Of a stretch of 63,816 bases of DNA, positions 1 through 63,816 are shown piece after piece. The DNA lies in IMG/VR virus record IMGVR_UViG_3300032224_001028, positions 1 through 63,816 of that record; one strand, written 5' to 3'. The stretch comes from a virus (Duplodnaviria > Caudoviricetes). Positions within the stretch are counted from its first letter, which is position 1. Every line of letters begins with the position of its first letter. The notes under the pieces are model-generated. The model worked only from the letters and a program-made list of their open reading frames with translations. It ran no database searches and was not told the origin of the DNA. Both the position numbers and the translations under genes were made by a program.

Positions 1-123
1 GCGCATGTTGCTCGAAAGGGCAGTGGATCCATCCCAAGCCGGACTGCCTACCGACGTAGAGGTGCGATCCGCCAAGTTGCTTGTCGAAAAGCTGGCACGT
101 AGGGCCATGACTTCGGGCGACGA
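1..123. repeat. Terminal direct repeat (assembly overlap), copy 1; genome is circular or circularly permuted
   Basis: 1-123 is identical to 63694-63816 and lies inside a continuous reading frame. Confidence 0.97.
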
Positions 124-2857
124 GAAGGCTCAACGAGAGGCTTCTATCTTGGCCTACGCCTACCGGCAGACCGGATCAGAGGTCGCAAGATCACTCAGGG
201 CCAGAATCGACGACTACAAGACACCGGCAGAACGACACAAAGCATTCCTGACAGACTTAATCTTTAACCCGACGAAAGAAATCGAGCGAAAGATTAAGTA
301 TGCCATCTCTCCTGCCGAGAAAAGCCGGAGGATCCAACAGCTTGAGGCCCAACTCCTAAACGAATCGAATCCGACTACGGAAGAAGAGCTAAAGAGGGTT
401 CGGAAAGAACCAGATTCGAACGACATTCTCCAAAGTGAAACTGCCAAAAGGCTAGCCAAGATTGAAACTGCCCTTGGTAAATGGGGGGTTACGCTCGCCG
501 ATCTCTTCTCCGGTGAAGTTCAAGTTTCACTTAAGACATCCAGCATGATTGACAACACCTTGAAGGGACTTAACCCAAGGGAAGTTAAGGCAATCCGGAT
601 GATTCAACAGAGGAACGACGTTTCGAAGATCAAGCGGATCACAGGACTCAAGGCCGAGGAAATTGAAGCACTCCGGAAGTCCGTAGCGGAAGAGATTCGT
701 CAAAAACTCATGCCTAAGACTCGTCGTGGAGCAACGGTCGAGGACTTGGCAACTGAAGAGCTAGGCGCAAGTGCATCCTACGGGAATCAGAACGTTTCCG
801 AGGCCGATGCCTTGCGTCAAGCAGACCGGATCCTTTCGGCCATGGGACTAGATGATGCTTACACAAAACCCAATATGTTCAGCCGACGCAGGGCCAAGGT
901 CGCTCCCGCAGGGCCGAACTTCCCACGTCCTGCACTTACGGAAGATGGATATACCTTTGACATCAACGACGCAATTCAAGTCAAGCGTGTTGCTAGGGCA
1001 ATCCAGACCGTAGAAGCATCTATGGACGATATTATGGTTGAAATGTGGGTTAATTCGATCCTTTCCGGAGCCAAGACATTCATCGCCAACTTATCTTCAG
1101 GGCCGTTTTCCGCTTACGAAATGACAGTTGGAAGAGGCATTCAGTCTATGGTGAATCTAGCTTTCAATGATCCTAAATCTGCTTCTTTCGGGGAGTTTAA
1201 GCCCTTAGTGGCGGGTATTTCACCGGCAATCAGTAGGGCATGGTCGAATGCGGTTGCCACTTGGTACACAGAATCAGGCTTCTTTGAAGAGGATATTTTG
1301 GATCAACCAATCAAACTCTTAGGAGAATTGGACAGGCAGGGTGGCGTAACCACAAGGGGAGTGAGTATTTCCGGAGCAAAAGGCAGATTCATACGGATCC
1401 CAAGCCGGCTTCTTTTGGCTACTGACGACTTTGTAAAGACCATGACGGCACAAATGGAGGTCGGCGCACAAGCCTACCGGATGGGTAAGGCAAACGGGCT
1501 TACCGGTCAGGACATGGAAAGGTTTATTAGGGAGCAAGTAAATACGGCAGGGAGCGATGCTTGGATTAAGGCGTCAGAGAAAGCGTATGCCTACACCTTC
1601 CAAACCGAACTTCCTACAATCGGAGAATCTAAGAACGTTATGGATGTAGTCGGGGCTTCTGCCCGTGCGCTCAACAAGTTCGTCAAGGCCCGTCCGGAAT
1701 CGGAAGTTGGTCGCATGCTCCTCCGGCCCTTCCAGCTAATTTTCCCATTCATTCGGACACCATTTAACCTTTTGAAAGAGGGAGTTAAGAAAAGCCCATT
1801 AGGACTTCCGGATGCCTTAATTTCCATCGGGAGAGGCATAAGGTTTGATAATGGCGGAGTAAGTTTATCTTCGGACATGAAGCCTGAAATCATTGAGAAC
1901 ATCTCAAATCAACTGGTTTCATCCATGGTGACTGCCGTGATATGGGGAATGGTCGAGGGAGACGATGACGACGATGAAAAATACATCGTCATCTCAGGAT
2001 CTAAACCATCCAAGCTAACCGGACAAGGGGAGAGGGATCTAGCCAACAGGACTCTTCCAGCTATGACAATTAGAGTCGGATCCAAGCAGTTTAGCTATGC
2101 TCGCATTGATCCGCTTGCCACTGCTCTAGGTACTACGGTGGATATGATTCGGGCAATCAAGAAGGGCCAGCAAGGACTCCCGCCGGCAGAGGTATTGGCG
2201 ATGTTCCAGTCCTACTTAATGCAAGCGATTGAAAGCAAAACATACATGAGGGGCATGGATGATCTTGGAAATCTTCTCAACGGACAGAACAACGTTGGGA
2301 CATGGACAGCAGGACAACTTGGTACAGTACTTGTTCCGAATCTTATTCGCCAACCTCTCAGAGAGATGGATCCTTACGTGCGGGATACTAAGACCGGAAA
2401 AGATACCCTAAAGGGGATGGCTTACTCCGTTCTCCCTGCTCCAATGCTTGCGCCTCCTCCTTTAAGGACGCCTGAGGGGGTCGAGATTAAGAAGCGTGGG
2501 AACGCACTTATCAGGGCAATTAGCCCAGTCTCCGTCGAGGATGCGCCCGAAGCGTCGAAACTTGACCAGTTCATGATGAAGTACAACCGCAAGAATCCTT
2601 CCGATCCGTTCTATGTATCTAGGCCGACTGCCTCATACAAGACACTGACAGGCAACGACAAGAAAATGACTCCCGAACAGTATAGCAGATTTACCAAGTC
2701 TGCCGGAGAAAAGACCAAGATGGCCGTAGCCCCATTGTTAGCCATGGGAAGAACCCCTGAGGCAAAAGACAAGATTTCTAGCGCAATCCAGAAGGCTAGA
2801 ACCGATGCAAAAAGGGAGCAGTTCGGGATCCCGTTGAAAGATTTATTAAAGGAATAG
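1..2857 (+). CDS. C-terminal part of giant polyvalent/internal virion protein (continues from 48791 across the junction); LPD38-like C-terminal region
   Basis: Same frame as 48791 after removing the 123-bp overlap. FPFIRTPFNLLKEG and FSYARIDP motifs resemble C-termini of large phage ejection proteins. Confidence 0.85.
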   Translation, partial: RMLLERAVDPSQAGLPTDVEVRSAKLLVEKLARRAMTSGDEKAQREASILAYAYRQTGSEVARSLRARIDDYKTPAERHKAFLTDLIFNPTKEIERKIKYAISPAEKSRRIQQLEAQLLNESNPTTEEELKRVRKEPDSNDILQSETAKRLAKIETALGKWGVTLADLFSGEVQVSLKTSSMIDNTLKGLNPREVKAIRMIQQRNDVSKIKRITGLKAEEIEALRKSVAEEIRQKLMPKTRRGATVEDLATEELGASASYGNQNVSEADALRQADRILSAMGLDDAYTKPNMFSRRRAKVAPAGPNFPRPALTEDGYTFDINDAIQVKRVARAIQTVEASMDDIMVEMWVNSILSGAKTFIANLSSGPFSAYEMTVGRGIQSMVNLAFNDPKSASFGEFKPLVAGISPAISRAWSNAVATWYTESGFFEEDILDQPIKLLGELDRQGGVTTRGVSISGAKGRFIRIPSRLLLATDDFVKTMTAQMEVGAQAYRMGKANGLTGQDMERFIREQVNTAGSDAWIKASEKAYAYTFQTELPTIGESKNVMDVVGASARALNKFVKARPESEVGRMLLRPFQLIFPFIRTPFNLLKEGVKKSPLGLPDALISIGRGIRFDNGGVSLSSDMKPEIIENISNQLVSSMVTAVIWGMVEGDDDDDEKYIVISGSKPSKLTGQGERDLANRTLPAMTIRVGSKQFSYARIDPLATALGTTVDMIRAIKKGQQGLPPAEVLAMFQSYLMQAIESKTYMRGMDDLGNLLNGQNNVGTWTAGQLGTVLVPNLIRQPLREMDPYVRDTKTGKDTLKGMAYSVLPAPMLAPPPLRTPEGVEIKKRGNALIRAISPVSVEDAPEASKLDQFMMKYNRKNPSDPFYVSRPTASYKTLTGNDKKMTPEQYSRFTKSAGEKTKMAVAPLLAMGRTPEAKDKISSAIQKARTDAKREQFGIPLKDLLKE

Positions 2858-2898
2858 CTTGTCGGCGAAACAACAACAAGGTATAGGAGTAGATCTTT

Positions 2899-5001
2899 AT
2901 GGCAGAACAAATCGAACAATTCTTAGATAAAACGGACGAATCAATCAAAGTCGCTGGGGTAGATCCGGCTTCACCACTCTCAGGTCAGGCCCAAAAAGTG
3001 CCTTTCCCAACTGCTTATTCCTTGTCGGCAGAGCAGGAAGATCGTCTTGTAAATCATATCTTAACCCGCCTAACTGCTCTTGAGCAGGAGAGTGGTCGCA
3101 ACATCGTCCGAGGAACCGGATGGTATCGAACAAGTGAAGTAGCGAGAGGATCCGCCTCATTTATGGGACGTAGGGAACTATTCGAACTTATGTACCACAA
3201 TCAGGTTGATTGGCGTCCAGCTTCGCTAGGAGGGATCTTTGAGGACAGTAACTTGACCGTACCGATCACCCGCCGAATTGCCCGTCAGATGGTAGCTAGG
3301 GCAAACAACTACTTTTTTAGTACAGATCCGTGGTTCTCGGCCTATCCGCAGGGGGCAAGGGACGCTCAGAAAGCAGATGCAGTTGAGCATTATGTCCGTT
3401 GGAAGCTAGATAAGTCAGACACGGCAACGAAACTACAAATGGCCGTAGAATTAGCCTTTATGCGTGGTGAATGTATCGTAAAGACCACACACGCATCTAA
3501 AGAGCAGATTTATAGGACTTTGGCTAAGGTATTGGTAGATCCAATCGGTAAGGATATTTTGGCACAGGACGGTGATTACATCCTTGAGACGGATGCTTTT
3601 GATACAAAGACAATCTCAGATGAAGCCGGCAATCCGGTGGGCATGCAGACTGTATTACGTAGGGATGGCGTTACAGAAATGCCGGCAACACCGATCTATG
3701 AGGAAAAGATTATAACCCGTAAGGCTACTATTATGCGTGGGCCTGATGTGGGACTTGTTTATTTCAAGGACTTTATATGCCCACTCAATGCACCATCAGT
3801 GGATGAGGCAGACATTGTGGCGCATTTTTATGATGTTCCGGTGGCAACTTTATCAGATCTATACCAACGCAAGAACCTATTGGACATGTCCACAGAGCAA
3901 AGCGTACTAGCGACAAAGAGTGCTATTGAGCTTATCAGGTCGCTTGCCGGTGAATCCGGAACACCTAAAGCCGGTATTAGTCAGGCTAAGACTGAGCGTG
4001 GAGAGACAACCCAAGCCCCGAACACTGAGAATCCTCTAGTTGAGGTTGCCGAAGTTTATATGACTTATGACGCAGACGGAGACGGGATCCTTGAGGAAAT
4101 CATGGTTCTAGTTGATGTTAAGAATCGTCGAGCCTTGTTCTATGACTATACCGCAAACCTTACCCCTGATGGTAGGCGTCCATTTACAATTATCCGGTGC
4201 AATCCGGTGGACGGTCGTTGGTATGGGATCGGGTCAGTTGAAATGTTCGAGCCAAGCCAAAACTTTGTAGATTTGACGATCAACCGGATCTCTTTTGCAC
4301 AGGGAGGATCCGGACGTGTTACGTTCTGGCAACCAGACGCTACGCTTGAGGGCAGATCCAATCCGCACCTTGTTCTGAACAACGGTGGTACTTACACACT
4401 GGCACACGGCAAAACCCCTAAAGATGCCCTTGAGTACGTGGCCCTTCCAGAAGTTAAGAGCGAATACCTATTTAAGATGGTTGAGTTCTTTCTTCAGGTT
4501 GTGCAACTCGAATCAGGGGTAGTAAATGCCGGAGATCAGCAGTTTGCAGGACTTGAGCCGGCCAAGCTAGCCACTGGCATACGTAACATTGAGAAATCAG
4601 GTCAGGAAATGTTTGCCTTGTACCTATCCCACTTAGAGCAAGGGGTTCAGCTAGTCTTAGACCGCTTAGTTAAACTGATTTTCAGAAATATGGACTCCAA
4701 AGAGGTGTTCACTTATCTGGAAGGAGACAAGGCTCAAATCGGATCCATTACGCCGGAGGAGGTTGCTAACCTTGATATGGATGTTCGACTGCTTCTGACA
4801 CGGTATCGTGGCGAGCAGATCCTACAATCTTCCACCCAAGGGGCTAACTTAGTCCAGCAATTCTACGCATATCCGCCGGTGATTCAGCAGAAGGTAGCAA
4901 GCCTTTACATTCAAATGCTAAAAGCTCTTCAAATTGCTGATGCGGAGACGATCATAACCCCCTTAGATCCTTCTCAAGTGCAACAGAATCCAAATGGATA
5001 A
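2899..5001 (+). CDS. Portal protein
   Basis: 700 aa; DGDGILEE and RPF...PVDGRWYGIG motifs typical of podovirus portals; start of head module. Confidence 0.8.
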   Translation: MAEQIEQFLDKTDESIKVAGVDPASPLSGQAQKVPFPTAYSLSAEQEDRLVNHILTRLTALEQESGRNIVRGTGWYRTSEVARGSASFMGRRELFELMYHNQVDWRPASLGGIFEDSNLTVPITRRIARQMVARANNYFFSTDPWFSAYPQGARDAQKADAVEHYVRWKLDKSDTATKLQMAVELAFMRGECIVKTTHASKEQIYRTLAKVLVDPIGKDILAQDGDYILETDAFDTKTISDEAGNPVGMQTVLRRDGVTEMPATPIYEEKIITRKATIMRGPDVGLVYFKDFICPLNAPSVDEADIVAHFYDVPVATLSDLYQRKNLLDMSTEQSVLATKSAIELIRSLAGESGTPKAGISQAKTERGETTQAPNTENPLVEVAEVYMTYDADGDGILEEIMVLVDVKNRRALFYDYTANLTPDGRRPFTIIRCNPVDGRWYGIGSVEMFEPSQNFVDLTINRISFAQGGSGRVTFWQPDATLEGRSNPHLVLNNGGTYTLAHGKTPKDALEYVALPEVKSEYLFKMVEFFLQVVQLESGVVNAGDQQFAGLEPAKLATGIRNIEKSGQEMFALYLSHLEQGVQLVLDRLVKLIFRNMDSKEVFTYLEGDKAQIGSITPEEVANLDMDVRLLLTRYRGEQILQSSTQGANLVQQFYAYPPVIQQKVASLYIQMLKALQIADAETIITPLDPSQVQQNPNG

Positions 5002-5275
5002 AAACGAGGCACGGGATCGGTCGATAACAGTAGCGCAGGAAACGATAGCTGACATAAAGGCACTTCGGCAGAATCAGTCGTTTCAGCGATACTGGGTTCG
5101 GCGTCTAGGCGGGATTACGGCAGGAATTGCACAAAGCATCTTAGACGAAGAGAAAGATCAGAATGCGGTTATGATCAACCTAGAAAAGTACCGGCAACTT
5201 AAAGCATTGTCTCGCATGATGGATGAGGACGAGGCATCTGCGATGAGAGTACTTCAATCCGAGGTAAAGAAATGA
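4994..5275 (+). CDS. Small helical protein downstream of portal
   Basis: 93-aa ORF coupled to portal. Confidence 0.6.
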   Translation: MDKNEARDRSITVAQETIADIKALRQNQSFQRYWVRRLGGITAGIAQSILDEEKDQNAVMINLEKYRQLKALSRMMDEDEASAMRVLQSEVKK

Positions 5276-5811
5276 GCGATGACATTCGAAGAATCCAAGA
5301 TGATATTCAACGGCAACGACAGGAATTAGAGAAATCCGCAAGCTTATTAAAGAATACCCAGCCTAGAGTGTTCTCTGGAACAGATGGAACTTTCAAGTCA
5401 CCAAATAAGAGATTTGCATTTTCAAGAACAGACAGTGCTTTATTGCCACCTTTTTCAATCGTGACTAGAGGTGCTGGCATAGGAGTTAGTGCAGGAACTA
5501 TAAATGGAATCCTTCCAACTAATCTCTTCTCTTTTGGTACTAGGAACAAAAACTGCACGATTATCTGCGAGGGAAACTCTCAGAACGGCGTCATAAAATC
5601 AGCAACACTAATTACTGGGCCAGCAGACGGGAAACCACAGGAATACATGATGGGAGCAGTGCCGGCCAAAATATATGCAACACTTGTTAGAATAGAAAAC
5701 GGAGAACCATACAGAACAGTATCGGGAAGCGTAGAAGCCTACCCTATCTTCGTTGGCGCAATGCTTAAGTATCCGCCTGAATACGCATTTAGTTGGGCTT
5801 ATTCGAGTTAG
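5272..5811 (+). CDS. Hypothetical protein, likely virion-associated
   Basis: 179 aa, ATGA-coupled, beta-rich. Confidence 0.55.
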   Translation: MSDDIRRIQDDIQRQRQELEKSASLLKNTQPRVFSGTDGTFKSPNKRFAFSRTDSALLPPFSIVTRGAGIGVSAGTINGILPTNLFSFGTRNKNCTIICEGNSQNGVIKSATLITGPADGKPQEYMMGAVPAKIYATLVRIENGEPYRTVSGSVEAYPIFVGAMLKYPPEYAFSWAYSS

Positions 5812-5813
5812 TT

Positions 5814-7799
5814 ATGGGTGTCTTAGTTCAGTGGCCGATTAGTTGGAGACTGGCAACAGGAGAGAGTGGCATGGTTCGGGACAATGGAGTAACTGCTGAC
5901 AGGACTCAGAATGACCATGGTGGTGGTAATGCGAACCTTAATGCTGGCTATGGAGCTACTGCGAATGCGGATAACGTACAAGACGTAGCTAACTTAAAAG
6001 GTATAAATCTAACCAGCAATGCAAAAACAACGAGTAGCATTGCTGGGCAAATGCACGCACATTATCATTATGAGTATTGGTTTACAACCTATGACTTGAA
6101 TTATAATGGTCAGACTCAGGGGAATGGGAACACCAACAGAGTAGGTAAAACTGTAATAGGTCAAGGGATAACTGACACATATGATGCGGTGAGTGGGTAT
6201 GGAGCAAACAATCAATCGCCCAACGATGCCTTAAAGGGAGGAGGATATGGAGTTACAATTAAGTATGGAGGAGGAAGTACTGTCGTTTATAAAAAATATG
6301 CTTGGCCGGAAGAAGGATATAGTTCTACTTTTTTTATCAGTCAATCTGTTAGCCAAACAACCAGTCAAGGTGGTTGTCAGGGGGCATGCCTACCTCACAC
6401 TTGGGGGCCGAGTCATGGTCAAGCTACTAACTCACATACAGATGGCGGTTCAGGATCAGCAAGGGGAATCATAGCCCAAGGGTATTACAGTGGCCCACCA
6501 TTTTATTCAACGACGACATCGCAGTGGGGGTATGTCGTTGTAAATAAAAAACTTTCTTCATCAACGTCAAGAATGAACACAGTTATCATCGCTCCGGCGA
6601 TAAGTGCCTGTAAAACACAACCGGAAAACTTTGTATGGGTAGCGGGTGGATTACACGGATTTGAACCAATCGCTTACGGTGTTGCCGAGGTATTTATGCG
6701 TGAAGAATTTTACGCAGGTCAAGTCGGGCGAGTCAATTTCGGAGAGATCGGGAAAAGCTCATGGGAGACTATTGATAATCTTAGCATTATATCGAGCAGT
6801 TACGGAGTTTCAAATATCCCCACAAAGCAAAGACTGGTCAAAACAGTTAATGGTATAGAGTCAATAACGAATGTCGAGACTCCTACGGTTCAAGCGACTG
6901 GTTATTATATGGAATATAAGACCGTTCCAAAAAATACAAAACAAATAAGCTATAACCAGAGATATGATGACGAAGATAAGAATCCGTTTCCAAACATAAC
7001 AACAGTGCAAACCACTGTTGAGCAGGGTAGTTATCTTTGGACTGGAAAGTACACTGATGGAACTGCACAAGATATAAGCGTTTCTGGAACGGGACTTACT
7101 ACCACAAAGGACTACACTAATTACTTTTACACAACTGCAAAACTGTACCCTTTTGGGCCTGATTATTTCGGAGGAACGACGAATGGTAGAGCCATAAATA
7201 GTAACAAATATGGAACCACTAACCGCAACTACGGAACCACTAGATCATATATTAAGAAACAAGGCGTTTGGACGGCGAGCAAGGCAGTTGGTTATCTTTC
7301 TAGGGAATATGAAACAAACAAAACTGGCTATTTTTATACTAATCCCGATGATAGATACTTTAATGCCAAAGGCGTAAATACTGACTTTGATCGCAATACT
7401 TACCGATGCTACGATGCAATGTGCATAGACTTTCTGCGGTTTGCCAATGCTCAGGTCTTTCAGACGGCAACAACCATGGGGAATAACAAAGTATCAGTTA
7501 ATCGAAAATCACCTAGAGACGGAAGAAGATGGACTAAAAGTATAAATCAGTTGAGTGAACAAGACAATTTCAAGCTAACGGATACAGAGCAAATAGGTAT
7601 CAACCCTCATACTGGGTATCCAATAAATACGGTGTCACCGTATGGCAATACTGCAACTTACTATTCACAAGGAGTATCAGATGCAAAAGGAATAGCTAAA
7701 CATTCAAGAATTAAAGTTGGCCTAGATCGTTACAATTACCCGCATTTCCCCGCCCCCGCCCTCCAACGACCATACAATCAAAAACAAAATAGGCTTTAG
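5814..7799 (+). CDS. G/T/Y/N-rich putative virion surface protein
   Basis: ~661 aa from ATG 5814; composition typical of receptor-binding or decoration proteins; visibly AT-richer. Confidence 0.5.
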   Translation: MGVLVQWPISWRLATGESGMVRDNGVTADRTQNDHGGGNANLNAGYGATANADNVQDVANLKGINLTSNAKTTSSIAGQMHAHYHYEYWFTTYDLNYNGQTQGNGNTNRVGKTVIGQGITDTYDAVSGYGANNQSPNDALKGGGYGVTIKYGGGSTVVYKKYAWPEEGYSSTFFISQSVSQTTSQGGCQGACLPHTWGPSHGQATNSHTDGGSGSARGIIAQGYYSGPPFYSTTTSQWGYVVVNKKLSSSTSRMNTVIIAPAISACKTQPENFVWVAGGLHGFEPIAYGVAEVFMREEFYAGQVGRVNFGEIGKSSWETIDNLSIISSSYGVSNIPTKQRLVKTVNGIESITNVETPTVQATGYYMEYKTVPKNTKQISYNQRYDDEDKNPFPNITTVQTTVEQGSYLWTGKYTDGTAQDISVSGTGLTTTKDYTNYFYTTAKLYPFGPDYFGGTTNGRAINSNKYGTTNRNYGTTRSYIKKQGVWTASKAVGYLSREYETNKTGYFYTNPDDRYFNAKGVNTDFDRNTYRCYDAMCIDFLRFANAQVFQTATTMGNNKVSVNRKSPRDGRRWTKSINQLSEQDNFKLTDTEQIGINPHTGYPINTVSPYGNTATYYSQGVSDAKGIAKHSRIKVGLDRYNYPHFPAPALQRPYNQKQNRL

Positions 7800-7807
7800 G
7801 CCAAGCA

Positions 7808-8863
7808 GTGAGAACTTGCATAATTCTTCCGTGTACAGAGTTATACGCTTATGCAATAGAGGAGTGTGTTCGAGCAATATATATAGCCCTTAAAGGTAAG
7901 CATGCAGATTTGTATCTTTGCACAGATAAAACGGGTTCAGTAATATCGAAAATATCAACTATACCTAAAGTAGATAATGTAAAAATAACAGAGATCGCTA
8001 TCGACGTATCGGATTACGGAAACAAGGCATACAATCAAAAGGCACAAGTCATAATTGCGAGATTACTTGGGGCTGGGCTGGATATAGCAAAAGATAGGGA
8101 CTATGACTTTTGCTGGATAGTTGAATCGGACGTAATTGTTCACCCCGATGCGCTTGATTGTCTGATTTGGGCGCAAAACTATCCTTCATCCCCTAAATAC
8201 GATGTTACTGTCGCAACTTACTATAATGGTTCTTTCTTATGCGGTAGGGGTACTCCTTATAACCATATTTCCGAGGATTATCTTCCCAGCGAGAAGATTG
8301 GGGGTGTTGAATTATCCAAAAAAATTAAGATGTTGGCTAAAAAACTTAATGCCTATGCCTCAAAAAGAAAGAATCCGCCCAAGGACATGATTAAGGAGAT
8401 GGATGACTTGCAGAAAAAACTAAAGGAATCCCCGCCAAAAGCGAATGTCTTTGCCTTAAATGCTAAGAAATGGAGGAAACGTGGCTGGCTGGATCAGGCT
8501 TACGCCGGATCTGCCGTTCAGGGTGCAGTTCTGCCTACGGACTGGTGTGGTAATGGTTGTACTCTACTTTCTAGGAAGGCACTGATGCTAAGTAACTTTA
8601 TTGGGTATGCCGGCCATGGTACTCAAGATCTATTTCTTTGCTGGAACAAATGGTATCCGGCAGGAATTAAGATTGGATTAGTTGTAGGTGTCCCAGCCTA
8701 CCACGTTAAAAAAGATCCGCAGGGCAACTTATTTGCTTGGGAACCGTATTTTGTGCCTGATTGCGAAGAAACTTCCGGACATCTAAGGGTACGTCAGATC
8801 CCATTCATTAAGTATAACTCAATCCCTCAAGCGAATGAGCCTGTGCCTAAAGACGCCACTTAA
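7808..8863 (+). CDS. Glycosyltransferase, GT-A/GT2-like
   Basis: N-terminal CIILP strand, WIVESDV (DxD-like), CGNGCTLLSR and QDLFLC motifs. Confidence 0.65.
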   Translation: MRTCIILPCTELYAYAIEECVRAIYIALKGKHADLYLCTDKTGSVISKISTIPKVDNVKITEIAIDVSDYGNKAYNQKAQVIIARLLGAGLDIAKDRDYDFCWIVESDVIVHPDALDCLIWAQNYPSSPKYDVTVATYYNGSFLCGRGTPYNHISEDYLPSEKIGGVELSKKIKMLAKKLNAYASKRKNPPKDMIKEMDDLQKKLKESPPKANVFALNAKKWRKRGWLDQAYAGSAVQGAVLPTDWCGNGCTLLSRKALMLSNFIGYAGHGTQDLFLCWNKWYPAGIKIGLVVGVPAYHVKKDPQGNLFAWEPYFVPDCEETSGHLRVRQIPFIKYNSIPQANEPVPKDAT

Positions 8864-9272
8864 GGTTATCGAGGACGGCAGGGGCCGGCTCATGGAAATG
8901 CTCAGAAATGATGAACATGGATTCACGGGTTTTGGGCAAGTGTACATGACTACTTGCAATCCTAATATAGTGAAGGCGTGGCACTTCCATAAGAAGCAGA
9001 CGGATCAGTTTGTATGCGTGAGTGGGACTCTAAAGGTAGGTATCTACGACGAGAAAACAGGGATAACAGAGACTTACTACATAGGTGAAAATAGCCCATA
9101 CAGGATTACCATACCTCCTAATCTATGGCATGGATTTATGGCATGCGGGACGAAGGAAGCGGTCGTTATCAATACCGTGGATCAACCATTCAACTACGCC
9201 AATCCGGACGAGTACCGGAGGCCATTTGACGATAAAAACATACCTTACGAGTGGGCGATAAAATCTTTTTAA
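8835..9272 (+). CDS. rmlC: dTDP-4-dehydrorhamnose 3,5-epimerase-like cupin
   Basis: EDGRG, VKAWHFHKKQTD and IPPNLWHGF motifs. Confidence 0.85.
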   Translation: MSLCLKTPLKVIEDGRGRLMEMLRNDEHGFTGFGQVYMTTCNPNIVKAWHFHKKQTDQFVCVSGTLKVGIYDEKTGITETYYIGENSPYRITIPPNLWHGFMACGTKEAVVINTVDQPFNYANPDEYRRPFDDKNIPYEWAIKSF

Positions 9273-9315
9273 GATAGGTGTTGACAGGGCGACAACAACC
9301 TACATACTTCGATTT

Positions 9316-10329
9316 ATGGACGAAACGGAAGTGACTCCGGCGCAAGCCGAGCAACCTAACGCCACTACAACTAATTCAGGGGAGGCTCCAAAAGAGAATC
9401 CTGCTGAATCGTCGTTAAGCGTGGATGCACTTGATGCGGTTGGCTACGAAAAACTCCTAAAAGATTTAGACGTCTCCAAGGATGAAAAACCACCCGCCGA
9501 GGTAAAGGCTGAAGCAGAACAAGTAAAAGAAGAGACGGTTCCGGAGGAACCCCAAAAAGAAGAATCCACCAAGGTAGATGAGCCTGAAGATACCGAGGAT
9601 CCCAATAAGCTACCCGAACGGGTGCGAGTCGGAAACTGGTCAGAGGTAGAACGAAAGGCGATTGCTCTCAGGGCGAGAAACCCTGACATGTCACTTGACG
9701 AGGCACTTGCCAAAATCAAGGGAAATGAGCCTGAAAAGGCTGAAGAAACCAAGCAATCAGTACCTTCACTCGATGAAGTGGAGGCTCAGGTTGCAAAGGT
9801 TAAAGCAGATCGCAAACAGGCACTTAAGGACTTGGACTTCGAAAAATTGGGAGATCTGGACGAAACTCTTGACGGACTTAGGGAGAAACAGGCGCAACTT
9901 CGAGAATCCGCCAAGGAAGCAGAAGTTGAAGCCCGTGCAAGCTACCAAAGGTCAGTCGAGGATTCGAAGCGGAAAGCAGTCTCTTTTTATCCTGACACTA
10001 CCAACAAAGAATCTCAGTTGGTGCGCCGGATGGTGGAAATTGATAATGCTCTTAAAGAGCAGGATAACCCACTTTACTATTCCGCCGATAAGCCTTTCAA
10101 GATCGCTCAAATGGCCGGAAACGACTTGGGAATCGCTCCCAAGGATCCTAACCGGAAGGTTGAGAAGGTCGTCACCCCAGCCCCATCAAGTGCATCCCGC
10201 AAAGCGATACAAACCCCAATAGCGAGTGGAAACGCTCGCTCAAACGGGAGCAGTATCAAATCGTTGGAAACTGTACTCGACGGGATTAGTGACGAAGAAG
10301 CCTTCCGGTCTTTGATCGGCAAGATCTAA
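9316..10329 (+). CDS. Capsid scaffolding protein (putative)
   Basis: Acidic coiled-coil, 337 aa, directly upstream of the MCP; TTGACA promoter-like site at 9281. Confidence 0.65.
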   Translation: MDETEVTPAQAEQPNATTTNSGEAPKENPAESSLSVDALDAVGYEKLLKDLDVSKDEKPPAEVKAEAEQVKEETVPEEPQKEESTKVDEPEDTEDPNKLPERVRVGNWSEVERKAIALRARNPDMSLDEALAKIKGNEPEKAEETKQSVPSLDEVEAQVAKVKADRKQALKDLDFEKLGDLDETLDGLREKQAQLRESAKEAEVEARASYQRSVEDSKRKAVSFYPDTTNKESQLVRRMVEIDNALKEQDNPLYYSADKPFKIAQMAGNDLGIAPKDPNRKVEKVVTPAPSSASRKAIQTPIASGNARSNGSSIKSLETVLDGISDEEAFRSLIGKI

Positions 10330-10406
10330 GTTACTAATTCGGGGCGATAGCCCCAGTCAGCAGTCTCCGGCTACTGCTCCCTCCAAAAGAATAGGAGGAT
10401 ACGACT

Positions 10407-11906
10407 ATGGCATCAGCATTTAACCTTAGCGTTCCTAATGTAAATCTAACGTCCGAGCTTAACGCTCAGACGACTAACAGTGATTTTCTCCCTAAACTTT
10501 GGAAGAAGGGTGTGCAGATTAGCGAGGCTCAGGAGGATTACTTCAATGATTTTGAAGGTGGTTCTCAGAACTCTCCTATTATGTCTGTCACCGATCTTGC
10601 CAAAGGCGCAGGGCAGAAAATCACCTTCCGGACAATGGCCCAGTTGTTCGGTGACGGTGTTCAGGGCGACGAGATCGTAGGATCGAACGTCGAAGAGTTC
10701 CGAGTTGGGAGCTATACGCTCTCGGTCGATTACCTCCGGCATGCGGTTTCCTACAACATCCGGACAGAAGATCAAACCGGTTTGATGACCGAACTCAAGT
10801 CCAGCATCCCCAACTTGTTGGGTAACTGGCTTGGACGGAAAAAAACCGAACGTCTCCTGAAAATGTTCATCCACAAAGGCAACGCTGAAAACACCGTTCG
10901 CCCTAACAACAAAGCTAACACAGACGCACTTCGTTCTGCTGATACTTTGACTATGGATGCAATTACAACCTTCGGACAGCAGATGAGAACCCGTGGCGCA
11001 AAACCCGCCATGGTCGGCAAAGTCGGTAAAAATACCGTTAATGCCTTCACGTTTGTATCTACTGGCGAAGGATTGTTGTCGCTGAGAAACTCAGCCGACT
11101 ACAAACAAGCTACCCGTGATGCGGGGATCCGTGGTGACGAGAACTACATCTTTAAGGGTGGGTTCGCAAACATCAACGGCCACGTAATCCGGTCTTATGA
11201 CCCGATTGATCACGACGGATGGGGGCCGGTTGGCTCTCCTCTGAATCCTAAGGCTTACTTGGGTGCTGATCTCACCACTGCTCCGACTGCTTCCTTCGGT
11301 TTGAAGGGTGGCGGATCGACTTCTGCTGGTGATAAGACTGGGCCTAAGTACTTCGAGTTCTTCTCGAATTACGCCTACAAATGGTCGCCGGATGATGCTC
11401 TAAGTGCTGGAAGTGACGCAAAATACGTCCTCATTTATAACCTTTCGGGTACAAATGCTGGAAAGTATTGCCTCTATTCCTACACGACGAACAACGGAAA
11501 CCAACTCACGATCACAGGCGCACTTAAGACTACCGCCGAGTCTGCCGGAACCTATCTGAAGGCAACTATCGGTTCGGTATCTGCTGACGCCTCGACTGGT
11601 GTGTGGGCGAATGCCAACATTAGCCGGCAACACCCCGTTGGATCCTTAATTGTTGAAACTAACAGTTATGGTGTTCCGATTGGTCGTACCGTGGTTCTCG
11701 GAGCTTCCTCGGCCCTTCGTGGCTACGGACGCTTCACGAACGAGCGTACCGAAGAAATGTTCGACGGTGATTTCATCCGCAAGGTGTATATCACTTCGAT
11801 CTTCGGTCAGACTCCGTTCCAACGTCCCGACGGGCGTTACCCGAACTATGCAGTCGTAGAACATGCGATTGCCTACGCCGGTCTGAACCTCCCAGTGATC
11901 AGCTAA
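10407..11906 (+). CDS. Major capsid protein, N4-gp56/DUF4043-like
   Basis: VTDLAKGAGQKITF...GDGVQGDEIVGSNVEEF signature; strong GGAGG RBS; terminator follows. Confidence 0.85.
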   Translation: MASAFNLSVPNVNLTSELNAQTTNSDFLPKLWKKGVQISEAQEDYFNDFEGGSQNSPIMSVTDLAKGAGQKITFRTMAQLFGDGVQGDEIVGSNVEEFRVGSYTLSVDYLRHAVSYNIRTEDQTGLMTELKSSIPNLLGNWLGRKKTERLLKMFIHKGNAENTVRPNNKANTDALRSADTLTMDAITTFGQQMRTRGAKPAMVGKVGKNTVNAFTFVSTGEGLLSLRNSADYKQATRDAGIRGDENYIFKGGFANINGHVIRSYDPIDHDGWGPVGSPLNPKAYLGADLTTAPTASFGLKGGGSTSAGDKTGPKYFEFFSNYAYKWSPDDALSAGSDAKYVLIYNLSGTNAGKYCLYSYTTNNGNQLTITGALKTTAESAGTYLKATIGSVSADASTGVWANANISRQHPVGSLIVETNSYGVPIGRTVVLGASSALRGYGRFTNERTEEMFDGDFIRKVYITSIFGQTPFQRPDGRYPNYAVVEHAIAYAGLNLPVIS

Positions 11907-11925
11907 TAGACTGAAAAACTAAATC

Positions 11926-11970
11926 GTTGTACCCCGCCTAGACGTAAAAATCTAGGCGGGGGCAACTTTT
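11926..11970 (+). terminator. Rho-independent terminator after the MCP
   Basis: ccccgcctaga-8 nt-tctaggcgggg stem followed by tttt. Confidence 0.8.
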
Positions 11971-11974
11971 AACA

Positions 11975-12262
11975 ATGAAAGCAATTCTCTACATCTCAGG
12001 AGTTTCCCGCACAATTCACGGGCCTATTACCTATCTAAACGGGAAATCTCAAAGAGAGTACACATTTACTTGGTCTGAGGCTTATCAGAAGCACATCCTA
12101 AACGGTAAGGAGATTGGGATTGAGGATAATTCAATCATCCTAGATCTAGCGACCTCAGAGGAAATCACTTACCAGAAGGCAGTTGTCATGCTCTTGGACG
12201 AACCCAAGGAGGCCGTAGAAGAGGCTCCTAAGCGCAAGAAAGCAGTCAAAAATGACAGTTAA
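11975..12262 (+). CDS. Hypothetical protein
   Basis: 95-aa ORF following the MCP. Confidence 0.6.
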   Translation: MKAILYISGVSRTIHGPITYLNGKSQREYTFTWSEAYQKHILNGKEIGIEDNSIILDLATSEEITYQKAVVMLLDEPKEAVEEAPKRKKAVKNDS

Positions 12263-12938
12263 AACCGTTTTTGACGATCTTTGGGGCAACTGGGGATTCG
12301 AAGCTGAAACAAACGTAACGGCATTCCTGAGGGATCGTACCGTAAATACCCTTAATTCGGCCATGCAACTCATTTGGTCAAACGCCAAAGAGATGTCTTA
12401 TTTCGCCCGTGAAACTATTACCGTGACTGTAAATAGCTCAGGGGTTGCTACTTTAGACGATAACATACAAACAGTAATCGGGCCGGTTCGGGTGGCTTCA
12501 ACAAGCCAACCGCTTTTACAGATTTCCAGCAGGGGAGCATACGAACGTTTTGGACTTCTCTTTGGGGATTCTCCTACGATTTCATCTGGAATACCACAAT
12601 TCTACTTTCTTGAGGAGAATCGTCAGGCCTCGGCAGATTCGGTAAGACTGCGGATCCTGACCGTACCGGCCCCGACATCTACCGCAAGCATTTCAGTGGA
12701 CGTCATTAAACAGCCCACACGTTATTCCTATTCCGATTATGACTCACAAACCGTTATTGCAGTGCCACATAACTACGAGGCAATCCTGCTTCCGGTAGTC
12801 CGTAAGCTGGGTCTAGGTACTAGGTTCTTTGTAGATAAAGGGCGTGAATCGTTTGTTGAGCAGGACTACCAAAATGCTCTTGCCGTGCTTTCCGGAACGT
12901 CGCCGAGAGTTACGCCAAAGGAGGCAAAGGCAAAATGA
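12252..12938 (+). CDS. Head-tail adaptor / tail tubular protein A-like
   Basis: Position; helix-beta-helix layout with GIPQFY and LTVPAP motifs. Confidence 0.55.
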   Translation: MTVKTVFDDLWGNWGFEAETNVTAFLRDRTVNTLNSAMQLIWSNAKEMSYFARETITVTVNSSGVATLDDNIQTVIGPVRVASTSQPLLQISSRGAYERFGLLFGDSPTISSGIPQFYFLEENRQASADSVRLRILTVPAPTSTASISVDVIKQPTRYSYSDYDSQTVIAVPHNYEAILLPVVRKLGLGTRFFVDKGRESFVEQDYQNALAVLSGTSPRVTPKEAKAK

Positions 12939-13786
12939 ACTCAGCCCAGTTAGCCCAGCGTCTCGTTCGATTCACGCCGGCCAAGGACGTAGCTTTACTT
13001 ACGGTTGAGGATGCGATCCGGTTCGTTGATATTATCAACTCCGGACTTTCGGCTTATCACCTAAGGACTCCTCCAAACTATCGTCATGCAAACGCTAGTG
13101 TGACGCTTCCGGCCCCTATTACAGCCTCATTTGGACTAACAAACGGTAGTCAAAACTTCACCGGCTACACTGCGACTGCTAGCCAAGAGGGATCCTCGGT
13201 TTTGTTTGCAGACAAGAACGATCCCCAACAAATCGTAAGCACAAACCAGTTTCTAGCAAGCTGGGGTGGAAGTACTGGTACTATGAACGGGACGATCTAC
13301 GGGGATGCAATTCAACTTCCATCCGGTGTAGCTAGGGTTGTCACGCATCCCACAATTAACGGGAACGTGCTGAAGAGGGAAGATGCCGAAATCTGGCTGA
13401 GTCCAACGGCAATCGGAAAGCCCTACGCCTATAAGCTAGAGGCAGTTGGATCTATCGGTGGTGCATTTCCTCCATTCTATCTGCGTGTTCACCCGCTTCC
13501 AGAGACGTCTTATATTGTGTCGATTACAGTAGAACTTGAGCCTTCTCAGTTAGTTATTACCGATCTTTCGGCTCAGACAACAATTCCAGTACGAAATGGT
13601 CATGTTGCTTCATTCCTTTTGCCTATTTGCGAAGGGGAGCTAGCGATGAGCGAGTTATGGAACTCCGAGTTTTCTAAAGATGGAGTCATGAAGAGATACG
13701 AGAATGCAATAATCGGACTCGGCCAACTTGAGTCTAATGACATGGCTTCTCCGGCAAACAGGGTGAAGTCTGCGAGGGGCTACTAA
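12935..13786 (+). CDS. Second adaptor-like virion protein with beta insertion
   Basis: GKPYAY and LRVHPLP motifs parallel the preceding gene. Confidence 0.5.
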   Translation: MNSAQLAQRLVRFTPAKDVALLTVEDAIRFVDIINSGLSAYHLRTPPNYRHANASVTLPAPITASFGLTNGSQNFTGYTATASQEGSSVLFADKNDPQQIVSTNQFLASWGGSTGTMNGTIYGDAIQLPSGVARVVTHPTINGNVLKREDAEIWLSPTAIGKPYAYKLEAVGSIGGAFPPFYLRVHPLPETSYIVSITVELEPSQLVITDLSAQTTIPVRNGHVASFLLPICEGELAMSELWNSEFSKDGVMKRYENAIIGLGQLESNDMASPANRVKSARGY

Positions 13787-13787
13787 A

Positions 13788-14480
13788 ATGGAAAACATCA
13801 TCCCTCTTTCAGACCTAGATAATCTAATCACTGAAACGATTCAGCAGATTAAGGTTGGTATTGTTGGTGCAAGGCAGTACGCAATCGCTGAACTTCCTGA
13901 GAAGGTTGATTTTGAGATGAACCTAGTAAGGGGATGGCAGGATTCGTCTTACGCACTTCAAAAGACAACGGCCAAAACGGGTTCGGCTAACCAAAACCAG
14001 ACATCAAACAATACAGGAAACCAGAACCAGACCAACACGGATACCGGAAGCACGAACCGAAACAGGACTGGATCTGAAAATAGGAACGAGAATCGGAACG
14101 AAAACCGGAACGAGAATAGGAACGAGAATAGGAACGAAAACCGGAACGAGAATAGGAACGAGAATAGGAACGAAAACCGGAACGAGAATAGGAACGAGAA
14201 TAGGAATGAGAATAGGAATGAAAACAAAAATGAGAATCGGAACGAAAACCGGAACGAAAACCGGAACGAGAACAAAAATGAGAATCGGAACGAAAACCGG
14301 AACGAGAACCGGAACGAGAACAAAAATGAGAATCGGAACGAAAACAAGAACGAAAACCGGAACGAGAACAAAAACGAGAACCGGAATGAGAACCGGAACG
14401 AGAATAGGAACGAGAACAAGAACTCAAACCAGAACAATAATTATGTTTACGGACAAGCTGACGGGATAATGGGGAACTAG
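13788..14480 (+). CDS. (ENRN)n repeat protein; N-terminus resembles the first half of a Trypco2-like domain
   Basis: 230 aa; 29 EN[RK]N units; LITETIQQIKVG..A...VDFEM N-terminus. Confidence 0.75.
   Translation: MENIIPLSDLDNLITETIQQIKVGIVGARQYAIAELPEKVDFEMNLVRGWQDSSYALQKTTAKTGSANQNQTSNNTGNQNQTNTDTGSTNRNRTGSENRNENRNENRNENRNENRNENRNENRNENRNENRNENRNENRNENRNENKNENRNENRNENRNENKNENRNENRNENRNENKNENRNENKNENRNENKNENRNENRNENRNENKNSNQNNNYVYGQADGIMGN
14076..14423 (+). repeat. Coding 12-bp tandem repeat, 29 units, GARAAY(MGG/AAR)AAY
   Basis: 348 nt; variation is almost entirely synonymous or R/K. Confidence 0.95.
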
Positions 14481-14491
14481 AGGATAAATAT

Positions 14492-15061
14492 ATGGATGGA
14501 AACGATTACGTCTTAAAAAGCGAAAACCTTCAAAATCAGGATACTCAGACGAGTACTGCCACAAGCACTTCTACTAGCACTGGAACGAGTACAGGAACGA
14601 GTACAGGAACCAGTACAGGAACGAGTACAGGAACCAGTACAGGAACGAGTACCGGAACTAGCACAGGAACGAGTACCGGAACCAGCACAGGAACGAGTAC
14701 CGGAACCAGCACAGTAACGAGTACCGGAACCAGCACAGGAACGAGTACCGGAACCAGCACAGGAACGAGTACCGGAACCAGCACAGGAACGAGTACCGGA
14801 ACTAGCACAGGAACGAGTACCGGAACCAGCACAGGAACGAGTACCGGAACTAGCACAGGAACGAGTACCGGAACTACCACCGGAACCAACACGGGAACCG
14901 AAACGGAAAGTCGTAGCGGATCCGCTAGCACAACTTTGTCTAAGACTGATTCTGGTGTTCAAAATAGCAATTCAAACTCAAACGAGAACGCTACTGAGTC
15001 CGAAAGGGCCAATCTCGCTTGCGTATGCAAGTTCTCGGTAGCAATTAGAGGAGGGTTATGA
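14492..15061 (+). CDS. (TSTG)n repeat protein; C-terminus resembles the last strand of a Trypco2-like domain (KFSV)
   Basis: 189 aa; GAGGA RBS; Thr at every second residue for 121 aa. Confidence 0.75.
   Translation: MDGNDYVLKSENLQNQDTQTSTATSTSTSTGTSTGTSTGTSTGTSTGTSTGTSTGTSTGTSTGTSTGTSTGTSTVTSTGTSTGTSTGTSTGTSTGTSTGTSTGTSTGTSTGTSTGTSTGTSTGTSTGTTTGTNTGTETESRSGSASTTLSKTDSGVQNSNSNSNENATESERANLACVCKFSVAIRGGL
14573..14896 (+). repeat. Coding 12-bp tandem repeat, ~27 TxTG units (ACNAGYACNGGA)
   Basis: Read directly; synonymous variation between units. Confidence 0.95.
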
Positions 15062-17850
15062 GCCTAAATACAACCGTACCAACGAACATCAATGACACCT
15101 ATGCAGTGCCGTCTTTGCCAGTTGAAAATATCTCAAACAAAGAAGATAAGGCAAACAAGGGCATAGCGAACGGGTACGCTCCTTTAGACGGAACTGGCAA
15201 AGTACCTGAAGCAAATCTTCCGGCTATTGATGTTTCTGGTCAGATTGCAACCCACAACTCCGCAACCACATCAGTTCACGGAATTGCAAATACGGGTGAG
15301 TTGATTCATTCGACTGTTATTGGCCCAAACACAGACAAGGTTGTTACATTTAATGAGTCTGGCGCAAACGGAGCTAATTCAGAAATAGGCGCATGGGGTT
15401 TTGGTGTAGCTGGCAATAATGCAGATGCCTACATCGAGCCAACTGGATTAACCGTAGAGGGTTCTGGAAAATCTATTTTTATCGGATCCGATAAGATTAC
15501 GTTTAACGGGTCAGGCAAAATCCATTTTGGAGGAAATTACGGAGGATCACTCGATCTATCTGGCGGGGGGAATGCAGATCCAAACTATGAAATCTATAAT
15601 GGTGACGGCATGGGAGCAAAAGGCGGGAGTATTGATCTTAGAGGAGGAAACGGAGGACAAGACGGGTGGGCTTCTTCGGGTGGCCTCATTCAGCTTCTCG
15701 GAGCAAACGGTGATGATGGAGTAAGCGGTAGCGCTGGGCAGATTATAATGAATGGGGGCACCCATCAAGGGAACGCTGGAAGCATTATAGCAAACGGAGC
15801 ACCCAACCGTTCAGCAGGGTCATTAAATATGTCGGCGTTCTATAATAATTTTAGTGGTCTTGGTGGAGCGGGTGGATCAATAAATACCTCTGGCGGTACA
15901 TCTGGATCTGGTGGCTCTATTAACTTGTCGGCAGGGGCGAATGAAGACGGAAATAATGGCGGAAGCATTATTGCAACCGCAGGAGAAGGCGGTGGGGCAA
16001 ACGGTGGAACACTTAACATGTCTGGAGGAACATTTAACAACACTTCTGGCGGAAACATAAATACATCTGGCGGTATTGGAGAAAATTCATTTGGCGGATC
16101 AATCAACACCTCAAATGGTGGCGGTTCAATCGATACCTCTAATGGTGGCGGTTCAATTAAAACGGGAGGCACAACCACGGACTATGTAGAAAGAATTGTT
16201 CTTCCTTCATCGTGCGGGGAGTATTCAGGAGACTACATTAATGGACGAACCTTTAGTCCTGATTATTACACACAGAATCCATCATTTCAAGATTGGTTCA
16301 AAGTCAGCAACAACAAAGTACTAATCACTTTAGAATTAGATTCGATGTTCTATTTGCGTGACACTGGGATCGAATATCCTTGGCCTGACGTTTATTTGGC
16401 GAGTTCATCTAATCTGACAAACTGGTCAGCACAAGGACAAATAACAAAAGTTACCGTTTCTGGATTTACTGGCGAATATAGCACTTCCAACGGAGTTTAT
16501 ATTTCTAGTGGGGATGGATATTTTAACAACAACAATGGTTGTATCATCGAATTTTCAGGAACTCAGCCTACGCACATATTGGGAGTTCCAAATCATGATA
16601 CAGGAAGTCAAGCAACTGTTGCGACAAAGGTAGGAGCAAATTGGGTTCTTTCAGCAGGAGTTACGGCAACTTCATTAACGGTAGCTTTGGATACCGGAGT
16701 TCCATCAACGTTCACAGCAACGCTTACCGATAACACAAAAGCTGGCGGATCGATTGTTACGAGTGGTGGAGGTGGATCTATAAATACTGCCGTGGGATAT
16801 ATCGACCTTGGAACACCTACCACAAGGACAAGGCTCAAGAACAGTCTTGTGAATGGGGTAACATCTGTATTGCCATCGACATCTGGAACTCTTGCTCTTC
16901 AAAATCACGTCCACGGCAACATAACTAATACTGGTTCAATAGGCTTTTTGGCTAACAAACCACTAATCACCACAACCAGTGGCGTTGTAACCACGGGAAC
17001 CTTTGGAACTACCGCAAACACCTTCTGCCAAGGTAATGACTCAAGGCTTTCAGACGCAAGAACTCCTGCTTCCCACACTCACGGCAATATAACGAATGAT
17101 GGTAAAGTTCTTGTTCCATACGGAGGAATCCTTTCCGCAACTGGCGTGGATGCAGGATCATTTTCAAATGACACATTCCCAATGATTCAAGGTAGCGGAA
17201 CTGGTGGCGTTATTACTGTACTCAATGGAGTAATTTCAGTTACAAGTGCTGGTAGTGGATATGTGGATGGCGTTGCCACAAAAGCTGGGGGAAGTAGATT
17301 TAACCTAGTAACTCAGTCCACTCAAAACGCCCCCGCAGATTTACCATTAGTCACCACAAGTGGAGGAGTGATCACTACTGGAGCTATCAGACCTTACGTC
17401 ATCACAATGGCTCATAGCTCAATTACATATTCCGCTAACGGATCCGTGCATTACTTTGGAAACTTTAATGATTCAGGGCTATCTGGCCCTTCGCAAAACG
17501 CTGATCAGAAAAACTTTATCCTGCCATACTCCGCTAAACTTGTAGGAGCCGGCCTGACATTCTATTCGCAGGGATCCACTCCTGCAAACACTACCAATAC
17601 TACTCAAGCTACAATAACATACGATATATGTGAGAAAGCGAGCGCAGATTCATCTTCAGTGACAACTACAGGGACAATAATGAGTGCAAATATACACGGC
17701 GCACCAACAGCAAAATGTTTTTCGACGACAGCAACGGGTCTAAACATTCAACTTACTGCCGGAAAACACTATGTAATCAGAATGACTGGTGGACAATTTA
17801 CAACATATCCCTCGCAATTTAGATCCGTACTTATGTTGTGGTTGCAATGA
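15058..17850 (+). CDS. Tail fibre / receptor-binding protein
   Basis: KGIANGYAPLDGTGKVP, GGSIN glycine repeats, HxHGNITN and GNDSRLSDARTP fibre motifs. Confidence 0.8.
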   Translation: MSLNTTVPTNINDTYAVPSLPVENISNKEDKANKGIANGYAPLDGTGKVPEANLPAIDVSGQIATHNSATTSVHGIANTGELIHSTVIGPNTDKVVTFNESGANGANSEIGAWGFGVAGNNADAYIEPTGLTVEGSGKSIFIGSDKITFNGSGKIHFGGNYGGSLDLSGGGNADPNYEIYNGDGMGAKGGSIDLRGGNGGQDGWASSGGLIQLLGANGDDGVSGSAGQIIMNGGTHQGNAGSIIANGAPNRSAGSLNMSAFYNNFSGLGGAGGSINTSGGTSGSGGSINLSAGANEDGNNGGSIIATAGEGGGANGGTLNMSGGTFNNTSGGNINTSGGIGENSFGGSINTSNGGGSIDTSNGGGSIKTGGTTTDYVERIVLPSSCGEYSGDYINGRTFSPDYYTQNPSFQDWFKVSNNKVLITLELDSMFYLRDTGIEYPWPDVYLASSSNLTNWSAQGQITKVTVSGFTGEYSTSNGVYISSGDGYFNNNNGCIIEFSGTQPTHILGVPNHDTGSQATVATKVGANWVLSAGVTATSLTVALDTGVPSTFTATLTDNTKAGGSIVTSGGGGSINTAVGYIDLGTPTTRTRLKNSLVNGVTSVLPSTSGTLALQNHVHGNITNTGSIGFLANKPLITTTSGVVTTGTFGTTANTFCQGNDSRLSDARTPASHTHGNITNDGKVLVPYGGILSATGVDAGSFSNDTFPMIQGSGTGGVITVLNGVISVTSAGSGYVDGVATKAGGSRFNLVTQSTQNAPADLPLVTTSGGVITTGAIRPYVITMAHSSITYSANGSVHYFGNFNDSGLSGPSQNADQKNFILPYSAKLVGAGLTFYSQGSTPANTTNTTQATITYDICEKASADSSSVTTTGTIMSANIHGAPTAKCFSTTATGLNIQLTAGKHYVIRMTGGQFTTYPSQFRSVLMLWLQ

Positions 17851-18104
17851 GTACTTCCGATAGAAAAAATATATCAGACGTCCGTGAGAGACTGGCTCGT
17901 TTAGAAGAGCGAATCATCACGATTCAGGCCGTACTGGAAAAGAATACATCTGAACTGGCTGAATGGTCGTCAAAGGTATCTGGCCGGATCGACTCCCTAG
18001 AGCGTCTCAAGTCGTATGCTCTTGGTTTTATTGCCTTTGCTTCTCTTGCCCTGAGCCTTACCTACGAATGGGTGAAGATTAAGTTTTGGGGGCAACAACC
18101 ATGA
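17847..18104 (+). CDS. Coiled-coil protein with C-terminal TM (XhlA/holin-like)
   Basis: ERLARLEER coiled coil and a single TM; first gene of lysis cassette. Confidence 0.55.
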   Translation: MSTSDRKNISDVRERLARLEERIITIQAVLEKNTSELAEWSSKVSGRIDSLERLKSYALGFIAFASLALSLTYEWVKIKFWGQQP

Positions 18105-18703
18105 AGAGCAAAAAAAAGCAGGATCTAAACTCTCTTGTGACGTTTGTTCTTAAGGAAAATACCCTTCTCAGGTCAGTGATTATGCACCTACACAGGATGT
18201 TGAAAGACGCCGAGGCCGGTGCGTCCGATGAAGTAGGTGAAGTACACGTAAATAAACTTACGGCATCCCTCAAGCGTCTTGAGCGTTTCTATTCGGCAAG
18301 GTTTAAGTCTTTCCCTCCGTTAGCTATCCTCTTTGTGATATGTATTGTCGGTTGTTCGACAACAAGTAGCAAGAGATCCGCCGGTGACTTTAACCGTGTT
18401 GACTTTTACCTAGAGCAAGTTGGGGAAGCTAAAACAGTAGAAGATGCCAAAAGGCTAGCGGATAAGGCAAAGGCCCAGCTTGTCTCGGCAAAGGAAGTAT
18501 GCGCCTCGAATACCGAAGAACTGGATCGTGTCACAAAAGAGCTAAATGAGGCTAATAAGAACGTCGATTATTGGAAGGGGAAGCAGAGGAAGGCACTAAA
18601 AGAACTCTGGTTCTGGCGGGGTGCTTTGATTGTCGTTGGCTTATTTGCCTTAAAGGGGCCGATCTTTTGGGTGATCCGGAAATTCGTGGGGATACCTTGG
18701 TGA
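18101..18703 (+). CDS. Spanin-like lysis protein
   Basis: Internal hydrophobic stretch plus lipobox IVG-C, coiled coil, C-terminal TM. Confidence 0.45.
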   Translation: MKSKKKQDLNSLVTFVLKENTLLRSVIMHLHRMLKDAEAGASDEVGEVHVNKLTASLKRLERFYSARFKSFPPLAILFVICIVGCSTTSSKRSAGDFNRVDFYLEQVGEAKTVEDAKRLADKAKAQLVSAKEVCASNTEELDRVTKELNEANKNVDYWKGKQRKALKELWFWRGALIVVGLFALKGPIFWVIRKFVGIPW

Positions 18704-19044
18704 GATTTTTAAGGAAGATTCAGGGGTTTCGGGCATTCGTATCGGCCCTAGCCCTTTTCGTCGTTTCAAGGCCGGTTATTCAGAACCTAGATCCGAGTGC
18801 CGGATCTACTGATTTTGGTGTAGTTCATGCCCTTGTTTTTGGCGTATGCGTATTTTTGCTTTCCATCGCCTTAGCCTTTTTCGTCGTTAGCTCGGAGTTC
18901 CCGACTATCGATGAACACATGGACTCAGGCCGGTTTTTACAGGATTGGAGAGCAATTAACTCCCGCACACGGGTAATTGTGACGGTTTGCGTCGTGTTAG
19001 CACTTTTCTTTGGTGCGATCCTAGCAATCCGGAGTGGGTTATGA
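18700..19044 (+). CDS. Holin candidate (3 TM)
   Basis: GTGA-coupled start; three hydrophobic segments; precedes endolysin. Confidence 0.55.
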   Translation: MRFLRKIQGFRAFVSALALFVVSRPVIQNLDPSAGSTDFGVVHALVFGVCVFLLSIALAFFVVSSEFPTIDEHMDSGRFLQDWRAINSRTRVIVTVCVVLALFFGAILAIRSGL

Positions 19045-19045
19045 C

Positions 19046-19549
19046 ATGCGATTACTCCTCAGGATCATGGTGGTCACGGCCCTCTGTGGATCGTGTTGGG
19101 CAGGAGAAAGGCAGGACGTCCTTAATTTCGCACGTTCGTTTCTTGGGGTTAAAGAAGCGACAGGAAAGAATGATGGCCCTGAGGTCGAGGCTTTCCTTGA
19201 GTCCGTTGGGCTTTCTAAGGGGGATCCTTGGTGCGCTTCATTCCTCTATTACGTTTTTTCCAAGAGCAGTACTGCGGTTGTACCGAGGTCTGGTTGGTCG
19301 CCTGATTGGGTATCCGGAGGCAAACGGCCAACTGCCGGAGTCCTTCCGGTTGCCGGAGTGTTTGGAATCTGGTTCGAAAGCCTACGACGAGTGGCACATG
19401 TGGGACTTATCGAAAAAAACGAAGGTCAATGGGTATTCACTATCGAAGGGAATACGTCGCCGGAAGGAAGCAGGGACGGGAACGGATGCTATCGGAGACG
19501 ACGCCTAGTTAAGCAGATCTACAAAGTGAAGGACTACCTCCATGAGTGA
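19046..19549 (+). CDS. CHAP-domain endolysin with signal peptide
   Basis: PWCASF, HVGL and TIEGNT motifs; N-terminal MRLLLRIMVVTALCGSCWA. Confidence 0.85.
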   Translation: MRLLLRIMVVTALCGSCWAGERQDVLNFARSFLGVKEATGKNDGPEVEAFLESVGLSKGDPWCASFLYYVFSKSSTAVVPRSGWSPDWVSGGKRPTAGVLPVAGVFGIWFESLRRVAHVGLIEKNEGQWVFTIEGNTSPEGSRDGNGCYRRRRLVKQIYKVKDYLHE

Positions 19550-20348
19550 TCGTCCAAGATTATTACTGGTTCTATCCGACATCCATTGTGGATCGGTCGT
19601 AGGACTTATGCCTCCGGAAACTGAGACTGTCACGGGCAACAAGATAGGTTTTGGCAGGAACATTCATCATGCGTGGCTATGGGACAAGTGGTTAGAGATG
19701 CAGAAGCGGTTTGCAAAAATCAGAGGGAAGAGTCCGTATGCGATGCTTTTGAACGGGGATCTTACCGAGGGAGTACACCACAACTCAATCGAGAATCTAA
19801 CCCAGTTAATTGAAGATCATGCAAACATGGCCGTTGAATGCCTTGAGCCTCTGGCAAATAAGGCTTGTCAGGTCTTGGTGACACAGGGAACAGAGTGCCA
19901 TACCCATAACATTGAGTCCTATATTGCCAAAAGGCTAAAGGCTCGATCTGGTAAGGCACTTCCTCAATGGTTGTTCAAGATTGCCGGCACACTTGTTTCG
20001 GCAACGCACCATATCAGTACGGCAGGACGGGCAGTAAGCGAATCGAGCGCATTAGGAGCCGAGCTAGGGAATGCCCGTTTGCAGTCGGCCCGATCCGGCC
20101 ATGAGATCCCAACGGTTTTCTTGCGGGGCCATAGGCACGTCGGGGGATGGTATTCGGATGGGGCCGGTCTTATGGGGATCACCGGAGGATGGCAGTTTTT
20201 GACCAGATACGGGCGCAAGGTTGTCCCGTCCAGTGTACCCCGCCCATCGGCCCTTGTGCTTGACTGGCGATCCGTTCCGGACGGATCCCTGCCGGTGGTA
20301 AATGAGATCAGTTTCCCATCACCACAAGGTGACATCGACGTTTTATGA
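19542..20348 (+). CDS. Calcineurin-like metallophosphoesterase
   Basis: SDIH, NGDLTEG, GTECH, HH and GHRH motifs. Confidence 0.8.
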   Translation: MSDRPRLLLVLSDIHCGSVVGLMPPETETVTGNKIGFGRNIHHAWLWDKWLEMQKRFAKIRGKSPYAMLLNGDLTEGVHHNSIENLTQLIEDHANMAVECLEPLANKACQVLVTQGTECHTHNIESYIAKRLKARSGKALPQWLFKIAGTLVSATHHISTAGRAVSESSALGAELGNARLQSARSGHEIPTVFLRGHRHVGGWYSDGAGLMGITGGWQFLTRYGRKVVPSSVPRPSALVLDWRSVPDGSLPVVNEISFPSPQGDIDVL

Positions 20349-20626
20349 GAAAACAACCTACCAAAAAGCAGTTAGAGGAAAGTGCAGACACCGCATGGAA
20401 AGATGCCATTCGGGATCACGTAAAGAAACGCTATGCTGAAAAAATCCCAAAGGGATGGTACACGGCAGATCAGATCTCAAAGCAGATCGGACATAACAAG
20501 GAGTACACTTCTCGCCACCTATCTGAATTGATCAGAGCAGGGAAGGCTGAAAGAAAGAAGTTTTCTCTATTGGTAAATGCGGAGCCACCCTACCACCGGC
20601 GACTACCCATGTTTAGGCTTCTATGA
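20345..20626 (+). CDS. Winged-HTH protein
   Basis: YTADQISKQIGHNKEYTSRHLSELIRAGK. Confidence 0.55.
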   Translation: MRKQPTKKQLEESADTAWKDAIRDHVKKRYAEKIPKGWYTADQISKQIGHNKEYTSRHLSELIRAGKAERKKFSLLVNAEPPYHRRLPMFRLL

Positions 20627-20835
20627 TCGCAGTACTAGCATTCCTTGTCTGCTTGTCCGGATACGTTTTCGCTTTCGTGGTATGGAAAGCGGGTAAGGTT
20701 GAGGAGCAACAAAAGAAGGATTTTGAGAGGGACGAGGCTTGCTCAAAATACATGATCGCCAACCGGATCTTCTCTAGGGATCCGGAAAACTTCAAGGACA
20801 AGGATGAGGACGGGGTAGAGGACATACTCGAATGA
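20623..20835 (+). CDS. Small membrane protein
   Basis: N-terminal TM; coupled. Confidence 0.5.
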   Translation: MIAVLAFLVCLSGYVFAFVVWKAGKVEEQQKKDFERDEACSKYMIANRIFSRDPENFKDKDEDGVEDILE

Positions 20836-21050
20836 GCGAAGGTCAAATCTCATCGTTTGCAAACGAAATGTCAAAGTTCGTGGTCAATGGCATGCCACTC
20901 GTAGAATCGGACAAGTACGAGGAACGCATAAAGATATGCCGGCAGTGCGAATTTTACGACCGCTACCAACGCAGATGCCGGAAGTGCGGTTGCTTCATGC
21001 TTTTCAAAGCACGGATGGCAACTGCCTCATGTCCTGAAAAGAAGTGGTAA
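20832..21050 (+). CDS. Small Cys-rich protein (DUF6171-like)
   Basis: RIKICRQC...CRKCGCF...K.....CP..KW. Confidence 0.7.
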   Translation: MSEGQISSFANEMSKFVVNGMPLVESDKYEERIKICRQCEFYDRYQRRCRKCGCFMLFKARMATASCPEKKW

Positions 21051-21057
21051 AATAGCC

Positions 21058-21405
21058 TTATTTGAGCTTATAAGCCGATTCTAGCAGTGCCTTCTTGTTG
21101 GCAAGTAGGCGACGCACTAAACGCAACTCCTCTTTATTTAACCCCTTTGGAGGCTCAAACTGATTCACCCATACCGGATCCTCAGTTCCTAGTCTTTGCT
21201 TCGCCCATAGAGCTTGAAGTTCATTGGACTCCTGCTTTGTCAGGCCCATGGCACGAACTACCAATCGAAGGATTTCGCCTTTGACCGGACGCCCCTTCTC
21301 AATTTTCCAGATTGTCGAACGATGCAGACCGCACTTTTTGGCGATCTCGCCCATGGTCATTCGCTTTTCGGAACGCTTCCATGCAAACCATTGGTTTATT
21401 TTCAT
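21058..21405 (-). CDS. XRE-family HTH repressor
   Basis: MTMGEIAKKCGLHRSTIWKIEKG. Confidence 0.85.
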   Translation of the reverse strand: MKINQWFAWKRSEKRMTMGEIAKKCGLHRSTIWKIEKGRPVKGEILRLVVRAMGLTKQESNELQALWAKQRLGTEDPVWVNQFEPPKGLNKEELRLVRRLLANKKALLESAYKLK

Positions 21406-21552
21406 AGTGGTTATGATATGGCAACAAGTACAGGGCGCACTAGCATTTTATTCGACTGATTGATAGGTGTTTATAGAAAAACAACTAAATGAGGAAGTCG
21501 AGCCAACTCAAAATCCCCATGCCAATCAGGATGCCGAATAATACCGATACGA

Positions 21553-21738
21553 TCACAAGGCCAATCTTTTCACCCAAAGGGCCGGCAGGGGTTTCCCCCC
21601 TGCCTCGGCGATAAACCGATCCGCCTTTCCTTTGGTAAGCTGAAGGACGCCCAACACTCGTCGGGCATCCCCCCGTGTTGCCACGGTATCGATTACCTTG
21701 CGCTCCTTTCCGCAGATTTGGATAATTTTGTACTTCAT
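21553..21738 (-). CDS. Hypothetical protein
   Basis: 61 aa; more protein-like than the overlapping 85-aa frame. Confidence 0.45.
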   Translation of the reverse strand: MKYKIIQICGKERKVIDTVATRGDARRVLGVLQLTKGKADRFIAEAGGKPLPALWVKRLAL

Positions 21739-21744
21739 TCATGT

Positions 21745-22548
21745 TTAACTGGCGAGTGCTAGCTCGTCAGCAGTCCTCCATAGGGCCGAATTGATCCGGT
21801 GATCTGCCACAAGGGAACGCACTGACCCCATCCGGCGCATTCTGTTTTTGGGAGTCACTGCATTGGCAACCCTGACAGGGGATCCATAATCACCTCGAAT
21901 CACGTTTTCCTGTACTCGGTTCAGAACAACCCAAAGGTTGTCTCCCCGATCCTCTTCACGACGGACAATATCGACCACTCGACTAGGCTGAGTAGGCCAT
22001 TTCGTCCGATCCTCACCATAACGGGCAGTCAATCCCGTTTCAGCAAGCCGGATGGCCCCGTCCATACCGCAGGGGGTTTTCATCCAGTTCTGAATGCCAT
22101 TCTCAAGCAGGGGTAGGTTGTCCATGATCTTAGCGATAGCCTCTTGGATTCCTTCCACTGCTTTGATCGAGTGACGCACACGGTACGAAAACGAGGAGCC
22201 GGCAAAGGCCGGAACGCTCAATCCGTTCGTGCATATCAATCGTGTCAGGCCGAGCGAAACGAGAAAGCCACTCGTTCCATCGTGAGAATTAAAGAGATCC
22301 ACTGAAGGTGAAACCTCATTCAATATCACCGGCGCATTTTCCCGCCGGAACGTCAGCTTGTGTTTGCTAAACACACTGGCGTTACGACGTCCTACCTGAC
22401 GTGCGCTTGCGACTCCCCATCCGGTTTGAGCCAAACTCGTCACGATCTCACGGGTAGGGACGAATCCGTACCGGTTCGATAAGTGCGAACTTGGCGTCTC
22501 GGCGAATACTGCCGGAGCCTTAGTTGCGATTTGTTCTGTTGTTAGCAT
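21745..22548 (-). CDS. DUF932/DUF945-family early protein
   Basis: SNRYGFVPT, NSHDGTS, RLICTNG, LWVVLNRVQEN and INSALW motifs. Confidence 0.85.
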   Translation of the reverse strand: MLTTEQIATKAPAVFAETPSSHLSNRYGFVPTREIVTSLAQTGWGVASARQVGRRNASVFSKHKLTFRRENAPVILNEVSPSVDLFNSHDGTSGFLVSLGLTRLICTNGLSVPAFAGSSFSYRVRHSIKAVEGIQEAIAKIMDNLPLLENGIQNWMKTPCGMDGAIRLAETGLTARYGEDRTKWPTQPSRVVDIVRREEDRGDNLWVVLNRVQENVIRGDYGSPVRVANAVTPKNRMRRMGSVRSLVADHRINSALWRTADELALAS

Positions 22549-22595
22549 GTGTATGTGTCCTTTCTTGGTTGGTTATTTTGTTTCTGATTGTCTAG

Positions 22596-22826
22596 TTAAT
22601 AAGTAACCCATTCGTGTCTTGAGACTTTGAATGGAATGCCCATTTCTTCCGCTTTCTTTTTTGCAAGTTTGAGCGTGGAGAACCGATCCCCAACCGGCTG
22701 GCCCACCTTGTTGAGCCAAGACGCAGACCAGACGACTTTTGAGCCGGCAACCTTATGGATGAACATTGTGTTGCGGGAGTCTGCCAAGTATGGGTTAGGG
22801 TTGTTGAGGTCTAGTGTTACCATCAT
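22596..22826 (-). CDS. Hypothetical early protein
   Basis: ORF with GAAAGGA RBS. Confidence 0.55.
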   Translation of the reverse strand: MMVTLDLNNPNPYLADSRNTMFIHKVAGSKVVWSASWLNKVGQPVGDRFSTLKLAKKKAEEMGIPFKVSRHEWVTY

Positions 22827-22858
22827 ATTACGTATCCTTTCTTTGTTGGTTGTTGTTA

Positions 22859-23080
22859 CTATTCATGACTTCCGACCAATTCGTTAAAGACATCTCCATG
22901 AACTATCTTTTCTGAGAGCGTGTGGATGGCCCCGTCGATCTCGTAGTCCAAGGCAACAATCGCAAGCGGACTGGTTTGGGTCTTGGGATAAAGCCGAATC
23001 ATCAGGCTTCGGTCTTTCCCATCGGCAGACCTTGGTAATTCAATCGACGCAAGATAGGTTCCGTCCTCAAGTTGTTTCAC
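22859..23080 (-). CDS. Hypothetical early protein
   Basis: Coupled ORF, GAGGA RBS. Confidence 0.55.
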   Translation of the reverse strand: MKQLEDGTYLASIELPRSADGKDRSLMIRLYPKTQTSPLAIVALDYEIDGAIHTLSEKIVHGDVFNELVGSHE

Positions 23081-23391
23081 GATTCCTCCTCTTGAGCGAG
23101 ATTCGCCCAGTTCAGTGCCTCGTAAGCCCGATTTCCGATTGAAGAGCGAACCATGATTGATCCGCTTAATTGCTTCTCATCCTTGGTGATCCGCCCGAAC
23201 AAGGCCAAGTCCCTGATGTCACCCAACGCCTCACGATAGAGGGCGATCTCAGTCTTGAGTTCCTCGATTCGCTTGATCTGTCGAGCGCACAGAACTCGAA
23301 CTCTGCTCTCTGCCATCTTGTACGGGTCGTCACTGAGATAGCTGGCAATAATTCTGGATTTGATTCGATTGGTCGTGCTTCTGGCTATCAT
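23077..23391 (-). CDS. Hypothetical early protein
   Basis: AAGGAGG RBS. Confidence 0.6.
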   Translation of the reverse strand: MIARSTTNRIKSRIIASYLSDDPYKMAESRVRVLCARQIKRIEELKTEIALYREALGDIRDLALFGRITKDEKQLSGSIMVRSSIGNRAYEALNWANLAQEEES

Positions 23392-23537
23392 GTTCGTGCC
23401 TCCTTGGTTTGAGTTTTTGGTGCAGGGAAGAGCAGTGGGATGGCGATTGAAGCGATGGAGGCCAGAAGCCAGCAGATCGCAAAGACGATCAACCGTGTTT
23501 TTCCCGCCGGAGAGAGAGGGGGGAGGAAGATTTTCAT
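23388..23537 (-). CDS. 49-aa membrane peptide (not in ORF track)
   Basis: MKIFLPPLSPAGKTRLIVFAICWLLASIASIAIPLLF..., directly after the promoter motif at 23569. Confidence 0.5.
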   Translation of the reverse strand: MKIFLPPLSPAGKTRLIVFAICWLLASIASIAIPLLFPAPKTQTKEART

Positions 23538-23544
23538 GACAACT

Positions 23545-23577
23545 TCATTACCCCAGTTGTTGCCATTCTGACAACAA
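23545..23577 (-). promoter_or_regulatory. Early promoter motif copy (TTGTTGTCA-N17-GTAATGAA)
   Basis: Aligns with the five canonical copies. Confidence 0.6.
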
Positions 23578-23610
23578 GTAAATCACGTTGAATGACAGTG
23601 GTTAAGGATT

Positions 23611-23871
23611 TCAACGCAATTTACCTCCTATTTTTTTGACCTTCTTGGCGCACGTTGGACAAGTCGGGATCCCGTTTTGATCCTCGATGGAAGTGTCCCA
23701 GCAGAGATATTTTCCAGAAATCTTGCAACCCATCTCACCATTGATTACCGCATGAGTGAGATAGGCCCACGTTTTATCTTTTTTGTAGAAAGGATGCTCA
23801 CTGGCATTCCCGCCAACTCCGTAGATCTCGATTGGGGCGTAGGTTCTGGACAGGCTCATCGCTTCCTCCAT
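23611..23871 (-). CDS. Hypothetical Cys/His protein
   Basis: THAV...C...CPTC. Confidence 0.5.
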   Translation of the reverse strand: MEEAMSLSRTYAPIEIYGVGGNASEHPFYKKDKTWAYLTHAVINGEMGCKISGKYLCWDTSIEDQNGIPTCPTCAKKVKKIGGKLR

Positions 23872-24311
23872 GCCCTGAGCCGGTTGATTGCGTAAGCCTC
23901 GGTGTCCACCTCGGAGGATTTGCCACGGGATCCCCAGCAGTAGCCTCGTTTGTTCTTTTGTTTGTACTGCCAGAGGTGGCGCAGTTCGTGAGCCATGATG
24001 ACAACCAGTTTCTCGACTCGGTTGTAAAGCCAGTACCTTTTATCCTTATGCTGGCCGTACTGGTACGGTTGGTAGTAACTGGGTTTATCAAGGGCATCGA
24101 TCCGGCAGACGACGAACGGACAACTCCGGTCGTGGAATCGACTGCGACGATAAGCACGACCGGCGACTCCTGCGCTTTTTGTATTGTCCCCGTAGTGCCT
24201 TCCAAGGTTGGAAACCCGCACGTCAAAGTTTTTCACTCCGGAGGGAACTGTGTGCCGGATTATCTCCCGCACCATCTCATCCGGAATTGTCGTGAAGTTT
24301 TTCAGTCTCAC
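23856..24311 (-). CDS. Zincin-like (HExxH) metallopeptidase, SprT-like
   Basis: IMAHELRHLWQ...SEVDTEAYA. Confidence 0.7.
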   Translation of the reverse strand: MRLKNFTTIPDEMVREIIRHTVPSGVKNFDVRVSNLGRHYGDNTKSAGVAGRAYRRSRFHDRSCPFVVCRIDALDKPSYYQPYQYGQHKDKRYWLYNRVEKLVVIMAHELRHLWQYKQKNKRGYCWGSRGKSSEVDTEAYAINRLRAWRKR

Positions 24312-24339
24312 TTTTTTTCCTTTCTCATTTTCTCATTCA

Positions 24340-24457
24340 CACATTCAATAGTACAAACTAAGTATTTTTGACAACAAATATATTTCACTGACTATCAACT
24401 AAATAAAAGATTAAAAAAGTTGTTGTCACTTTGCATTAGGGCCGGCTATGGAATGCG
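24340..24457. promoter_or_regulatory. Divergent pair of early promoters (TTGTTGTCA-N17-CTAT-N7-GTG)
   Basis: Motif at 24369-24377 (-) and 24420-24428 (+); AT-rich spacer. Confidence 0.75.
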
Positions 24458-24672
24458 TGAACTTTCCAATCGGCAAAAGAAACTTTCGGAACCGGCGGGA
24501 GGCCGTCATCGCTCTCCGGTCTGCGTTCCGTGCAGTGGCGGATATAGGAGAAGTGCCGGATGTACCTAACAACATCGAATACACGACTGAGGTATCCAAC
24601 ACTACTCTCTATGCCCTCCTCTCCGGAACCAGCATTTTCTTCGGGACAATCAAACTAGAAGGAGGATCATGA
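24457..24672 (+). CDS. Hypothetical early protein (leaderless GTG start)
   Basis: GTG 7 nt after CTAT box. Confidence 0.55.
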   Translation: MNFPIGKRNFRNRREAVIALRSAFRAVADIGEVPDVPNNIEYTTEVSNTTLYALLSGTSIFFGTIKLEGGS

Positions 24673-25523
24673 GAACAATGCCATTTCCTCAGTACCGGAA
24701 ACCAAACGGAGATTACAATACTTTCCGAGAACTAAAGCACCTGAGCGAATCGGAAGTACGGGCAATCGTCGAGGAACTTACGGATGCTTACAAGAAAACC
24801 AAGAATAGCGATGAAAGATGGGAAGTTAGTCAAACACTCTACCCATACCGAAGTGCGCTTGAGAGGTTCGAAAAAGCGAGCAGGGCCAAGGCCCGTGAGG
24901 AAAAGAAAAACTCCAAGATGGCAGAGGAGCAGAGGATCAAAGAGCTAGCCTCCTCGCTACGGATAAATCTGATACCCGTCGAAAAAGCCCTAGCCAAGTC
25001 GATCATCAAACGGAAAAACGGGGATCTAAAAGATGGGATTGAGTTCTTCAAGAAACTCAAAAACAAGATCCGGATTGTTAGTTGCCGTGAGGCTTTCGAC
25101 TTTGATAAAGGTGTTTTCCAATACTCCCAGTTCAGGGAATGCTACGGGGATCTCTTCGAGTATGACTACGATGATTCCTACGGAAATAGGGGCAGTGCAA
25201 CAGTCTCCAAAAAGAAGGGGATTGAGGAGAAGATCGAGACAGACTCGAAAGACTATGCCAAGTCAGCTTGTGACGCCTTCAGTTGCAAAATCGTTCGCCG
25301 GACTGAGGAGGTGATCGAAGCCGGACGACTTGGTACGACTGAAAAGATCGTCAAGACTGCCTACGTCGGAGCAGTCGATCCGTGGGCCGGCGGGAAAGTG
25401 ATCGTGACGACGACTAACGGAAAGTACGTTTGGAACACGAAAGTCATCCTAAACTTCTCCAAGCTGGGCAACCCCTTCAACCAATGGCCCACCAGACTAG
25501 AGGGGAGCAACGAAGAATTATGA
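24669..25523 (+). CDS. Hypothetical early protein
   Basis: 284 aa; GGAGG RBS. Confidence 0.7.
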   Translation: MRTMPFPQYRKPNGDYNTFRELKHLSESEVRAIVEELTDAYKKTKNSDERWEVSQTLYPYRSALERFEKASRAKAREEKKNSKMAEEQRIKELASSLRINLIPVEKALAKSIIKRKNGDLKDGIEFFKKLKNKIRIVSCREAFDFDKGVFQYSQFRECYGDLFEYDYDDSYGNRGSATVSKKKGIEEKIETDSKDYAKSACDAFSCKIVRRTEEVIEAGRLGTTEKIVKTAYVGAVDPWAGGKVIVTTTNGKYVWNTKVILNFSKLGNPFNQWPTRLEGSNEEL

Positions 25524-25536
25524 GTACTAAAAATAG

Positions 25537-25574
25537 TTGTTGTCAGAACGCCGGCGACCGTACTATGGAAACTG
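25537..25574 (+). promoter_or_regulatory. Early promoter motif copy
   Basis: TTGTTGTCA-N17-CTATGGAAACT-GTG. Confidence 0.75.
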
Positions 25575-25741
25575 TGAACGAAAAAAACCTCTGGCCCCCC
25601 AATCGGTACGTTGTTGTGAGCAAATACACGGGAGCAAGTGAGGTTTATGAATCTCTTGTTGAGGCCGAACTCAACGGCAACGTGATAGGTGAGCTATTCT
25701 TTTTAGTGGGAAAAACCAAAAACCAAAAGGAGGTCACATGA
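25574..25741 (+). CDS. Hypothetical early protein (MNEKNL..., leaderless)
   Basis: In-frame GTG after promoter motif. Confidence 0.55.
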   Translation: MNEKNLWPPNRYVVVSKYTGASEVYESLVEAELNGNVIGELFFLVGKTKNQKEVT

Positions 25742-25965
25742 GCTTAAGCGAACTAAACGAAAAGACGGGCATCTCAGAAGAGAGGCTGGAACAAATGTTC
25801 TTGTTCTTGTTTCGGCTTCGTGATTCGGCAGTAACGAACATGTTCGGGGCCGGATCCTACTTGGAGGGCCGGTTCTCCATCAAGCCACGGCAATCGACGC
25901 CGGTTCTGGTGTACTGGATGGAAAACTGCGAAACCTTGGCTGGAAAGATGGGGGTAACACTATGA
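25738..25965 (+). CDS. Conserved-looking small phage protein
   Basis: FLFRLRDSAVTNMFGAGSYL...VLVYWM; AAGGAGG RBS. Confidence 0.65.
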   Translation: MSLSELNEKTGISEERLEQMFLFLFRLRDSAVTNMFGAGSYLEGRFSIKPRQSTPVLVYWMENCETLAGKMGVTL

Positions 25966-26357
25966 GCCTAAGCGGGATAATTGCAACGAAGATAGAGTTT
26001 GAAGAGGACAGATCCTCTAATTGCACTAGATTGCGTTCAGATTTGGTCGATTTGTCTCCATCAAAACGCACTAAAAACTACGGATATATCGTAACTTTCA
26101 GGCATCGCAGGAAGGCAAATAGATGTTCCTATGGAGGATGGAAGGCAAGGAAGGCAAGCGTTGATTTTGAATTGTATGTATGCGGAATGTATCGTCGTGA
26201 CGACAATACAAGGTGGACAAGGAGAAGCGACGTTCCATTAAAACACAGAAAAGTTTGGGACTTCATGGAAAACTCTGCTCCCGTTGTATGGGAAAAGAAC
26301 AAATGGTATATGTCTTTGTGGAGTGAATCGAAAAACCAAAAGGCGGATCTAGCGTGA
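25962..26357 (+). CDS. Hypothetical early protein
   Basis: Coupled ORF. Confidence 0.55.
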   Translation: MSLSGIIATKIEFEEDRSSNCTRLRSDLVDLSPSKRTKNYGYIVTFRHRRKANRCSYGGWKARKASVDFELYVCGMYRRDDNTRWTRRSDVPLKHRKVWDFMENSAPVVWEKNKWYMSLWSESKNQKADLA

Positions 26358-26896
26358 GCGACGAGATCACCAAGCAGTACCACATCGAGTTTGTTCTAGG
26401 GATGAGTAAATCCACCCTGAAGCGCAAAATCTGGAATATGGCAAACAGTCCGGAAGCAATTCAGGCGTATAAGCTACTAAGTTCCAGAAGGAACGGACTC
26501 TTCACCTTGTCCGAGCTTTCCGGTTTGGCAGAATGGATTACTTGGGACGACGCATCAGCTAACGGAGAGCCGGATGCAGTTACCGGCCTAACCCTGTATC
26601 GAGATCGACGATGCAAACGCCGGTATGACCGAGCTTGCAGAACGATTCGTGAACTTGAAAAGATTGAGAAAGCAACCCAAGCAACCCAAGCAATTCAAGC
26701 AATGCAAGCAAACAGAATAGAAGTTTATATGTCCGAAAAGCGCATCAAAGAGTTTTCCAACCTTGATGATGCAATTATTTGGGCAAACCCTCGGCCTTGG
26801 TCGCATAGTCTTTTTTTTGAGTACTGGAACAGGAATGAATTAGTTCACAGTGGAATACTAAAACAAATCATAACAACCAATATGGAAGTCACATGA
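26354..26896 (+). CDS. Hypothetical early protein
   Basis: Coupled ORF; contains a 9-bp tandem (ATQ ATQ AIQ AMQ) at ~26670-26712. Confidence 0.55.
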   Translation: MSDEITKQYHIEFVLGMSKSTLKRKIWNMANSPEAIQAYKLLSSRRNGLFTLSELSGLAEWITWDDASANGEPDAVTGLTLYRDRRCKRRYDRACRTIRELEKIEKATQATQAIQAMQANRIEVYMSEKRIKEFSNLDDAIIWANPRPWSHSLFFEYWNRNELVHSGILKQIITTNMEVT

Positions 26897-27075
26897 ACCT
26901 AACCGAAGATATTCAAGATACGGACTGCCGGAAGTCTTTCGTGATGGTAAAAGGGGATTGGATCGATGCTTCCAAAGTCGAGTTCTTGGACATATCAGAG
27001 GATTTATACGGGCGAGATTGCATGACATTCATTTATGAGGGCAACCAATACGAAAGCGTTGTAGTGACAAAGTGA
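26893..27075 (+). CDS. Hypothetical early protein
   Basis: VEFLDISEDLYGRD...F motif; coupled. Confidence 0.55.
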   Translation: MNLTEDIQDTDCRKSFVMVKGDWIDASKVEFLDISEDLYGRDCMTFIYEGNQYESVVVTK

Positions 27076-27082
27076 AAAATAC

Positions 27083-27120
27083 TTGTTGTCAAAATCCAAG
27101 TACCGGCACTATTGAAGTCG
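27083..27120 (+). promoter_or_regulatory. Early promoter motif copy
   Basis: TTGTTGTCA-N17-CTATTGAAGTC-GTG. Confidence 0.75.
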
Positions 27121-27356
27121 TGAAACAAAGAAACCTCCCTGCCGGCCCCACAACTGCCAACAAAACTTGGCAGGAACGGGTGAACGAGCTTGAAGAGGAG
27201 GGATTTACCACCAGTGACGCACAAGGGGCCGTGGACGTCGAAATCATGGAAGGTTGGAGGCCCAGCGACTATCAACCTTGGATGAACCTTCCTCTTGGGG
27301 CCGATCTCTCCTACGAGGAAATGGGGAAATGGCTACGGAAGCAGGGGACAAAATGA
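27120..27356 (+). CDS. Hypothetical early protein (leaderless)
   Basis: WQERVNELEEEGFTTSDAQG. Confidence 0.6.
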   Translation: MKQRNLPAGPTTANKTWQERVNELEEEGFTTSDAQGAVDVEIMEGWRPSDYQPWMNLPLGADLSYEEMGKWLRKQGTK

Positions 27357-27607
27357 GCGAGAAGATTACATTAGATTTGACTTTCCCTGCGTACCTAAAG
27401 GTTCTCAAGTTGGACAATACTCTTGTTGGAGGCCCAAGCTACATGGGCTTTGCCTACTTCTGGAATCACGAATACCGGCACTACCTAAGAGATGCCAGTG
27501 AGGTTGAAAGGGTCAGGGTTCACCGGAAACTCCTTAAGGCCGGCCTAGATGTCGATGGATGTAGCAAAAAACATGAAAAAATAATAATAAAGGAGGTAGG
27601 CGAATGA
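27353..27607 (+). CDS. Hypothetical early protein
   Basis: ATGA-coupled. Confidence 0.55.
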   Translation: MSEKITLDLTFPAYLKVLKLDNTLVGGPSYMGFAYFWNHEYRHYLRDASEVERVRVHRKLLKAGLDVDGCSKKHEKIIIKEVGE

Positions 27608-27813
27608 AAACATATTTACTCAGATCAACTCGAAATGGAAATTACTACGGGTTAAGTAAGCCATACTTTTGCCCTTTCAATGGACAATTAAAAACCGTCG
27701 AAGGGTTCTTCGAGGGATGCTTCAAAGATGATGCGCTTCGCCTCACAAAACAGGAAGCAATCGATGCTTGGAAACGGTTTGATCCAACTAATCTTGAGAT
27801 TGTTGAACTATGA
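27604..27813 (+). CDS. Hypothetical early protein
   Basis: AAGGAGG RBS. Confidence 0.6.
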   Translation: MKTYLLRSTRNGNYYGLSKPYFCPFNGQLKTVEGFFEGCFKDDALRLTKQEAIDAWKRFDPTNLEIVEL

Positions 27814-27995
27814 GCGACAACGCCCCATTCCAAGTCGATGAAATTGTGATCATGCACAGTCCATTTACGGAGGAGGACGTGCTGGTAAATTACAGGGGCC
27901 GGAATGGTGCGAAAGCAGTCGTTATCCCAACCCCAAAGGGACTGCAAATGTCCGTGCCGGTGGAATGGCTACGGAAACAGGAGGAAAAGAAATGA
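27810..27995 (+). CDS. Small SH3-like hypothetical protein
   Basis: Coupled ORF. Confidence 0.5.
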   Translation: MSDNAPFQVDEIVIMHSPFTEEDVLVNYRGRNGAKAVVIPTPKGLQMSVPVEWLRKQEEKK

Positions 27996-28225
27996 AAACC
28001 AAAGCAGAAAAGACGGGAATCAAGAAAACATCAGAAGCGACTAGGCGGAGGGTAGAGAAAATGATAACGCTCAAACTGTTCAAAAACCTTGGGCAAGCAG
28101 TTGCGCTAATTAATGACGCATCTTCGCTTATCGACTACGAGGATGAAAAGAATCCTAGCTACGGAATAAAATTCAGATGCGAGAAGTTTGTTAAGAAGAT
28201 GCTGAAGGAATGGCAAGGGAAATGA
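27992..28225 (+). CDS. Hypothetical early protein
   Basis: GGAGG RBS. Confidence 0.5.
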   Translation: MKTKAEKTGIKKTSEATRRRVEKMITLKLFKNLGQAVALINDASSLIDYEDEKNPSYGIKFRCEKFVKKMLKEWQGK

Positions 28226-28446
28226 AGTTTTACGAAGTACAATGGAGTGAAGGATTAGCCGGAAACATTCGACAATTTGCGACTACCCTAGCCGGAGTTA
28301 AGGAAATAAAGGCAAAAGCCAACCAGCGTAATGAAACCCCACGGGACTATTTCATTGTGACAAAGGTATCGTTTAAGAATCCTTCTGAACTGTGCAAATG
28401 GTTAAATAAGCATGCGAGAAGTGCAGAATGTTGTGGAGACGAATGA
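28222..28446 (+). CDS. Hypothetical early protein
   Basis: Coupled ORF. Confidence 0.5.
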   Translation: MKFYEVQWSEGLAGNIRQFATTLAGVKEIKAKANQRNETPRDYFIVTKVSFKNPSELCKWLNKHARSAECCGDE

Positions 28447-28775
28447 AAGCCATCCTAATTAACCCATCAGCTACGCCGGCCATACAAGAAGTCGAGATCG
28501 GCGGGGAACTCGAAGAGGCTCAAAAGCTAGTTGGGGGCTACATTGAAATGATCCGGCTAGGGGCCAAGGACGCTATTTTTATAGACGAGGATTGGAATAA
28601 TAAGGATCCCAAGAAACGCTTTTCCGGATCCTTTGAAATAGGTGCAGAAAAATACGGCAAGTTCACAATCGGAGGCAGGGGATTGATCGTCGGAATCAAG
28701 GGATCCGGCAACACTGACACGTCGCTAAACCTACTAAAAGCCTCCCAGTTGGTGACAGTACTCTCCAAAGTTTAA
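28443..28775 (+). CDS. DUF3846-like protein
   Basis: MKAILINP...LEEAQKLVGGYIE...IFIDED. Confidence 0.7.
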   Translation: MKAILINPSATPAIQEVEIGGELEEAQKLVGGYIEMIRLGAKDAIFIDEDWNNKDPKKRFSGSFEIGAEKYGKFTIGGRGLIVGIKGSGNTDTSLNLLKASQLVTVLSKV

Positions 28776-28817
28776 TTTCATTATTTACATAAAACGCTCA
28801 TAACGAGCGAAATACTT

Positions 28818-28855
28818 TTGTTGTCAGTTTCGTTGCGTCACGACTATTGGAATCG
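28818..28855 (+). promoter_or_regulatory. Early promoter motif copy
   Basis: TTGTTGTCA-N17-CTATTGGAATC-GTG. Confidence 0.75.
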
Positions 28856-29061
28856 TGAACGAAAAAAACCTCCCCGCCACCGGCCCCGCCAAGACGACCT
28901 ACAAAGTTAGCTTCAGCGACGGGGACGAAACCTTTTGCCACCTCTACAATAACCTTGCTGATGCGGAAGAAGCGAAACAATGGTGCATCGAAAATGAGGG
29001 GAATGGGAAATTGGAAATCTTCAGCCAAGAAACAAAAAACCAAAAAGGAGGACAGACATGA
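28855..29061 (+). CDS. Hypothetical early protein (MNEKNLPATGP, leaderless)
   Basis: GTG after promoter motif. Confidence 0.6.
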   Translation: MNEKNLPATGPAKTTYKVSFSDGDETFCHLYNNLADAEEAKQWCIENEGNGKLEIFSQETKNQKGGQT

Positions 29062-29303
29062 AAACACGGAAACTGAAACTGCCGGCACTTAACAAGTACG
29101 CCAACCTCAAGGGCGATGACAGGGAGAACGTCGCAAAACTTCTCCTCGGTTCGCCACGGGGACGATACGTGATGGGTCAGGCTCTCGCCATCGGATACGA
29201 AACCCTGAAGAACACGGAACCCAGCAACGCCGAGGACATCGCCTTGATCGGCGACACGTTCTTCAAGCCCTTCTACCAGTTGAAAGTGAGTGGGGTTCTG
29301 TGA
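29058..29303 (+). CDS. Hypothetical protein
   Basis: AAGGAGG RBS. Confidence 0.6.
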   Translation: MKTRKLKLPALNKYANLKGDDRENVAKLLLGSPRGRYVMGQALAIGYETLKNTEPSNAEDIALIGDTFFKPFYQLKVSGVL

Positions 29304-29638
29304 AGTACCTGACCCTACTCCTCCTGACTGCCACCGGAGCCTTCGCCGACGGATACGAGGCATACAAGCGGGATTTCATGCTTAAGCAGTTGCCTCAGGT
29401 CATGTCGTCGAAGATGCCGGAGGAAGAGCGAAACGTGCGGATAGCGACGATGGAGTACCGGTGCTACCGGTACTACACCGAGCTAACAGATGAACGGAAG
29501 TTCTACTGGGAGTGGATGGATAAGTACGGCCTGAACGCAACAGAGTACGACCGAGAGAAACTTCGACGCTACATCGACACTCACTTCAGCTTGGGCCGAC
29601 GTACTTCCGGCCAGAGCTACGAGAACTTTGCTTTTTGA
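29300..29638 (+). CDS. Secreted hypothetical protein
   Basis: Signal peptide MKYLTLLLLTATGAFA. Confidence 0.6.
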   Translation: MKYLTLLLLTATGAFADGYEAYKRDFMLKQLPQVMSSKMPEEERNVRIATMEYRCYRYYTELTDERKFYWEWMDKYGLNATEYDREKLRRYIDTHFSLGRRTSGQSYENFAF

Positions 29639-29782
29639 TTTCAGATTCGAGGCAACGAGCTTCGACAAGTAGGCAGACACACTAAGTTTTTCGAGACGGG
29701 CAAGACGCTGAAGGCTGAGTTTATTAGTTTGCGAAATCCATAATCCAACGAAAGTCCGTGTTGGATGTCGTTTGTTGGGCAT
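29483..29782 (-). CDS. Ribbon-helix-helix-like regulator
   Basis: MPNKRHPTRTFVGLWIS...LQRLARLEKLSVSAYLSKLV. Confidence 0.5.
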   Translation of the reverse strand: MPNKRHPTRTFVGLWISQTNKLSLQRLARLEKLSVSAYLSKLVASNLKSKSKVLVALAGSTSAQAEVSVDVASKFLSVVLCCVQAVLIHPLPVELPFIC

Positions 29783-29827
29783 ACGGATACCTACCTGCTT
29801 CTCGGTAGAATCCAAGTAATTTAAGCC

Positions 29828-29863
29828 GGTGTAAAACACCGCATCTTTCTGGTGTTTAACACC
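29828..29863. promoter_or_regulatory. Two 13-bp palindromic operator candidates, GGTGT-N3-ACACC
   Basis: GGTGTAAAACACC (29828) and GGTGTTTAACACC (29851) between divergent genes. Confidence 0.65.
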
Positions 29864-29910
29864 TTAGAAATAGCATTTACAATAAAGTGACATAATTGTA
29901 ATTAGCTTTG

Positions 29911-30207
29911 ATGGATCTCCCTGCCGGAAACGGAAGAGGACGAATTTCTGCTCACGAAAAGAGAAGATTAGATCTAGCCCTGAGCCTCAGGGAACTTTCG
30001 ATTGCCTACGGATTAACCTATGCCCGTATCTGCAAACTCAGAGAATGCGCCGGCTTTCCGATTTTGGAAGGAGTAGTTGTGCCGTCTGATTTTGACCGTT
30101 GGCGAGAGGAGTACTACCGGCGTCCACGTACTTCCTTAGATCTCCCATCTCAAACCGATCATACATTCGGTGAACTATTTCAGAACTATGATTCACCAGA
30201 CGCATAG
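29911..30207 (+). CDS. Excisionase / AlpA-like HTH protein
   Basis: LSLRELSIAYGLTYARICKL...GFP...FDRW; convergent with and overlapping the integrase end. Confidence 0.55.
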   Translation: MDLPAGNGRGRISAHEKRRLDLALSLRELSIAYGLTYARICKLRECAGFPILEGVVVPSDFDRWREEYYRRPRTSLDLPSQTDHTFGELFQNYDSPDA

Positions 30208-31117
30208 CCGAGGCACGGGGTACTTCGGCCCTACGCATTCGGCTCACACGGGTAATACGCAGACTGTGGAATGTATGGTTCGGCATACCAATTCGGTCAA
30301 ACATCCGGCGAAACCGGTAGGACGCCTTGCGGGGCATCAAGCAAGTAACCTTTGCCCCGCTTTCTACGATATGGGTCAGGAGGGGGAGGATCGATGCGGG
30401 GATGGGGATAAGGAAGGCTTTCGTTTCCCCGCCCTTAGGGTTAGGGAAAGTGACTGTTCGCCTTTCCAGATCGATACAAGAGGTGGGAATGCAACACTCC
30501 CTTAGCCGGCATCCGGTCGCCAAGCTGATCTCAAAGGCTACGCCCATCCAAGAGGGCTTTTTCATAAGTGCCATTCGGCACTTTTGGATCTCCTCATCGG
30601 TTAGCTCCGGACGGATTCTCTTTGCCGATTGTTGGCATTTATAGTCGTCCATGGGGCGACCTTCCATTTTCCCCAAAAGGCGTCCCTGCCGTTGGATAAT
30701 CTTCAGGATCTTCAACTCCTGAATCATGGTATTCCGAGAAAGTTTTTTTCTCGAAAGATTTTTCTTTACGTCATGTCTCCAAAGTATAAACAAGTTTGCG
30801 TGAATTGGCCCAAACTCATCCAGCCTAATTTTTCTCAGAGTCATAAATTGATTAATGCTTCGCCACGCCGAGAGGTAACGCTCACAAGTTCCAGTCATGA
30901 TCGGCATGTTTTCAATCATCGGAACAACCCAGTCGGTGCTTTTATTTTGGGGAACGCTAACCTCGCCAACGGAAAGGGTGGACGCATAAACTTTGGCACG
31001 GGCCGTAGCCAGTGGATCGGCAACAAGGTAGCGAGTAGCCTTAGCAACCCAGCGGTTGCCCTGCTTAATTCTAACGTACCAGAACTTCGAACGCTTTCTC
31101 TTATAGATACTCGCCAT
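30038..31117 (-). CDS. int: Tyrosine recombinase (integrase)
   Basis: MASIYKR..SKFWY arm domain; TGCRLRE, K, HSLR and NHSS...MY catalytic set. Confidence 0.9.
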   Translation of the reverse strand: MASIYKRKRSKFWYVRIKQGNRWVAKATRYLVADPLATARAKVYASTLSVGEVSVPQNKSTDWVVPMIENMPIMTGTCERYLSAWRSINQFMTLRKIRLDEFGPIHANLFILWRHDVKKNLSRKKLSRNTMIQELKILKIIQRQGRLLGKMEGRPMDDYKCQQSAKRIRPELTDEEIQKCRMALMKKPSWMGVAFEISLATGCRLRECCIPTSCIDLERRTVTFPNPKGGETKAFLIPIPASILPLLTHIVESGAKVTCLMPRKASYRFRRMFDRIGMPNHTFHSLRITRVSRMRRAEVPRASAMRLVNHSSEIVHRMYDRFEMGDLRKYVDAGSTPLANGQNQTAQLLLPKSESRRIL

Positions 31118-31199
31118 GTAACAAGTGTCACACGCAAATCTAATCAAATCAAATCGATAAGTGGCGGATTAAGTCACTATCATACAAATCTTACCCTTG

Positions 31200-31233
31200 T
31201 ATCCTACCGTGGGTTCAAATCCCACCCCGTCCG
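31200..31233 (+). other. attP core candidate: 3' fragment of a tRNA (Ser-like)
   Basis: ACC-GTGGG-TTCAAAT-CCCAC-CCCGTCC-G equals T-arm plus acceptor 3' strand plus G discriminator; next to integrase. Confidence 0.75.
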
Positions 31234-31640
31234 AATGTTACCAGTAAGTCAGTTACACTGCGCCAAGTATGCTTGTGGCATATGGGCGCATCTATTCACA
31301 CCAAAAATAAATAATTACCACGGGAGGCGTGTGCGCTTATCCCGTGCAAAGAAAGGCACAAAATGAACAAAATATACTACGCCCTATTTGAAGTTTTTAT
31401 CTTTTTGAAGGACTACTTCGAATACATCGCAAGGAAAATGGACGACCTCGCCGTGTGGTTCTACGAAAGGACGAACCAGCATGACTAATCCTAAACAGGA
31501 TAGTAAGGAGCCGAGTTGCGACCACGAACTAGACGTCAAAAAAGACATGAGCTTCCTCAACGTCCCTACCAGCACGAAGTCCCAATTACGGGAGGACGGA
31601 ATGGGATGGGAATACTTACACAACCAATAAGGAGACAACC

Positions 31641-32363
31641 ATGAGCGACAAAGAAATTGCAGTAAAAAGCGAGAACACGATTCGGGAACTGATCGGATCC
31701 GACGAGTTCAAAAAGAAGATTTCCGATGCCCTGCCAAAGCACCTGACGCCGGAACGATTCGCACGGGTGGCACTGATGGCGATTAACAAGACGCCGGCCC
31801 TGCTGAATTGCACGAAGCCGAGCCTCTTTCAGTGCTTGGTAGATCTTGGGGCCATGGGCCTAGAACCGGATGGGCGACGGGCGCACCTGATCCCTTACGG
31901 CAACGTGGCTACTCTGGTGGTGGACTACAAAGGGATCCTTGACCTAATCATGCGCTCGGGCCACGTCCTATCGATCCATGCCGACGTAGTTTGCGAGGGT
32001 GACGTTTTTGAATACGACCTTGGGGAAATCAAACAGCACAAGATCGATTTCCGGAAGGATCGTGGGGCCGTAATTGCGGTCTATTGCATGATCCGCATGA
32101 AGGACGGATCAAACAAGTGTGAAGTCATGACAAAGGCCGACGTCGAATCGATCCGGTCACGTTCCAAGGCCGGTAAGTCTGGCCCTTGGGTTACGGACTG
32201 GAATGAGATGGCAAAAAAGACGGTATTCCGACGGGCATCCAAGTGGGTTCCCTTGTCGCCCGAAGTGCGGGATCAGATCGAACGTGAGGACGTCCATCAG
32301 TTTGCCGGTAAAGCGTCGAGCATACCGGTTGTTGCAACACCCATCTTTGAGGAAGCAAAATGA
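31641..32363 (+). CDS. recT: RecT single-strand annealing protein
   Basis: ALPKHLTPERF, GLEPDG..AHLIPY, DYKG and PWVTDWNEMAKKTV motifs. Confidence 0.92.
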   Translation: MSDKEIAVKSENTIRELIGSDEFKKKISDALPKHLTPERFARVALMAINKTPALLNCTKPSLFQCLVDLGAMGLEPDGRRAHLIPYGNVATLVVDYKGILDLIMRSGHVLSIHADVVCEGDVFEYDLGEIKQHKIDFRKDRGAVIAVYCMIRMKDGSNKCEVMTKADVESIRSRSKAGKSGPWVTDWNEMAKKTVFRRASKWVPLSPEVRDQIEREDVHQFAGKASSIPVVATPIFEEAK

Positions 32364-33415
32364 GCGACGAACGCAAAGGATTACCCAGCGCAAGCAACGC
32401 CAAACGCTTCCTGAACTGTGCCGGATCCTTTCGGGCAGAGTCCGGCTTTCCGGATACGTCCAATCCTGCATCAGAAGCCGGTACTAGGATCCATGACGTG
32501 CTAGCCGGCGAAGCACCTTGGACGAGCTTGAATGACGCTGAACGTGACATGGCCGAGACGCTGAACACGGAATCGGATTTGGTTCTGGCTAACTGGGAAT
32601 CTGAGAAGCCTCTGGTAGCTAGGGAAAAGCGGTTGTTCCTTGTGGAACAAGGCAAAGAACTAGCCTCCGGCAAGGGGGATTTGATGGCAATCTCCGCATG
32701 CGGTAAGCGGGGAATAATTATCGATTACAAGACGGGCAGGGGCGAAGTCGATAAAGCCGGAAAGAATCTTCAACTCCGATTCTTGGCCGTACTCATGGCG
32801 CAGGAGCATCCCAACCTTGAGGAAATTACCGTAGGCATCATCCAGATCGGCGCACCTACAACCCTGTGCGCTTATTCCAAAAGTGATATACGCCTATCCC
32901 GTGAGAACATTCTTACCGGACTTAAGGCACTGGATCAGGACAATGCCCCCCGCAAGAGTGGGACATGGTGCAAGTACTGTAAGGCAATCGGGGTATGCGA
33001 GACGGCCATGGGCGAAAGCATGCAAATCGTCCCTGCGGAGTCGAAGTTCGAGTTGGGCATGCCCTTTGAGGAATTGCTCATTAGGGCCGAAATCGTTGAG
33101 CAGATCATAGAAAGTATTAAGGAGAAGGCTAAGACGCTTCTAAAAGCCAATCCTGAAGCAATAAAGGGCTATAAATTGAGTTCTCCGATTCAACGTCGGG
33201 CGATTAAGAGTCCTGAGACTGCCTTTACCAAGCTATCGACCATCCTTAACGGATCCGAGTTTGCTTCATGTTGCTCAGTAAAGGTGGGCGATTTGCAGAA
33301 GTTGTTGGCAAAAAAACAACAACTCGGTGTGAAAGACTCAAAAGAGGCATTGTCGAATCTGTTAGGTGACGAACTAGAGGTGATTGAATCCGAACCGAGG
33401 TTGATGAAAAAATGA
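32360..33415 (+). CDS. DUF2800 / Cas4-like PD-(D/E)XK exonuclease
   Basis: SAS...C.GS, GTRIH, GKGD, IIDYKTG, QL and WCKYC...C motifs. Confidence 0.8.
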   Translation: MSDERKGLPSASNAKRFLNCAGSFRAESGFPDTSNPASEAGTRIHDVLAGEAPWTSLNDAERDMAETLNTESDLVLANWESEKPLVAREKRLFLVEQGKELASGKGDLMAISACGKRGIIIDYKTGRGEVDKAGKNLQLRFLAVLMAQEHPNLEEITVGIIQIGAPTTLCAYSKSDIRLSRENILTGLKALDQDNAPRKSGTWCKYCKAIGVCETAMGESMQIVPAESKFELGMPFEELLIRAEIVEQIIESIKEKAKTLLKANPEAIKGYKLSSPIQRRAIKSPETAFTKLSTILNGSEFASCCSVKVGDLQKLLAKKQQLGVKDSKEALSNLLGDELEVIESEPRLMKK

Positions 33416-33597
33416 AGATTAACAAAATGAAAACTAAGGCAATCAAAGAGATGATTGCCCGACTGGAAACTATGATCTCCGGCAACTTTACCAAGGAGCA
33501 GGACAAAAAGAATTGGACTCAGTTGCCAAAGGGCAGGGAAACCGGAAGTCAGTATTTCAAGCATCTCCGTGAAGAGCTTGGCCGGAGGAATGCTTGA
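33412..33597 (+). CDS. Hypothetical protein
   Basis: Coupled ORF. Confidence 0.45.
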   Translation: MKINKMKTKAIKEMIARLETMISGNFTKEQDKKNWTQLPKGRETGSQYFKHLREELGRRNA

Positions 33598-34148
33598 GTA
33601 TTTACCGAGATCCACTCAAGGAGTCCGGTGACGAATGCCGTCCGGACAACCAGAGGCTTGAGCAGATCATAGCAGGATCCTTGCTATGCCTTATGCCACT
33701 GCCTAACCGGTCGTGGCTGGACATAGGGGCCGGACAAGCAAAGGCCGAGCAACGCATCACTGGGTTTGGCTTTACCTACATGAGCCAAGATCCGGCCCCG
33801 AATCAACCAGTGGACGTGACGATACCTTTCCACACGATCCGGACACATAAGTTCGGAGTGGTAAGCGCATTCCACGTAATCGAACACGTTCCTTGCTACG
33901 TCAATTTTCTAAAAGACATGAAAGGATTGGTTGAGGCCGGCGGGTATGCGGTTGTTTCGACGCCACTCAGAGTTCAAACGGAATACCATTATAGGGCATT
34001 CGCCAAGGGATCCCACGTACTCAATAGCCTAATCGCTTTGGGCAACCTGATTGCCTCGTTTGACATTCATGAAGATCGGTTTGTGAGAACAGATGCCATG
34101 GCCGGTATCACCGATCCGAAATCAATTTTAAGTATATGGAAACCATAA
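33594..34148 (+). CDS. Class I SAM-dependent methyltransferase
   Basis: WLDIGAG, FHVIEHV and GGYAVVSTP motifs. Confidence 0.75.
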   Translation: MSIYRDPLKESGDECRPDNQRLEQIIAGSLLCLMPLPNRSWLDIGAGQAKAEQRITGFGFTYMSQDPAPNQPVDVTIPFHTIRTHKFGVVSAFHVIEHVPCYVNFLKDMKGLVEAGGYAVVSTPLRVQTEYHYRAFAKGSHVLNSLIALGNLIASFDIHEDRFVRTDAMAGITDPKSILSIWKP

Positions 34149-34308
34149 CTCCTTTCGCATACGAGGTCTTGAAAGTCGTCGTATCCATGGCCGAGCTAAC
34201 TGCCTTCTGGCTGGGTGTGGCGATCCTATGGGGAATGTTAATCGTCGGTGTAGCAAGCGGAGGCGCAGTCGCCTTCTGGTTTATCCGGAAGTTATGGAGG
34301 GAGTTCTT

Positions 34309-34650
34309 ATGAGTAAAATGATGGAAACCTTAAACGCAAAGATCGCAACGGAACGCAGGAGATCCGGAATGCTTGGTTTGGCCCTGAGTGCGCTAGCCAA
34401 GCAGAACGGAGGCCGGCTAATCATCCCAAGGAACGTACTGGGGATGGTGGCATTCGACGGAAAGATTGCCCCTCAGGTCGATGCAAGCGGGAACATGATA
34501 ATCAAAGTGGTGGAGGACAACTTCAACGAGGATTACTTCTTTTGGAAGAGGTGTTGTCGTTTTGGCATCAGCTACTTTGACGTGGCAAACGTCAAGACAT
34601 CCGGAAACTGGAAACATCTATTTTGGCGGATCTATTGGAGGACGGCATGA
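34309..34650 (+). CDS. Hypothetical protein
   Basis: GGAGG RBS. Confidence 0.55.
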   Translation: MSKMMETLNAKIATERRRSGMLGLALSALAKQNGGRLIIPRNVLGMVAFDGKIAPQVDASGNMIIKVVEDNFNEDYFFWKRCCRFGISYFDVANVKTSGNWKHLFWRIYWRTA

Positions 34651-34997
34651 GACACCTCGAAAGCCAACTCCAACAGTCACTCGTTACCCTGCTTCGAATG
34701 GATCACCGGTGCAGGAATCTGTTTGCGATCCCCAATGGTGGGCTACGCAACATCCGGACTGCCGTTCGATTAAAGAAAGAGGGAGTTCTGGCCGGCGTAC
34801 CGGATCTATTCCTGCCGGTGGCACGGGGGAAGTTTCACGGGCTATTCATGGAACTAAAAACGGACAAGGGAACGCTTTCGCCATCTCAAAAGATCATGGG
34901 CGAAAACCTAATAGAGAGTGGTTATGCGGTCGTTGTCATCCGATCAATCGACGAGGGCCGGCTCAAGGTTGCCGAGTACTTGGGGAGCAAATCGTGA
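34647..34997 (+). CDS. VRR-NUC nuclease
   Basis: ESQLQ, AIPNGG, GVLAGVPDL, ELK and LSPSQK motifs. Confidence 0.88.
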   Translation: MRHLESQLQQSLVTLLRMDHRCRNLFAIPNGGLRNIRTAVRLKKEGVLAGVPDLFLPVARGKFHGLFMELKTDKGTLSPSQKIMGENLIESGYAVVVIRSIDEGRLKVAEYLGSKS

Positions 34998-35191
34998 AGA
35001 AAACCCACAAGGTAATCACCCTAGAGAAGCTGAAACGGGCAGTGGACAAGGCTTACGTCCACTCCTGCAAGAAGGGCATCGATCCTGCCAAGGTAAAGAT
35101 TCTCGTTGCGAACGAAGCACCACCTGAAAAGCCCAAGGTGATGATTCACTACATCATAAACACTCAAGGCTTACAGGCGGGGAGGAACTGA
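34994..35191 (+). CDS. Hypothetical protein
   Basis: GTGA-coupled. Confidence 0.45.
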   Translation: MKKTHKVITLEKLKRAVDKAYVHSCKKGIDPAKVKILVANEAPPEKPKVMIHYIINTQGLQAGRN

Positions 35192-35192
35192 T

Positions 35193-35486
35193 ATGAGCGA
35201 AGTCAAACCGGCCCCGACAATCGAGGATCTAGCCGAGCTAGCCGGACACGTAGTTCGGAAGGTCATGATTACCGGATCCACCAAGTCAGGACTGAACGAA
35301 TGGTGGACGAAGAACAACTGCGATTATCACGGTCTTAGGGCCATTAAACATGCCTCAATCTGCCTAATGCAGAAGGACGGTAATGCCCCCAAGGACGTGG
35401 ACGGAGAAAACAAACTAGACCATGCGGAAAGGGCCATCGTCAGGGCCGTTTTCCTATTGGCAAAACTGAAAGGACAAATGAAATGA
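35193..35486 (+). CDS. DUF5664 (dATP/dGTP diphosphohydrolase)-like protein
   Basis: KVM..G..K....W...RAIKH...D.DGE...DHA......F pattern. Confidence 0.45.
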   Translation: MSEVKPAPTIEDLAELAGHVVRKVMITGSTKSGLNEWWTKNNCDYHGLRAIKHASICLMQKDGNAPKDVDGENKLDHAERAIVRAVFLLAKLKGQMK

Positions 35487-35605
35487 AGAAAACCAAGAAC
35501 TACCAAGGCCCATGTTGGAAGGGCTACGAAATGGTAGGAACAAAAAAGAAGGGCGCAAAGACTGTGCCTAACTGCGTACCCAACACAAAGGAGAAAAAGA
35601 AATGA
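35483..35605 (+). CDS. 40-aa CWKGY...VPNCVP phage peptide (not in ORF track)
   Basis: MKKTKNYQGPCWKGYEMVGTKKKGAKTVPNCVPNTKEKKK; ATGA-coupled at both ends. Confidence 0.75.
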   Translation: MKKTKNYQGPCWKGYEMVGTKKKGAKTVPNCVPNTKEKKK

Positions 35606-35823
35606 GCGACACACAAACCACTGGAAACTCAACCAATCAACCTATCCCACAATATCCGCCAGCAATAAACATCGGTGGGGGAATGGGAGGATTGGGAGGG
35701 TTGAACCAATACGGATTACCGACGAGTGAAATCGTCATCGATACAGTAAACCAACTGCGGGACAAGGTGATTGAATTAGACGGAAAGATCCAAACCATTC
35801 TCTCACTCATGCGGAAAGTGTGA
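35602..35823 (+). CDS. Hypothetical protein
   Basis: AAGGAG RBS. Confidence 0.5.
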   Translation: MSDTQTTGNSTNQPIPQYPPAINIGGGMGGLGGLNQYGLPTSEIVIDTVNQLRDKVIELDGKIQTILSLMRKV

Positions 35824-36026
35824 GGCCGAGTAGCGAAAAACTTGGATGGATCATCGATATTCTGAAAAGGAATACAGAAGCCTTGTCGAACCTTCATGCA
35901 AGCGCACCAAGCACTATGCAAGCGAGCGTCAAAGAAGTTAAGCAAGGAGTCGATAGTTCAATCCTGATGTTGAAAGAGATTATAGAACAAAAGAAACGCA
36001 GAAGAGAAAAGGAGTTAGAAAAATGA
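35820..36026 (+). CDS. Hypothetical protein
   Basis: Coupled ORF. Confidence 0.5.
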   Translation: MRPSSEKLGWIIDILKRNTEALSNLHASAPSTMQASVKEVKQGVDSSILMLKEIIEQKKRRREKELEK

Positions 36027-36487
36027 AATATCAGTTCATGGATAGAAAAGGCGGGAACACCTTGCTACCGGAGGGCGACTACAAACTTCGCTTCGTCGGT
36101 GGCGAGTTCATGGTGTCCAGAGCAGGAAACGAAATGCTTAAGATCACGATGGAGGACGTGGATAGCGGGGCGCAGATCACCGATTTCCTGTTCTTCACTG
36201 AGAAGAGCGCATGGAAAACGGACGCATTCCTAAAGTGTTTCGGGGTAGCACCGAAACGTGGTGAAGAGTTCGACTTGGACGAGGCATTCTTGACCAAGAT
36301 TACGGGCAAGGAAGGCGAGGCACTGATTGGCGTCGAGGAATACAATGGTGTGAAGCGCAATCGCATCGGTGAGTTCCTAAGCAAGCCAATGGCAAAGGTT
36401 GAGAAGGATCCTGAGCCGGCCAAGCACAAGGCAAAGGCCCAACCCAAGGCGGAACCCAAGCCGGACAACGACGAAATACCGTTCTAA
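36023..36487 (+). CDS. DUF669-family ssDNA-binding protein
   Basis: LPEGDY and SRAGNEMLK motifs; C-terminal DEIPF. Confidence 0.8.
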   Translation: MKYQFMDRKGGNTLLPEGDYKLRFVGGEFMVSRAGNEMLKITMEDVDSGAQITDFLFFTEKSAWKTDAFLKCFGVAPKRGEEFDLDEAFLTKITGKEGEALIGVEEYNGVKRNRIGEFLSKPMAKVEKDPEPAKHKAKAQPKAEPKPDNDEIPF

Positions 36488-37173
36488 TGCGTATTAGAAC
36501 CATCAAACCGTACTTCTGGAAGCACCCCCTAACGGGGAGGCTTTCAGGGGATGCGAAGTGGCTAGCGGTCGCACTGCTCAATGTGGCAGACGACGAAGGC
36601 TACTTCCATGCCGACGAGTACTACCTACGGGGTGAGGTGGATCCTTTTGCAAAGGACACCAAAACCATATCAAAAAGTTTAGAGGAATTGGCTAATATAG
36701 AGTTTATTAAAATAGTAACTCACCCCAAAATGGGGAAGATCGGTCGCATCTGCAAGTTCAAGGAACATCAGGTAATCAACCGGCCAACGGGCAGTACTAT
36801 AAAAGGTTATTACTTAGCGAGTAACACCCAAACTCACGGAGCGATCAGTGAGGACTCAGTGACGACTCACACACAACTCACTGACGACTCACTGCCGGAA
36901 GGGAAGGGAAAGGAAGGGAATGGAATGGAAAGGAATAGGATCCCATCACTTGAAGAATGGTTGTATTATTCAAAAGAAATCGGATTTGACGAAAGCAACG
37001 CTGAACAGACTTACAACTGGTATCAGTCAAACGGATGGAAAGTTGGCAAGAACCCCATGAAAGACTGGAAAGCGTGTGTACGCACTTGTCACCTACGCAA
37101 CAAACCAAAGCAAGTGAAGTCGCTCACAGCAATTAAACCACAAACCAAAACAATTCAGTACGAGGAGGCATAA
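36487..37173 (+). CDS. Replication initiator protein
   Basis: RIRTIKPYFW, ADDEG and C-terminal NGWKVGKNPMKDWKA motifs; internal iteron-like repeats. Confidence 0.8.
   Translation: MRIRTIKPYFWKHPLTGRLSGDAKWLAVALLNVADDEGYFHADEYYLRGEVDPFAKDTKTISKSLEELANIEFIKIVTHPKMGKIGRICKFKEHQVINRPTGSTIKGYYLASNTQTHGAISEDSVTTHTQLTDDSLPEGKGKEGNGMERNRIPSLEEWLYYSKEIGFDESNAEQTYNWYQSNGWKVGKNPMKDWKACVRTCHLRNKPKQVKSLTAIKPQTKTIQYEEA
36832..36894. repeat. Iteron-like repeats (ACTCASTGA/GACTCAC), candidate origin
   Basis: Several near-copies inside the initiator gene, followed by a GGAAR purine tract. Confidence 0.5.
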
Positions 37174-37177
37174 AACT

Positions 37178-37999
37178 ATGGGACGCATTCTAAACGCACC
37201 ATCAAAGTACTCGGCTCAGATCAAACACAAGCCTATGCGAGTCGAGAAGCTGATCACTGTCATGACCGGCGAACCTCACACCGGCAAGACCCACAGGGCA
37301 ATCGACGCCGGATACGCATGGATCTCAGACAAACCAAAAGCAACGGCATTGTTCCTGAACATGGAAAACTGGCTCAAAGACATCTCAGTGGCTTACCACG
37401 ACAACAAACCAATCCAGTCCGTGCTAGACCTACCCACAAAGGTAGATCTGCTTATCATGGACGACCTATGGGCCAATGATCGCCACTTGAAAGATCACAA
37501 TGGAGGCCGGATCTCAGACATGATCCGTAATCGCATGGACGCCGGCAAGACGACGATCATCACAACCAACTGCACGTTTGAGGATCTAACTAACCTGAAC
37601 GTAGATCAAAGGCTTCTCTCACGACTCGATCCATCCAACGAGCATGCCAAGTGGATCCTTTACAAGTCAGTCGATGCAACAAAGAAGGCACTCGAAGGAA
37701 ACTGGGAAATCAAGCAACCGCTCTGGTACTACGACGCAATCGCAGTCGCATCAGACGTGAAGAAAGGTCACTCCGGATGGTCGATAAGCCTACTTTGTCA
37801 TAAAATGCCCGAAGATGGGTGGATATGGCTCGAATCGATGCTTACCCCTAGCGAACTACAAACCGCACGGGAATCGGCATTGTTGCTCGATTCTGTGGCA
37901 TCTAATGAGAAAGATGTTGCCAACCTGACAACAACTGACATAGTGGATGAACTGGTAGCAGTCAAAGCACCAGCAAAGGAAGCAGAGGTAGTTTGGTGA
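37178..37999 (+). CDS. DnaC/IstB-like AAA+ helicase loader
   Basis: GEPHTGKT, LLIMDDL, TIITTN and RLLSRL motifs. Confidence 0.8.
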   Translation: MGRILNAPSKYSAQIKHKPMRVEKLITVMTGEPHTGKTHRAIDAGYAWISDKPKATALFLNMENWLKDISVAYHDNKPIQSVLDLPTKVDLLIMDDLWANDRHLKDHNGGRISDMIRNRMDAGKTTIITTNCTFEDLTNLNVDQRLLSRLDPSNEHAKWILYKSVDATKKALEGNWEIKQPLWYYDAIAVASDVKKGHSGWSISLLCHKMPEDGWIWLESMLTPSELQTARESALLLDSVASNEKDVANLTTTDIVDELVAVKAPAKEAEVVW

Positions 38000-38454
38000 G
38001 CGAACCCGCAACGTTAGCTGAGAAGATTGCGAGCAAGGGCCGAGAGAAGGGTTTGACCCGTTTTGGCCCACACCGAGCGCATGTGCGTGAGGGGGTAATG
38101 AACCTTAGTCAAGCCGAGCTACAAGATCCGGAGATTCTTAGGAAGTGCTATAACGCTATCAATGAAGCACTTGAGGCTAAAGAATACTTGTGGAATAATA
38201 AGACACACACGTATGACGAAAGGCCCGATCATAAAACTCGTTTAAGATCTGCGGAACTATATCTAGGTTATGCAGTTGGGAAACCAGTCGAGAGAATCCT
38301 CACGACGACTAAGCACATCAAGACTGAGGACGATCGGCTCAAGGATTTGACCCCTGAAGCATTGGAGCTTTTGGCCGATAAGCTACGTAAGCATGGGCAA
38401 GCGCAAGCAGTTATAGAGAATGTTCCACGGGCCGAGGTCGAAAGTCCTAAGTAG
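37996..38454 (+). CDS. Putative terminase small subunit-like protein
   Basis: PDHKTRLRSAELYLGYAVGKP motif. Confidence 0.4.
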   Translation: MSEPATLAEKIASKGREKGLTRFGPHRAHVREGVMNLSQAELQDPEILRKCYNAINEALEAKEYLWNNKTHTYDERPDHKTRLRSAELYLGYAVGKPVERILTTTKHIKTEDDRLKDLTPEALELLADKLRKHGQAQAVIENVPRAEVESPK

Positions 38455-39043
38455 TCTGATAATCAAGGAGTTCTGCGAGCGTATGATACACTGTACATTG
38501 TGCGACAAATCACCGGCCTACCCCCCTCCGTTCCCCATTTTTGGCCGGCCTTTTTCCACAATACATACGAATAAAAAAAGGTCGGGTTCCCGTACCCCCC
38601 CCCTTCGCTTTAATTCAACATCTCGTTTCCTACGGCTAATTCCAGTTTTATTTTTTCTGAGCTTTTCATTTTCAAGTTCTACGTGCCGTTCCGCTTTCGT
38701 AGTGCCGAAGCCTAAGGTTCTCAAGAAGGTTTATGTGACTGCGTATTGGCGGGGCGAGGATCCTGACACGTCAAGGTTGCGTAGTGCCTCTGGCCGGCGT
38801 CTGGTTAGCGGTCGAAGCATGGCGTCGGATCCACGGGTATTTGATTATGGGACAAGGTTAGTGGTGGGGAACAGGGAGTGGGTAGTCGTCGATACCGGTA
38901 CGGATGTAATCGCTAGGAAGGCATCTAGGGTGAATGGGCATCGGGGGGTTCCCGTTGTGGATTGTTTCTTTAATACGGAACGGGAGGCCATGCGTTTTCT
39001 ACATGAGCTTCCATCAAAGTGTTTATATGCGGAGGTCAAATGA
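38420..39043 (+). CDS. 3D-domain (lytic transglycosylase-like) protein; start uncertain
   Basis: VTAY, SASG, ASDP..YGT, VVDTG and VDCF motifs. Confidence 0.7.
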   Translation: MFHGPRSKVLSSLIIKEFCERMIHCTLCDKSPAYPPPFPIFGRPFSTIHTNKKRSGSRTPPLRFNSTSRFLRLIPVLFFLSFSFSSSTCRSAFVVPKPKVLKKVYVTAYWRGEDPDTSRLRSASGRRLVSGRSMASDPRVFDYGTRLVVGNREWVVVDTGTDVIARKASRVNGHRGVPVVDCFFNTEREAMRFLHELPSKCLYAEVK

Positions 39044-39330
39044 GAGAGGGTTCTAAAGTGGTATGCGTCGATGACAGTTTTGAGACTGGGATTATCAACT
39101 TATACAAAATGCTTCCCATAAAAGATAAAGTCTATACCGTCCGTGGGATGAGCGTCGGCGTTTCGACAACAAGTGAGGCGGGGGAGATTGCCGTTTATTT
39201 AGTCGGCCTAGAGAATCCGTGTTCGAATGTCGCTCCGTTTCCTGAGCGTGGATTTAAGATTGAAAGGTTTCGTGAGATTGAGGAGCCGGTTGAGGAAGCG
39301 GTTGAATACGCCGAGGAGATGTCGAAATGA
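39040..39330 (+). CDS. Hypothetical protein
   Basis: GSKVVCVDD...YTVR...ERFR; GGAGG RBS. Confidence 0.65.
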   Translation: MREGSKVVCVDDSFETGIINLYKMLPIKDKVYTVRGMSVGVSTTSEAGEIAVYLVGLENPCSNVAPFPERGFKIERFREIEEPVEEAVEYAEEMSK

Positions 39331-39539
39331 AAGTACTTCTTTCTAGGATTTTTTTCTGGATGGGGGATTGCGCTTACCGGTTGTTTGGATCCTTTGGATT
39401 TGGGGCATGGGCTTACCAGAAGCTAATGAAAATATCGGTGGATCTGGATAAGCACGGGGATGTGTGGGCATTCCGTCCCTCGAAGCGGAAGTTTGGCAAA
39501 TGGAAAACTACTCCTTTTGGAAAGAAGAAAAATAAATGA
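39327..39539 (+). CDS. Hypothetical protein
   Basis: Coupled ORF. Confidence 0.55.
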   Translation: MKVLLSRIFFWMGDCAYRLFGSFGFGAWAYQKLMKISVDLDKHGDVWAFRPSKRKFGKWKTTPFGKKKNK

Positions 39540-39739
39540 AAAAGAACAAGGACTTAGGAAACATCACGTTTGGCAAATCGAGGAAAGTGAAGATGGTCGA
39601 GGTGGATATTACTTTCAACAAAAAGTGCGGGGACAACCTTTACAAGTATGGGCTTATGGAACTGCGAAAAGACAGGGAAGCAGTGATCTCGTACATGGTG
39701 CGATTGGCGATTGAACGGATGGTTAGGGGCAATAAATGA
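39536..39739 (+). CDS. Hypothetical protein
   Basis: Coupled ORF. Confidence 0.55.
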   Translation: MKKNKDLGNITFGKSRKVKMVEVDITFNKKCGDNLYKYGLMELRKDREAVISYMVRLAIERMVRGNK

Positions 39740-39963
39740 TTACCTATTTGCCGGCCTCCCGCTGGGTTCTGACTCCGTTCGGGGAAGCGTTATGGGTAGC
39801 AACGATTGACTACGGGATTTCCCATAACCCGATCTACCTAGTGGAAGTTGCGTCGAGTGGCGAACACCGGTGCATTGACATGAGGGAGATTCGGGGATTG
39901 GAAAACAAAACATTCAACATAGATCGTCCGATCATGAGTAGTGGTCGGGATCCAAAAATATAA
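39736..39963 (+). CDS. Hypothetical protein
   Basis: VLTPFGEA...IDYG motif. Confidence 0.6.
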   Translation: MITYLPASRWVLTPFGEALWVATIDYGISHNPIYLVEVASSGEHRCIDMREIRGLENKTFNIDRPIMSSGRDPKI

Positions 39964-39982
39964 AGAAAGGCAGGGAAAAGTA

Positions 39983-40495
39983 ATGAGTCTGTATCAGGCA
40001 TTCAATCGTAGCGTGGAGCAGGGCAGGACAGCGGAGCGCAGTAACGTGGTAAATCTTGAATTGGCTAGAGACGAAGCAATCATGGCAAGGATCAAGTTGG
40101 TGGAACGGGGGCTAGAGGCTATTACCGTTTTATCGCACCGGATCGCCGGCATGGAGGCTAGGATTGCAAGCATGACGGTAAATACTGCCGGAAGCTGGGG
40201 CGATAATTATATCAAAAATCTCAGTGCAGGAGTTAATGCGGATCCGGTTGAGAAAGTCGAGGGGCCAAAATTTGATATTCCGGAAGATCTTAACTTTGAT
40301 AGAAGCAACTACACTAAAAAGCCGGCAAACAAAACACCGGATAAAGTTGCTCGGAGATGGGCTATATGGAAGGCACAGCATGAATCCGGCATGCGGATCC
40401 TTCAGATTGCAAAGATGTGGGGTTGCGATCACGGATCAATCCTCTATGCCCGTTCGAAAAACTGGAAAGCAAGTACCGGATGGCATAAGCGATGA
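39983..40495 (+). CDS. Coiled-coil protein with C-terminal HTH
   Basis: GMRILQIAKMWGCDHGSILY. Confidence 0.6.
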   Translation: MSLYQAFNRSVEQGRTAERSNVVNLELARDEAIMARIKLVERGLEAITVLSHRIAGMEARIASMTVNTAGSWGDNYIKNLSAGVNADPVEKVEGPKFDIPEDLNFDRSNYTKKPANKTPDKVARRWAIWKAQHESGMRILQIAKMWGCDHGSILYARSKNWKASTGWHKR

Positions 40496-40953
40496 GGCCG
40501 TTGTATGAAACACAAGAGGATCTTTCACGGGAAAGGGAAGTTGGCGAAGCGATTGCCGAAAAGTGGAAGGTCGGTATCGAAAAGTTGCCGATCAAGTACA
40601 TCGTCGATTACGGGCTTACCCGTAACGAAAGGGTTGTTGCGTGGGCCGAGATTCGTTGCCGTTCGAAAGTATGGGAATGTCCTTTTATCTCAGCGCAAAA
40701 GTATTGGTCAGGGATCGATCTTTCAAAAAAGTCAGGACTCCCGTTCTTCCTCATATTCTCTTTTCCAAAACTTGTCTGCTACCGAAAGATCGAGGAAGGG
40801 GAGTTTCCGGACATTGTGTTTGGGGGAAGAGGTCAGATTCGGGACTGGCAGGATCGTGAGCCAATGGTGGTCATGGACATTCAGAGCTTTACTAAGGTGG
40901 ATGTTGTTGTTAATCTGACAACAACATGGAGCGAACATTTACATCAAGTCTAA
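40492..40953 (+). CDS. PD-(D/E)XK nuclease-like protein
   Basis: VDY......VAWAEIRCR. Confidence 0.55.
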   Translation: MRPLYETQEDLSREREVGEAIAEKWKVGIEKLPIKYIVDYGLTRNERVVAWAEIRCRSKVWECPFISAQKYWSGIDLSKKSGLPFFLIFSFPKLVCYRKIEEGEFPDIVFGGRGQIRDWQDREPMVVMDIQSFTKVDVVVNLTTTWSEHLHQV

Positions 40954-40962
40954 GGGGAACCA

Positions 40963-41364
40963 TTGAAGGCGAAAGGTCAATCTTCTATTTCTGGCCGAAA
41001 GACAAACCGAAAACGCACAAAAAAAAGCTACATCGCCGAAAATTGCGTAAAGCTGATCGAGGCGGTCGTCGCCGAGGCGATTCACGATTACCGTCATCTA
41101 AGGGCCGGAGGAATCGTCGATAAACTTAAGAAGGTTGGATCCCTAAGAAAATACGGGTTCAGTAAAGACAGCAAAGTAACGACGATGCGCCACGACGGGG
41201 AGGTGGTGGATCTCTTGAACTTCCTCAAGTCTCCTGACCTAGATCTACTGCTCAGGATGTGCCATTCGCCTATTGACGGATCCACGCTACGCAAAAGGTT
41301 GGATAAGCCTTACAATTCAGCATCCGCAAGGAACAGGGGGGCAGACGGGGCTTTCTATATATGA
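40963..41364 (+). CDS. Hypothetical protein
   Basis: LIEAVVAEAIHDY. Confidence 0.5.
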   Translation: MKAKGQSSISGRKTNRKRTKKSYIAENCVKLIEAVVAEAIHDYRHLRAGGIVDKLKKVGSLRKYGFSKDSKVTTMRHDGEVVDLLNFLKSPDLDLLLRMCHSPIDGSTLRKRLDKPYNSASARNRGADGAFYI

Positions 41365-42095
41365 TCTTTTCCCCAAGGATCCGGTTTCTTTGCGAGGAAC
41401 GTTTCAAAGGGGTTATCCCTGAGCCTTATCCAGCGAGTCAGTTTCTTCCGGATTGGTATAAGAAACTTCCGCACCGGATAGGCAATCAGGGGTTAAGCAA
41501 AGGAACAGTAAAGAGGTGCGCCCCATTCCTAGATTCTCTTTCCGCCGGCTTCATCATTCCTTTGGCCGGTGACGTCGAACTTGTCTCAACCGAGAAGGGA
41601 TCGATTGTCGCAACGGATAGTTCTTTCCCGACGAAAATCATAGGGATGCACCAACCTTGGCAGTTAGGTGGCGAGGCTCATCCATCCCATCCGGCCCAAC
41701 CGCTTAAGTTCTCAAACTTCTGGCATATCCATGTTCCCGCCGGTTGGTCGGTATTGTTCGTGCCTCCCCTAAATAGGGCAGATCCTAGATTTGAGTGTTT
41801 TTCGGCAATCGTTGAATGCGACAAGTTTAAGAATCAGATTAACTTCCCGTTCGTCCTTAAGGATCCCAAGTTTTCCGGAATCATCGAGCAGGGAACACCG
41901 TTGGTTCAGGCTATTCCCTTTAAGCGGTCGGAGATGGGCGGGAGACATTCTTGCGGAACGCTGAGTAAGAAGGATCTGGCTGAGATCAATAAAACAAAAC
42001 TCAAGATGGATGCTCACGAATCGTATTACAGGGATCGGGTTTGGAAAAAGGACGGCAAGAGTCGATGCCCGTTTCATAGGATACTCGGCTTATGA
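41361..42095 (+). CDS. Conserved phage protein (DUF6065-like)
   Basis: PDWYKK, CAPFLD...GFIIP, NFPF and GTPLVQAIPFKR motifs. Confidence 0.6.
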   Translation: MIFSPRIRFLCEERFKGVIPEPYPASQFLPDWYKKLPHRIGNQGLSKGTVKRCAPFLDSLSAGFIIPLAGDVELVSTEKGSIVATDSSFPTKIIGMHQPWQLGGEAHPSHPAQPLKFSNFWHIHVPAGWSVLFVPPLNRADPRFECFSAIVECDKFKNQINFPFVLKDPKFSGIIEQGTPLVQAIPFKRSEMGGRHSCGTLSKKDLAEINKTKLKMDAHESYYRDRVWKKDGKSRCPFHRILGL

Positions 42096-43825
42096 GTCTG
42101 GATTCAGTAATCGAAACGAGTCCTGCTCTCTGGATGGCAACATCCGGAATCATTAAAAACAAGGCCGGCAATCTAGTTAGGCCCAAGCCGAATGATTTTC
42201 AGAAGTTCGTTTCGGAAGTGATTGAGTGGTGTATCGAAAATAACGAGCGTCCTAGAATAGTCATCCTTAAGCCTCGCCAAAAGGGATCCTCAACGGTTTC
42301 GTGCGCTTGCGTCTATACGTTCTTGCGTCGCTTCTCCGGAGCTAGGTGCGCCTTGATCGGGGATGAGTTGGATACGTCAAACAATCTTGCGGAAATCTTC
42401 AGCCGGTATGCAGACATGGACGATCACGCATGGGGCAACGAATGGCATAAGACTAAGTTGGCATTCTCAAACGATTCAAGTTGTCACAAGGAAACGGCAA
42501 ACGATCCACGGGCCGGCATGTCGTCCACCTTTCAAGTCGTCTTGGCGTCCGAGGTGGCACACTGGAAGAAGCGGGGAGAACGGAATGCCGAAAGCGTACT
42601 TCTTTCGATCCTGAATTGCGTACCCGATGAGCCGAAAACCCTAGTTATTGTTGAATCTACCCCGAACGGTGCGTCCGGTGCGTTTTATGAGAGGTGGCAA
42701 AAGGCAGTATGGTTTGAGGATTTCAAAAAAGGAAAGAAGGGGAACGGTTTCATCCGTGTCTTTTGGCCTTGGTATTCATTTGCGGATTCTGTCGAGACGT
42801 TGCCGGCTCAGAAAGAAGAGGAAATTAAGGAATCCCTCACGGATTCTGAGAGGAATCTGATGGGTTTGGGTGCGACGATACCGAATCTTGCATGGCGTCG
42901 CCGGATCGTGGGTGAGAAATGCGGTGGAGATGCCGAGCTTTTTAATCAGGAATACCCCACCGACGACGTTTCATGCTTCTTAACGTCTGGCCGGCCAAGG
43001 TTTGACCGGTCAGGGGTTGAAAGGATCGAGGTTCTTACCAGAAAGAAGCAGAGAACAGAGGGTGTTCTGGATCCTTCCGGTAATTCGGTTGTGTTCCGGC
43101 CTACCGGATCCGCCGAAGCGTGGCTATGGCTATGGGAAAAGCCTGAGTACGGTCGCCGGTATTTGATTGGTGTCGATACCATGACAGGGGCGAGTCAGGT
43201 AGCAGGATCCACAAGGGAGCCGGACTGTCATTCAGTGATAGTTTTGGCATCCGGAGCTTTCGTATTAGGCAAATGGATCCCGCCTTCCGTAGTTGGGAGG
43301 TTAAAACCACCTTGCAGGGTGGATATTGACGTTCTGGCCCTATTTGTGGACAGGCTTTCAAGGTTCTTTGGTGGTTGCATGGTCGTTCCAGAGGTAAATA
43401 ACTCCGGATTGGCCCTAATCGAACTACTTAAGGATGCTCAAACGCCGATTTACCAACGTGAAATCTTCAATTTACGTGAATCCAAGAAGGCGAAGGCACT
43501 TGGATGGCAAACAACCGAAAAGACAAGGACGCTAGCAATAGAAACACTAGCCACGGCAATCAGAGACGGGGATCTGGATGGTGGCGGAATCAATATCTAT
43601 TGCCCAAACATCCTTTCCGAACTTAAGACATTCGTAATTACGGACTCCGGCAAGGCCGAGGCGATGAGTGGGAATCACGACGACGATGTTTTGGCTTTAT
43701 CAATCGCAATAGCGACAATCGATGGCGCAACTCCCTATCTTGCACCGTCATCAACAAGAGGACTACCGAGAGATCTGCTCAACGCAGAGAAATCCATTCA
43801 GGCAAACCGCAGAAGCTATGCTTGA
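42092..43825 (+). CDS. terL: Terminase large subunit
   Basis: ILKPRQKGSST, LASEVA, VESTPNG, IGVD and HDDDV motifs. Confidence 0.92.
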   Translation: MSLDSVIETSPALWMATSGIIKNKAGNLVRPKPNDFQKFVSEVIEWCIENNERPRIVILKPRQKGSSTVSCACVYTFLRRFSGARCALIGDELDTSNNLAEIFSRYADMDDHAWGNEWHKTKLAFSNDSSCHKETANDPRAGMSSTFQVVLASEVAHWKKRGERNAESVLLSILNCVPDEPKTLVIVESTPNGASGAFYERWQKAVWFEDFKKGKKGNGFIRVFWPWYSFADSVETLPAQKEEEIKESLTDSERNLMGLGATIPNLAWRRRIVGEKCGGDAELFNQEYPTDDVSCFLTSGRPRFDRSGVERIEVLTRKKQRTEGVLDPSGNSVVFRPTGSAEAWLWLWEKPEYGRRYLIGVDTMTGASQVAGSTREPDCHSVIVLASGAFVLGKWIPPSVVGRLKPPCRVDIDVLALFVDRLSRFFGGCMVVPEVNNSGLALIELLKDAQTPIYQREIFNLRESKKAKALGWQTTEKTRTLAIETLATAIRDGDLDGGGINIYCPNILSELKTFVITDSGKAEAMSGNHDDDVLALSIAIATIDGATPYLAPSSTRGLPRDLLNAEKSIQANRRSYA

Positions 43826-43858
43826 CGCACTAACGCACAAACCTAATTCATAGACAAA

Positions 43859-45766
43859 ATGGCCGATTTTCCCCCAGCCCAGTATATTGACGGTTACACT
43901 GCAACGGGTGATACAATATCTTTCACGATTGCGGGATACACCGGAAAGAAAGTTGCAAGCGTAACGGTTACTAATGGTGGATCCTATACAACTCCAACTG
44001 CTTCAGTTGCATTCTCAGGAGGATCCGGAAGTGGCGCAACCGCAACTGCAAACATGGGATTAAAAACCTTATCTTTTGCGTCGGTGGGCGCATCGAGCTT
44101 ACTGCAAACAAGCCAACCAGAGTCCGTCCAGATAACTACAAGTGATGGATTGGAGATAACCCCTCTCTTTGGCCTAGCGACAGTATCTCCTAACATAAAT
44201 ATGTTCTTCGACAGTGCCACAACCCCAACAGTTTCGGTGTCGGGAGAAAACGGGACATATTCAGATGCTTCGGTGTCGATTGATAGTTCATCATCACTAC
44301 ACGTTGCGAGTCTCTCTACTCCTTATACGCCAAACGGTGATGGTGACTTTGAGCAAGGAAATGCTGGTAGCGGAAGTTACCCAGTATCAGCGTCGGTACC
44401 GGTGCAGATTGTTAATGCTTCCGATACAAATACAGTGCTTGGGACTGCGACAATACACACAAATAGTGCTGGCCGTATCGACGCTCAAACGATATTTCCG
44501 ACTAGCTGGAATACTGCTCAATCTAAAAGCACTCTAAACGGGCTTTCGCTGAAGCTAAAAATGACGCAACCGTATTATTTAGTAACCGGATACGAGATTT
44601 ATCCGACTAACAGAACTGTTTATTTCAGAACAGATGGCGCACTTCAACCATCAGTATTTATAGGGGCTACAAGCCCATACGGAAGTTCTGCATCTTTCAC
44701 TGTAAATACGAACGACGTTTATCCTACGACATTCAAGGACATGAATACTGGGAACATTTATGTGCCAAATGCTGATATGCTAATAAAAACAACCAATGGT
44801 ACACACGTTGCAAACCTTGGCACAGGTGACTCTGAATGCGCATGGATTGCGTCCCCTATGACGTGGACTACTGCAAACTCAAACGTTACGTACAATGCCT
44901 TCCGTGAATCGAATCCGAATGGAAATCCAGTAGCTCAATTAACGATATATACAGCACAAAAAAATGGATCAACTGCCATAACATACAATGGAGGAGGAAA
45001 ATACGCCACTGATGTCGGTCAAGCCAGTGCTACTAATATATACCTGAATCCAGACGGCACAGGAGATATCGGCGGGGTTTTAGATGTTTATTCTGAGCCA
45101 ACCACAGAAATAAGCACTTCAGCGTTTGCTATCAAGGCATACAAGATGCCAATTTCAACAGCTTCAAGCAGAATAAGCGCAACTACCGCAGGATCCGGTT
45201 ATACTGAAAAGCTACAAGTTTCAAGCACCGGACTATATACAGAGGCAGAGCTTGTGAATGCCGTTGGAACGGAAAGCTATGATCAAATGTTGATCCTTAA
45301 TAACTCTAATGTACTCAGTTCCGGAAGTACCTACACTTCTTCATCGTCTATTACTATTACGGGTGGAGGATTAACAAACTCAAACATCGTAAAAAACGTT
45401 ATATTCAAAGTTAATAGCGTAACCATAACGAACGGAGGAACTGGATACACGACAAATCCAACAGTTGCAATTTCAGGTAGCATTTCTTCTGATGGCTCAA
45501 ACGCAACTGCAACATCGGCACTTTCGGCAACCCCAGCCATATCTCTTCCAAACCTTACCGGAACCGAGGCGGATCCAACAACGGGAGACTTCCGTGAGAT
45601 TTGCTATTCGATCTGCGAGTTGGTCAATAATATCGATACTCAAAGCGTTCGAACTAGCATAGAAACCAAACTTCAGACTGGTGGTGTTGGAATCATCGAC
45701 AAGTTCACCTTTGTCTTTGACCTAGTACCCGAAGCTGGTGTTCTTGCCGTGGAACAGGAGCCGTAA
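43859..45766 (+). CDS. Virion structural protein with large beta-rich insertion
   Basis: VT[VI]TNGG..YT repeats; termini homologous to the 45768 and 48212 proteins. Confidence 0.65.
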   Translation: MADFPPAQYIDGYTATGDTISFTIAGYTGKKVASVTVTNGGSYTTPTASVAFSGGSGSGATATANMGLKTLSFASVGASSLLQTSQPESVQITTSDGLEITPLFGLATVSPNINMFFDSATTPTVSVSGENGTYSDASVSIDSSSSLHVASLSTPYTPNGDGDFEQGNAGSGSYPVSASVPVQIVNASDTNTVLGTATIHTNSAGRIDAQTIFPTSWNTAQSKSTLNGLSLKLKMTQPYYLVTGYEIYPTNRTVYFRTDGALQPSVFIGATSPYGSSASFTVNTNDVYPTTFKDMNTGNIYVPNADMLIKTTNGTHVANLGTGDSECAWIASPMTWTTANSNVTYNAFRESNPNGNPVAQLTIYTAQKNGSTAITYNGGGKYATDVGQASATNIYLNPDGTGDIGGVLDVYSEPTTEISTSAFAIKAYKMPISTASSRISATTAGSGYTEKLQVSSTGLYTEAELVNAVGTESYDQMLILNNSNVLSSGSTYTSSSSITITGGGLTNSNIVKNVIFKVNSVTITNGGTGYTTNPTVAISGSISSDGSNATATSALSATPAISLPNLTGTEADPTTGDFREICYSICELVNNIDTQSVRTSIETKLQTGGVGIIDKFTFVFDLVPEAGVLAVEQEP

Positions 45767-45767
45767 T

Positions 45768-46121
45768 ATGGCATACGATAAATCTCCATCGTCCTTCTTT
45801 GGGACAGGCTATTCTTATTCATCAGCAAATAATAAAATCACACTTAGCACTTCTAACTCCACTCATGCAATCAAGCTGGATGAGCTTACAAATAGTGAAG
45901 CTAGCACAACTACGGGTGATGTAAGAAAGCTAGCTTATGCACTTATCTTGTTTATCGAGCAAAGAGTGACGGCACTCGCAGGAAATAAGCCAACGAAGAT
46001 GACAGTCACAACCACTACATCCAACGGAAGCGCACAGGCGTCAGCAGGAGGCTTGCTCAAGACATTTGCTATAACTTTTTATCGCAAAAACACGGCTCAT
46101 TTCGACGTTACTCCGGAGTGA
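45768..46121 (+). CDS. Small virion protein (paralog family)
   Basis: ELTNSEASTTTGDVRK motif. Confidence 0.65.
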   Translation: MAYDKSPSSFFGTGYSYSSANNKITLSTSNSTHAIKLDELTNSEASTTTGDVRKLAYALILFIEQRVTALAGNKPTKMTVTTTTSNGSAQASAGGLLKTFAITFYRKNTAHFDVTPE

Positions 46122-46158
46122 TGCTTGACAGGGCTTGTTGTCCTTCTAACAACATTAT

Positions 46159-48198
46159 ATGGCTGAAAATAGTAACTTCTCTGCGCCTATTTCGGATACC
46201 GGTTATGGGGCATATTACGAAAAGATACGAGCCAATAAGATTGCCCAGCGTCAAAACAGTACAAGCGAGCGCAGAAGGAAACTTACCGACTCTGAGGAGA
46301 GTGACATAGCCTCCAAGTCCTTGCAGTGGTACAAAGATCTTCCTGATAAGGCAAAAGCAAAATATCGATTCGACGCAGAAAAAGGAGCGACAGCTACCGA
46401 CGCAGAAAAAGAACAATTTCAGGCCGAGCTAAGTCAAAACTACGACATGCTTGGACGCAGGAGACAGTCTCCTCAAGAGCAGTGGAAGCAATACGACGAT
46501 AATGTTGGTCGCAGTGGTGACGTAATGATTACCAATTCGGACGGAAAGAGGGTTGTTGATCCAAGATACAATCAGGACATTATTGAAAACTACGGAAAGA
46601 AATATCCGACAACTGGGAACAATGCAAAACCCGTGCCTGAGCCTTCCTCTAATAATGGGGAAGTTCAGGTTGCAGGGGTGGCTAACGCAGAGGGTAAGGT
46701 TAGCGGATCTCAACCCGCAGGATCGCCCCAGCCGGCGGGATCATCTCCTGAACTTAATAAAGCCAAGCAGAACAATGATAAAGAAGGATTCGGTTACACT
46801 GATTCTGAGTCATATAATGCTTTCAAAAAGGGACGCACTTCTGCGGTAAGCGATTACAATACTCAATTTAATAAAGGCCCGATGGGTGAAAGGCTTAAGG
46901 ACATTCAGACTGCTCAGGACGGAATAGCGATGAATAGTCGCTACAATACTGATAACAGTGCAGGACGAAAAATGGCCGATGCAGAAGCTAGAAACTTGCT
47001 TCAAGATGAACGTGAAAAGATTAAAATGGAGTATGATAAAGGGATTCAGGCAAGCGCAAGGCGAGACGAGGATGCAAGGCTTTTGGCAAGCGGAAGAACA
47101 CTTAAATATGACAAGGAGCGTGAGAGCAACGAAAGAGGCTACATAGCTGATCGTACTCAGTTCGCAGACATCGACGAAAGAATGGGCGAGATGCGAAGAG
47201 TCGTTACAGGAAGAGAAGAAAAAGACGGCAGGACTACAACATTCCTAAGGAACAAGGATGGATCAACCGCATCCGTCTCAACGACGACTCAGGCGACTGA
47301 AGATAAGATTGACGCACTTAGGGCTACTAGGACTAAAGAATTGCTTGCTGGTGGCATGGATGAAAAAAGCGCAAAAAAGCAAGCCTCTCAGGATGTTCGT
47401 CAAATATATGCTGAAGGGAACATCGACGACTACAACACAACCAACGGCAGACCCGCCACAAAAAGAGCAGATTATACGGCTTTAGACGACAAAGACAGGA
47501 TTTCAGCTATGGCCCGTAATAATTACGACCCATCCAAGCTAGCTTCAGATAAAGAATACCAATCTGTATTGGCACGACGAAGTGGCGACAAGAAGATCCA
47601 AGATATGTCAAAAGACTTCGATAAGCAGAAAATGGAAATGGCGAATGCAAAACCAGAAGTGGCAAAACCTTATGACTTTTTTAAGAAAGATGGTTCTGTT
47701 GATAAAAGCGCATTTGCCCGTGTTAGCGATAAGCCTTTAGAAGTTCCATACAAAGAGAACGCTCCCGCAACAGGCTCGAATCCAATACAAGCACCAAAGA
47801 CTCCACAATATGAGGGCGATGTTGGCTACAAAGGGCCATCTGATACGCCTAAGGCCGAAATCCAAAGCGCATCCAAAGAACCGGAGTTAAATGATTTTCA
47901 GAAAATGTACGTTGAAGAGGCTCAGAAAGCTATCGCTAAGGATCCATCAGTCGCTCAAACGATGGCAACAAACCAATCCGGAAAAGCGGGTGGATTCAAG
48001 TCGGGCATAGATGCAGAACAAACTAAAGAGTTAATGGCGATAGATACAAAAGCAAACCAACCAACAATCTCTGCACCAAAACAAGTTGCCAGTACACCTA
48101 AATATGAGGGGCCAGATGCTTCTGGTGGAACTGCCGACGCAAACGATTTAGCTAGAAAGAAAAAGAAAAATCCAAACGAAGGAACAATGGTAGCTTAA
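46159..48198 (+). CDS. Charged hydrophilic protein, putative internal virion/ejection protein
   Basis: 679 aa, K/D/E/Q-rich, upstream of the giant protein. Confidence 0.55.
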   Translation: MAENSNFSAPISDTGYGAYYEKIRANKIAQRQNSTSERRRKLTDSEESDIASKSLQWYKDLPDKAKAKYRFDAEKGATATDAEKEQFQAELSQNYDMLGRRRQSPQEQWKQYDDNVGRSGDVMITNSDGKRVVDPRYNQDIIENYGKKYPTTGNNAKPVPEPSSNNGEVQVAGVANAEGKVSGSQPAGSPQPAGSSPELNKAKQNNDKEGFGYTDSESYNAFKKGRTSAVSDYNTQFNKGPMGERLKDIQTAQDGIAMNSRYNTDNSAGRKMADAEARNLLQDEREKIKMEYDKGIQASARRDEDARLLASGRTLKYDKERESNERGYIADRTQFADIDERMGEMRRVVTGREEKDGRTTTFLRNKDGSTASVSTTTQATEDKIDALRATRTKELLAGGMDEKSAKKQASQDVRQIYAEGNIDDYNTTNGRPATKRADYTALDDKDRISAMARNNYDPSKLASDKEYQSVLARRSGDKKIQDMSKDFDKQKMEMANAKPEVAKPYDFFKKDGSVDKSAFARVSDKPLEVPYKENAPATGSNPIQAPKTPQYEGDVGYKGPSDTPKAEIQSASKEPELNDFQKMYVEEAQKAIAKDPSVAQTMATNQSGKAGGFKSGIDAEQTKELMAIDTKANQPTISAPKQVASTPKYEGPDASGGTADANDLARKKKKNPNEGTMVA

Positions 48199-48211
48199 CA
48201 AAGGAGACAAT

Positions 48212-48556
48212 ATGGCATACACAAAAACACCTACAACTTGGCTCGGAGCCGGCTATTCAGCCAACTCCGGATCAAATACCGTAACATTCACAACCGGTAG
48301 CGCATCTAGCAACGTAACAGTTGCAGAGCTTACCAACACCGAAGCAAATGCAAGTACCGGCGACATCCGGAAAATCATGCTGGCTTTTGTAGAGCAGTTT
48401 TATCGGGCCTACAACGCCACTGCGGTTGCAGATCGGCCATTAAAAATGACGGTCACAAGGAACATAGTTGCCGGTCAGGACAACGTGAATACGGCAAACT
48501 ACCAGTTCAGCTTTACTCTATCCCCCACTGTTCTCGAAGTAGCCGACGAGGTTTAA
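48212..48556 (+). CDS. Small virion protein (paralog family)
   Basis: ELTNTEANASTGDIRK motif; AAGGAG RBS. Confidence 0.65.
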   Translation: MAYTKTPTTWLGAGYSANSGSNTVTFTTGSASSNVTVAELTNTEANASTGDIRKIMLAFVEQFYRAYNATAVADRPLKMTVTRNIVAGQDNVNTANYQFSFTLSPTVLEVADEV

Positions 48557-48559
48557 TCC

Positions 48560-48787
48560 ATGGATGGCGAATCGGGAGTTTTCTCGGTTCCTATCCTTAC
48601 GGATTTTCCGGAGGAGTGGAAACCGAAAAAGTGGAAAAAAGGGTTATCTGTCTCAGAAGCCAATAACCAAGGCGGGGATTGGTATGACAAAATGAAGAGT
48701 GCCGACAGGAAAGCCCAAAAAGAAGCAAAGAATGAGGCAAATAAACAGGCAAATAGAGAATCAGCACAGAAACGTGCAAGCCTATAA
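48560..48787 (+). CDS. Hypothetical protein
   Basis: 75 aa; same frame as the giant ORF, separated by TAA. Confidence 0.5.
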   Translation: MDGESGVFSVPILTDFPEEWKPKKWKKGLSVSEANNQGGDWYDKMKSADRKAQKEAKNEANKQANRESAQKRASL

Positions 48788-48790
48788 TCC

Positions 48791-51700
48791 ATGAGCCTAG
48801 AGAACATCTTCGATGACTCCAAGGGAGCTAGTCGCCTACCTGACTCTAAGAGCGTTGGGATCGACCCAGTTAAACTTGAGGATGTTAATTTTGACCCTAA
48901 AGAGGCGGATCCGGTGGAACCGACTGGTTCTGCCATGGCTTACGCTAGTCCGGTAAATCCAAACCCATCCGGAATCGATTTCAGGTTTATCAGGGATCCT
49001 TACGCCAGAAAGAACTTCAAGGGCGAGATCGATTACGCAAACAAAGCGGATCAATTCAATAGCAGGATTGAATCTGCTCAGGCCCAGCTAAAGGCTAGGG
49101 AAGAGAGAGCAAAGCAAGTAGCGGAGCTTAAGGCTCAAAAGCAACAGGAAGCAGATTTCAAGAAGGGAATGAATAGCGAAAAGGAAGGGCAATACAGGAA
49201 GGCAGGACAAAAGTTTTATACGGATGCTTTTGGTGACGTTCAGCCTCAAGTCAATGAAGAGAACAAGCCAATGTTTGAGCCTACTCCTTGGAAGATTCAA
49301 AAGGGGTTAGATGGGCGAAACGTAAAAACCCGTAGGAATGAGTTTGGGCAAATAGAGACTGAAGATCCTGACAAGGAAGCACCTATTGCAGAATCCAAGA
49401 TTAAACCAAACCAACTTTTCCGGAAGAACAAGCTATCGGAGGATCAATTTGTCGGAACAGTGGATGAAGGTCTTACCTCTGGTGACGAAACAATCCGAGG
49501 TGTGGCGGAACAGGCCAGAGAGAAGCAGAACGATAATCTTCTCAAAGAAACAAGGAACTCGTTTGTACGCCAAGAGCTTAAGGTTAAAGCAGATCTCGAC
49601 GATCATAAACTTCAGATGGCCCAGCTTGCCAAGGCGTCGCAGGAAAACGACATGCTTCCGGATTCGCCTGAGAAGCTAGCAAAGAAGGCTGAAATTGATA
49701 AGGCAATCGAGGACGGTGCGAAAAAAGCGCAAACAATTAGCGAATCACTGCTAGAGGCAAAAGCCCAGCGTGAGGATTTTGAGGCAAGCCAGAGTCTATC
49801 TGCATGGTCAAATGCTGAGAGGGCAAGACTAGATTTCTTGAGAAGCGACAGAGGCGCAGAATATCTAAAGCGAAAAGGAATTGATAGCCCTGAAAAGGAT
49901 CAGGTTTTAATTGATATTCGCAACAAGCTGAATGAGCAGGGCAGGAAAACCTTGGAGCAGTCTCAAAAAAAAACTGAAGATAGAACCCAGCTAGTCGGAA
50001 ACATGATGATTGACGGGGGGGCGCAACCCGAATCATCCAAAAAGAGTCCTGCTTTGCCGATGCAAGACACGGCCACGCTTAGAGAAGCCGATGACAAGTA
50101 CGAAAAACGGGTTAATGAAGCAAAAACGGTAGCAAACGAAATAGGCACAAAAGAAAATGAAAAAGTACGTGCATTATATTCGAATCTAAACGCTAGTGCC
50201 GATGCGGTTACTTCAATCGATAATCAACTCAAAGGATTGCAAGACCGGATGACGGAACTTAAGGCGATGACTGGCGGGAAGATGACTCCCGAAGTTGCCG
50301 GTCGAATCAATGCCTTGGCACAACAAGCAGAAAACCTTAACAAACAAAGGCAGGGGCATGTTGCCAAGTACGAGGAATCGAAGAGTATATTTGATAAGGA
50401 AGTAGGAACATTTGACGAGAAAGGCGGGTTCAAGTCGATTGGTACACGAATGGGGGCGATGTTTGACGCCCAACGCAGTCTTGAAATTGAAGCCAATAAA
50501 GCCGGACAAGAAAGAAACTCAGCCTACGAATCTTTACAGGCAAAGATCGAGCAACAGGCAAAGATTAAGCAGGATACTTTCAAGACAGTCGTAATGCCGA
50601 AGATCGATAGTGCGGTTCGGTCAATGGACGACAAGGCATTCGAGGCTTCAATGAAGGAAGCTACTGACCTTGGAATGGATAAGGAAGTTTCCGAATCGCT
50701 TCGGATGTACTACCAGCAAGCTAAGAAGAAGTATAACGGAAGCGATACAGATTTTTGGGATATGGATGTTTTCAACCTGATGCTTCGAAGTTCGCCGGCC
50801 ATGGGCATGCGTATGATTGGAGCTTTGGCAGATATTGTTGCTGGCGAGAACGATCCTAGAACTTGGTATGTCTTTGGTGAAACACACGAACAAAGGCAAG
50901 CAAGACTAACCTCGTTTGGCGGGGTTGGAGCAGAAACATTGTCACCGGACGTAAAGGCCGGATCCGTTTCAATGGGAATGGGTGACGGGGCAAGGGAAGT
51001 GAGTTTTGGGGAGCTTCTAAGAGAGGCAGAAAAAGCCAAGACAGGCAAATACGACAAGAATGCCGTTCCGGATCCATTTAATCAGGTAATGATTGGTGGA
51101 AGGACATACGATATTGGTACTACCAATTATTTTGTAAATAGCCTTCGCATGGCATCAGAGTATTTAAGAAAAGAAGCTAAAAATCTTGAAGAGGCTCTAC
51201 CGGTATCCGAACAGTTCCTATCAACGGACGTCGGGCAGTTTGCAAAAGGATTGGCAGAGCTTCCGGCTCAAATCGGGCCGGCATTTATTCCTTTTGTTGG
51301 CCCTGCGTTAATGGGAGGTACGGTTTCAGCAGGAATGTACGACGAATACATGCAGGATGCAGAACAAACTGCAATTAAGAACGGTACTGAGTTTGACAGG
51401 CTTTCGGCCCATCAGGGTGCATTAAACTATGTAGCAAAAGGCGCACCGGCTGAAATTGTCTCAAATCTATTAGAGATAAAACTTTTTAAGCTATTTAAGC
51501 CTTTGCTGAATAAAATTACCACAAAGGCACTTGCTGAAGCACTTGGCGGAACGGCAATTTCAGGACTTCTTGGTGGTGGCACTGAGGGATACCAGCAGTA
51601 CATGTTGAACCGCACCAAAAAGTATTTTGATAATATGCCAAATGTCGAACTCACAGATGATGTTTGGCAGAGCTTTAAGATAGGTGGAGCAGTGGAAATG

Positions 51701-54700
51701 TTTATTCCGGCTATGGTTGCCTTGGCTCAATCGGCTCAATCGCAAAACAAGAGATCTACTGATGTTCGTAAGATGATGGAGGATTTTGGGAAGGCTAAAG
51801 AAGAATCGTTGAATGCGCTTCCCGTTGGTCAAAGGGTTACAAATCCTGATCTTTCCGAATATACTCCTAAAGAGATAAGCAAACAGGAAACTAGATTAAA
51901 CTCCATTGATACACGGATTGCTTCTATCGAACTTGAGCTACCCAAGGCAAAGGGAGACAGGAAGCGGGATCTACTGAATGAGGGGGCGCAATTATACGCT
52001 CAAAGAAATCAGATTATCCCTACGGTTACTGTTGGTGCAGAGATGCAGAACCAGATTCAGGAAGAGCTTTCTAGGTTTCCGGCTCAGACCGTAACAGACG
52101 AAAAGGGCAAGGTTGTATCAGAAGCAAAGCTAGGCCCAGTACGGGCATTGGCTAAGTATGCCTCAGGAGCAGAGCTTTCGTTCGACGAAATGGCAGAAGA
52201 GCTTCCCGATGGATCTCCCGTATTCGGCAAAGACAAGAACGGGGCCGTCGTTGTGTCACAAAGGGCAATCGACCAGTATCGAAATACTGCCTCTACGATC
52301 TCTGCCCTAGCTCAAGGCAGGAGCGTACTGAACGCTCGGTCAATGCTTGAGGAAAAGCAGGATCAGCAAAAGGCAAAAACCACTTCAGTTGTCGCAAAAG
52401 ATCGCAAGGAGGAGTCCGGCAATCTGTTCAGGGTGCGGGTTACGGACACAGCAACGATGCAGGATCGTGAGGTAGATGTCCGTTCAGAATCTCCCGAAAG
52501 GGCTAGATTAACGATTGCGGGTAGTCCTAAGGATTACGGATTTGATGGTGGAATTAGGGTAGGGGAAGCAATCCCAGTGGGTGCGGGTGATAATAAACAG
52601 GGTGCAAATGTCGGCAAAGCGACAACAATGCCTCAAAATGCGTTCAGGAGGCCGATTACAGGCAAGGAAAGAACATCCTTGGTAAGATCCATTCTGGACG
52701 CCCCGCCTGAGCGTAGAAAGGCTTTACAGAAGATTTCTGAGTCCGTCGGTGGTCTTGTTGAAAACTACAAGAGCATGTTCGACTCGGTGGACTTCACCGC
52801 ACAGGACAATATCTCTGGTGGCGTACAGATCCGATTCTCACCTGACGGAAAGACAAGAAAGCTAGCGATTAGCCTTACCGGACTGCAAAGGGAGCTTCAA
52901 GGAGCCGAAAATCCCGATCAGGTACTTCTTGGGAAGTTTGTCGAGGAAGTTACTCATTCGGTTGGGGTTCAGGTTGTTTCGAGGGAGGAATCACAAAACA
53001 TTTCAAAAACGATGTCACCAAAACTCCGGAGAGCATTCGTTGATTCTTATTACGCATCAGAAAAATCCGCCGGCAAACAGGGCAAGATTAGCTCTGATAG
53101 CGCATTCTCTGGTGAGCTTACCGATTTAGAGCATTATGAAATAGGGCAAGAGTTCATACGAGCGATTGTCCAGAAGGATGAGCGTGTTTTGGGCTTCATG
53201 ACTGAAGAGGCTCAAACCAATCCGGAGTTTTTGCCCTACTTCATAAACGCACTTAAAAAGATCCTAGATGCGATAACTTCCGGTACGTACAAGATGGACG
53301 CTCCTTTAGCCAACGAAGCTAAAGAGCGAATCATCAGCATGATGGACAAGCTAGGAGCGTTAAACAAAATATCTGCGGATCGGGCGAAAATTGGCTATGG
53401 AAACAGTGCCAAGACAACCGACACTGCAACCGTTCAAGGGGTTCCCGCCACAGGATTACCTACTTCTGTTCCTCAGAATAGAAGTGGAGTTGGAACTGGA
53501 TCAGTTAGCCAAACGAATGAGGGAGGAACCACCGGAGCAAGTGGGTTGGCAGGATCTCCCGCTATTTCAACACAAGGACGTAGCTACAATGTAGCTACAC
53601 CAAAAAATACGATGAGCGTTCCCGTTCAAGGGAAACTCGTCGAATTGGGAGATCTAAAATCATCGGCTGGAACAAACCTTCAGCCACGGGATAGGACACG
53701 GGCGGGTAACAGGGAACAAGAGCTAAAAATTGCAAGGAATCCAAATCATGCGATGTGGGCTAGGCCGGCTTCAACTTCTGATACCGGTCTTACGATTGTA
53801 GGCAAGGATGGTCGTATTTATAGCGGTCACGGAAGGACAAACGCCAAGAACCTTGTCTATCAAATGGCCGAGACACCATCGGCAGATCAAGCATTAGGCC
53901 AAAAGAACGCTCAAGGGCTTAGGGATGAGATCAAGAACACGATGCGACAGATGGGCGAACCGGAATCGGAGATAGCAAAGGTCGATACAATGAAACGCCC
54001 CGACTACGTGGGTGTGTATCAGGGTGACGAGAATCCGAGCAAGATCCGGCAATTCGTCAGGGATTCAAACATCGAGGGGATGAGTGTAGCGGAACAAGCA
54101 TCATACGATGCGCTTGAGTTTATCGATAATCCCAAGCTGATCAGCAACCTACGGGCCGGATCGAATGGAGAGATACTTCTTAAGCGCAACGACAAGGTTT
54201 TATCAGATTTCTACAATGCAATCGGATCCCCTAGAGAGTTAAGGAAGAAAGATGGATCTTGGAGTAAGGCCATGGAAAGCAGGGTAATGGGCGCACTCAT
54301 GGCCCTTAACTTCGGTCAGAATAGCGATACTCTCATCACAACCCTTACGGAAGATGCTGAAAATCTCGGTCTTATTGGACTCCGTGCTGGACTTGTACAG
54401 GCTGGGCCTGATCTTGCGATTCTCGGTGATGGGGAATTGGACATTAAGCCAACCCTGACAAGGGCCGTGGAAGAGTTTGTTAAGTACAAAGAAAACGATG
54501 GGAAAATGGAGGACTTCTTAAGCCAAGGGAGACTCCAAGGGATTGAATCGGAAGCGTCACAAGAGACTGAGTTCATGATGAGAACCATCGCAGAGAATCC
54601 CACGGGCCGAGCGATTGGTGACTTCCTGAGAACCTATGCGGTTTCCGCAGTAGCCATGAAGCGAGAGCGTCAAGCCTACGGGGGTGGGATGTTCCCCGAA

Positions 54701-57700
54701 ACAGAAGTACCCCTCAATGTCATGGATGTTCTCAAAATGGCAACATCCATTGTATCAAAGGGTGATTCAACACAGACCCTTAGTAGTCCCGCAAGGAATA
54801 CCGCAGAGACGTTAGCCGGAAAACTTTCAGCATTTCTTGATCTTTCCAAGAATCCACAAAAGCAAAAAATCGCCCAATACGTTGCAAACTACCATAAAAA
54901 CGGTTTATACGGGCTAATCAATAAGATGCTTGAACCGGTTCCATCCGGAGCATCCCTGCCTCCTCAGGCATACCAATTTGAAGAGAGACTTGAGAAGATC
55001 CTTTCGGTTGGTGATCCGGCTATCGACATCACGCTTCCAGATGGCAACAAGGTAAAGCTGGACGGTGTAGGAGCAAGCAAGGTACTTGCGGGTTTCTTGG
55101 AAGGCGTAAGCAAGCAACAGGACAACTTTAGAGAACTGATTGGAAAGGTTACTGCCGGAAGAGACTGGGTTGCGCTAGTTGCCTCTCCCAAAAAGATGAA
55201 GAGGCTTGCCGAGAAAATAATTTTCGAAAAGAAGGGCATAGTTGCAGATGACGCAAAAGATATTCTTCGGGCCACGATTGCCGTCAATACATTGGATGAA
55301 ATGGATGAGGCGATTGCTGAAATCCAAAAATACGCAAGAGTAACGCAAGATAAGAAGAATCTTTATTTGGACACCGAGAACACTGGCTATGCCCACCGGT
55401 TAATTCTTATTCAATGGGACGGGTTAAATTGGGAGGCAGAAGTACAGATTAACTTACCCGAAATGTTGTTGGCTAAGGATATTGGACATCGTTTTTACGA
55501 AAAGATCCGTAGCCTTGAGGCTTTAGCTACAACTCTTCGAAATAATGAAGAAGTTCTGGCTATCGAACGTCAAATCGAAGAACTAAAAGAAAAGGTTAAT
55601 CAGGTTTGGCGAGGCGCACGGGACTTGATCACTAAACGCTTAAACGCATCCAAGGATCTTACCCGTGGAGCTTCAAACGTGGAGACAAGTGGAAATCGAG
55701 TAAGCGGAATATCATCGCAACGCCAAGCCCTTACTCCAAGTACTGCAACAGGGGTATCATCAACATCAAATAGTTCTGTTTTTGGATCCGAAATCAATTC
55801 TTCGAGATCCGGAGCCTTGGACGCTTCATCAGGTGTTGTTGGCATGACAACAATCAATAGCCAGAAATACGCAGTTCCGCAACCCGAAAGTATCGTTTAT
55901 GCAAATGTCGAGGATTTCAGGGGTACGGTGGATAGTTCTAGGTTGGCAAACGTTCCAGAAAACGAGGCTTCTCTTGGTACTATCTTCAATACAAAGGCAT
56001 CAGGATCATTCGTCGTTAAGCTAGATAAGCTGATTTCACCGGTAAATGAGCTTAACGACGAGGGATTTGTAGCAGGAAAGAAGGCGGATCCACGACAAAC
56101 AGCTATCAATCGCATGGTTTCAAACCTTGATGGAGAGACATTTACACCAAGAGAACCTATTGACCTTGCGGATAACGGTGATGGGACTTACACAATTATT
56201 GACGGAAATGCTACTGCCCAAGGACTTATGTTGGCAGGATGGCAAAATGCGGTTGGAGTTGTTAAGGAGTTTGCCCTTTCAGCCCCCCGTCGAAACACTC
56301 AAGACGCTAATCAATTAAGCCTATTTGACGAAACCGGAAGTGCTTCGGTGTTGTCAAACAGCAAACAAGGGGGTATTGAAAGTGGAGAACAATATGGACA
56401 ACCAAGAACAAGACAATCAACCGGAGAATCCGCCCAAACTCAGGACGGACTACGAGGGAGCGATGAGCTTTTTGGCGAATACGCCAACGGATCAACTCAA
56501 CCAACTAGCCAAGAATCCGGCACTCCTAGAGAAGTTTATTCTAGAGAGGTATCCGGAAACGGAATGGATTCAGTCGGACAACGAGGCGGAGTCGAGCCAA
56601 CAGGCGGAACTAGATCAGGAGACGGTGTACAAAGCGGAACGCAAGATGCTAATACTATCGACGGAGAATCCGGAAGAGTGGTCAGTAATCAAGACGGTGC
56701 TAGAGAAAATCTGCCCGTTCGATCTAAACCTACCGTAGAACGTCCTGCGGAGGGTTCGCCCGACAGAAATCACGAAATTGCCCCTGAGGACATACTTGCC
56801 CCAAGGGGTGACGTAACAAGACTCAAGACAAACATATCGGTAATTAAACTACTCAAGCAACTTGAGTCAGAGGACAGGAATGCAACGACTGAAGAGAAAA
56901 AGATCCTAGCTCAGTACGTAGGATGGGGTGGTTTGTCACAAGCCTTAGATGAAGATAAAGCAGAAAGAGCAAGTGACATGGATTTTCAGCGACGATACAT
57001 GGATGAGGAAACAATTAAGTCGATTGAAAACTGGAATAAGAAATACGGTAAGTATTACACTGAAGTAAAAGACCTTCTTTCTGAGGATGAGTTTAGATCT
57101 GCAAAGGCAAGTACAACTAATGCCCACTATACGTCGCCTCAGGTCATTAAATACATGTGGGATGCGGTCAGGAAACTGGGATTCGATGGCGGAACAGTAC
57201 TCGAACCCGCCGGTGGGGTTGGTCACTTCTTTGGGCTAATGCCGAAGGATATGGCCGATGCGTCCTACACAAAGGCCGTCGAGCTTGACTCTCTATCCGG
57301 AAGGATCATGCGGAAACTCTATCCCGAAACCGACGTTCAGATCACAGGATTTCAGGATGCAGAGATTCCTGATAATTCTATCGACCTTGCCATATCGAAC
57401 GTGCCTTTTGCCAATGTTGCAATATACGATGCCGGCCTTGAAGCGCAGGGTGCGCCCAAATTGTCACTTCATAACTATTTCTTTGCCAAGGCACTTGAGA
57501 AGGTTCGGCCCAGCGGGGTTATAGCCTTTATCACAACAAGCAATACTCTGGACGCCAACGTTGCTCAGAGGAAATGGATTGCAGACCACGGGGAACTAAT
57601 TGGCGCAGTAAGACTTCCAAACACTGCATTCAGCGAAAATGCAAATACAGAGGTCACCACGGACATTATTTTCATGAGAAAGCCGGACGGCAAGATGCCT

Positions 57701-60700
57701 AGCTTTAGTCCGGAGTCATTCAAAAGCACAAAAGAAGTGCCACTAGAGAACGGTGGAACAGTTAAGATCAATGAGTACTTCGCAAGCAATCCCGACATGA
57801 TTCTTGGCCGACTTGCCAACGACGGATCTATGTACGGGGGCAAGGAAGAGATGACGGTACATCCTTTTCAGGATGGCCGAACATTAGAGAGCGTTCTTAG
57901 TCAGTCCCTAGAGAAGTTGTCCGGAGACGTAATGGGCCAGAGCAAACCGGTCAATATGGACGCAGTAAGAAGCGAAGAAGCGATGAGGGGCAAGAAGGTT
58001 GGGACTCTGGCGATGCTTGAGGACGGGAAACTTGGCATAGCCGGAGTAGAAAACTCGGATGAAGAAATCCTTAGTCCAAAAAATCGGCCTATTGCCATGG
58101 GATTCATGCAAGTCAGGGACGCCCTGAATGAATTGTATCGGATGGAAATGGATCCGGAATCTCAGGACGCCGAGATTGAAGATCAACGGAAGGCACTAAA
58201 TGTTGCCTATGACAACTTTGTGGCACGGAATGGATCATTCCATGCAAATAGTAAGCTATTAGACTTTGATCCTGACTATTACCGGATCATAGGAGCCGAA
58301 AATGAGGTAAAGTCTGATAGCAAGGCCGAGAACGTTAAGAAGTTCCTGACTAGGAAAAAGAACTACACAAAGGGTGATATTTTCACAAAGCGGATCCTCA
58401 CCCCAAGGCAGGAGCCTACTTCTGCTTCATCCGTTGAGGATGCTATGGGCATATCCCTTGGATGGAAAGGCACTCTCGACACCGACTACATCGCCGGATT
58501 GGTTGGCAAGTCAAAAGAGGAGGTCGAGAAAGACATTCTTGGCAAGGGTATTGGGTTCAGGGATCCATCTACCGGTCTTGTGTCCACAAAGGAAGAATAC
58601 CTGAGTGGCAACGTAAGAAAGAAACTTAAGATAGCCGAGGAAAAGGCCAAAAAAGACAACAGTTACGAGGCAAACATTGAAGCATTAAAGAAAGTGCAAC
58701 CGGTGGATGTGCCATTCTCCGACATATCAATGAACCTTGGGGCGAACTGGATCCCGACGGACATTATTTCTGACTTTGGTAGAAGCATACTCAAGACACG
58801 GGTTACAGTAACGTACAGCAAGGGGGTCGGGGATGTTTCTTCAGATAGGTACACGGTTACTTACGGATCCGACGGCAAGGGCGCAAGATCAATGGCCGAT
58901 CTTCCCTCAGAAGCCACAAGCATCTACGGCACGGATAGAATGTCAGGAGTTCGACTGCTTGAGATGGCACTTAACATGCAAACGCCGATGGTATTTGACA
59001 CAATCGACGAAAAGAAGGTTTTGAATGCCGGTGAAACCGAAAAGGCAAAACTTGCCATGGAGAAGATCAAGGAATCTTTCGCCCAATACGCATCATCCAA
59101 GCCTGAAGTTTCTGAAGAACTCGCAAAACAGTACAACGAGAAGCGGAACTCCCATGCGTTACGTCAGTACGATGGTCAATTCCTCACATTCCCGTGGCTT
59201 GCTAAGGGATACGACTTATATCCAGACAAAAAGAACGTGGTTTGGAGGGCTATTCAGGACGGCAAAATGCTTATTGCTCACGGGGTTGGAGGAGGAAAGA
59301 CGGTCATCGGCACTGCTTTGACCATGGAACTTCGTCGCCTTGGACTAGCCAAGAAGCCGATGATCGTTGTCCATAACGCTACTTTGGAACAGTTTGCCGG
59401 AACGATTGGAAGAATGGCCCCGACTTCCCGTGTCCTTGTTGCCCGTAAAAAAGACTTCGAAAAGAGCAAGCGAAAGGAGTTTGTGGCGAAAATAGCCTCA
59501 GGAGACTGGGATGCGGTCGTGATGGCCCACTCAACATTTAACCAGATCAAAGACGATCCGGAATACGTAAAAAAGATTACCTATGAGCTTATAGATGAGC
59601 TTCGGGATGCAATCACTCAAACCATGAGTGAAAGCAACGAGGTGAGTCGTTACGGCAGGATCTCCAAAAAGAAAGATCCATCCGTAAAGGAGAAGGAGAA
59701 GCAGATCAAGAGGCTCGAAGAAAGACTCAAGCGAGTACAAGAGCGCAAGGTCGATGATGTCCTTACGTTCCAAGAACTAGGGGTGGACGCTATTATTCTG
59801 GACGAGGCGCATATCTACAAAAAGATGCCTTTCGTAACAAAGCTAAAGAATATCGCCGGCATCGATAATTCGCCCACCGAATCAGGAACAAGCTTATTAA
59901 CCAAAGCACGATTTATTCAGGAAAAGAACAAGGGCCGGAACATCTTCACGATGACTGGCACACCGGTAACAAATACCCTTGGTGAAGTTTGGAATCAGGT
60001 TCGCCTTATCGATCCCGAACTATTGGCCGAGTTTGGTTCATCTAGCTTTGATTCGTTTGTTTCTACATTTGCAGAGGTAGAGAGAAGTGCAGAGCTAAGG
60101 GCCAACGGAAAATATAAGAGCATCCAACGTCTATCGAAATTGGCTAACTTGCCTGAGTGGAACAAGATGTTCCGGACTAGAGCAGACGTCAAGATGGGCG
60201 GGGATATGGTCGTAAAGAACCGGCCTGAAATCAAAGATGGAAAACCTGACCTTATTGCGGTCGAGGCAACTCCTCAGGTAATCGAATACAAAAAGATTAT
60301 CGATAGAATCATCGATGATTTTGACAGCATGGATGGACGAGAAAAGAAGGAAAACAGTCATATTCCGCTAGTTACTTACAATGCTTGCAAACTTGCATCA
60401 ATCGACATGCGTTTGGTGGATGACAAGGCAAAGGATGAGGCGGGAAGTAAATCAAACACCATGATTGAAAAGGTGTTCGAACTTTACAAGAGAACGAATG
60501 ATTACAACGGAACCCAAGTAATCTTCTCTGATCGTTACCGGCCCATGAAAACGGAATCCTTGTCATTCAATGGATTGGATTCGGGCGTTGAAACTGATGA
60601 CAGTGAAGATTCGGGAATGGATCTTATTTCTGGTGCAAAAGAGGAAGAAAAAGAAGAGCGTGAAGCGGAATCCATGGGCGGATTCAACCTTTATACAGAC

Positions 60701-63700
60701 ATCAAAGAGAAGCTGATCAAAAAGGGAGTAAAGCCTGAAGAGATTGCAATTATTAACGATTTCAAGACCGATCAAGCAAAAGAGCAGTTATTCGAGAGGG
60801 TGAACAACGGAACTGTTCGTATCATTATCGGATCGACACAAAAGCTGGGAACTGGCGTGAATATGCAAGGCCGGATGATTGCCGGACATAACTTGGACGT
60901 GCCTTGGACTCCGGCAGAGATGGAGCAACGGGACGGGCGGGTAATCCGTCAGGGCAACATTCACTCAGAGCTTGGCATACCGGTCGAGATCTACCGGTAC
61001 GGTATGAAGGATACGTTGGATTCGGCCCTTTGGCAGAAGCTAGAGTTTAAGGAAAGATTCATTAAACAGGCATTGAGTGGCAAGATTAGCGGTCGTGTCA
61101 TTGAGGATGATTCGGGGCTACTCAGCCTAGCAGAGCAAAAGGCGATCTTGTCCGGCCCGATGGGGCTTGAGAAGTTTAACACCGAGACAAAGATCCGTGA
61201 GCTAGAAAATCAGGAACGGGCATGGGTGCAATCATCGTTCGATGCGATTCAGGCCGGCAAGACTGCCGAGCTTCAGGTTAAGGCATACGAAAACAGGCTT
61301 AACCAGACAAGGGAGTTCCTAAGCGAAGTATCAAACTGGACGCCTGAGCCTACGGCCATGATTGAAGGCGTAGCATTAACGAAAGAAAACGACATCCGTG
61401 ACGCTATTCAGGAGTACTTTGATAAGCGCAGAGATCAGGCCATCCAAACCGGAAAATCGTTCCGAGCATCAGTAGAAGCAAAGAAGCCTTTGGGAGAATT
61501 TACATACAATGGAACAAAAATAACTCTTTCGCCAGCTTCAGTAGATGAAGTGCTAGGTGAACCGGATCCCAAGAAAGCCATTAAGGTAGAAACCGGCGTC
61601 ATGGTCAATGGCCGTGACTTGGGTGCAAAGGTAAAGAGCGCAGGATACGTCGTGAGCGCATTAAGGGATCTCGTTAAGAACCTTAAGAGTTATGAGCAAC
61701 AGTTTATCAACGGCATGGGATCGGCCCAAGAAACGGCAGATTCAGCGACAATCGCATCCTCCAAGGCATTCCCAAGGAAGGAAGAGCTAGATGGTCTTAG
61801 AGCTAAATACGCTAAGATCATGGAGGATTACACGGACAAGGGTAAGACAAATAGGGTTGAAGCAGAGCAAATGCAGTTAAACGCTCCCGCCCTTACGCCA
61901 AGCAAGGCAAGCCTACTCTCCAAAGATGCTATGAACCTGATCGAGCCTATTGCTAGGTCGTTCGTTTCCCCGCAGACATCGCTAGACGAGGCTATTCAGA
62001 TTGGCCGGATCGCACTCATCAAAGCAGTGCAGGGATTCGATCCGAATGCCGGTGATTTTGATAAATACGCAAAGGCAGTAGTTCGGAACGCACTTAAAAA
62101 GAACTACTCAAGGAACGAGGCGTCGGCCCGTGAGATCTCCATGAGATCCATGAACATTGACTCTCCGGTGTCCGGAGAAAGCACGGCCCCGCTGGGTAGC
62201 ATCATTCCGGACGAAAACCAGAGCTTGCCGTCGCAGTCGGCGATTACAAACGACGCACAGAGGCTCATGCAAACCATGATTGACGGACTACCGGTGCGCC
62301 CACGGACGGTTGTATCGGCATACATGAACGGGGAAGGGGTTGCCCAAATCGCAGAAAAGATGGGCATTTCCCGCCAATACGCTTTGACGATGCTCAACAA
62401 TGCTCTCTCAGTACTCCGGAAAAGGTTGGCAAAGGTCGGGATCGAGGAAACCAAGGATCTCATCTCCGGATCCACACGGGAGATTATATCCAGACTGAAC
62501 GCACCGTTAAGAGCAATCACAACGGAAGAGGAGAAGGCTCAGGCCGAGTATCTCACCGAATTGGCCCAAAGCAGAGGATTGACGTTGGATCAGTTTGCCA
62601 CGGAAAGAATCGATGAGTTCCTAGATAGCGCAAAGGCATGGAGACAGGCGCATCCTATTCAAGATGATGACATGCAAGTACTTGGGGCTTCAAATAGGCG
62701 CATCAAATCAAAGTTCCTCACGCCAGTCAGCAAGAGATATGAGGCAGAACAGTTTGAACTAGCATTCGTTAAATCAATGGTAGAGGTGGCAGACAAAGAC
62801 CAAGCCGGAAAGCAGGACATGTCAGAAGAAGGCAAAGCATATCTAATCGATGTCCTTGCCGAGTATCTAGCGTCGAAAACGTCTTTGGATGAAGTGGCAA
62901 AGGGGCAGATCCAGACAGATAAAAGCTTAGATAAATACCCCGATCTCAAGTGGTCTTTTCAGAAGTTTGGTAAAATTGCAGATAAAAACTCTGCGTTTTA
63001 TGATCTCAGTCAGGAGAACAACAAGAAAATATGGGAAGCATATAAACTGCTTGAACAGAACGAAAATAACTCAGTAATCGCATTCGAAAACGACCAAGGC
63101 GACAAACTTCTAGTATCTAAAGCAATAATCAATCCTGAAGATAATGTCGGAATAAATGACTACAACTATAAAGAAGTTCCACTCACAGATTTCAGAAACA
63201 CCGCATACCGACTTACAAAATACACAAGCAGTTTTGGAATACTCGGTGCAATTACAAACCCAACGACAGTAATTACCCCCGAAGGAGACAGCATTACACC
63301 GGCTTGGCATTCATTCTTTCCAAATAAAACTCAGGCAGTGATGAGTGCGATGGGCATAAAGAACCCGCAAAGGGAGACGTACGACGATTACAAGCCTATG
63401 GAATCCTTATTCTCTCCCAGTCGGAATCCAGACATGGATGCAGTTGAGGAGTACATGGACTATCTAGGTAAAGAGTTGCCTGAAACGAATGAGCTAATCA
63501 ACAAGGCAGATAACGAACGTAACAGATTCAAAATCACAGGAAACCCAACGCTAGCCAACCCCGCTAAGGGCATGGGGCGCAACCTAGTGAATGCAGTGGA
63601 TGAGGCTCGAAAAGACATACTGCAACGCCGGCCAGACGTTATCGTGATGGCCGAGGCCCGTGCGCTACTCGCAAATGACGAGGAAGGCGTAAAGCGCATG

Positions 63701-63816
63701 TTGCTCGAAAGGGCAGTGGATCCATCCCAAGCCGGACTGCCTACCGACGTAGAGGTGCGATCCGCCAAGTTGCTTGTCGAAAAGCTGGCACGTAGGGCCA
63801 TGACTTCGGGCGACGA
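48791..63816 (+). CDS. Giant polyvalent protein (~5,919 aa including 1..2857), N-terminal and central part
   Basis: ATG at 48791; the ORF track reports no ORF in this frame, so no stop occurs before the window end; hand translation gives several coherent domains; frame continues into 5..2857. Confidence 0.9.
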   Translation, partial: MSLENIFDDSKGASRLPDSKSVGIDPVKLEDVNFDPKEADPVEPTGSAMAYASPVNPNPSGIDFRFIRDPYARKNFKGEIDYANKADQFNSRIESAQAQLKAREERAKQVAELKAQKQQEADFKKGMNSEKEGQYRKAGQKFYTDAFGDVQPQVNEENKPMFEPTPWKIQKGLDGRNVKTRRNEFGQIETEDPDKEAPIAESKIKPNQLFRKNKLSEDQFVGTVDEGLTSGDETIRGVAEQAREKQNDNLLKETRNSFVRQELKVKADLDDHKLQMAQLAKASQENDMLPDSPEKLAKKAEIDKAIEDGAKKAQTISESLLEAKAQREDFEASQSLSAWSNAERARLDFLRSDRGAEYLKRKGIDSPEKDQVLIDIRNKLNEQGRKTLEQSQKKTEDRTQLVGNMMIDGGAQPESSKKSPALPMQDTATLREADDKYEKRVNEAKTVANEIGTKENEKVRALYSNLNASADAVTSIDNQLKGLQDRMTELKAMTGGKMTPEVAGRINALAQQAENLNKQRQGHVAKYEESKSIFDKEVGTFDEKGGFKSIGTRMGAMFDAQRSLEIEANKAGQERNSAYESLQAKIEQQAKIKQDTFKTVVMPKIDSAVRSMDDKAFEASMKEATDLGMDKEVSESLRMYYQQAKKKYNGSDTDFWDMDVFNLMLRSSPAMGMRMIGALADIVAGENDPRTWYVFGETHEQRQARLTSFGGVGAETLSPDVKAGSVSMGMGDGAREVSFGELLREAEKAKTGKYDKNAVPDPFNQVMIGGRTYDIGTTNYFVNSLRMASEYLRKEAKNLEEALPVSEQFLSTDVGQFAKGLAELPAQIGPAFIPFVGPALMGGTVSAGMYDEYMQDAEQTAIKNGTEFDRLSAHQGALNYVAKGAPAEIVSNLLEIKLFKLFKPLLNKITTKALAEALGGTAISGLLGGGTEGYQQYMLNRTKKYFDNMPNVELTDDVWQSFKIGGAVEMFIPAMVALAQSAQSQNKRSTDVRKMMEDFGKAKEESLNALPVGQRVTNPDLSEYTPKEISKQETRLNSIDTRIASIELELPKAKGDRKRDLLNEGAQLYAQRNQIIPTVTVGAEMQNQIQEELSRFPAQTVTDEKGKVVSEAKLGPVRALAKYASGAELSFDEMAEELPDGSPVFGKDKNGAVVVSQRAIDQYRNTASTISALAQGRSVLNARSMLEEKQDQQKAKTTSVVAKDRKEESGNLFRVRVTDTATMQDREVDVRSESPERARLTIAGSPKDYGFDGGIRVGEAIPVGAGDNKQGANVGKATTMPQNAFRRPITGKERTSLVRSILDAPPERRKALQKISESVGGLVENYKSMFDSVDFTAQDNISGGVQIRFSPDGKTRKLAISLTGLQRELQGAENPDQVLLGKFVEEVTHSVGVQVVSREESQNISKTMSPKLRRAFVDSYYASEKSAGKQGKISSDSAFSGELTDLEHYEIGQEFIRAIVQKDERVLGFMTEEAQTNPEFLPYFINALKKILDAITSGTYKMDAPLANEAKERIISMMDKLGALNKISADRAKIGYGNSAKTTDTATVQGVPATGLPTSVPQNRSGVGTGSVSQTNEGGTTGASGLAGSPAISTQGRSYNVATPKNTMSVPVQGKLVELGDLKSSAGTNLQPRDRTRAGNREQELKIARNPNHAMWARPASTSDTGLTIVGKDGRIYSGHGRTNAKNLVYQMAETPSADQALGQKNAQGLRDEIKNTMRQMGEPESEIAKVDTMKRPDYVGVYQGDENPSKIRQFVRDSNIEGMSVAEQASYDALEFIDNPKLISNLRAGSNGEILLKRNDKVLSDFYNAIGSPRELRKKDGSWSKAMESRVMGALMALNFGQNSDTLITTLTEDAENLGLIGLRAGLVQAGPDLAILGDGELDIKPTLTRAVEEFVKYKENDGKMEDFLSQGRLQGIESEASQETEFMMRTIAENPTGRAIGDFLRTYAVSAVAMKRERQAYGGGMFPETEVPLNVMDVLKMATSIVSKGDSTQTLSSPARNTAETLAGKLSAFLDLSKNPQKQKIAQYVANYHKNGLYGLINKMLEPVPSGASLPPQAYQFEERLEKILSVGDPAIDITLPDGNKVKLDGVGASKVLAGFLEGVSKQQDNFRELIGKVTAGRDWVALVASPKKMKRLAEKIIFEKKGIVADDAKDILRATIAVNTLDEMDEAIAEIQKYARVTQDKKNLYLDTENTGYAHRLILIQWDGLNWEAEVQINLPEMLLAKDIGHRFYEKIRSLEALATTLRNNEEVLAIERQIEELKEKVNQVWRGARDLITKRLNASKDLTRGASNVETSGNRVSGISSQRQALTPSTATGVSSTSNSSVFGSEINSSRSGALDASSGVVGMTTINSQKYAVPQPESIVYANVEDFRGTVDSSRLANVPENEASLGTIFNTKASGSFVVKLDKLISPVNELNDEGFVAGKKADPRQTAINRMVSNLDGETFTPREPIDLADNGDGTYTIIDGNATAQGLMLAGWQNAVGVVKEFALSAPRRNTQDANQLSLFDETGSASVLSNSKQGGIESGEQYGQPRTRQSTGESAQTQDGLRGSDELFGEYANGSTQPTSQESGTPREVYSREVSGNGMDSVGQRGGVEPTGGTRSGDGVQSGTQDANTIDGESGRVVSNQDGARENLPVRSKPTVERPAEGSPDRNHEIAPEDILAPRGDVTRLKTNISVIKLLKQLESEDRNATTEEKKILAQYVGWGGLSQALDEDKAERASDMDFQRRYMDEETIKSIENWNKKYGKYYTEVKDLLSEDEFRSAKASTTNAHYTSPQVIKYMWDAVRKLGFDGGTVLEPAGGVGHFFGLMPKDMADASYTKAVELDSLSGRIMRKLYPETDVQITGFQDAEIPDNSIDLAISNVPFANVAIYDAGLEAQGAPKLSLHNYFFAKALEKVRPSGVIAFITTSNTLDANVAQRKWIADHGELIGAVRLPNTAFSENANTEVTTDIIFMRKPDGKMPSFSPESFKSTKEVPLENGGTVKINEYFASNPDMILGRLANDGSMYGGKEEMTVHPFQDGRTLESVLSQSLEKLSGDVMGQSKPVNMDAVRSEEAMRGKKVGTLAMLEDGKLGIAGVENSDEEILSPKNRPIAMGFMQVRDALNELYRMEMDPESQDAEIEDQRKALNVAYDNFVARNGSFHANSKLLDFDPDYYRIIGAENEVKSDSKAENVKKFLTRKKNYTKGDIFTKRILTPRQEPTSASSVEDAMGISLGWKGTLDTDYIAGLVGKSKEEVEKDILGKGIGFRDPSTGLVSTKEEYLSGNVRKKLKIAEEKAKKDNSYEANIEALKKVQPVDVPFSDISMNLGANWIPTDIISDFGRSILKTRVTVTYSKGVGDVSSDRYTVTYGSDGKGARSMADLPSEATSIYGTDRMSGVRLLEMALNMQTPMVFDTIDEKKVLNAGETEKAKLAMEKIKESFAQYASSKPEVSEELAKQYNEKRNSHALRQYDGQFLTFPWLAKGYDLYPDKKNVVWRAIQDGKMLIAHGVGGGKTVIGTALTMELRRLGLAKKPMIVVHNATLEQFAGTIGRMAPTSRVLVARKKDFEKSKRKEFVAKIASGDWDAVVMAHSTFNQIKDDPEYVKKITYELIDELRDAITQTMSESNEVSRYGRISKKKDPSVKEKEKQIKRLEERLKRVQERKVDDVLTFQELGVDAIILDEAHIYKKMPFVTKLKNIAGIDNSPTESGTSLLTKARFIQEKNKGRNIFTMTGTPVTNTLGEVWNQVRLIDPELLAEFGSSSFDSFVSTFAEVERSAELRANGKYKSIQRLSKLANLPEWNKMFRTRADVKMGGDMVVKNRPEIKDGKPDLIAVEATPQVIEYKKIIDRIIDDFDSMDGREKKENSHIPLVTYNACKLASIDMRLVDDKAKDEAGSKSNTMIEKVFELYKRTNDYNGTQVIFSDRYRPMKTESLSFNGLDSGVETDDSEDSGMDLISGAKEEEKEEREAESMGGFNLYTDIKEKLIKKGVKPEEIAIINDFKTDQAKEQLFERVNNGTVRIIIGSTQKLGTGVNMQGRMIAGHNLDVPWTPAEMEQRDGRVIRQGNIHSELGIPVEIYRYGMKDTLDSALWQKLEFKERFIKQALSGKISGRVIEDDSGLLSLAEQKAILSGPMGLEKFNTETKIRELENQERAWVQSSFDAIQAGKTAELQVKAYENRLNQTREFLSEVSNWTPEPTAMIEGVALTKENDIRDAIQEYFDKRRDQAIQTGKSFRASVEAKKPLGEFTYNGTKITLSPASVDEVLGEPDPKKAIKVETGVMVNGRDLGAKVKSAGYVVSALRDLVKNLKSYEQQFINGMGSAQETADSATIASSKAFPRKEELDGLRAKYAKIMEDYTDKGKTNRVEAEQMQLNAPALTPSKASLLSKDAMNLIEPIARSFVSPQTSLDEAIQIGRIALIKAVQGFDPNAGDFDKYAKAVVRNALKKNYSRNEASAREISMRSMNIDSPVSGESTAPLGSIIPDENQSLPSQSAITNDAQRLMQTMIDGLPVRPRTVVSAYMNGEGVAQIAEKMGISRQYALTMLNNALSVLRKRLAKVGIEETKDLISGSTREIISRLNAPLRAITTEEEKAQAEYLTELAQSRGLTLDQFATERIDEFLDSAKAWRQAHPIQDDDMQVLGASNRRIKSKFLTPVSKRYEAEQFELAFVKSMVEVADKDQAGKQDMSEEGKAYLIDVLAEYLASKTSLDEVAKGQIQTDKSLDKYPDLKWSFQKFGKIADKNSAFYDLSQENNKKIWEAYKLLEQNENNSVIAFENDQGDKLLVSKAIINPEDNVGINDYNYKEVPLTDFRNTAYRLTKYTSSFGILGAITNPTTVITPEGDSITPAWHSFFPNKTQAVMSAMGIKNPQRETYDDYKPMESLFSPSRNPDMDAVEEYMDYLGKELPETNELINKADNERNRFKITGNPTLANPAKGMGRNLVNAVDEARKDILQRRPDVIVMAEARALLANDEEGVKRMLLERAVDPSQAGLPTDVEVRSAKLLVEKLARRAMTSGD
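52700..53370 (+). other. Domain: zincin-like metallopeptidase variant
   Basis: FVEEVTHSV (EExxH) at ~52940 and a downstream GQEFIRAIVQ helix. Confidence 0.45.
53406..53594 (+). CDS. Candidate overprinted gene (+1 frame) in giant-ORF linker
   Basis: CTGCGG-N16-CTATGGAAACA-GTG; host frame is a T/G/S linker here. Confidence 0.45.
   Translation: MPRQPTLQPFKGFPPQDYLLLFLRIEVELELDQLAKRMREEPPEQVGWQDLPLFQHKDVATM
53580..54700 (+). other. Domain: DdrB-like ParB
   Basis: LQPRDRTR...Q...IA...TSDTG..IVGKDG..YSGHGRT. Confidence 0.75.
55100..55620 (+). other. Domain: RelA/SpoT nucleotidyltransferase (toxSAS-like)
   Basis: KKMKRLAEK, KDILRATI, TGYAH, EVQI and AKDIGHRFYEKIR motifs. Confidence 0.8.
55600..55845 (-). 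CDS. Candidate antisense-overprinted gene (81 aa), possible antitoxin
   Basis: MPTTPDEASKAPDLEELISDPKTELFDVDDTPVAV...; TTGCGG-N17-TATTGA upstream; sense frame is an S/T-rich linker. Confidence 0.6.
   Translation of the reverse strand: MPTTPDEASKAPDLEELISDPKTELFDVDDTPVAVLGVRAWRCDDIPLTRFPLVSTFEAPRVRSLDAFKRLVIKSRAPRQT
55900..56275 (+). other. Domain: ParB/sulfiredoxin-like
   Basis: PREPIDLADNGDGTYTIIDGNAT. Confidence 0.65.
56382..56738 (+). CDS. Candidate overprinted gene (+1 frame; GTG 56382 or ATG 56394)
   Basis: TGTTGTCA-N17-TATTGAA promoter motif; GGAG RBS; helical acidic product. Confidence 0.65.
   Translation: MENNMDNQEQDNQPENPPKLRTDYEGAMSFLANTPTDQLNQLAKNPALLEKFILERYPETEWIQSDNEAESSQQAELDQETVYKAERKMLILSTENPEEWSVIKTVLEKICPFDLNLP
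56760..57930 (+). other. Domain: DarB-like N6-adenine DNA methyltransferase
   Basis: YVGWGG, NAHYT, VLEPAGGVG (57203), VELD and ISNVPF (57398) motifs. Confidence 0.9.
58000..61250 (+). other. Domain: DarB-like SNF2/SF2 helicase
   Basis: AHGVGGGKT (~59280), DEAH (59801), TGTPVTN, GTGVNMQ and EQRDGRVIRQGN motifs. Confidence 0.9.
61889..62460 (+). other. Domain: sigma-70-family factor (regions 2 and 4)
   Basis: LIEPIARSF..SLDEAIQIGRIALIKAVQGFDP..FDKYA...VRNAL; LPVRPRTVV...GEGVAQIAEKMGISRQY....NNALSVLRKRL. Confidence 0.85.
63694..63816. repeat. Terminal direct repeat (assembly overlap), copy 2
   Basis: Identical to 1-123. Confidence 0.97.

Follow-up and report, generated by a model that had tools for sequence, protein, structure and literature searches.

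A complete phage genome lacking GCNGC, CCNGG, GGWCC and CGCG, and a proteome without Ala-Ala and Pro-Gly

Genome organization, host searches and the giant reading frame

The whole stretch of DNA analysed here (the window) was counted as 63,816 bases. It is a complete phage record with 63,693 unique bp, a 123-bp end repeat, and a GC content of 47.5%. The 73 ORF calls comprise 20,450 residues, and the main features are listed in Table 1. The 64-kb phage is podovirus-like and bears an integrase gene, on the basis of which it is possibly temperate. An HTH_3 regulator is present in addition to the integrase family gene, which scores above the Pfam cut-off. A sequence search found no solved relative of the integrase, and no tRNA genes were found in the window. 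Two PD-(D/E)XK nucleases are encoded (32360–33415 and 40492–40953), one of which adjoins RecT and is the usual recombination exonuclease. Six-frame searches of the window and Pfam and NCBIfam scans gave no C5, N4/N6, or Dam-type methylase. Because no DNA methylase is recognisable, self-methylation is not the protection of this phage.

Table 1. Positions of the features discussed in the text.
Feature	Position	Strand	Remark
Whole phage genome	1..63816		Without GCNGC, CCNGG, GGWCC, CGCG, and 27/64 hexamer palindromes
Giant ORF (5,919 aa), C-terminal 951 codons	2..2857	+	The "950-aa segment" of the preliminary description
SU10-type portal gene	2899..5001	+	Residues 503–504 (nt 4405–4410) are His-Gly
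Cupin gene (RmlC/WbuC-like sugar isomerase family)	8835..9272	+	Pfam and NCBIfam matches
Head-region protein, no known family	9316..10329	+	The scaffold of the preliminary description
Major capsid protein	10407..11906	+	Seven former Ala-Ala positions replaced
Tyrosine-recombinase (phage integrase family) gene	30038..31147	-	Pfam PF00589 (37.0 bits; cut-off 27.1)
Giant ORF (5,919 aa), first 5,008 codons	48791..63816	+	Crosses the end repeat into 1–2857

The host was sought by several routes. A megablast search with 12 kb against a phage collection gave no match. The tblastn searches with the capsid, portal, terminase, and the ORF at 41361–42095 gave only remote matches (22–42% identity), among cyanophages and phages that infect unrelated hosts (Erwinia, Rhizobium, Vibrio, Bacteroides, and haloarchaea). 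A scan of genome contigs returned one 3-kb contig from an unclassified MAG, with 52% capsid identity. Scanning for the integrase in viral and metagenome contigs gave 2 + 3 loci; all of them were collinear with the phage, and no integrated copy or host flank was found among them. Homologues of RecT and the cupin are named from many phyla, and the RecT clusters in the Atlas are viral only.

The giant ORF stops 42 bases upstream of the portal gene. It contains a DdrB-like ParB domain (aa 1606–1711), an SNF2/ResIII helicase (aa about 3489–4055, with matches to ResIII, SNF2-rel_dom, and Helicase_C), and an embedded ECF-type sigma-70 domain (nt 61937–62428). The preliminary description had proposed a DarB-like anti-restriction module here. 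The helicase and the DdrB-ParB domain are in line with this proposal, and an SF2 (SWI2/SNF2-type) helicase is shared with P1 DarB. However, an EcoKI/TaqI-like adenine methylase such as that of DarB is not found upstream of the helicase. The only DNA methylase match in the giant ORF, to Eco57I, is below the threshold (15.2 bits against a cut-off of 25.3, E 0.024), and the (D/N/S)PP(Y/F/W/H) motif is absent across all 5,919 aa. Therefore, the ORF has only one half of the methylase-helicase pair of DarB. DarB is about 2,255 aa long, and the ORF in the window is far longer. It combines several unrelated effector domains in one frame beside virion genes, as polyvalent proteins do. The very large multidomain ORF beside virion genes, the DdrB-like ParB, and the SWI2/SNF2-type helicase resemble the P1 Dar system and the polyvalent proteins of Iyer et al. 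2017 (PMC5512222). The embedded ECF sigma-70 domain is a difference; that paper nowhere uses the word "sigma". P1 DarB is carried in the virion and shields entering DNA against type I restriction. The giant injected-type protein would probably act against further defences, type I systems among them.

Missing words and missing dipeptides

The preliminary description had stated that GCNGC and CCNGG are avoided, that GGWCC and CGCG look scarce, and that the proteome lacks Ala-Ala and Pro-Gly. A full count of the 63,816 bases gave zero for each of the four words. The null model consisted of 200 synonymous-codon shuffles per gene, in which the proteins and the codon usage were held fixed. It predicted 76.5 ± 7.4 GCNGC (minimum 57), 129.3 ± 10.5 CCNGG (minimum 88), 75.1 ± 7.4 GGWCC (minimum 56), and 104.0 ± 8.8 CGCG (minimum 83). 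Nine of the 512 canonical 5-mers are missing, and each of the nine includes one of these four words. In the 73 ORFs, Ala-Ala and Pro-Gly also occur 0 times, against 131.7 and 69.1 expected from composition, and Gly-Pro occurs 32 times (69.1 expected). Despite the lack of Ala-Ala, no residue is more abundant than Ala (8.04%). That every Ala-Ala spells GCNGC and every Pro-Gly spells CCNGG, as had been pointed out, follows from the genetic code (GCN-GCN and CCN-GGN), and for this reason both dipeptides are missing in all six reading frames. All of these earlier statements are thus borne out by the counts.

The scope of the avoidance had been understated, because hexamer palindromes are lost as well. 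As many as 27 of the 64 are absent and nine more occur once, whereas 60 codon shuffles lacked 0.17 of them on average and never more than 1. The lost words include TTTAAA, AATATT, and AAATTT, which consist of A and T only. Degenerate palindromes are similarly depleted (codon-shuffle expectations in parentheses): GRGCYC 0 (33), GTMKAC 0 (33), GGYRCC 2 (41), GDGCHC 2 (72), RGCGCY 1 (40), CYCGRG 1 (33), CTRYAG 1 (42), and GTYRAC 2 (45). Among the interrupted palindromes, GACN3GTC 0 (11), GCCN5GGC 0 (16), and GCTNAGC 0 (11) are absent, as are CCAN9TGG, CCAN5TGG, and CCTN5AGG (each about 16 expected), and GATN4ATC is found 4 times with 28 expected. RGGNCCY is absent with 59 expected. The degenerate and interrupted lost words have the forms that type II enzymes are known to recognise. 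Non-palindromic words are also affected, namely GGTCTC 0 (22), GAAGAC 1 (38), CACGAG 0 (15), CAGCTC 0 (19), CCCAGA 0 (29), and GCAGGC 0 (30). The purge therefore amounts to about fifty restriction-enzyme-type words, four of 4–5 bases and about 45 longer ones. Among asymmetric split (type I-like) words of 3+3 bases with spacers of 1–9, none remained after correction except symmetric words and those containing a core motif, in a test with low power for longer words.

Other words of the same kind are plentiful, including GATC (441), CCGG (407), and GGCC (247). The near-identical words GCNGG (339) and CCNGC (239) are kept, and GGSCC occurs 127 times compared with zero for GGWCC. The observed/expected ratio of CpG is 0.99; therefore, the loss of CGCG does not reflect general CpG depletion. 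Some palindromes are enriched 2–3 fold, such as GGATCC, with 79 occurrences compared with 27 in the codon shuffles. The CpG ratio and the enriched palindromes rule out a general avoidance of CpG or of palindromes, and the counts of GCNGG and CCNGC rule out an avoidance of SCNGS (type IV-like).

Replacements in proteins and lost words in relatives

The two dipeptides were replaced at positions where homologues have them. Ala-Ala or Pro-Gly is the majority dipeptide at 28 positions, and the window keeps none of these, compared with 642 of 1,780 (36%) for other majority dipeptides. The altered motif that had been cited previously was IPPN for IPPG in the RmlC-like cupin. This site (residues 95–96, nt 9117–9122, CCTAAT) is indeed Pro-Asn; however, Pro-Gly is present there in only 40 of 119 homologues. 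Residues 43–44 (nt 8961–8966, CCTAAT) are a stronger example, with Pro-Asn in the window and Pro-Gly in 108 of the 119. The closest solved homologue of the cupin, 3ejk, has PQ and PR at the two sites. The His-Gly of the portal replaces a Pro-Gly that is found in 33 of 36 distant relatives. Residues 267–268 of the head-region protein (nt 10114–10119, GCCGGA) are Ala-Gly in place of the Ala-Ala seen in 49 of 51 distant relatives. In the major capsid protein, seven positions that are mostly Ala-Ala in distant relatives are AQ, QA, DA, AG, GI, AG, and SA. The replacements mostly run from AA to AG, SA, DA, or QA and from PG to HG, AG, QG, or PN. The protein-level effect is almost nil in RecT, where Ala-Ala is found at a single position, in 48 of 119 homologues; 23 of the 119 homologues have no Ala-Ala at all.

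The same words are missing from close relatives of the window. Ten loci of the window clade in other IMG/VR records (110,639 bp; 89–97% capsid identity) contain no GCNGC, CCNGG, or GGWCC and a single CGCG. Five further loci and a complete relative (G042) have none of the four words. The window and G042 differ by 5,361 substitutions over 53,438 aligned bases. Random placement of substitutions with the same spectrum predicted 279 forbidden sites, and none is found in either genome. The maintenance of the purge through 10% divergence points to ongoing selection. Accordingly, Ala-Ala and Pro-Gly are absent from both proteomes, and other relatives have 75–118 and 19–49 of them, respectively.

Different sets of words are lost in other parts of the family. 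A quick capsid tree contained a clade with no CCGG (16 rows), a clade with no CCWGG (5), a group with no GCWGC (3), a GTAC-poor clade (8 rows), and clades with little loss. Each total loss falls in one supported clade. Six complete genomes were compared for lost words, and one of them (G046) has lost AACGTT, ACCGGT, AGTACT, CTTAAG, GCATGC, TACGTA, and TTCGAA, which the window keeps. The gene layout is common to clades with other purge sets. The avoided set thus tracks the lineage and is not universal in the phage family. Two relatives with little avoidance (G044 and G045) also gave no methylase in six-frame searches. Therefore, methylase carriage does not explain the differences between clades, which counts against the explanation favoured below, and a trade-off between avoidance and methylase carriage is not supported.

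Probable escape from type II restriction and the alternatives

We consider, with a probability of roughly 85%, that this lineage has been selected, and still is, to carry no targets for the numerous and varied type II restriction endonucleases that it meets in its host population. As first proposed, an avoidance of restriction sites strong enough to alter proteins fits every test run. It is supported by the word specificity, the interrupted palindromes, the differences between clades, the persistence at 10% divergence, and the replaced Ala-Ala and Pro-Gly positions. Restriction enzymes would be the selective agent, and they would probably be many; the words themselves suggest Fnu4HI-like and ScrFI-like enzymes among them. 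A genome free of a site is uncuttable by the corresponding enzyme, whatever its methylation state. Most sites would have been removed through synonymous codons and codon-pair choice. However, GCNGC and CCNGG are spelled by all codings of Ala-Ala and Pro-Gly; their removal would have required amino-acid replacements, and the whole proteome would now be evolving without these two dipeptides. About fifty specificities are more than any single strain is known to carry. This weighs against the reading, which must presuppose either that the host population is diverse or that the phage has a wide range of hosts.

A classical example of site avoidance is the GATC-free Staphylococcus phage K. The window shares with double-stranded DNA phages, as described in the accessible texts of PMC6286503 and PMC8410138, a word-specific elimination of type II-like sequences, absence under a codon-preserving null, and a lost set that varies between related phages. 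It is unlike the phages surveyed in the accessible part of Rusinov et al. 2018 (PMC6286503) in its breadth (four words of 4–5 bases and about 45 longer ones) and in the loss of non-palindromic words. According to the same text, GCNGC is usually over-represented in phages and falls below expectation in 22.5% of genomes. Site elimination is described there as notably rarer in temperate phages, as a trend rather than a strict criterion; the integrase of the window thus counts against our reading. Some of the lost non-palindromic words may be type IIG-like, which also counts against it because that text reports no avoidance of type IIG sites. In the review PMC8410138, as far as its accessible text goes, sites are removed by synonymous changes with the coding sequences left intact. 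By contrast, no synonymous change can remove two of the words purged here, and the proteome has lost two dipeptides. A literature search that covered the papers themselves found none on a dipeptide made impossible by restriction-site avoidance.

The sites might instead be avoided to escape methylation in one host and then cutting by the modification-dependent (type IV) nucleases of the next. Methylase target words would be missing under this alternative too, which draws on the same zero counts, and it would suit a phage moving between strains with different methylomes, but no result favours it over escape from type II enzymes. The known type IV enzymes tolerate loose sequence contexts (S5mCNGS in the case of SauUSI), whereas GCNGG and CCNGC are abundant in the window and only the palindromic forms are lost. 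Direct cutting is the simpler explanation for about fifty precise words, some of them made of A and T only and others palindromes interrupted at exact spacings, and we regard this alternative as unlikely. Under self-avoidance, the phage or its lysogens would produce site-specific nucleases but no methylase to match them, for example to degrade host or competitor DNA, and the phage itself would have to be free of their sites. This could draw on the two PD-(D/E)XK nucleases and the lack of a DNA methylase in the window. However, the one adjoining RecT has its usual recombination role, two nucleases cannot cover about fifty unrelated words, and clades with other purge sets have the same gene layout, which makes this explanation very improbable.

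The pattern could also have arisen with no selection by defence, through mutation bias, structural avoidance of palindromes, or an artefact of assembly, sequencing, or design. Many of the lost hexamers are common cloning sites, and some long-read methods are known to make consensus errors linked to motifs; both points speak for an artefact. Against an origin without selection, the purge recurs in other records, namely in the 10 and 5 loci and the complete genome, at about 90–97% identity. The amino-acid replacements are varied and do not correspond to a single systematic miscall, and the ORFs are intact, including that of 5,919 aa. The CpG ratio and the 2–3-fold enrichment of some palindromes likewise argue against it. 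This explanation seems to us the least credible of all.

If escape from type II restriction is correct, bacterial defence can constrain viral protein sequence beyond codon choice, with a pressure that overrides protein conservation; the proteome-wide ban would extend to a dipeptide that ranks among the commonest and to a frequent turn motif. Sister clades with different erased words would then form a natural experiment, in which the cost and the routes of rewriting are measurable. The list of erased words would predict the restriction repertoire and methylome of the host population, and it could be matched to methylation motifs in long-read metagenomes for host assignment. If the phenomenon is general, restriction enzymes would shape viral protein evolution to a measurable extent, and the purge profile of an uncultured phage could serve as a fingerprint of the restriction repertoire of its hosts. 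Only tentatively, and with more doubt than confidence, do we propose all of the following jointly: that host defence shrank the protein space of the lineage to 398 of 400 dipeptides, that conserved Pro-Gly and Ala-Ala were rewritten in enzymes and virion proteins, that this state was kept through at least 10% divergence despite the integrase, and that palindromes with GATC or CCGG at their centre were positively enriched, to a degree that avoidance constraints do not predict.

Avoidance alone does not account for this enrichment of palindromes centred on GATC or CCGG, and this counts against our reading. A shuffle in which every absent hexamer was forbidden gave 33 GGATCC, 38 TCCGGA, and 30 GCCGGC, compared with 79, 74, and 53 observed, so that the enrichment is only partly explained as a by-product of the bans. 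These palindromes may be words that are safe through methylases common to all hosts, or they may be functional themselves.

Missing words and dipeptides

The loss of words and dipeptides from the window is real. On a full count, GCNGC, CCNGG, GGWCC, and CGCG each have zero copies, and nine of the 512 canonical pentamers are absent, every one of them including one of these four words. Shuffling synonymous codons within genes (n = 200), which keeps every protein and the per-gene codon usage, gave expectations of 76.5 ± 7.4, 129.3 ± 10.5, 75.1 ± 7.4, and 104.0 ± 8.8, respectively, and the lowest counts among the 200 shuffles were 57, 88, 56, and 83. Since this null already allows for the missing Ala-Ala (AA) and Pro-Gly (PG) pairs, codon pairs in the two remaining frames are purged as well. 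Avoidance of GCNGC and CCNGG, as claimed in the preliminary description, is therefore confirmed, and its looser remark that GGWCC and CGCG are scarce proved an understatement.

The 73 ORF calls (20,450 residues) contain no AA (131.7 expected from composition) and no PG (69.1 expected), and neither dipeptide occurs in any of the six reading frames; the absence of both from the proteome, also claimed earlier, thus holds. Ala is the commonest residue (8.04%) despite the lack of AA. Gly-Pro is halved (32 vs 69.1 expected), as expected if CCN may follow only GGC and GGG.

Compositional, structural, and technical explanations were rejected. General CpG depletion does not apply, since the observed/expected ratio of CpG is 0.99. 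A loss of the looser contexts is contradicted by the abundance of GCNGG (339) and CCNGC (239), of which only the palindromic counterparts are missing. GGSCC has 127 copies against none of GGWCC. An artefact of one record is excluded by the same purge in other IMG/VR records: ten loci of the window clade (110,639 bp in total, 89–97% capsid identity) contain GCNGC, CCNGG, and GGWCC zero times and CGCG once. Five more loci, found via the integrase, lack all four words, including in segments unalignable to the window. The complete genome of a close relative, G042 (64,634 bp), lacks the four words and likewise 27 hexamer palindromes.

Selection against the four words is current. The alignment of the window with G042 covers 53,438 bases with 5,361 substitutions (90.0% identity). 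Of all single substitutions possible in the window, 5.2% would give rise to one of the words. Random placement under the observed spectrum predicts 279 sites, or 205 among the 3,432 synonymous substitutions; neither genome has any. Ninety-two of the differences between the two genomes would each produce a site if placed alone on the window background, and every one is accompanied in G042 by another change inside the same word.

Effects on protein sequence

Counting only ORFs of 150 aa or longer, AA occurs 75–118 times and PG 19–49 times in the four distant complete relatives, against none of either in the window and G042; Ala content is similar (8.0–8.2% in these two, 8.0–9.2% in the other complete genomes). 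The window ORFs were compared by tblastn (best segment only) with family loci outside the close clade, and 18 of the 73 had a match. At 28 positions (26 AA, 2 PG), at least half of at least five relatives share the dipeptide, and the window retains none, whereas it retains 642 of 1,780 other majority dipeptides (36%). The corresponding probability, 0.64^28 or about 4e-6, refers to positions that are not phylogenetically independent, 13 of which rest on 5–10 relatives only. Examples are portal residues 503–504 (PG in 33 of 36 relatives, HG in the window), residues 267–268 of the protein at 9316–10329 (AA in 49 of 51, AG in the window), and capsid residues 435–436 (AA in 37 of 50, SA in the window). 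The commonest swaps are AA to AG, SA, DA, or QA and PG to HG, AG, QG, or PN, in counts pseudo-replicated across relatives. With zero sites against a codon-preserving null and none of the 28 positions kept, the proposal that restriction-site avoidance has reshaped protein sequence is supported.

The cupin was compared with 119 homologues of many phyla (46–55% identity). Residues 43–44 (PGVVKAWH) are PG in 108 of them and PN in the window. The IPPG site, the example chosen in the preliminary description, is indeed PN in the window, but only 40 of the 119 homologues have PG there (Gly in 62); the nearest solved structure, 3ejk, has PG at neither site, so the IPPG site is variable and a weaker example than it seemed. 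RecT exhibits almost no protein-level effect: a single position is AA in 48 of its 119 homologues, of which 23 lack AA anyway.

Restriction-site avoidance is long established. According to the survey by Rusinov et al. 2018 (PMC6286503), it concerns chiefly orthodox type II sites and spares sites of types I and IIG, GCNGC is usually over-represented in phage genomes, and site elimination is notably rarer in temperate phages. The window differs in the number of words lost and in bearing an integrase gene. The phage may be temperate, but scans of genome contigs and viral/metagenome contigs found no integrated copy of it. A 2021 review (PMC8410138) describes avoidance as working through synonymous changes that leave the encoded proteins intact, whereas the window has fully lost two words that cannot be removed synonymously. 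Full-text literature searches, supplementary files aside, found no paper in which site avoidance rules out a dipeptide. The purge is best read as a known anti-restriction strategy in an extreme form that extends to protein sequence.

Breadth of the purge and related clades

The purge is much wider than first reported. Of the 64 hexamer palindromes, 27 are absent and another nine have one copy each, while 60 codon shuffles lacked a mean of 0.17 and at most one; six of the 27 include CGCG or CCNGG, leaving 21 independent. Degenerate palindromes with 33–72 copies expected are similarly reduced (GRGCYC and GTMKAC 0; RGCGCY, CYCGRG, and CTRYAG 1; GGYRCC, GDGCHC, and GTYRAC 2), and RGGNCCY has none (59 expected). 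Interrupted palindromes at zero are GACN3GTC, GCCN5GGC, GCTNAGC, CCAN9TGG, CCAN5TGG, and CCTN5AGG, and GATN4ATC has 4 copies (28 expected). Non-palindromic words with 15–38 expected are also affected (GGTCTC, CACGAG, CAGCTC, CCCAGA, GCAGGC, and GCCCGC 0; GAAGAC 1; CTGGAG and CCGCTC 2). With words containing the four core motifs set aside, the k-mer count proposed earlier found 73 of 2,015 canonical hexamers and 34 of 503 pentamers depleted (dinucleotide model, Bonferroni level 0.01). Nearly all lost words match sites recognised by characterised type II enzymes, such as Fnu4HI, ScrFI, AvaII, FnuDII, BanII, AccI, BglI, XcmI, PflMI, EcoNI, Tth111I, and BsaI. About fifty specificities imply either hosts whose restriction repertoire, across the population, is very large and shifting, or a broad host range.

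The hexamer-palindrome counts are two-peaked, with about 39 at 0–3 copies and the others at or above expectation (GGATCC 79, TCCGGA 74, GCCGGC 53). GATC (441 vs 323) and CCGG (407 vs 275) are enriched over shuffles, and palindromes centred on them are 1.3–3 fold above codon shuffles, in all three frames, along the whole genome, and without a wider consensus; G042 has the same enrichment. It is not fully a by-product of the bans, because a shuffle forbidding every absent hexamer yields only 33 ± 4, 38 ± 4, and 30 ± 4 copies of the three palindromes just named. Neighbouring words that are softly avoided, GACCC among them (23 vs 116 expected), may contribute; Asp-Pro, for example, is spelled GAT-CCN 57 times out of 62. 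AATT shows a partial depletion (187 vs 286 in shuffles), most strongly in AAATT/AATTT (66 vs 259, both strands) and GAATT/AATTC (80 vs 219), and TAATTA is retained (13 copies); avoidance of this word may be softer or depend on context.

An alignment-based scan found 61 family loci, from phages mostly of 58–68 kb with 36–97% capsid identity. In a capsid tree (quick IQ-TREE run, SH-aLRT support, 58 rows of at least 430 aligned residues each), every complete loss falls in one well-supported clade, and the remaining clades have none.

Clades of the capsid tree with word losses
Clade	Rows	Support	Loci
Window clade	8	100	
CCGG = 0	16	99	L009, L023-L034, L047, L048, L065
CCWGG = 0	5	100	L038, L040-L042, L044
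GCWGC = 0 (group)	3	98	L016, L017, L046
GTAC-poor, high-GC	8	100	GTAC 0-4 in L049, L054-L061

Six complete genomes were compared. The distant relatives G045, G044, G043, and G046 lack 3, 6, 19, and 24 hexamer palindromes, respectively. G043 has CCGG 0, GCWGC 2, and ACNGT 13. The set absent from G046 largely differs from that of the window, where AACGTT, ACATGT, ACCGGT, AGTACT, CTTAAG, GCATGC, TACGTA, and TTCGAA, all zero in G046, have 8–28 copies. Such clade-specific losses would be expected if each clade faces a different restriction repertoire, and the family offers unusually clean natural controls.

Gene content and the giant ORF

The window is one complete virus record of IMG/VR. Its first and last 123 bases are identical, giving a unique length of 63,693 bp (GC 47.5%). 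The repeat probably does not mark physical genome ends but shows where a circular or circularly permuted assembly closes, because a giant ORF leaves the 3' end and continues through it; the 950-aa segment described previously is the tail of this ORF. Other annotated genes encode an HTH_3 regulator, RecT with a PD-(D/E)XK exonuclease, a replication initiator, and a DnaC-like loader. A search of the window found no tRNA genes. Cultured phages are remote relatives only (22–30% identity in capsid, portal, and terminase).

Features of the window
Feature	Position	Remark
Direct terminal repeat, 123 bp	1-123 and 63694-63816	inside giant ORF
Giant ORF	48791 through end repeat to 2857	5,919 codons
SU10-type portal	2899-5001	
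Cupin, RmlC/WbuC kind	8835-9272	
N4/Phage_capsid_3-type major capsid protein	10407-11906	
Adaptor, SU10-type	12252-12938	
Integrase-family recombinase	30038-31147	minus strand
Terminase	42092-43825	
ECF-type sigma-70 domain	61937-62428	TIGR02937 61.1 bits (cut-off 42.9); Pfam Sigma70_r2 and r4_2; downstream of SNF2 helicase

Scanning all ORFs against Pfam and NCBIfam revealed no DNA methylase, and six-frame searches that included positive-control genomes revealed none of the C5, N4/N6, or Dam type; the ORF at 33594-34148 matches Methyltransf_23 and has no assigned target. DarB, which pairs a methylase with a helicase to counter type I restriction, is the archetype of polyvalent proteins (Iyer et al. 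2017, PMC5512222). The giant ORF fits this class, as it joins DdrB-like ParB, SNF2/ResIII helicase, and ECF-type sigma-70 domains. The DarB-like module of the preliminary description is borne out in the helicase and ParB domains, but, unlike in DarB, the methylase half is undetectable: an Eco57I match is sub-threshold (15.2 bits), and the catalytic (D/N/S)PP(Y/F/W/H) motif is absent from the giant ORF. The resemblance is therefore partial only. The word 'sigma' does not appear in the available text of PMC5512222, whereas the giant ORF has an embedded sigma-70 domain; an injected sigma factor could steer the RNA polymerase of the host towards early genes of the phage. The giant protein may cover systems of type I or III, which a phage is not expected to escape by losing their sites.

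Relatives of 92–97% identity (L067-L071) have unaligned inserts of about 440–890 bp between window positions 29304 and 29309, downstream of the 3' end of the integrase gene, and are patchy across 25.6–29 kb (25600-29000); the region of about 25.6–29.3 kb is a variable accessory region. Its inserts are likewise without the four words. The ORF at 41361-42095, of unassigned function (phrog_7084, E 3.7e-53), has 38–42% identity over 94–96% of its length to haloarchaeal tailed-virus proteins (HF1, HF2, HRTV, HCTV) and has further matches among Synechococcus phages and cyanophages, an unusually wide spread. The plus strand carries nearly all long genes, and the coding-strand purine excess is strong (A 19,155 vs T 14,338; G 16,235 vs C 14,088).

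Follow-up and report, generated by a model that had tools for sequence, protein, structure and literature searches.

A tailed phage of ~63.7 kb, which occurs in freshwater metagenomes, carries a single gene for a 5,919-aa protein in which a complete sigma-70 module is embedded together with several other enzymatic domains. The best explanation of our results is that this is a polyvalent protein carried in the virion and ejected, with antirestriction enzymes, an alarmone-type synthetase and a sigma factor of its own as cargo. In this reading, to which we give a probability of roughly 0.55, it is delivery and the function of the sigma that are predicted.

The source of the sequence is a virus record of 63,816 bp (the window, analysed over its full length), which IMG/VR places in the class 'direct terminal repeats'. 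Comparison of the record ends showed that bases 1-123 are identical to bases 63694-63816, and because of this identity the unit genome is 63,693 bp. In the ORF list of the window the gene appears as two pieces, one at 48791..63814 (+) of 5008 aa with an open 3′ end, the other at 2..2857 (+) with an open 5′ end. When one copy of the repeat is removed, the frame beginning at ATG 48791 is open over 5,919 codons up to a stop at 2855-2857. Its first part (48791..63816, + strand) encodes residues 1-5009 and enters the terminal repeat, and its continuation past the 123-bp repeat (124..2857, + strand) encodes residues 5010-5919. A previous sequence-only reading of this DNA had proposed a ~5,919-aa protein across the circular junction, encoded by 17,760 nt and filling ~28% of the genome. 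These figures were reproduced exactly (17,760 nt and 5,919 aa, or 27.9% of a unit of 63,693 bp), and no in-frame stop was met over the 5,919 codons of the joined frame; the protein has a predicted mass of 653.5 kDa. The same reading had placed the continuation at 5..2857; the continuation is indeed in frame, but its non-redundant part begins at base 124, not 5. Gene callers split any gene that runs across the ends of a circular assembly, and 28% of the genome was hidden here in this way.

Since the record is cut within the frame, and since circular assembly produces repeats of this type, the gene could have been an assembly chimera or a set of genes fused by error, with an unreal join across the contig ends. 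Against this, two other full-length versions are each present as a single called gene on another contig, one of 5,921 aa with 94.6% end-to-end identity, the other of 5,901 aa with 85.2%. A second complete record, G001 (64,634 bp), has one open frame for residues ~1907-5919 that is contiguous over the junction site of the window, and its own ends interrupt the gene elsewhere, at about residues 1440-1481. The C-terminal part was also found on five more viral contigs, at 96-98% identity, and the circular junction is upheld by a 608-nt contig (X2) from another DNA run, which bridges the equivalent site. Finally, dN/dS against G001 is well under 1 along the length of the gene, and of the 21 segments compared 20 have values of 0.013-0.118. 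Only the Gly/Ser-rich linker at residues 2520-2690 departs from this, with a value of 1.56 that goes with a dS of only 0.04; all the rest of the protein is thus under purifying selection. An artefact is hardly credible in view of these data and was rejected for practical purposes. That the giant ORF is a real single gene with the architecture described below is close to certain. Contigs from two RNA libraries map to the gene, a weak indication as DNA can occur in such libraries; stretches not covered by such contigs carry no meaning.

The giant gene sits in the head-morphogenesis block, between the terminase (42092-43825) and the portal (2899-5001), with the major head protein at 10407-11906. 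A portal-terminase packaging system and virion genes close to the gene are the context in which polyvalent proteins are expected. The gene lies at neither the gp16 position nor the position of its PEp14 counterpart, an observation that counts against delivery. Its ATG at 48791 comes one codon past an in-frame TAA, and in G001 a GTG start is found at the same position, again one codon past the conserved TAA. An upstream 75-aa ORF in the same frame (48560..48787, + strand) ends TAA-TCC-ATG at the start of the giant ORF, and an identical TAATCCATG junction also precedes the 75-aa ORF; the two are probably translationally coupled. Sigma-70-type consensus promoters were sought between 44000 and 49500, with 0 matches against 7.9 expected, and there is therefore no obvious promoter directly upstream of the giant gene. 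No tRNA gene was found in the genome, and two single-protein queries of 185,579 species genomes gave no prophage relative.

Five of the ten domains that had been proposed for the protein were confirmed, namely ddrB-ParB, RelA/SpoT, DarB-like methyltransferase (MTase), SNF2 helicase and sigma-70. Several functionally unrelated domains are therefore joined in one polypeptide, as in the polyvalent proteins of phages and conjugative elements. The N-terminal region (49088..49990, + strand, residues ~100-400), proposed to be a coiled coil, is rich in Lys, Glu, Ala and Gln; it is common to 11 of 34 sigma-bearing giant relatives (described below) and gave no Pfam or PHROG match. A highly conserved block follows at 52658..53590 (+ strand, residues 1290-1600, dN/dS 0.053), which had been read as zincin-like. 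This assignment, and with it an MPTase, was rejected, as neither HExxH nor HxxEH occurs in the protein and a search of the genome with PF18818 gave 0 candidates. Language-model look-alikes of the block are LPD23 and LPD1 clusters, which we take as a lead only. A further conserved block at 55988..56290 (+ strand, residues 2400-2500, dN/dS 0.043), with an IIDGNATAQ motif, had been taken for a second ParB/Srx domain; PF02195 gave 0 candidates, no Pfam model matched the block, and the AF2 pLDDT there is below 50, so that the claim gained no support. Long Ser/Thr/Gly-rich linkers occupy residues 2290-2400 and 2520-2690. By sequence, residues 1-1600 and 2001-2520 found no match in the PDB.

The ddrB-like ParB superfamily domain is encoded at 53606..53923 (+ strand, residues 1606-1711) and matches PF18763 (E 2.5e-13 and 6.5e-14), as had been proposed; in tblastn comparisons with DdrB of P1 and P7, the likeness to P1 DdrB reaches about residue 1838. 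The DarB-like core is much longer (56378..61927, + strand, residues ~2530-4379) and consists of an N6-adenine-type MTase followed by an SNF2/DEAH helicase of superfamily 2. It matches phrog_10089 with E=0 (profile positions 1470-3238 of 4647) and phrog_11801 with 5e-183, the first of which bears out the MTase claim, while the helicase claim is borne out by Pfam matches to ResIII, SNF2 and Helicase_C. Intact motifs, which we take to be those of the MTase (EPAGGVG at residue 2805, NVPF at 2870) and of the helicase (GGGKT at 3500, DEAH at 3671, TGTP at 3722, QRDGRVIR at 4046), are present. The core is ~33-35% identical to giant proteins of PEp14, SopranoGao and Atu_ph08.

Between these two lies a RelA/SpoT-like nucleotidyltransferase resembling small alarmone synthetases (55088..55660, + strand, residues ~2100-2290). 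Pfam alone would not have supported it: PF04607 scored 14.5-15.4 bits against a gathering score of 27 (E 0.024-0.043), and a six-frame search of the genome with this model gave 0 candidates. Atlas clusters similar to the segment nevertheless carry PF04607, and the claim was sustained by the fold. In the AF2 model of residues 2100-2290, block pLDDT is mostly 57-86, with a dip to 35-47 in blocks 4-6. Foldseek of this model against the PDB returned 41 matches at E<=1e-3, and all those listed are SAS, Rel, SpoT, CapRel or Tas1 (E 5e-6, probability 1.00, target TM 0.39-0.53). Positions K, R, E-K, D, G-Y, E and H..YE..R are invariant across four homologues and may have catalytic roles; Asp 2157 and Glu 2217 are among the conserved residues. 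Among proteins of 149-475 aa, the only homologue of the segment was one fragment of the same gene.

The sigma-70 module is encoded at 61937..62428 (+ strand, residues 4383-4546) and is complete, with region 2, a region-3.2-like linker and a region 4 helix-turn-helix (HTH). The proposal of a sigma-70 domain is validated by TIGR02937, which scored 60 bits against a cut-off of 42.9 (E 2.1e-16) and covers regions 2 and 4 in one module (model positions 13-165 of 165). Region 2 on its own also passes with PF04542 (31.7-36.8 bits, cut-off 24), while region 4 alone stays below the Pfam cut-off of 25.7 with PF08281 (Sigma70_r4_2; 21.3-23 bits). The module can be aligned to RpoS and SigA in the PDB, and its dN/dS against G001 is 0.016. 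A search of the genome for further sigma70_r2 domains found none, and this is its only sigma. Its best-conserved stretches are a region 2.2-like core-binding motif and the region-3.2-like linker. Two Trp of region 2.3/2.4 in primary sigmas, aromatics that presumably serve in −10 melting, are replaced by Val-Val. The promoter-like sequence TTGTCA-N15-18-ACTAT is strongly over-represented in the genome, with 4 sites found (24348-24374 on the − strand; 25540, 27086 and 28821 on the + strand) for 0.16 expected, and a dedicated sigma could read these candidate promoters.

The C-terminal module, roughly the last 1,000 aa of the protein, begins at 63398..63816 (+ strand, residues ~4870-5009) and goes on at 124-2854; its core (965..2707, + strand, residues ~5290-5870) is mostly alpha-helical. 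The core is homologous to proteins annotated as 'internal virion protein (D)' in pelagiphages and cyanopodoviruses, which are T7-like podophages, as well as to C-terminal segments in other polyvalent proteins (phrog_6651, E 7.6e-8; tblastn E 2e-9 to 2e-6 in 8 phage records). An AF2 model of moderate quality (mean pLDDT 58.9, pTM 0.52) gave 56 Foldseek matches at E<=1e-3 in BFVD, among them internal virion proteins of S-CBP2, S-CBP3, S-RIP1 and a pelagiphage. In pelagiphage HTVC041P, the homologue of the module is flanked by tail tubular protein B and by the tail fibre, which is the T7 gp16 position. In the PDB, no match was found by sequence, with the C-terminus alone or as profile A1, and nothing by fold at E<=1e-3. 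The link to gp16 comes from the annotation of pelagiphage and cyanophage proteins by others and from synteny, no solved ejectosome structure having been matched. The sequence-only reading had called this end LPD38-like. PF18857 matched neither the C-terminus of the giant nor 15 homologues; in the genome search it gave 0 candidates, but there the control genomes gave no signal either. In addition, a 39-segment C-terminal profile misses, at E<=0.01, the LPD38 region of P0004, a protein that carries LPD38 at E 1.1e-40. LPD38 was consequently rejected at the sequence level, though the two may be distantly related in fold.

An exhaustive search with the sigma region returned 1,128 matches. Among the best 150, 34 are proteins of 2,018-6,277 aa in which the module is internal. 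By BLASTP, the sigma module is common to 33 of these 34 listed giants (matches of at least 2,000 aa) and the C-terminal module is shared by 25, while an MTase or helicase is shared by only 10-12. The hallmark motifs of the sigma module are kept across the 34 at ~30% identity, including the region 4 HTH (LP.R...G...IA...G.S.Q...A...LR). Conversely, 15 shorter homologues of the C-terminal module were tested and have no sigma module. Sigma and an internal-virion-protein-like C-terminal module recur together in dozens of 50%-identity clusters of proteins of 2,000-6,300 aa. In a quick tree, the embedded sigma modules are intermixed with free sigmas of ~200 aa; the placement of the sigma of the window was not settled, and we make no claim as to its origin.

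These results bear on whether the protein leaves the capsid with the DNA. Packaging of the giant protein in the virion and its ejection appear probable to us. Delivery with the DNA is suggested by the homology of the C-terminal module to internal virion proteins and by the proteomics of phage JC1, a podophage whose DarB-like gp69 (4,515 aa) was detected in purified virions by mass spectrometry (PMC9144972). Alternatively, the protein could be real and multi-domain, made in the infected cell and not delivered; a protease of the host, or a phage protease that went unrecognised, would perhaps cut it into pieces. The sigma would then be an ordinary middle or late phage sigma, and the enzymes would act on newly replicated DNA. 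Many of the modules embedded in giants have free sigmas of ~200-250 aa as their closest neighbours, which fits with this possibility, as do the two Ser/Thr/Gly-rich linkers (residues 2290-2400 and 2520-2690), which could be cleavage sites, and the distance of the gene from the gp16 position. It is at odds, however, with the place of the gene within the head-morphogenesis block, with the homology of the C-terminal module, with the presence in virions of those DarB-like giants that have been tested for it (PMC9144972), and with the lack of any peptidase domain found in the giant protein. Moreover, the linkage of sigma and C-terminal module in 25 of the 34 listed giants would be unexplained for a merely soluble late factor. 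We consider that a protein made in the cell and never delivered is unlikely.

If the protein is delivered, the C-terminal module would place it in the capsid and then take it through the tail with the DNA, possibly helped by the conserved N-terminus, in the manner of T7 gp16, P1 DarB and the N4 vRNAP. After entry, the MTase/helicase and the DdrB-like part would shield the incoming DNA against restriction, and the RelA/SpoT-like part would alter host physiology by making an alarmone or by pyrophosphorylating a nucleotide or tRNA. The sigma module would bind the host core RNA polymerase and direct it to phage promoters at once, ahead of any phage gene expression. Because no processing peptidase was found, it may have to act embedded in the 653.5-kDa chain. 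That the module is active as an initiation factor at entry has in our estimate somewhat less than an even chance.

The module might instead serve an ejected protein as a grip on the host core RNA polymerase and not as a promoter-specific initiation factor. The polymerase would be either sequestered, resulting in host shut-off, or tethered to the ejection complex, transcription then pulling the genome in. E. coli RNA polymerase is known to pull in the T7 genome by transcription. The strongest conservation in the core-binding motif and the region-3.2-like linker is what would be expected of a grip, as is the adjoining gp16-like module in 25 of the 34 listed giants; the aromatics presumed to serve in −10 melting are moreover not conserved. 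Yet the region 4 HTH is conserved across the giants and under strong purifying selection, which argues for DNA recognition, and the 4 TTGTCA-N15-18-ACTAT sites (0.16 expected) could be read by a dedicated sigma. Such a role is, we think, quite unlikely.

We return to the reading of an ejected protein with a working sigma. Were it true, the first host core polymerase to meet the entering DNA would by then have been switched to phage promoters. Phages would have a previously undescribed way of seizing host transcription before phage gene expression, and a third route of immediate-early takeover, beside virion RNA polymerases (N4, phiKZ, crAss-like) and modification of the host RNA polymerase (T4 Alt). 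The sigma and the C-terminal module, in some cases with the N-terminus, would form the constant scaffold of the giants, and DarB-type MTase/helicase, RelA/SpoT, ART, 2H, RadC and Zeta-kinase would be exchangeable anti-defence cargo; the ejection-protein scaffold, if ejected, would be a general carrier of such cargo. We propose, tentatively, that a large and so far uncultivated phage group carries a virion sigma as part of a gp16-like ejection protein.

Giant DarB-like virion proteins of Bcep22/PEp14-like podophages are already known, and size alone is not new. PEp14 gp27 (4,914 aa), Atu_ph08 gp21 (4,877 aa) and JC1 gp69 belong to these Bcep22/PEp14/PBC5-like giants, in which, as here, one gene fills 22-28% of a ~60-kb phage genome and lies among virion genes, the product having been found in virions for JC1 (PMC9144972). 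The MTase and SNF2-helicase core is 33-35% identical over ~1,600-1,800 aa and falls in the same phrog_10089. P1 DarB itself is a capsid-borne protein that shields DNA against type I restriction (PMC6630229). The likeness is confined, however, to residues ~2530-4400 of our protein. Its N-terminal 2,500 aa matched 25 records, only over the ddrB region (residues ~1590-1982), its sigma region matched only 3 fragmentary records, and its C-terminal 951 aa had no match in these phages. Gene position also differs, the PEp14 gene coming after the tail and internal-protein genes and before lysis, and the gene here between terminase and portal. For Bcep22-type giants, a lytic transglycosylase or a peptidase has been described at the N-terminus (PMC6630229); neither was found here.

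As in the polyvalent proteins (Iyer et al. 2017, PMC5512222), a phage that uses a portal-terminase system here gathers many unrelated effector domains in a single polypeptide, and DdrB-ParB, SWI2/SNF2, MTase and RelA/SpoT domains are shared. Delivery of polyvalent proteins with the DNA was predicted in the same work, which counts transcription functions, in the form of N4-like virion RNA polymerase modules, among the possible cargo (PMC5512222). The word 'sigma', in contrast, occurs 0 times in the main text of that paper; the MPTase/zincin, given there as a processing device and common but not universal, was not found in our protein, and LPD38 was not detected in it by HMM. The new element is the complete, strongly conserved sigma-70 module within a giant polyvalent protein. 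Regarding the alarmone-type part, the fold matches that of small alarmone synthetases and toxic RSH proteins (RelP/RelQ, CapRel, Tas1), and Lys/Arg, Asp, Gly-Tyr, Glu and His-x-x-Tyr-Glu are conserved among the four homologues, but here the domain forms part of a much larger chain and reaches only 15 bits of the 27 asked for by Pfam.

The C-terminal module (residues ~5311-5772) aligns at 22-25% identity with internal virion protein D, which in Autographiviridae pelagiphages and cyanopodoviruses occupies the T7 gp16 position, and the predicted folds match. Those proteins are stand-alone, of 770-1,600 aa, and the 15 tested are without sigma. A literature search for a virion-borne sigma factor found no report. 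Transcription machinery delivered by virions is known from the N4 vRNAP and the phiKZ virion RNA polymerase, and T4 Alt modifies the host RNA polymerase. The protein proposed here would resemble these in being carried in the capsid and in making transcription phage-specific as soon as infection begins, but its cargo would be a specificity subunit for the host core, and not a polymerase or a modifying enzyme.

The record is classed in IMG/VR as one with direct terminal repeats, complete at 63,816 bp. Bases 63694-63816 are identical to bases 1-123, which leaves a unit genome of 63,693 bp. In the ORF listing, the ATG at 48791 opens a frame of 5,008 codons reaching the record end, and a second frame is open from base 2 to a stop at 2855-2857. 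When one repeat copy is taken out, both frames fuse into 5,919 codons (17,760 nt), that is, 27.9% of the unit genome, with a predicted protein mass of 653.5 kDa. The sequence-only reading had proposed a giant ORF across the circular junction, and its size figures were exact once one repeat copy was removed. The in-frame join was also correct, but the non-redundant part of the continuation begins at base 124, not at base 5.

Full-length versions of the protein were found as single called genes in other assemblies: P0001 (5,921 aa) is 94.6% identical to the window protein over its full length, and P0002 (5,901 aa) 85.2%. The related, likewise complete virus record G001 (64,634 bp, end repeats of ~127 bp) ends within the giant gene, at residues ~1440-1481, and reads through the cut site of the window in one open frame. 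Because the ends of G001 cut the gene elsewhere, the end repeats of both records mark arbitrary points at which a circular or circularly permuted assembly was cut, not physical genome ends. The C-terminal part of the giant was present on five more viral contigs (96-98% identity), and a 608-nt contig from another DNA run spanned the junction-equivalent site. Between the window and G001, dN/dS was 0.013-0.118 in 20 of the 21 segments covering residues 1-5919, the sigma segment giving 0.016 (dS 0.31). An assembly artefact is ruled out for practical purposes by the other assemblies, the bridging contig and the low dN/dS.

The giant ORF starts without a Shine-Dalgarno motif of its own, a motif present at 17 of the 28 other starts, and the in-frame TAA of a 75-aa ORF (48560-48787) stands one codon before its ATG. 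The junction found there, TAATCCATG (48785-48793), also joins the 75-aa ORF to the preceding one (48212-48556, junction at 48556-48562), which suggests serial translational coupling of these two ORFs and the giant one. In G001, the giant ORF has a GTG start at the same position.

The N-terminal part of the protein consists of a Lys/Glu/Ala/Gln-rich region matching no known family (residues ~90-640) and an Ala/Gly-rich region (640-1000) with a single hydrophobic segment (961-982). The block at 1290-1600 is among the most conserved of the alignment, residues 1349-1498 showing 100% identity with P0001 and 96% with P0002. A zincin-like domain had been claimed, and no HExxH is present in this block. 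Its only language-model look-alikes are LPD23 and LPD1, a lead and not a finding. A ddrB-ParB domain follows (1606-1711; PF18763, E 2.5e-13), and likeness to P1 and P7 DdrB runs on to about residue 1838. Beyond a RelA/SpoT-like domain (~2100-2290), two Ser/Thr/Gly-rich linkers (2290-2400 and 2520-2690) flank a conserved block with IIDGNATAQ (2400-2500). The second linker, also rich in Glu and Arg (56350-56860), is the sole segment departing from low dN/dS against G001 (1.56, with dS 0.04), an excess for which relaxed constraint or recent exchange are both possible. The DarB-like core (~2530-4379) matches phrog_10089 (E=0) and phrog_11801 (5e-183), with intact methyltransferase (EPAGGVG, NVPF) and helicase motifs (GGGKT, DEAH, TGTP, QRDGRVIR). 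It is followed by the sigma-70 module, a fast-evolving orphan stretch (4560-4870, dN 0.13) and a conserved, mostly helical C-terminal module (~4870-5919).

For the RelA/SpoT-like domain, PF04607 alone stayed under the Pfam cut-off (E 0.024-0.043), and in the closest Atlas clusters this family is found on 15-34% of members. Four homologues have invariant Lys, Arg, Asp, Gly-Tyr, Glu and His..Tyr-Glu positions. The block pLDDT of the AlphaFold model was mostly 57-86, falling to 35-47 in blocks 4-6. The model had 41 PDB matches at E<=1e-3 (best E 5e-6, probability 1.00), and those listed were all small alarmone synthetases, Rel, SpoT, CapRel or the Tas1 effector.

The sigma-70 module (4383-4546) is complete by TIGR02937 and by phmmer against the PDB. 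TIGR02937 scored 60 bits (cut-off 42.9; E 2.1e-16), with a match that covers model positions 13-165 of 165. Sigma70_r2 exceeded its cut-off in three separate searches, and Sigma70_r4_2 taken alone was slightly under. With phmmer, residues ~4378-4440 aligned to region 2 of RpoS and SigA, and ~4450-4530 to RpoS from region 3.2 to 4, including 'S.D.P..G.S...L..I..DE'. Nowhere else in the window genome did sigma70_r2 match. When 1.84 billion representatives were searched exhaustively with phmmer, 1,128 proteins came up at E<=1e-3. Among the best 150 of these, 34 were giants of 2,018-6,277 aa with the module deep inside, 8 were of 600-2,000 aa and 108 were shorter. The giants share, at ~30% identity, the hallmark pattern Q.AR.AL..AA..FDP..G.F..YA...IRN.L..LY ... 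SLD.P ... LP.R ... G.....IA...G.S.Q ... A...LR..L...GI. In a quick maximum-likelihood tree, giant-embedded modules clustered (15 label changes versus 31.4 in shuffles, 0/500 as low). They were nevertheless mixed among free sigmas of ~200-250 aa, and the placement of the window's row was not settled; for that reason we put forward no common origin and no direction of transfer.

No Pfam or NCBIfam family was found on the C-terminal module or on its 15 shorter homologues, from which the sigma module is absent. Among PHROGs the module hits phrog_6651, annotated 'internal virion protein', at E 7.6e-8, and tblastn matched it to 8 phage records (E 2e-9 to 2e-6, 22-25% identity) of pelagiphages, cyanopodoviruses and one Desulfovibrio phage. 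The matched proteins are annotated as internal virion protein (D) in 7 of the 8 records and as hypothetical in the other. The Pelagibacter phage HTVC041P homologue (1,205 aa) is flanked by tail tubular protein B and the tail fibre, a position equivalent to that of T7 gp16. From 16 aligned sequences, AlphaFold gave a model of moderate quality (mean pLDDT 58.9, pTM 0.52; residues 320-944 of the model mostly 55-90). It had no PDB fold match at E<=1e-3 and 56 BFVD matches. The BFVD matches are to the C-terminal ends of proteins under the names ART-PolyVal-like, LPD-containing, MuF-C-containing and PolyVal ART, and to internal virion proteins of S-CBP2, S-CBP3, S-RIP1 and one pelagiphage. An LPD38-like C-terminus, as proposed earlier, is unsupported at the sequence level, since a profile of 39 C-terminal segments misses the LPD38-bearing relative P0004. 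Of the ten domains put forward, five were right (ddrB-ParB, RelA/SpoT, DarB-like methyltransferase, SNF2 helicase, sigma-70), and three (zincin-like, a second ParB/Srx, LPD38-like) found no support.

BLASTP of the window giant against the 34 sigma-bearing giants matched the sigma module in 33, by construction of the set, the C-terminal residues 5290-5870 in 25 and residues 4920-5190 in 24. The helicase was shared with 12, the N-terminus with 11 (residues ~100-400), the methyltransferase with 10 and the ddrB region with 6. Cargo varied among six relatives scanned with Pfam: ART-PolyVal and LPD38 in P0004, ddrB-ParB and a 2H phosphoesterase in P0005, RadC and LPD3 in P0040, and little besides sigma in P0011, P0015 and P0058. 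Precomputed matches give Zeta_toxin and helicase families for another relative, P0003. Across the window lineage and dozens of related clusters, what stays constant is the sigma-70 module together with the gp16-position-like C-terminal module.

Upstream of the giant gene lie a terminase (42092-43825), an ORF weakly matching a virion-structural-protein family (43859-45766, best E 2.5e-7) and, between the latter and the giant gene, three unassigned ORFs. Downstream are the portal (2899-5001) and the major head protein (10407-11906). Elsewhere are a RecT-like gene (31641-32363), an exonuclease (32360-33415), a replication-initiator (36487-37173) and a DnaC-like loader (37178-37999). No RNA or DNA polymerase was found among 20 ORFs scanned against PHROGs, and no tRNA in the window genome. 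A 12-nt-period array (14014-14900, 48 overlapping 183-nt copies, AT skew around it 0.37), in ORFs 13788-14480 and 14492-15061, yields a four-residue repeat protein. Repeat units of 27-45 nt (GGTGGATCAATAAATACCTCTGGCGG-like) occur at 15870-16798 within ORF 15058-17850, whose 930-aa product probably serves as a tail or fibre protein with repeats. Near-identical DNA occurred in runs of 17 studies, freshwater or lake metagenomes where the habitat was labelled, with small shares in RNA libraries; this phage lineage seems to be common across lakes. The species genomes searched yielded no prophage relative. The frequent Shine-Dalgarno motifs speak against a Bacteroidota host.

The motif TTGTTGYCA occurs in 13 copies, versus 1.17 expected in the window, crowded at 21419-28826 (regulatory/early region), with further copies at 37926, 40916, 47963, 55042 and 55845. 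Several copies form palindromes, TTGTTG-N9-CAACAA at 9276, 23555, 33300, 37912, 40902 and 46133, that lie 1-90 nt 5′ of ORF starts and may act as operators, as promoter elements or as RNA hairpins. The promoter-like TTGTCA-N15-18-ACTAT is found 4 times (0.16 expected), all within 24.3-28.9 kb: 24348-24374 on the minus strand, and 25540-25566, 27086-27112 and 28821-28847 on the plus strand. Each of the three plus-strand copies, ~1.5-1.7 kb apart, precedes a conserved leader of ~30 nt, ACTATTGAAATCGTGAACGAAAAAAACCTC. The two motifs make up a candidate promoter set; because several TTGTTGYCA copies are palindromic, host sigma, phage sigma or a repressor may alike be its reader.

Taken together, the results show a single selected multi-domain gene in the head-gene block, with intact methyltransferase, helicase and sigma motifs, an RSH fold in the AlphaFold model and a C-terminus homologous to gp16-position proteins. 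By analogy, the giant is a probable ejection protein. Its C-terminal module would bring the entire polypeptide inside the capsid and later out via the tail; its enzymes would shield the DNA and upset host nucleotide or translation state, and the sigma module would bring host core polymerase to phage promoters immediately. A conserved sigma factor within a probable ejection protein would be unexpected for specialists, and the idea is testable at low cost.

Precedents exist for such delivery. P1 DarB is packaged and active on entry (PMC6630229), and PMC9144972 reports 51 unique peptides of the DarB-like gp69 (4,515 aa) of podophage JC1 in purified virions. For polyvalent proteins, PMC5512222 proposes injection and describes N4-type virion RNAP modules in some; 'sigma' has 0 occurrences in its main text. 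Full-text searches of the main texts of open-access papers yielded no virion-borne or polyvalent-embedded sigma factor, and among 50,697 phage records the sigma region matched 3 fragmentary ones only. The known DarB-like giants, those of podophage PEp14 (4,914 aa), Atu_ph08 (4,877 aa) and JC1, take up 22-24% of ~60-kb podophage genomes, and the window giant has the methyltransferase-helicase core alone in common with them, at 33-35% identity. Giant DarB-like and polyvalent proteins are already known; since phage records and literature give scant or no precedent for it, the sigma-70 module within one is the new element.

Follow-up and report, generated by a model that had tools for sequence, protein, structure and literature searches.

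The 63,816-nt stretch of viral DNA analysed here (the window) encodes a giant protein that carries a RelA/SpoT-superfamily synthetase domain of the toxin-type (Tas1/Apk-like) branch. This domain is real and more than a chance resemblance, and it belongs to a previously known kind of protein module. An earlier note on this DNA had paired the domain with a candidate antitoxin overprinted on the opposite strand directly behind it. We consider it likely that the domain is an intact-looking Tas1/Apk-like module of a DarB-like polyvalent protein and that the antisense frame over the linker behind it is a shadow ORF.

A giant polyvalent protein between the terminase and portal genes

The window amounts to one complete phage genome of 63.7 kb with a 123-bp terminal repeat (DTR), which leaves a unique genome length of 63,693 bp. 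The virus is a freshwater phage of the SU10-portal type and probably temperate; the portal gene (2899-5001, plus strand) matched PF23899 SU10_portal (E 2.5e-29) and phrog_1216 portal (E 1.1e-25), and the sign of a temperate phage is a tyrosine integrase gene on the minus strand (30038-31147; PF00589, E 7.1e-10, 34.4 bits against a cut-off of 27.1). With this gene found, one can no longer argue that the phage, being lytic, has no need of immunity, and an immunity role in lysogens is not absurd. We found no tRNA genes in the genome. Annotated phage records were useless for context, as only two matched by DNA (3-4% of the query covered) and tblastn returned two records, both of one Bordetella phage, at 27.9% identity.

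The giant gene is split by the ends of the record: its first 5,008 codons (48791-63816, plus strand) run into the terminal repeat, and its C-terminal 911 codons (124-2857, plus strand) follow with the frame maintained across the repeat. Joined, it spans 17,760 nt and encodes 5,919 residues, which is 27.9% of the 63,693-bp genome. It is placed between a terminase-like gene upstream (42092-43825, plus strand; phrog_24361 terminase, E 9.4e-15) and the portal gene, which starts 42 nt past its end, and the head/packaging block also contains capsid (10407-11906) and adaptor (12252-12938) genes.

From its translation and profile searches the giant protein has a complex domain order, all on the plus strand. 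A ddrB-like ParB domain (53606-53923; PF18763, E 2.3e-13, 50.8 bits, cut-off 27.6) precedes the synthetase domain (55067-55657, residues ~2093-2289), which is followed by a Ser/Thr/Gly-rich interdomain linker (55658-55887). Directly 3' of the linker is a conserved domain (55888-56270) with DPRQTA and DGNATAQ motifs that form invariant columns in an alignment of six orthologues; it matched no Pfam family at E<=10 except noise and makes up the N-terminal part of a DarB-like antirestriction region (56075-61927). This region, composed of an adenine methyltransferase and an SNF2-type helicase, matched phrog_10089 'DarB-like antirestriction' from about 56075 onward (E 7.2e-120, and E 0 at 1031 bits) and the Pfam families SNF2-rel_dom, ResIII and Helicase_C. 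Behind it, at 61937-62374, is a sigma-70-like segment with region 2 (PF04542, E 9.3e-8, 32.2 bits, above the cut-off of 24) and region 4 (PF08281, E 1.6e-4, 21.7 bits, below the cut-off of 25.7), which also matched the sigma factor family phrog_1740 (E 2.6e-5). With ddrB-ParB, RSH, DarB-like, SNF2/Helicase_C and sigma-70 region 2 modules in one polypeptide, and a gene that sits among head and packaging genes, the protein has both the composition and the context of a polyvalent protein. Pfam searches of the whole protein detected no PAAR, Phage_Mu_F, metallopeptidase, MuF or LPD domains, and found no families in the C-terminal part (124-2857). Seven orthologues (P0155-P0161, 5,832-7,001 residues) align across the synthetase-linker region, and the domain-linker-domain plan is common to the six that were put in the alignment.

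The earlier note had called the protein a virion polyprotein. Its place in the head/packaging block agrees with this, as does a weak match of a C-terminal stretch (nucleotide positions ~2051-2302) to phrog_6651 'internal virion protein' (E 7.6e-8), the sole hint that the protein is packaged in the virion; packaging itself we infer. The protein is probably injected along with the phage DNA.

The synthetase domain and its putative acceptor

The sense translation contains the motifs PKKMKRLAEK, DILRATI, GYAH, EVQI and GHRFYE followed by a Ser/Thr/Gly-rich stretch, just where the earlier note had reported synthetase motifs and a linker. Standard family models detect the domain poorly. Pfam RelA_SpoT (PF04607) matched it at E 0.004 (17.9 bits, below the cut-off of 27) over profile positions 3-96 of 113, and a six-frame PF04607 search of the genome missed it at E<=1; three of ten homologues tested passed the Pfam cut-off. 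PHROGs, NCBIfam and PADLOC (the last of which presumably includes models for CapRel-type toxSAS) gave nothing significant for this piece, and the domain as a single sequence had no matches in the PDB. A library search nevertheless gave 341 homologues at E<=1e-3, and at least 23 of the 150 matches listed were in proteins of 2,000 residues or more. A profile built from 44 family sequences, the window included, matched Tas1 (6ox6_A) in the PDB with an E-value of 3e-32, the next best match being at 7.4e-5 and the (p)ppGpp synthetases at 7e-5 or worse; CapRel was not among these sequence matches. One homologue used as a lone query (P0014) matched Tas1 only (3.4e-7).

The predicted structure agrees with this assignment. 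The AF2 model of the domain (pLDDT 87.3, pTM 0.82) had 61 Foldseek matches in the PDB at E<=1e-3, headed by RelP, RelQ, Tas1 and CapRel (prob 1.00 each), and shows an alpha/beta nucleotidyltransferase fold of the small-alarmone-synthetase type. The motifs noted earlier are thus those of a genuine RelA/SpoT-superfamily domain, placed by homologues, Tas1 profile and fold in the toxin-type (Tas1/Apk-like) branch, and by the family profile its sequence lies nearer to that of Tas1 than to those of (p)ppGpp synthetases.

The window retains all nine invariant residues of the family (K51, R55, K59, D74, R77, E134, Q136, K146 and Y153), two of which, D74 and E134, we take to be the metal-binding residues of RSH enzymes; G116, Y117, H150 and R157 are present as well. 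Judged by these residues, the domain appears to be a catalytically intact pyrophosphokinase. The window deviates at two nearly invariant positions (D119 to His and G130 to Asn), and two distant orthologues (P0159 and P0161) have lost the E-x-Q Gln and other positions, as might be expected were the domain catalytically dead and its role structural or nucleotide-binding; but Tas1 too is without an Asp at the D119 position in the profile alignment, and D, E, K, H and Y residues are invariant across six giant orthologues, so that with the nine residues retained in the window we judge a dead domain improbable.

What the enzyme would use as acceptor is less certain. Apk-type enzymes are described as having 'RYT' at syn2, versus 'AVR' in (p)ppGpp enzymes, and a GxN signature at syn3, versus SxH in the (p)ppGpp type (PMC12226406). 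The window's syn2, DILRATI, has the form D-x-x-R-x-T and fits the Apk-type R-x-T; its syn3 reads H-R-L where Tas1 has G-V-N, neither GxN nor SxH, and since this lies outside both classes the acceptor is uncertain. Conversion of syn motifs in Apk2 did not switch its specificity (PMC12226406), so the product is not predictable from motifs alone. The syn3 reading and the Apk2 result would suit an active domain whose product is not (p)ppApp, one that modifies tRNA 3'-CCA ends (FaRel2/CapRel-like) or a guanine nucleotide, yielding (p)ppGpp, and so would the Foldseek matches at prob 1.00 to CapRel (9erv_A and 7ztb_B) and to (p)ppGpp synthetases and the alarmone-like signalling that Iyer et al. (PMC5512222) propose for such domains. 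Weighing against such a product are the family profile, which favours Tas1 by far over any (p)ppGpp synthetase, the lack of CapRel among sequence matches and the lack of any match to the PADLOC defence models, and we regard it as a possibility on the unlikely side.

By homology to Tas1, the acceptor would most likely be an adenine nucleotide, giving (p)ppApp. In the mechanism we propose, the giant protein would be produced late, enter the head and leave it along with the DNA. Once inside a newly infected cell, its synthetase domain would move pyrophosphate from ATP onto the 3'-OH of the acceptor, which could transiently disturb transcription, defences or nucleotide pools of the host; the adjoining methyltransferase-helicase part would meanwhile shield the incoming DNA. 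If the enzyme is active, this would be one more phage that injects a nucleotide pyrophosphokinase of the Tas1 type as cargo; why phages should send such enzymes into cells that they need alive is raised as a puzzle in PMC10083569. As an intact-looking, internal copy whose acceptor motif diverges, the domain is also a candidate for product discovery.

The antisense frame over the linker

The Ser/Thr/Gly-rich stretch at 55658-55887 is an ordinary flexible interdomain linker, poor in Tyr, His and Gln. It evolves faster than the rest of the region and varies in sequence and length among orthologues, with sense identity lower than in the flanks in all three locus pairs and a diverged block of unchanged length (55689-55784) in a relative's DNA contig. 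On the minus strand, a frame of 98 codons from stop to stop is open over part of this linker, with a TTG start giving 85 residues (55600-55857) and an ATG at 55845 giving the 81-residue ORF (55845-55600) that the earlier note had described.

Both the openness and the composition of this frame follow from the linker it overlaps. The earlier note had remarked on how protein-like the ORF looked, and rightly so: its D+E+K+P fraction is 0.276 versus 0.065-0.228 in other antisense stretches, and of the 47 stretches in the giant gene that are open for 60 codons or more in antisense, it is closest in composition to the phage proteome. This composition, however, comes from the linker by codon complement, since TCN-Ser, Thr and Gly codons when reversed read Asp/Glu, Val and Pro, and the frame is open because stops in that phase need Tyr, His or Gln codons, which the linker lacks or is poor in. 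In length the ORF ranks only 11th of 148 open stretches in the same antisense frame of the giant gene. In 2,000 synonymous-codon permutations of the giant gene, stretches of 85 codons or more were expected 15.6 +/- 2.3 times and were observed 16 times, and the stretch in question remained open in 32.7% of permutations. Likewise, the chance of a simulated length equal to or above that observed was 0.30-1.0 in eight of eight loci, among them the window and all six distant orthologous loci, so the frame is no longer than the sense amino-acid sequence predicts.

The frame is open in all nine related loci examined (three close, six distant), and in five of the six distant loci an ATG yields 72-83 residues. 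The earlier note had named dual-frame conservation as a check, and here the antisense frame showed no constraint beyond that of the shadow frames of its flanks: the antisense-synonymous fraction was 0.62 inside (26 substitutions) versus 0.61 in the flanks (661 substitutions; Fisher p = 1.0), a comparison of low power given 26 substitutions and coinciding sense and antisense wobble positions. As sense position 3 is also antisense position 3, conservation in both frames among close relatives does not discriminate between the readings. The ratio of antisense to sense identity likewise showed no consistent excess over shadow frames in three locus pairs.

Expression signals in the window were similarly lacking. 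The hexamer pair TTGCGG-N17-TATTGA that had been taken as a promoter is indeed present on the minus strand (55882-55854), but it has only 3/6 and 3/6 consensus positions, a chance-level pair, and it is unlisted in a lenient scan (at least 9/12) of 54000-57000 that found no minus-strand sites. No Shine-Dalgarno sequence (GGAG, GAGG or AGGA) precedes the TTG or ATG start, compared with 15 of 27 phage genes that have one; a well-placed SD-like run does precede the antisense ATG in two related distant loci (L008 and L012). Metatranscriptome-library contigs from relatives 90-95% identical cover 55498-56100 (X15) and 55676-55953 (X16); these contigs have no strand information and DNA can be present in RNA libraries, so they are uninformative on the antisense ORF.

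Searches with the antisense product, covering proteins of 46-149 residues, found as homologues only its mirror copies P0153 and P0154, called as genes on short contigs of close relatives. There was nothing significant in Pfam, PHROGs, NCBIfam, PADLOC or PDB sequences. AF2 predicted a small alpha/beta fold with moderate confidence (pLDDT 69.4, pTM 0.55; five models ranging from 48 to 69), and this model had no fold matches, the Tas1 immunity chain included. Structure prediction of the complex, another check named in the earlier note, gave a weak pass: co-folding of the synthetase domain with the antisense product scored 0.42 (runs 0.68, 0.39 and 0.42) versus 0.00 for the best of three controls, and the runs shared at least 56% of contacts with a partner pLDDT of at least 80. 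Among solved complexes 58 of 80 reach the mark used, as against 2 of 110 among mismatched pairs, counts that hold only roughly for our custom alignments, and the score lies in a range (0.60 or under) where passes came from 7 of the 80 solved complexes and from both of the mismatched pairs that passed.

The idea that the ORF encodes a genuine overprinted antitoxin or immunity protein, one that would bind the synthetase and block it, maybe in lysogens or against superinfecting relatives, could draw on this co-folding result, on the moderately confident AF2 model, on the frame being open in nine of nine loci and the most protein-like of 47, on the SD-like runs in L008 and L012, on gene callers having picked the frame on two short contigs and on the integrase gene of the phage. 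Yet openness and length match synonymous permutations, composition is that of the linker's complement, the window has neither SD nor promoter, substitution patterns are like those of shadow frames, and there are no family, PDB or fold matches. In addition, conservation is lowest in the linker that the ORF overlaps, where distant orthologues have indels that cross the would-be N-terminus of the antisense product, and the Apk immunity genes known so far lie downstream as genes of their own (PMC10083569). We therefore think it very improbable that the ORF encodes such a protein. A broader proposal, that the Tyr/His/Gln-poor linker is kept open across a family of ~6,000-residue polyvalent proteins because a small acidic immunity protein is overprinted on it, which the prophage would express to neutralise the injected synthetase domain of its own phage or of superinfecting relatives, strikes us as just as improbable. 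Were overprinting true, it would mean an antisense-nested toxin-immunity pair within a virion protein gene; antisense nesting of an antitoxin was not met in the papers cited here. The antisense frame behind the domain is best read as a shadow ORF, and it carries a lesson in method: with Ser/Thr/Gly linkers, a wobble-coincident antisense phase automatically produces shadow ORFs that are long, acidic, protein-like and even foldable-looking, so composition and openness alone are no evidence of overprinting.

Comparison with known toxins and polyvalent proteins

With type II toxSAS modules (FaRel, FaRel2, PhRel, PhRel2 and CapRel; PMC7229694, PMC11782079), the window domain shares the RelA/SpoT-superfamily synthetase fold, and CapRel is among its structural matches. 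Unlike them it is not a small stand-alone toxin, being an internal segment of a 5,919-residue protein, and it has no PADLOC match and no adjacent co-oriented antitoxin gene, its only candidate partner being an antisense frame without expression signals.

The resemblance to Tas1/Apk1, a T6SS PAAR effector (PDB 6OX6), and to the MuF-fused Apk2, both (p)ppApp synthetase toxins (PMC10083569, PMC12226406), is closer: it covers the domain family, the fold, the R-x-T type of syn2 and fusion of the domain to a part that carries or delivers it; like the window domain, Apk2 is also phage-borne and encoded close to head genes. In the window, however, the carrier is DarB-like rather than PAAR or MuF, the domain is internal rather than C-terminal and syn3 reads H-R-L versus GxN. 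Immunity genes of Tas1/Apk are separate genes on the same strand downstream of the toxin (PMC10083569, PMC12226406), whereas the gene downstream of the giant gene is the portal gene and no recognisable Tis1/IapK-type immunity gene was found there. A 114-residue ORF upstream (48212-48556), weighed as an alternative immunity gene, had no Pfam, PHROG or PDB matches, the antisense ORF had no significant PDB sequence match either, and an Aph1-type hydrolase (PF13328 HD_4) is absent from the whole genome.

RelA/SpoT domains in phage-type polyvalent proteins were already described in 2017 by Iyer, Burroughs, Anand, de Souza and Aravind (PMC5512222), who list such modules as confined to polyvalent proteins of the phage type. 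Like the proteins treated there, of which phage P1 DarB is the archetype, the giant protein is very large and multidomain, is encoded in a late/packaging block and has a methyltransferase-SF2 helicase dyad (phrog_10089) and a ddrB-ParB domain. Compared with them it differs in lacking Pfam-detected metallopeptidase, MuF or LPD domains, in its size, in the Tas1-like branch of its RelA/SpoT module and in its sigma-70-like region, the word 'sigma' being absent from the main text of PMC5512222. In the window, a single protein encoded by 28% of the genome joins the Tas1/Apk-like module to a sigma-like module and to antirestriction machinery of the DarB-like kind.

The giant polyvalent protein and its genomic setting

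The window comprises an entire virus record bounded by direct terminal repeats (completeness estimate 100), and the 123-bp repeat leaves a genome of 63,693 bp, in which we found no tRNA genes. The giant ORF that starts at 48791 (+) leaves the 3' end of the window, crosses the repeat in frame and reaches a stop at 2857; because it reads on through the repeat, the joined gene is 17,760 nt long, encodes a DarB-like protein of 5,919 residues and takes up 27.9% of the genome. On one side of it is a terminase-like gene (42092-43825; phrog_24361, E-value 9.4e-15) and on the other a portal gene (2899-5001; SU10_portal, 2.5e-29; phrog_1216, 1.1e-25); past the portal come genes for a capsid protein (10407-11906) and an SU10-type adaptor (12252-12938). 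Since a tyrosine integrase gene is present on the minus strand (30038-31147; PF00589, 34.4 bits, cut-off 27.1), the phage is predicted to be probably temperate. Near-identical DNA occurred in runs labelled freshwater or lake metagenomes, an origin taken from the label only. Between the portal and capsid genes we also noted a 145-residue cupin of the WxcM/FdtA sugar-isomerase type (8835-9272, +; Polysacc_synt_C, 4.6e-15; FdtA, 2.9e-8), an unusual site for a sugar-modifying enzyme.

No Pfam or PHROG family matched the N-terminal 1,600 residues of the giant protein (48791-53590, +), in which a hydrophobic segment and long stretches, Lys/Glu-rich and coiled-coil-like, can be made out by eye. Pfam matches elsewhere in the protein were to a ddrB-like ParB domain (53606-53923), to SNF2, ResIII and Helicase_C domains, and to sigma-70-like regions 2 and 4 (61937-62374, +), region 2 scoring above its cut-off (PF04542, 32.2 bits) and region 4 below. 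Residues ~2429-4380 matched phrog_10089, "DarB-like antirestriction" (E-values of 7.2e-120 and 0, the latter at 1031 bits), and a C-terminal stretch had a weak PHROGs match to "internal virion protein" (7.6e-8). A word-indexed search identified eight giant proteins at E-values of 1e-3 or less, seven of which (P0155-P0161) had 5,832-7,001 residues and were 94%, 76% or 31-35% identical over the region. One source names orthologues of the giant protein "RNA polymerase sigma factor", and the 2017 paper on polyvalent proteins (PMC5512222) does not use the word "sigma" in its main text; a delivered sigma-like module in a virion-type protein would be of interest in its own right.

Immediately after the S/T/G-rich linker considered below is a domain (55888-56270, +) with invariant DPRQ.A and DGNATAQ..MLAGW motifs, strongly conserved in all the giant orthologues. 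It matched no Pfam family, the DarB-like PHROG match starts within it, and it may be LPD36, which the available text of PMC5512222 puts before the methylase. In one metagenome locus (L017) a DGNATAQ-type domain (2585-2944) comes before a RelA/SpoT-like domain (3284-3601), reversing the order in the window, which suggests module shuffling within the family.

A RelA/SpoT-type synthetase domain

Every synthetase motif that the earlier note had listed was found in the sense-frame sequence of the RelA/SpoT-type domain (55067-55657, +; residues ~2093-2289 of the giant protein). The window's own sequence provided weak evidence of identity: the match to Pfam RelA_SpoT (E-value 0.004; profile positions 3-96 of 113) scored 17.9 bits, under the cut-off of 27, the same model, run against the genome in six frames, gave no match at an E-value of 1 or less, and phmmer found no match to the domain among PDB sequences. 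Relatives provided strong evidence. Among 1.84 billion representatives, searched exhaustively with HMMER, were 341 proteins at E-values of 1e-3 or less (five at 1e-10 or less), the best being 35-40% identical, and at least 23 among the 150 matches listed (of the 341) were 2,000 residues or longer. Ten homologues were scanned; three passed the RelA_SpoT cut-off, three more matched below it, and one had a near-threshold Phage_Mu_F domain. The window keeps all the residues that are invariant in a 44-sequence alignment (K51, R55, K59, D74, R77, E134, Q136, K146 and Y153) and departs at two nearly invariant positions, with His for D119 and Asn for G130. A profile of these 44 sequences matched Tas1 (6ox6_A) with an E-value of 3e-32, as against 7.4e-5 for the best (p)ppGpp synthetase, and one homologue (P0014) used as sole query matched Tas1 only (3.4e-7). 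An AF2 model of the domain (pLDDT 87.3, pTM 0.82) matched 61 PDB chains by Foldseek at E-values of 1e-3 or less, with RelP, RelQ, Tas1 and CapRel on top. We conclude that the domain truly belongs to the RelA/SpoT synthetase superfamily, in its Tas1/Apk-like branch.

Two distant giant orthologues (P0159 and P0161) have lost the Gln of E-x-Q and other conserved synthetase positions, and in certain lineages the module may be in decay or acquiring another function. A DNA contig of a relative from run X5 matches the flanks and has same-length unalignable blocks at 55500-55579 and 55689-55784, which indicates local hypervariability or mosaicism in the C-terminal helix of the domain and in the linker.

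The antisense reading frame over the linker

The earlier note had proposed that a minus-strand ORF over the linker (55658-55887, +), ending at 55600, encodes an antitoxin against the RelA/SpoT-type domain. This ORF is present, with a TTG at 55857 (85 residues) or an ATG at 55845 (81 residues), in a frame open for 98 codons (55896-55603). Its protein-like composition also held up, as it was the nearest to the phage proteome among the giant gene's 47 antisense stretches that are 60 codons or longer and had the highest D+E+K+P fraction of these (0.276), the shadows of ordinary Glu/Lys/Leu-rich sequence being rich in Ser, Phe and Leu. This composition arises because the linker codons are read backwards in this phase, where each antisense codon consists of the complements of sense position 2, sense position 1 and position 3 of the preceding codon. 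Because of this phase and the genetic code, antisense stops can come only from Tyr after a pyrimidine-ending codon, or from His or Gln after a T-ending codon; sense TCN-Ser, Thr, Gly and Ala give antisense Asp/Glu, Val, Pro and Ala; and the two frames share wobble positions. Among the 100 residues of the linker are one Tyr and five Gln, and His is absent. Composition thus explains the features that make the ORF look like an antitoxin gene.

Its length is likewise ordinary, the stretch ranking 11th of 148 in its own frame within the giant gene. In 2,000 permutations of synonymous codons over this gene it stayed open in 32.7%, and the observed numbers of stretches of at least 85 codons (16, against 15.6 ± 2.3) and at least 98 codons (11, against 10.65 ± 2.2) were close to those in the permutations. 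We compared three close loci (94-98% protein identity) and distant ones with the same domain-linker-domain plan, picked without bias as to the linker. A same-phase open stretch of 76-98 codons covered the linker in 3/3 close and 6/6 distant loci examined (L008, L009, L010, L011, L012 and L018); resampling of synonymous codons gave P(sim≥obs) of 0.30-1.0 in each of eight loci tested, so this conserved openness is as predicted from linker amino-acid composition.

The site noted for the ORF, TTGCGG-N17-TATTGA, is at chance level as a promoter: it matches consensus at 3/6 and 3/6 positions, and a scan of 54000-57000 (at least 9/12 consensus positions) found no minus-strand site and one plus-strand site, against 3.3 ± 1.7 in shuffles. 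GGAG, GAGG or AGGA occurs at -20 to -4 in 15/27 plus-strand gene starts and before neither antisense start (TTG or ATG) in the window. A purine run precedes the antisense ATG in the related distant loci L008 and L012, arising there from the Pro/Ser codons of "TPSPT" and "PSPLT" on the sense strand, to which it is complementary. Elsewhere among the distant loci no SD-like run stands before the start of the long ORF, and that of L009 precedes an internal ATG with a product of only 35 residues.

Nor was there any sign of a second constraint from the suggested dual-frame conservation, in comparisons of low power and in a phase that is intrinsically hard to test. Comparison of the window with its close relatives gave 26 distinct substitutions within the ORF, sense-synonymous and antisense-synonymous at 0.62 each, and 661 flanking substitutions, for which the fractions in the same shadow phase were 0.73 and 0.61; sense-synonymous wobble changes were also antisense-synonymous in 13/15 cases inside and 379/461 outside (Fisher p = 1.0). 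In three locus pairs, conservation of both frames was lower over the ORF than in the flanking sequence, and the linker is therefore the fastest-evolving part; antisense/sense identity ratios were 0.99, 0.96 and 0.94 inside and 0.97, 0.89 and 0.98 outside. Distant orthologues have deletions across the would-be N-terminus of the ORF. The RNA-library data consist of contigs only; in two metatranscriptome libraries, contigs of 90-95%-identical relatives cover the region, and these contigs lack strand information and possibly derive from DNA.

The predicted product had no match in Pfam, PHROGs, NCBIfam or PADLOC. A search of 5.8 billion proteins (lengths 46-149 residues) found two gene calls (87% and 74% identity; longest contigs 721 and 2,588 bp), both of them mirror copies in relatives that the search picked up only because these keep the frame open. 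AF2, from three sequences, gave a pLDDT of 69.4 (48-69 over the five models) and a pTM of 0.55; against the PDB, this model had no Foldseek match at 1e-3 or less (best E-value 1.7), and phmmer gave a chance-level match only (0.53).

Co-folding with the RelA/SpoT-type domain offered the antitoxin proposal weak support, scoring 0.42 (runs of 0.68, 0.39 and 0.42) against 0.00 for the best of three controls, with at least 56% of contacts shared between runs and a partner pLDDT of at least 80. This mark was reached by 58/80 solved complexes and 2/110 mismatched pairs, but passing scores of 0.60 or under came from only 7/80 solved complexes and from both passing mismatches, counts that hold only roughly here, the inputs being our own alignments. 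Passes at this level are mostly wrong unless the guess was already likely; as our prior was very small, we consider it highly improbable that the product is an antitoxin for the domain, and the antisense antitoxin is unsupported. We met no antisense-nested immunity genes in the available text of the polyvalent-protein and Tas1/Apk literature, which was not searched specifically for them. Just 5' of the giant gene is a 114-residue ORF (48212-48556, +) with a good Shine-Dalgarno motif and no Pfam, PHROG or PDB match; by convention one would look there, sooner than in the antisense ORF, for a chaperone or immunity partner.

Comparison with Tas1/Apk enzymes and polyvalent proteins

As described in the available text of PMC10083569 and PMC12226406, Tas1/Apk1 and the MuF-fused Apk2 are toxic and make (p)ppApp from ATP, with immunity provided by separate downstream genes for a Tis1/IapK-type binder and an Aph1 hydrolase. 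We found no HD_4-type hydrolase in the genome. The syn2 motif of the window, D-I-L-R-A-T-I, fits the Apk-type R-x-T; because syn3 has H-R-L aligned to the G-V-N of Tas1, the acceptor cannot be read from these motifs, and swapping syn motifs fails to switch specificity (available text of PMC12226406). We rejected membership in Apk1 or Apk2 as defined, since the giant protein, unlike these, has neither a PAAR nor a MuF domain, and we judge the domain not to be the toxSAS toxin-antitoxin module that had been suggested.

The best-supported reading is that a DarB-like polyvalent protein, which the phage would package and eject with its DNA, carries a Tas1-like pyrophosphokinase as one of its modules. 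What the analysis shows is the fold, family, architecture and gene position; packaging, activity, product and role we infer from P1 DarB and the biology of Tas1/Apk. The domain itself is real, a further case of an already known kind, and the architecture files of PMC5512222 or the 2,959 Apk1/Tas1 homologues of PMC12691689 may already contain this family. In the available text of PMC5512222, RelA/SpoT domains occur in polyvalent proteins of the phage type only and are proposed to set off an alarmone-like response in the invaded cell. The architecture of the giant protein is that of the phage-type polyvalent proteins of Iyer et al. 2017, whose methyltransferase-helicase dyad has DarB of phage P1 as its archetype (PMC5512222).
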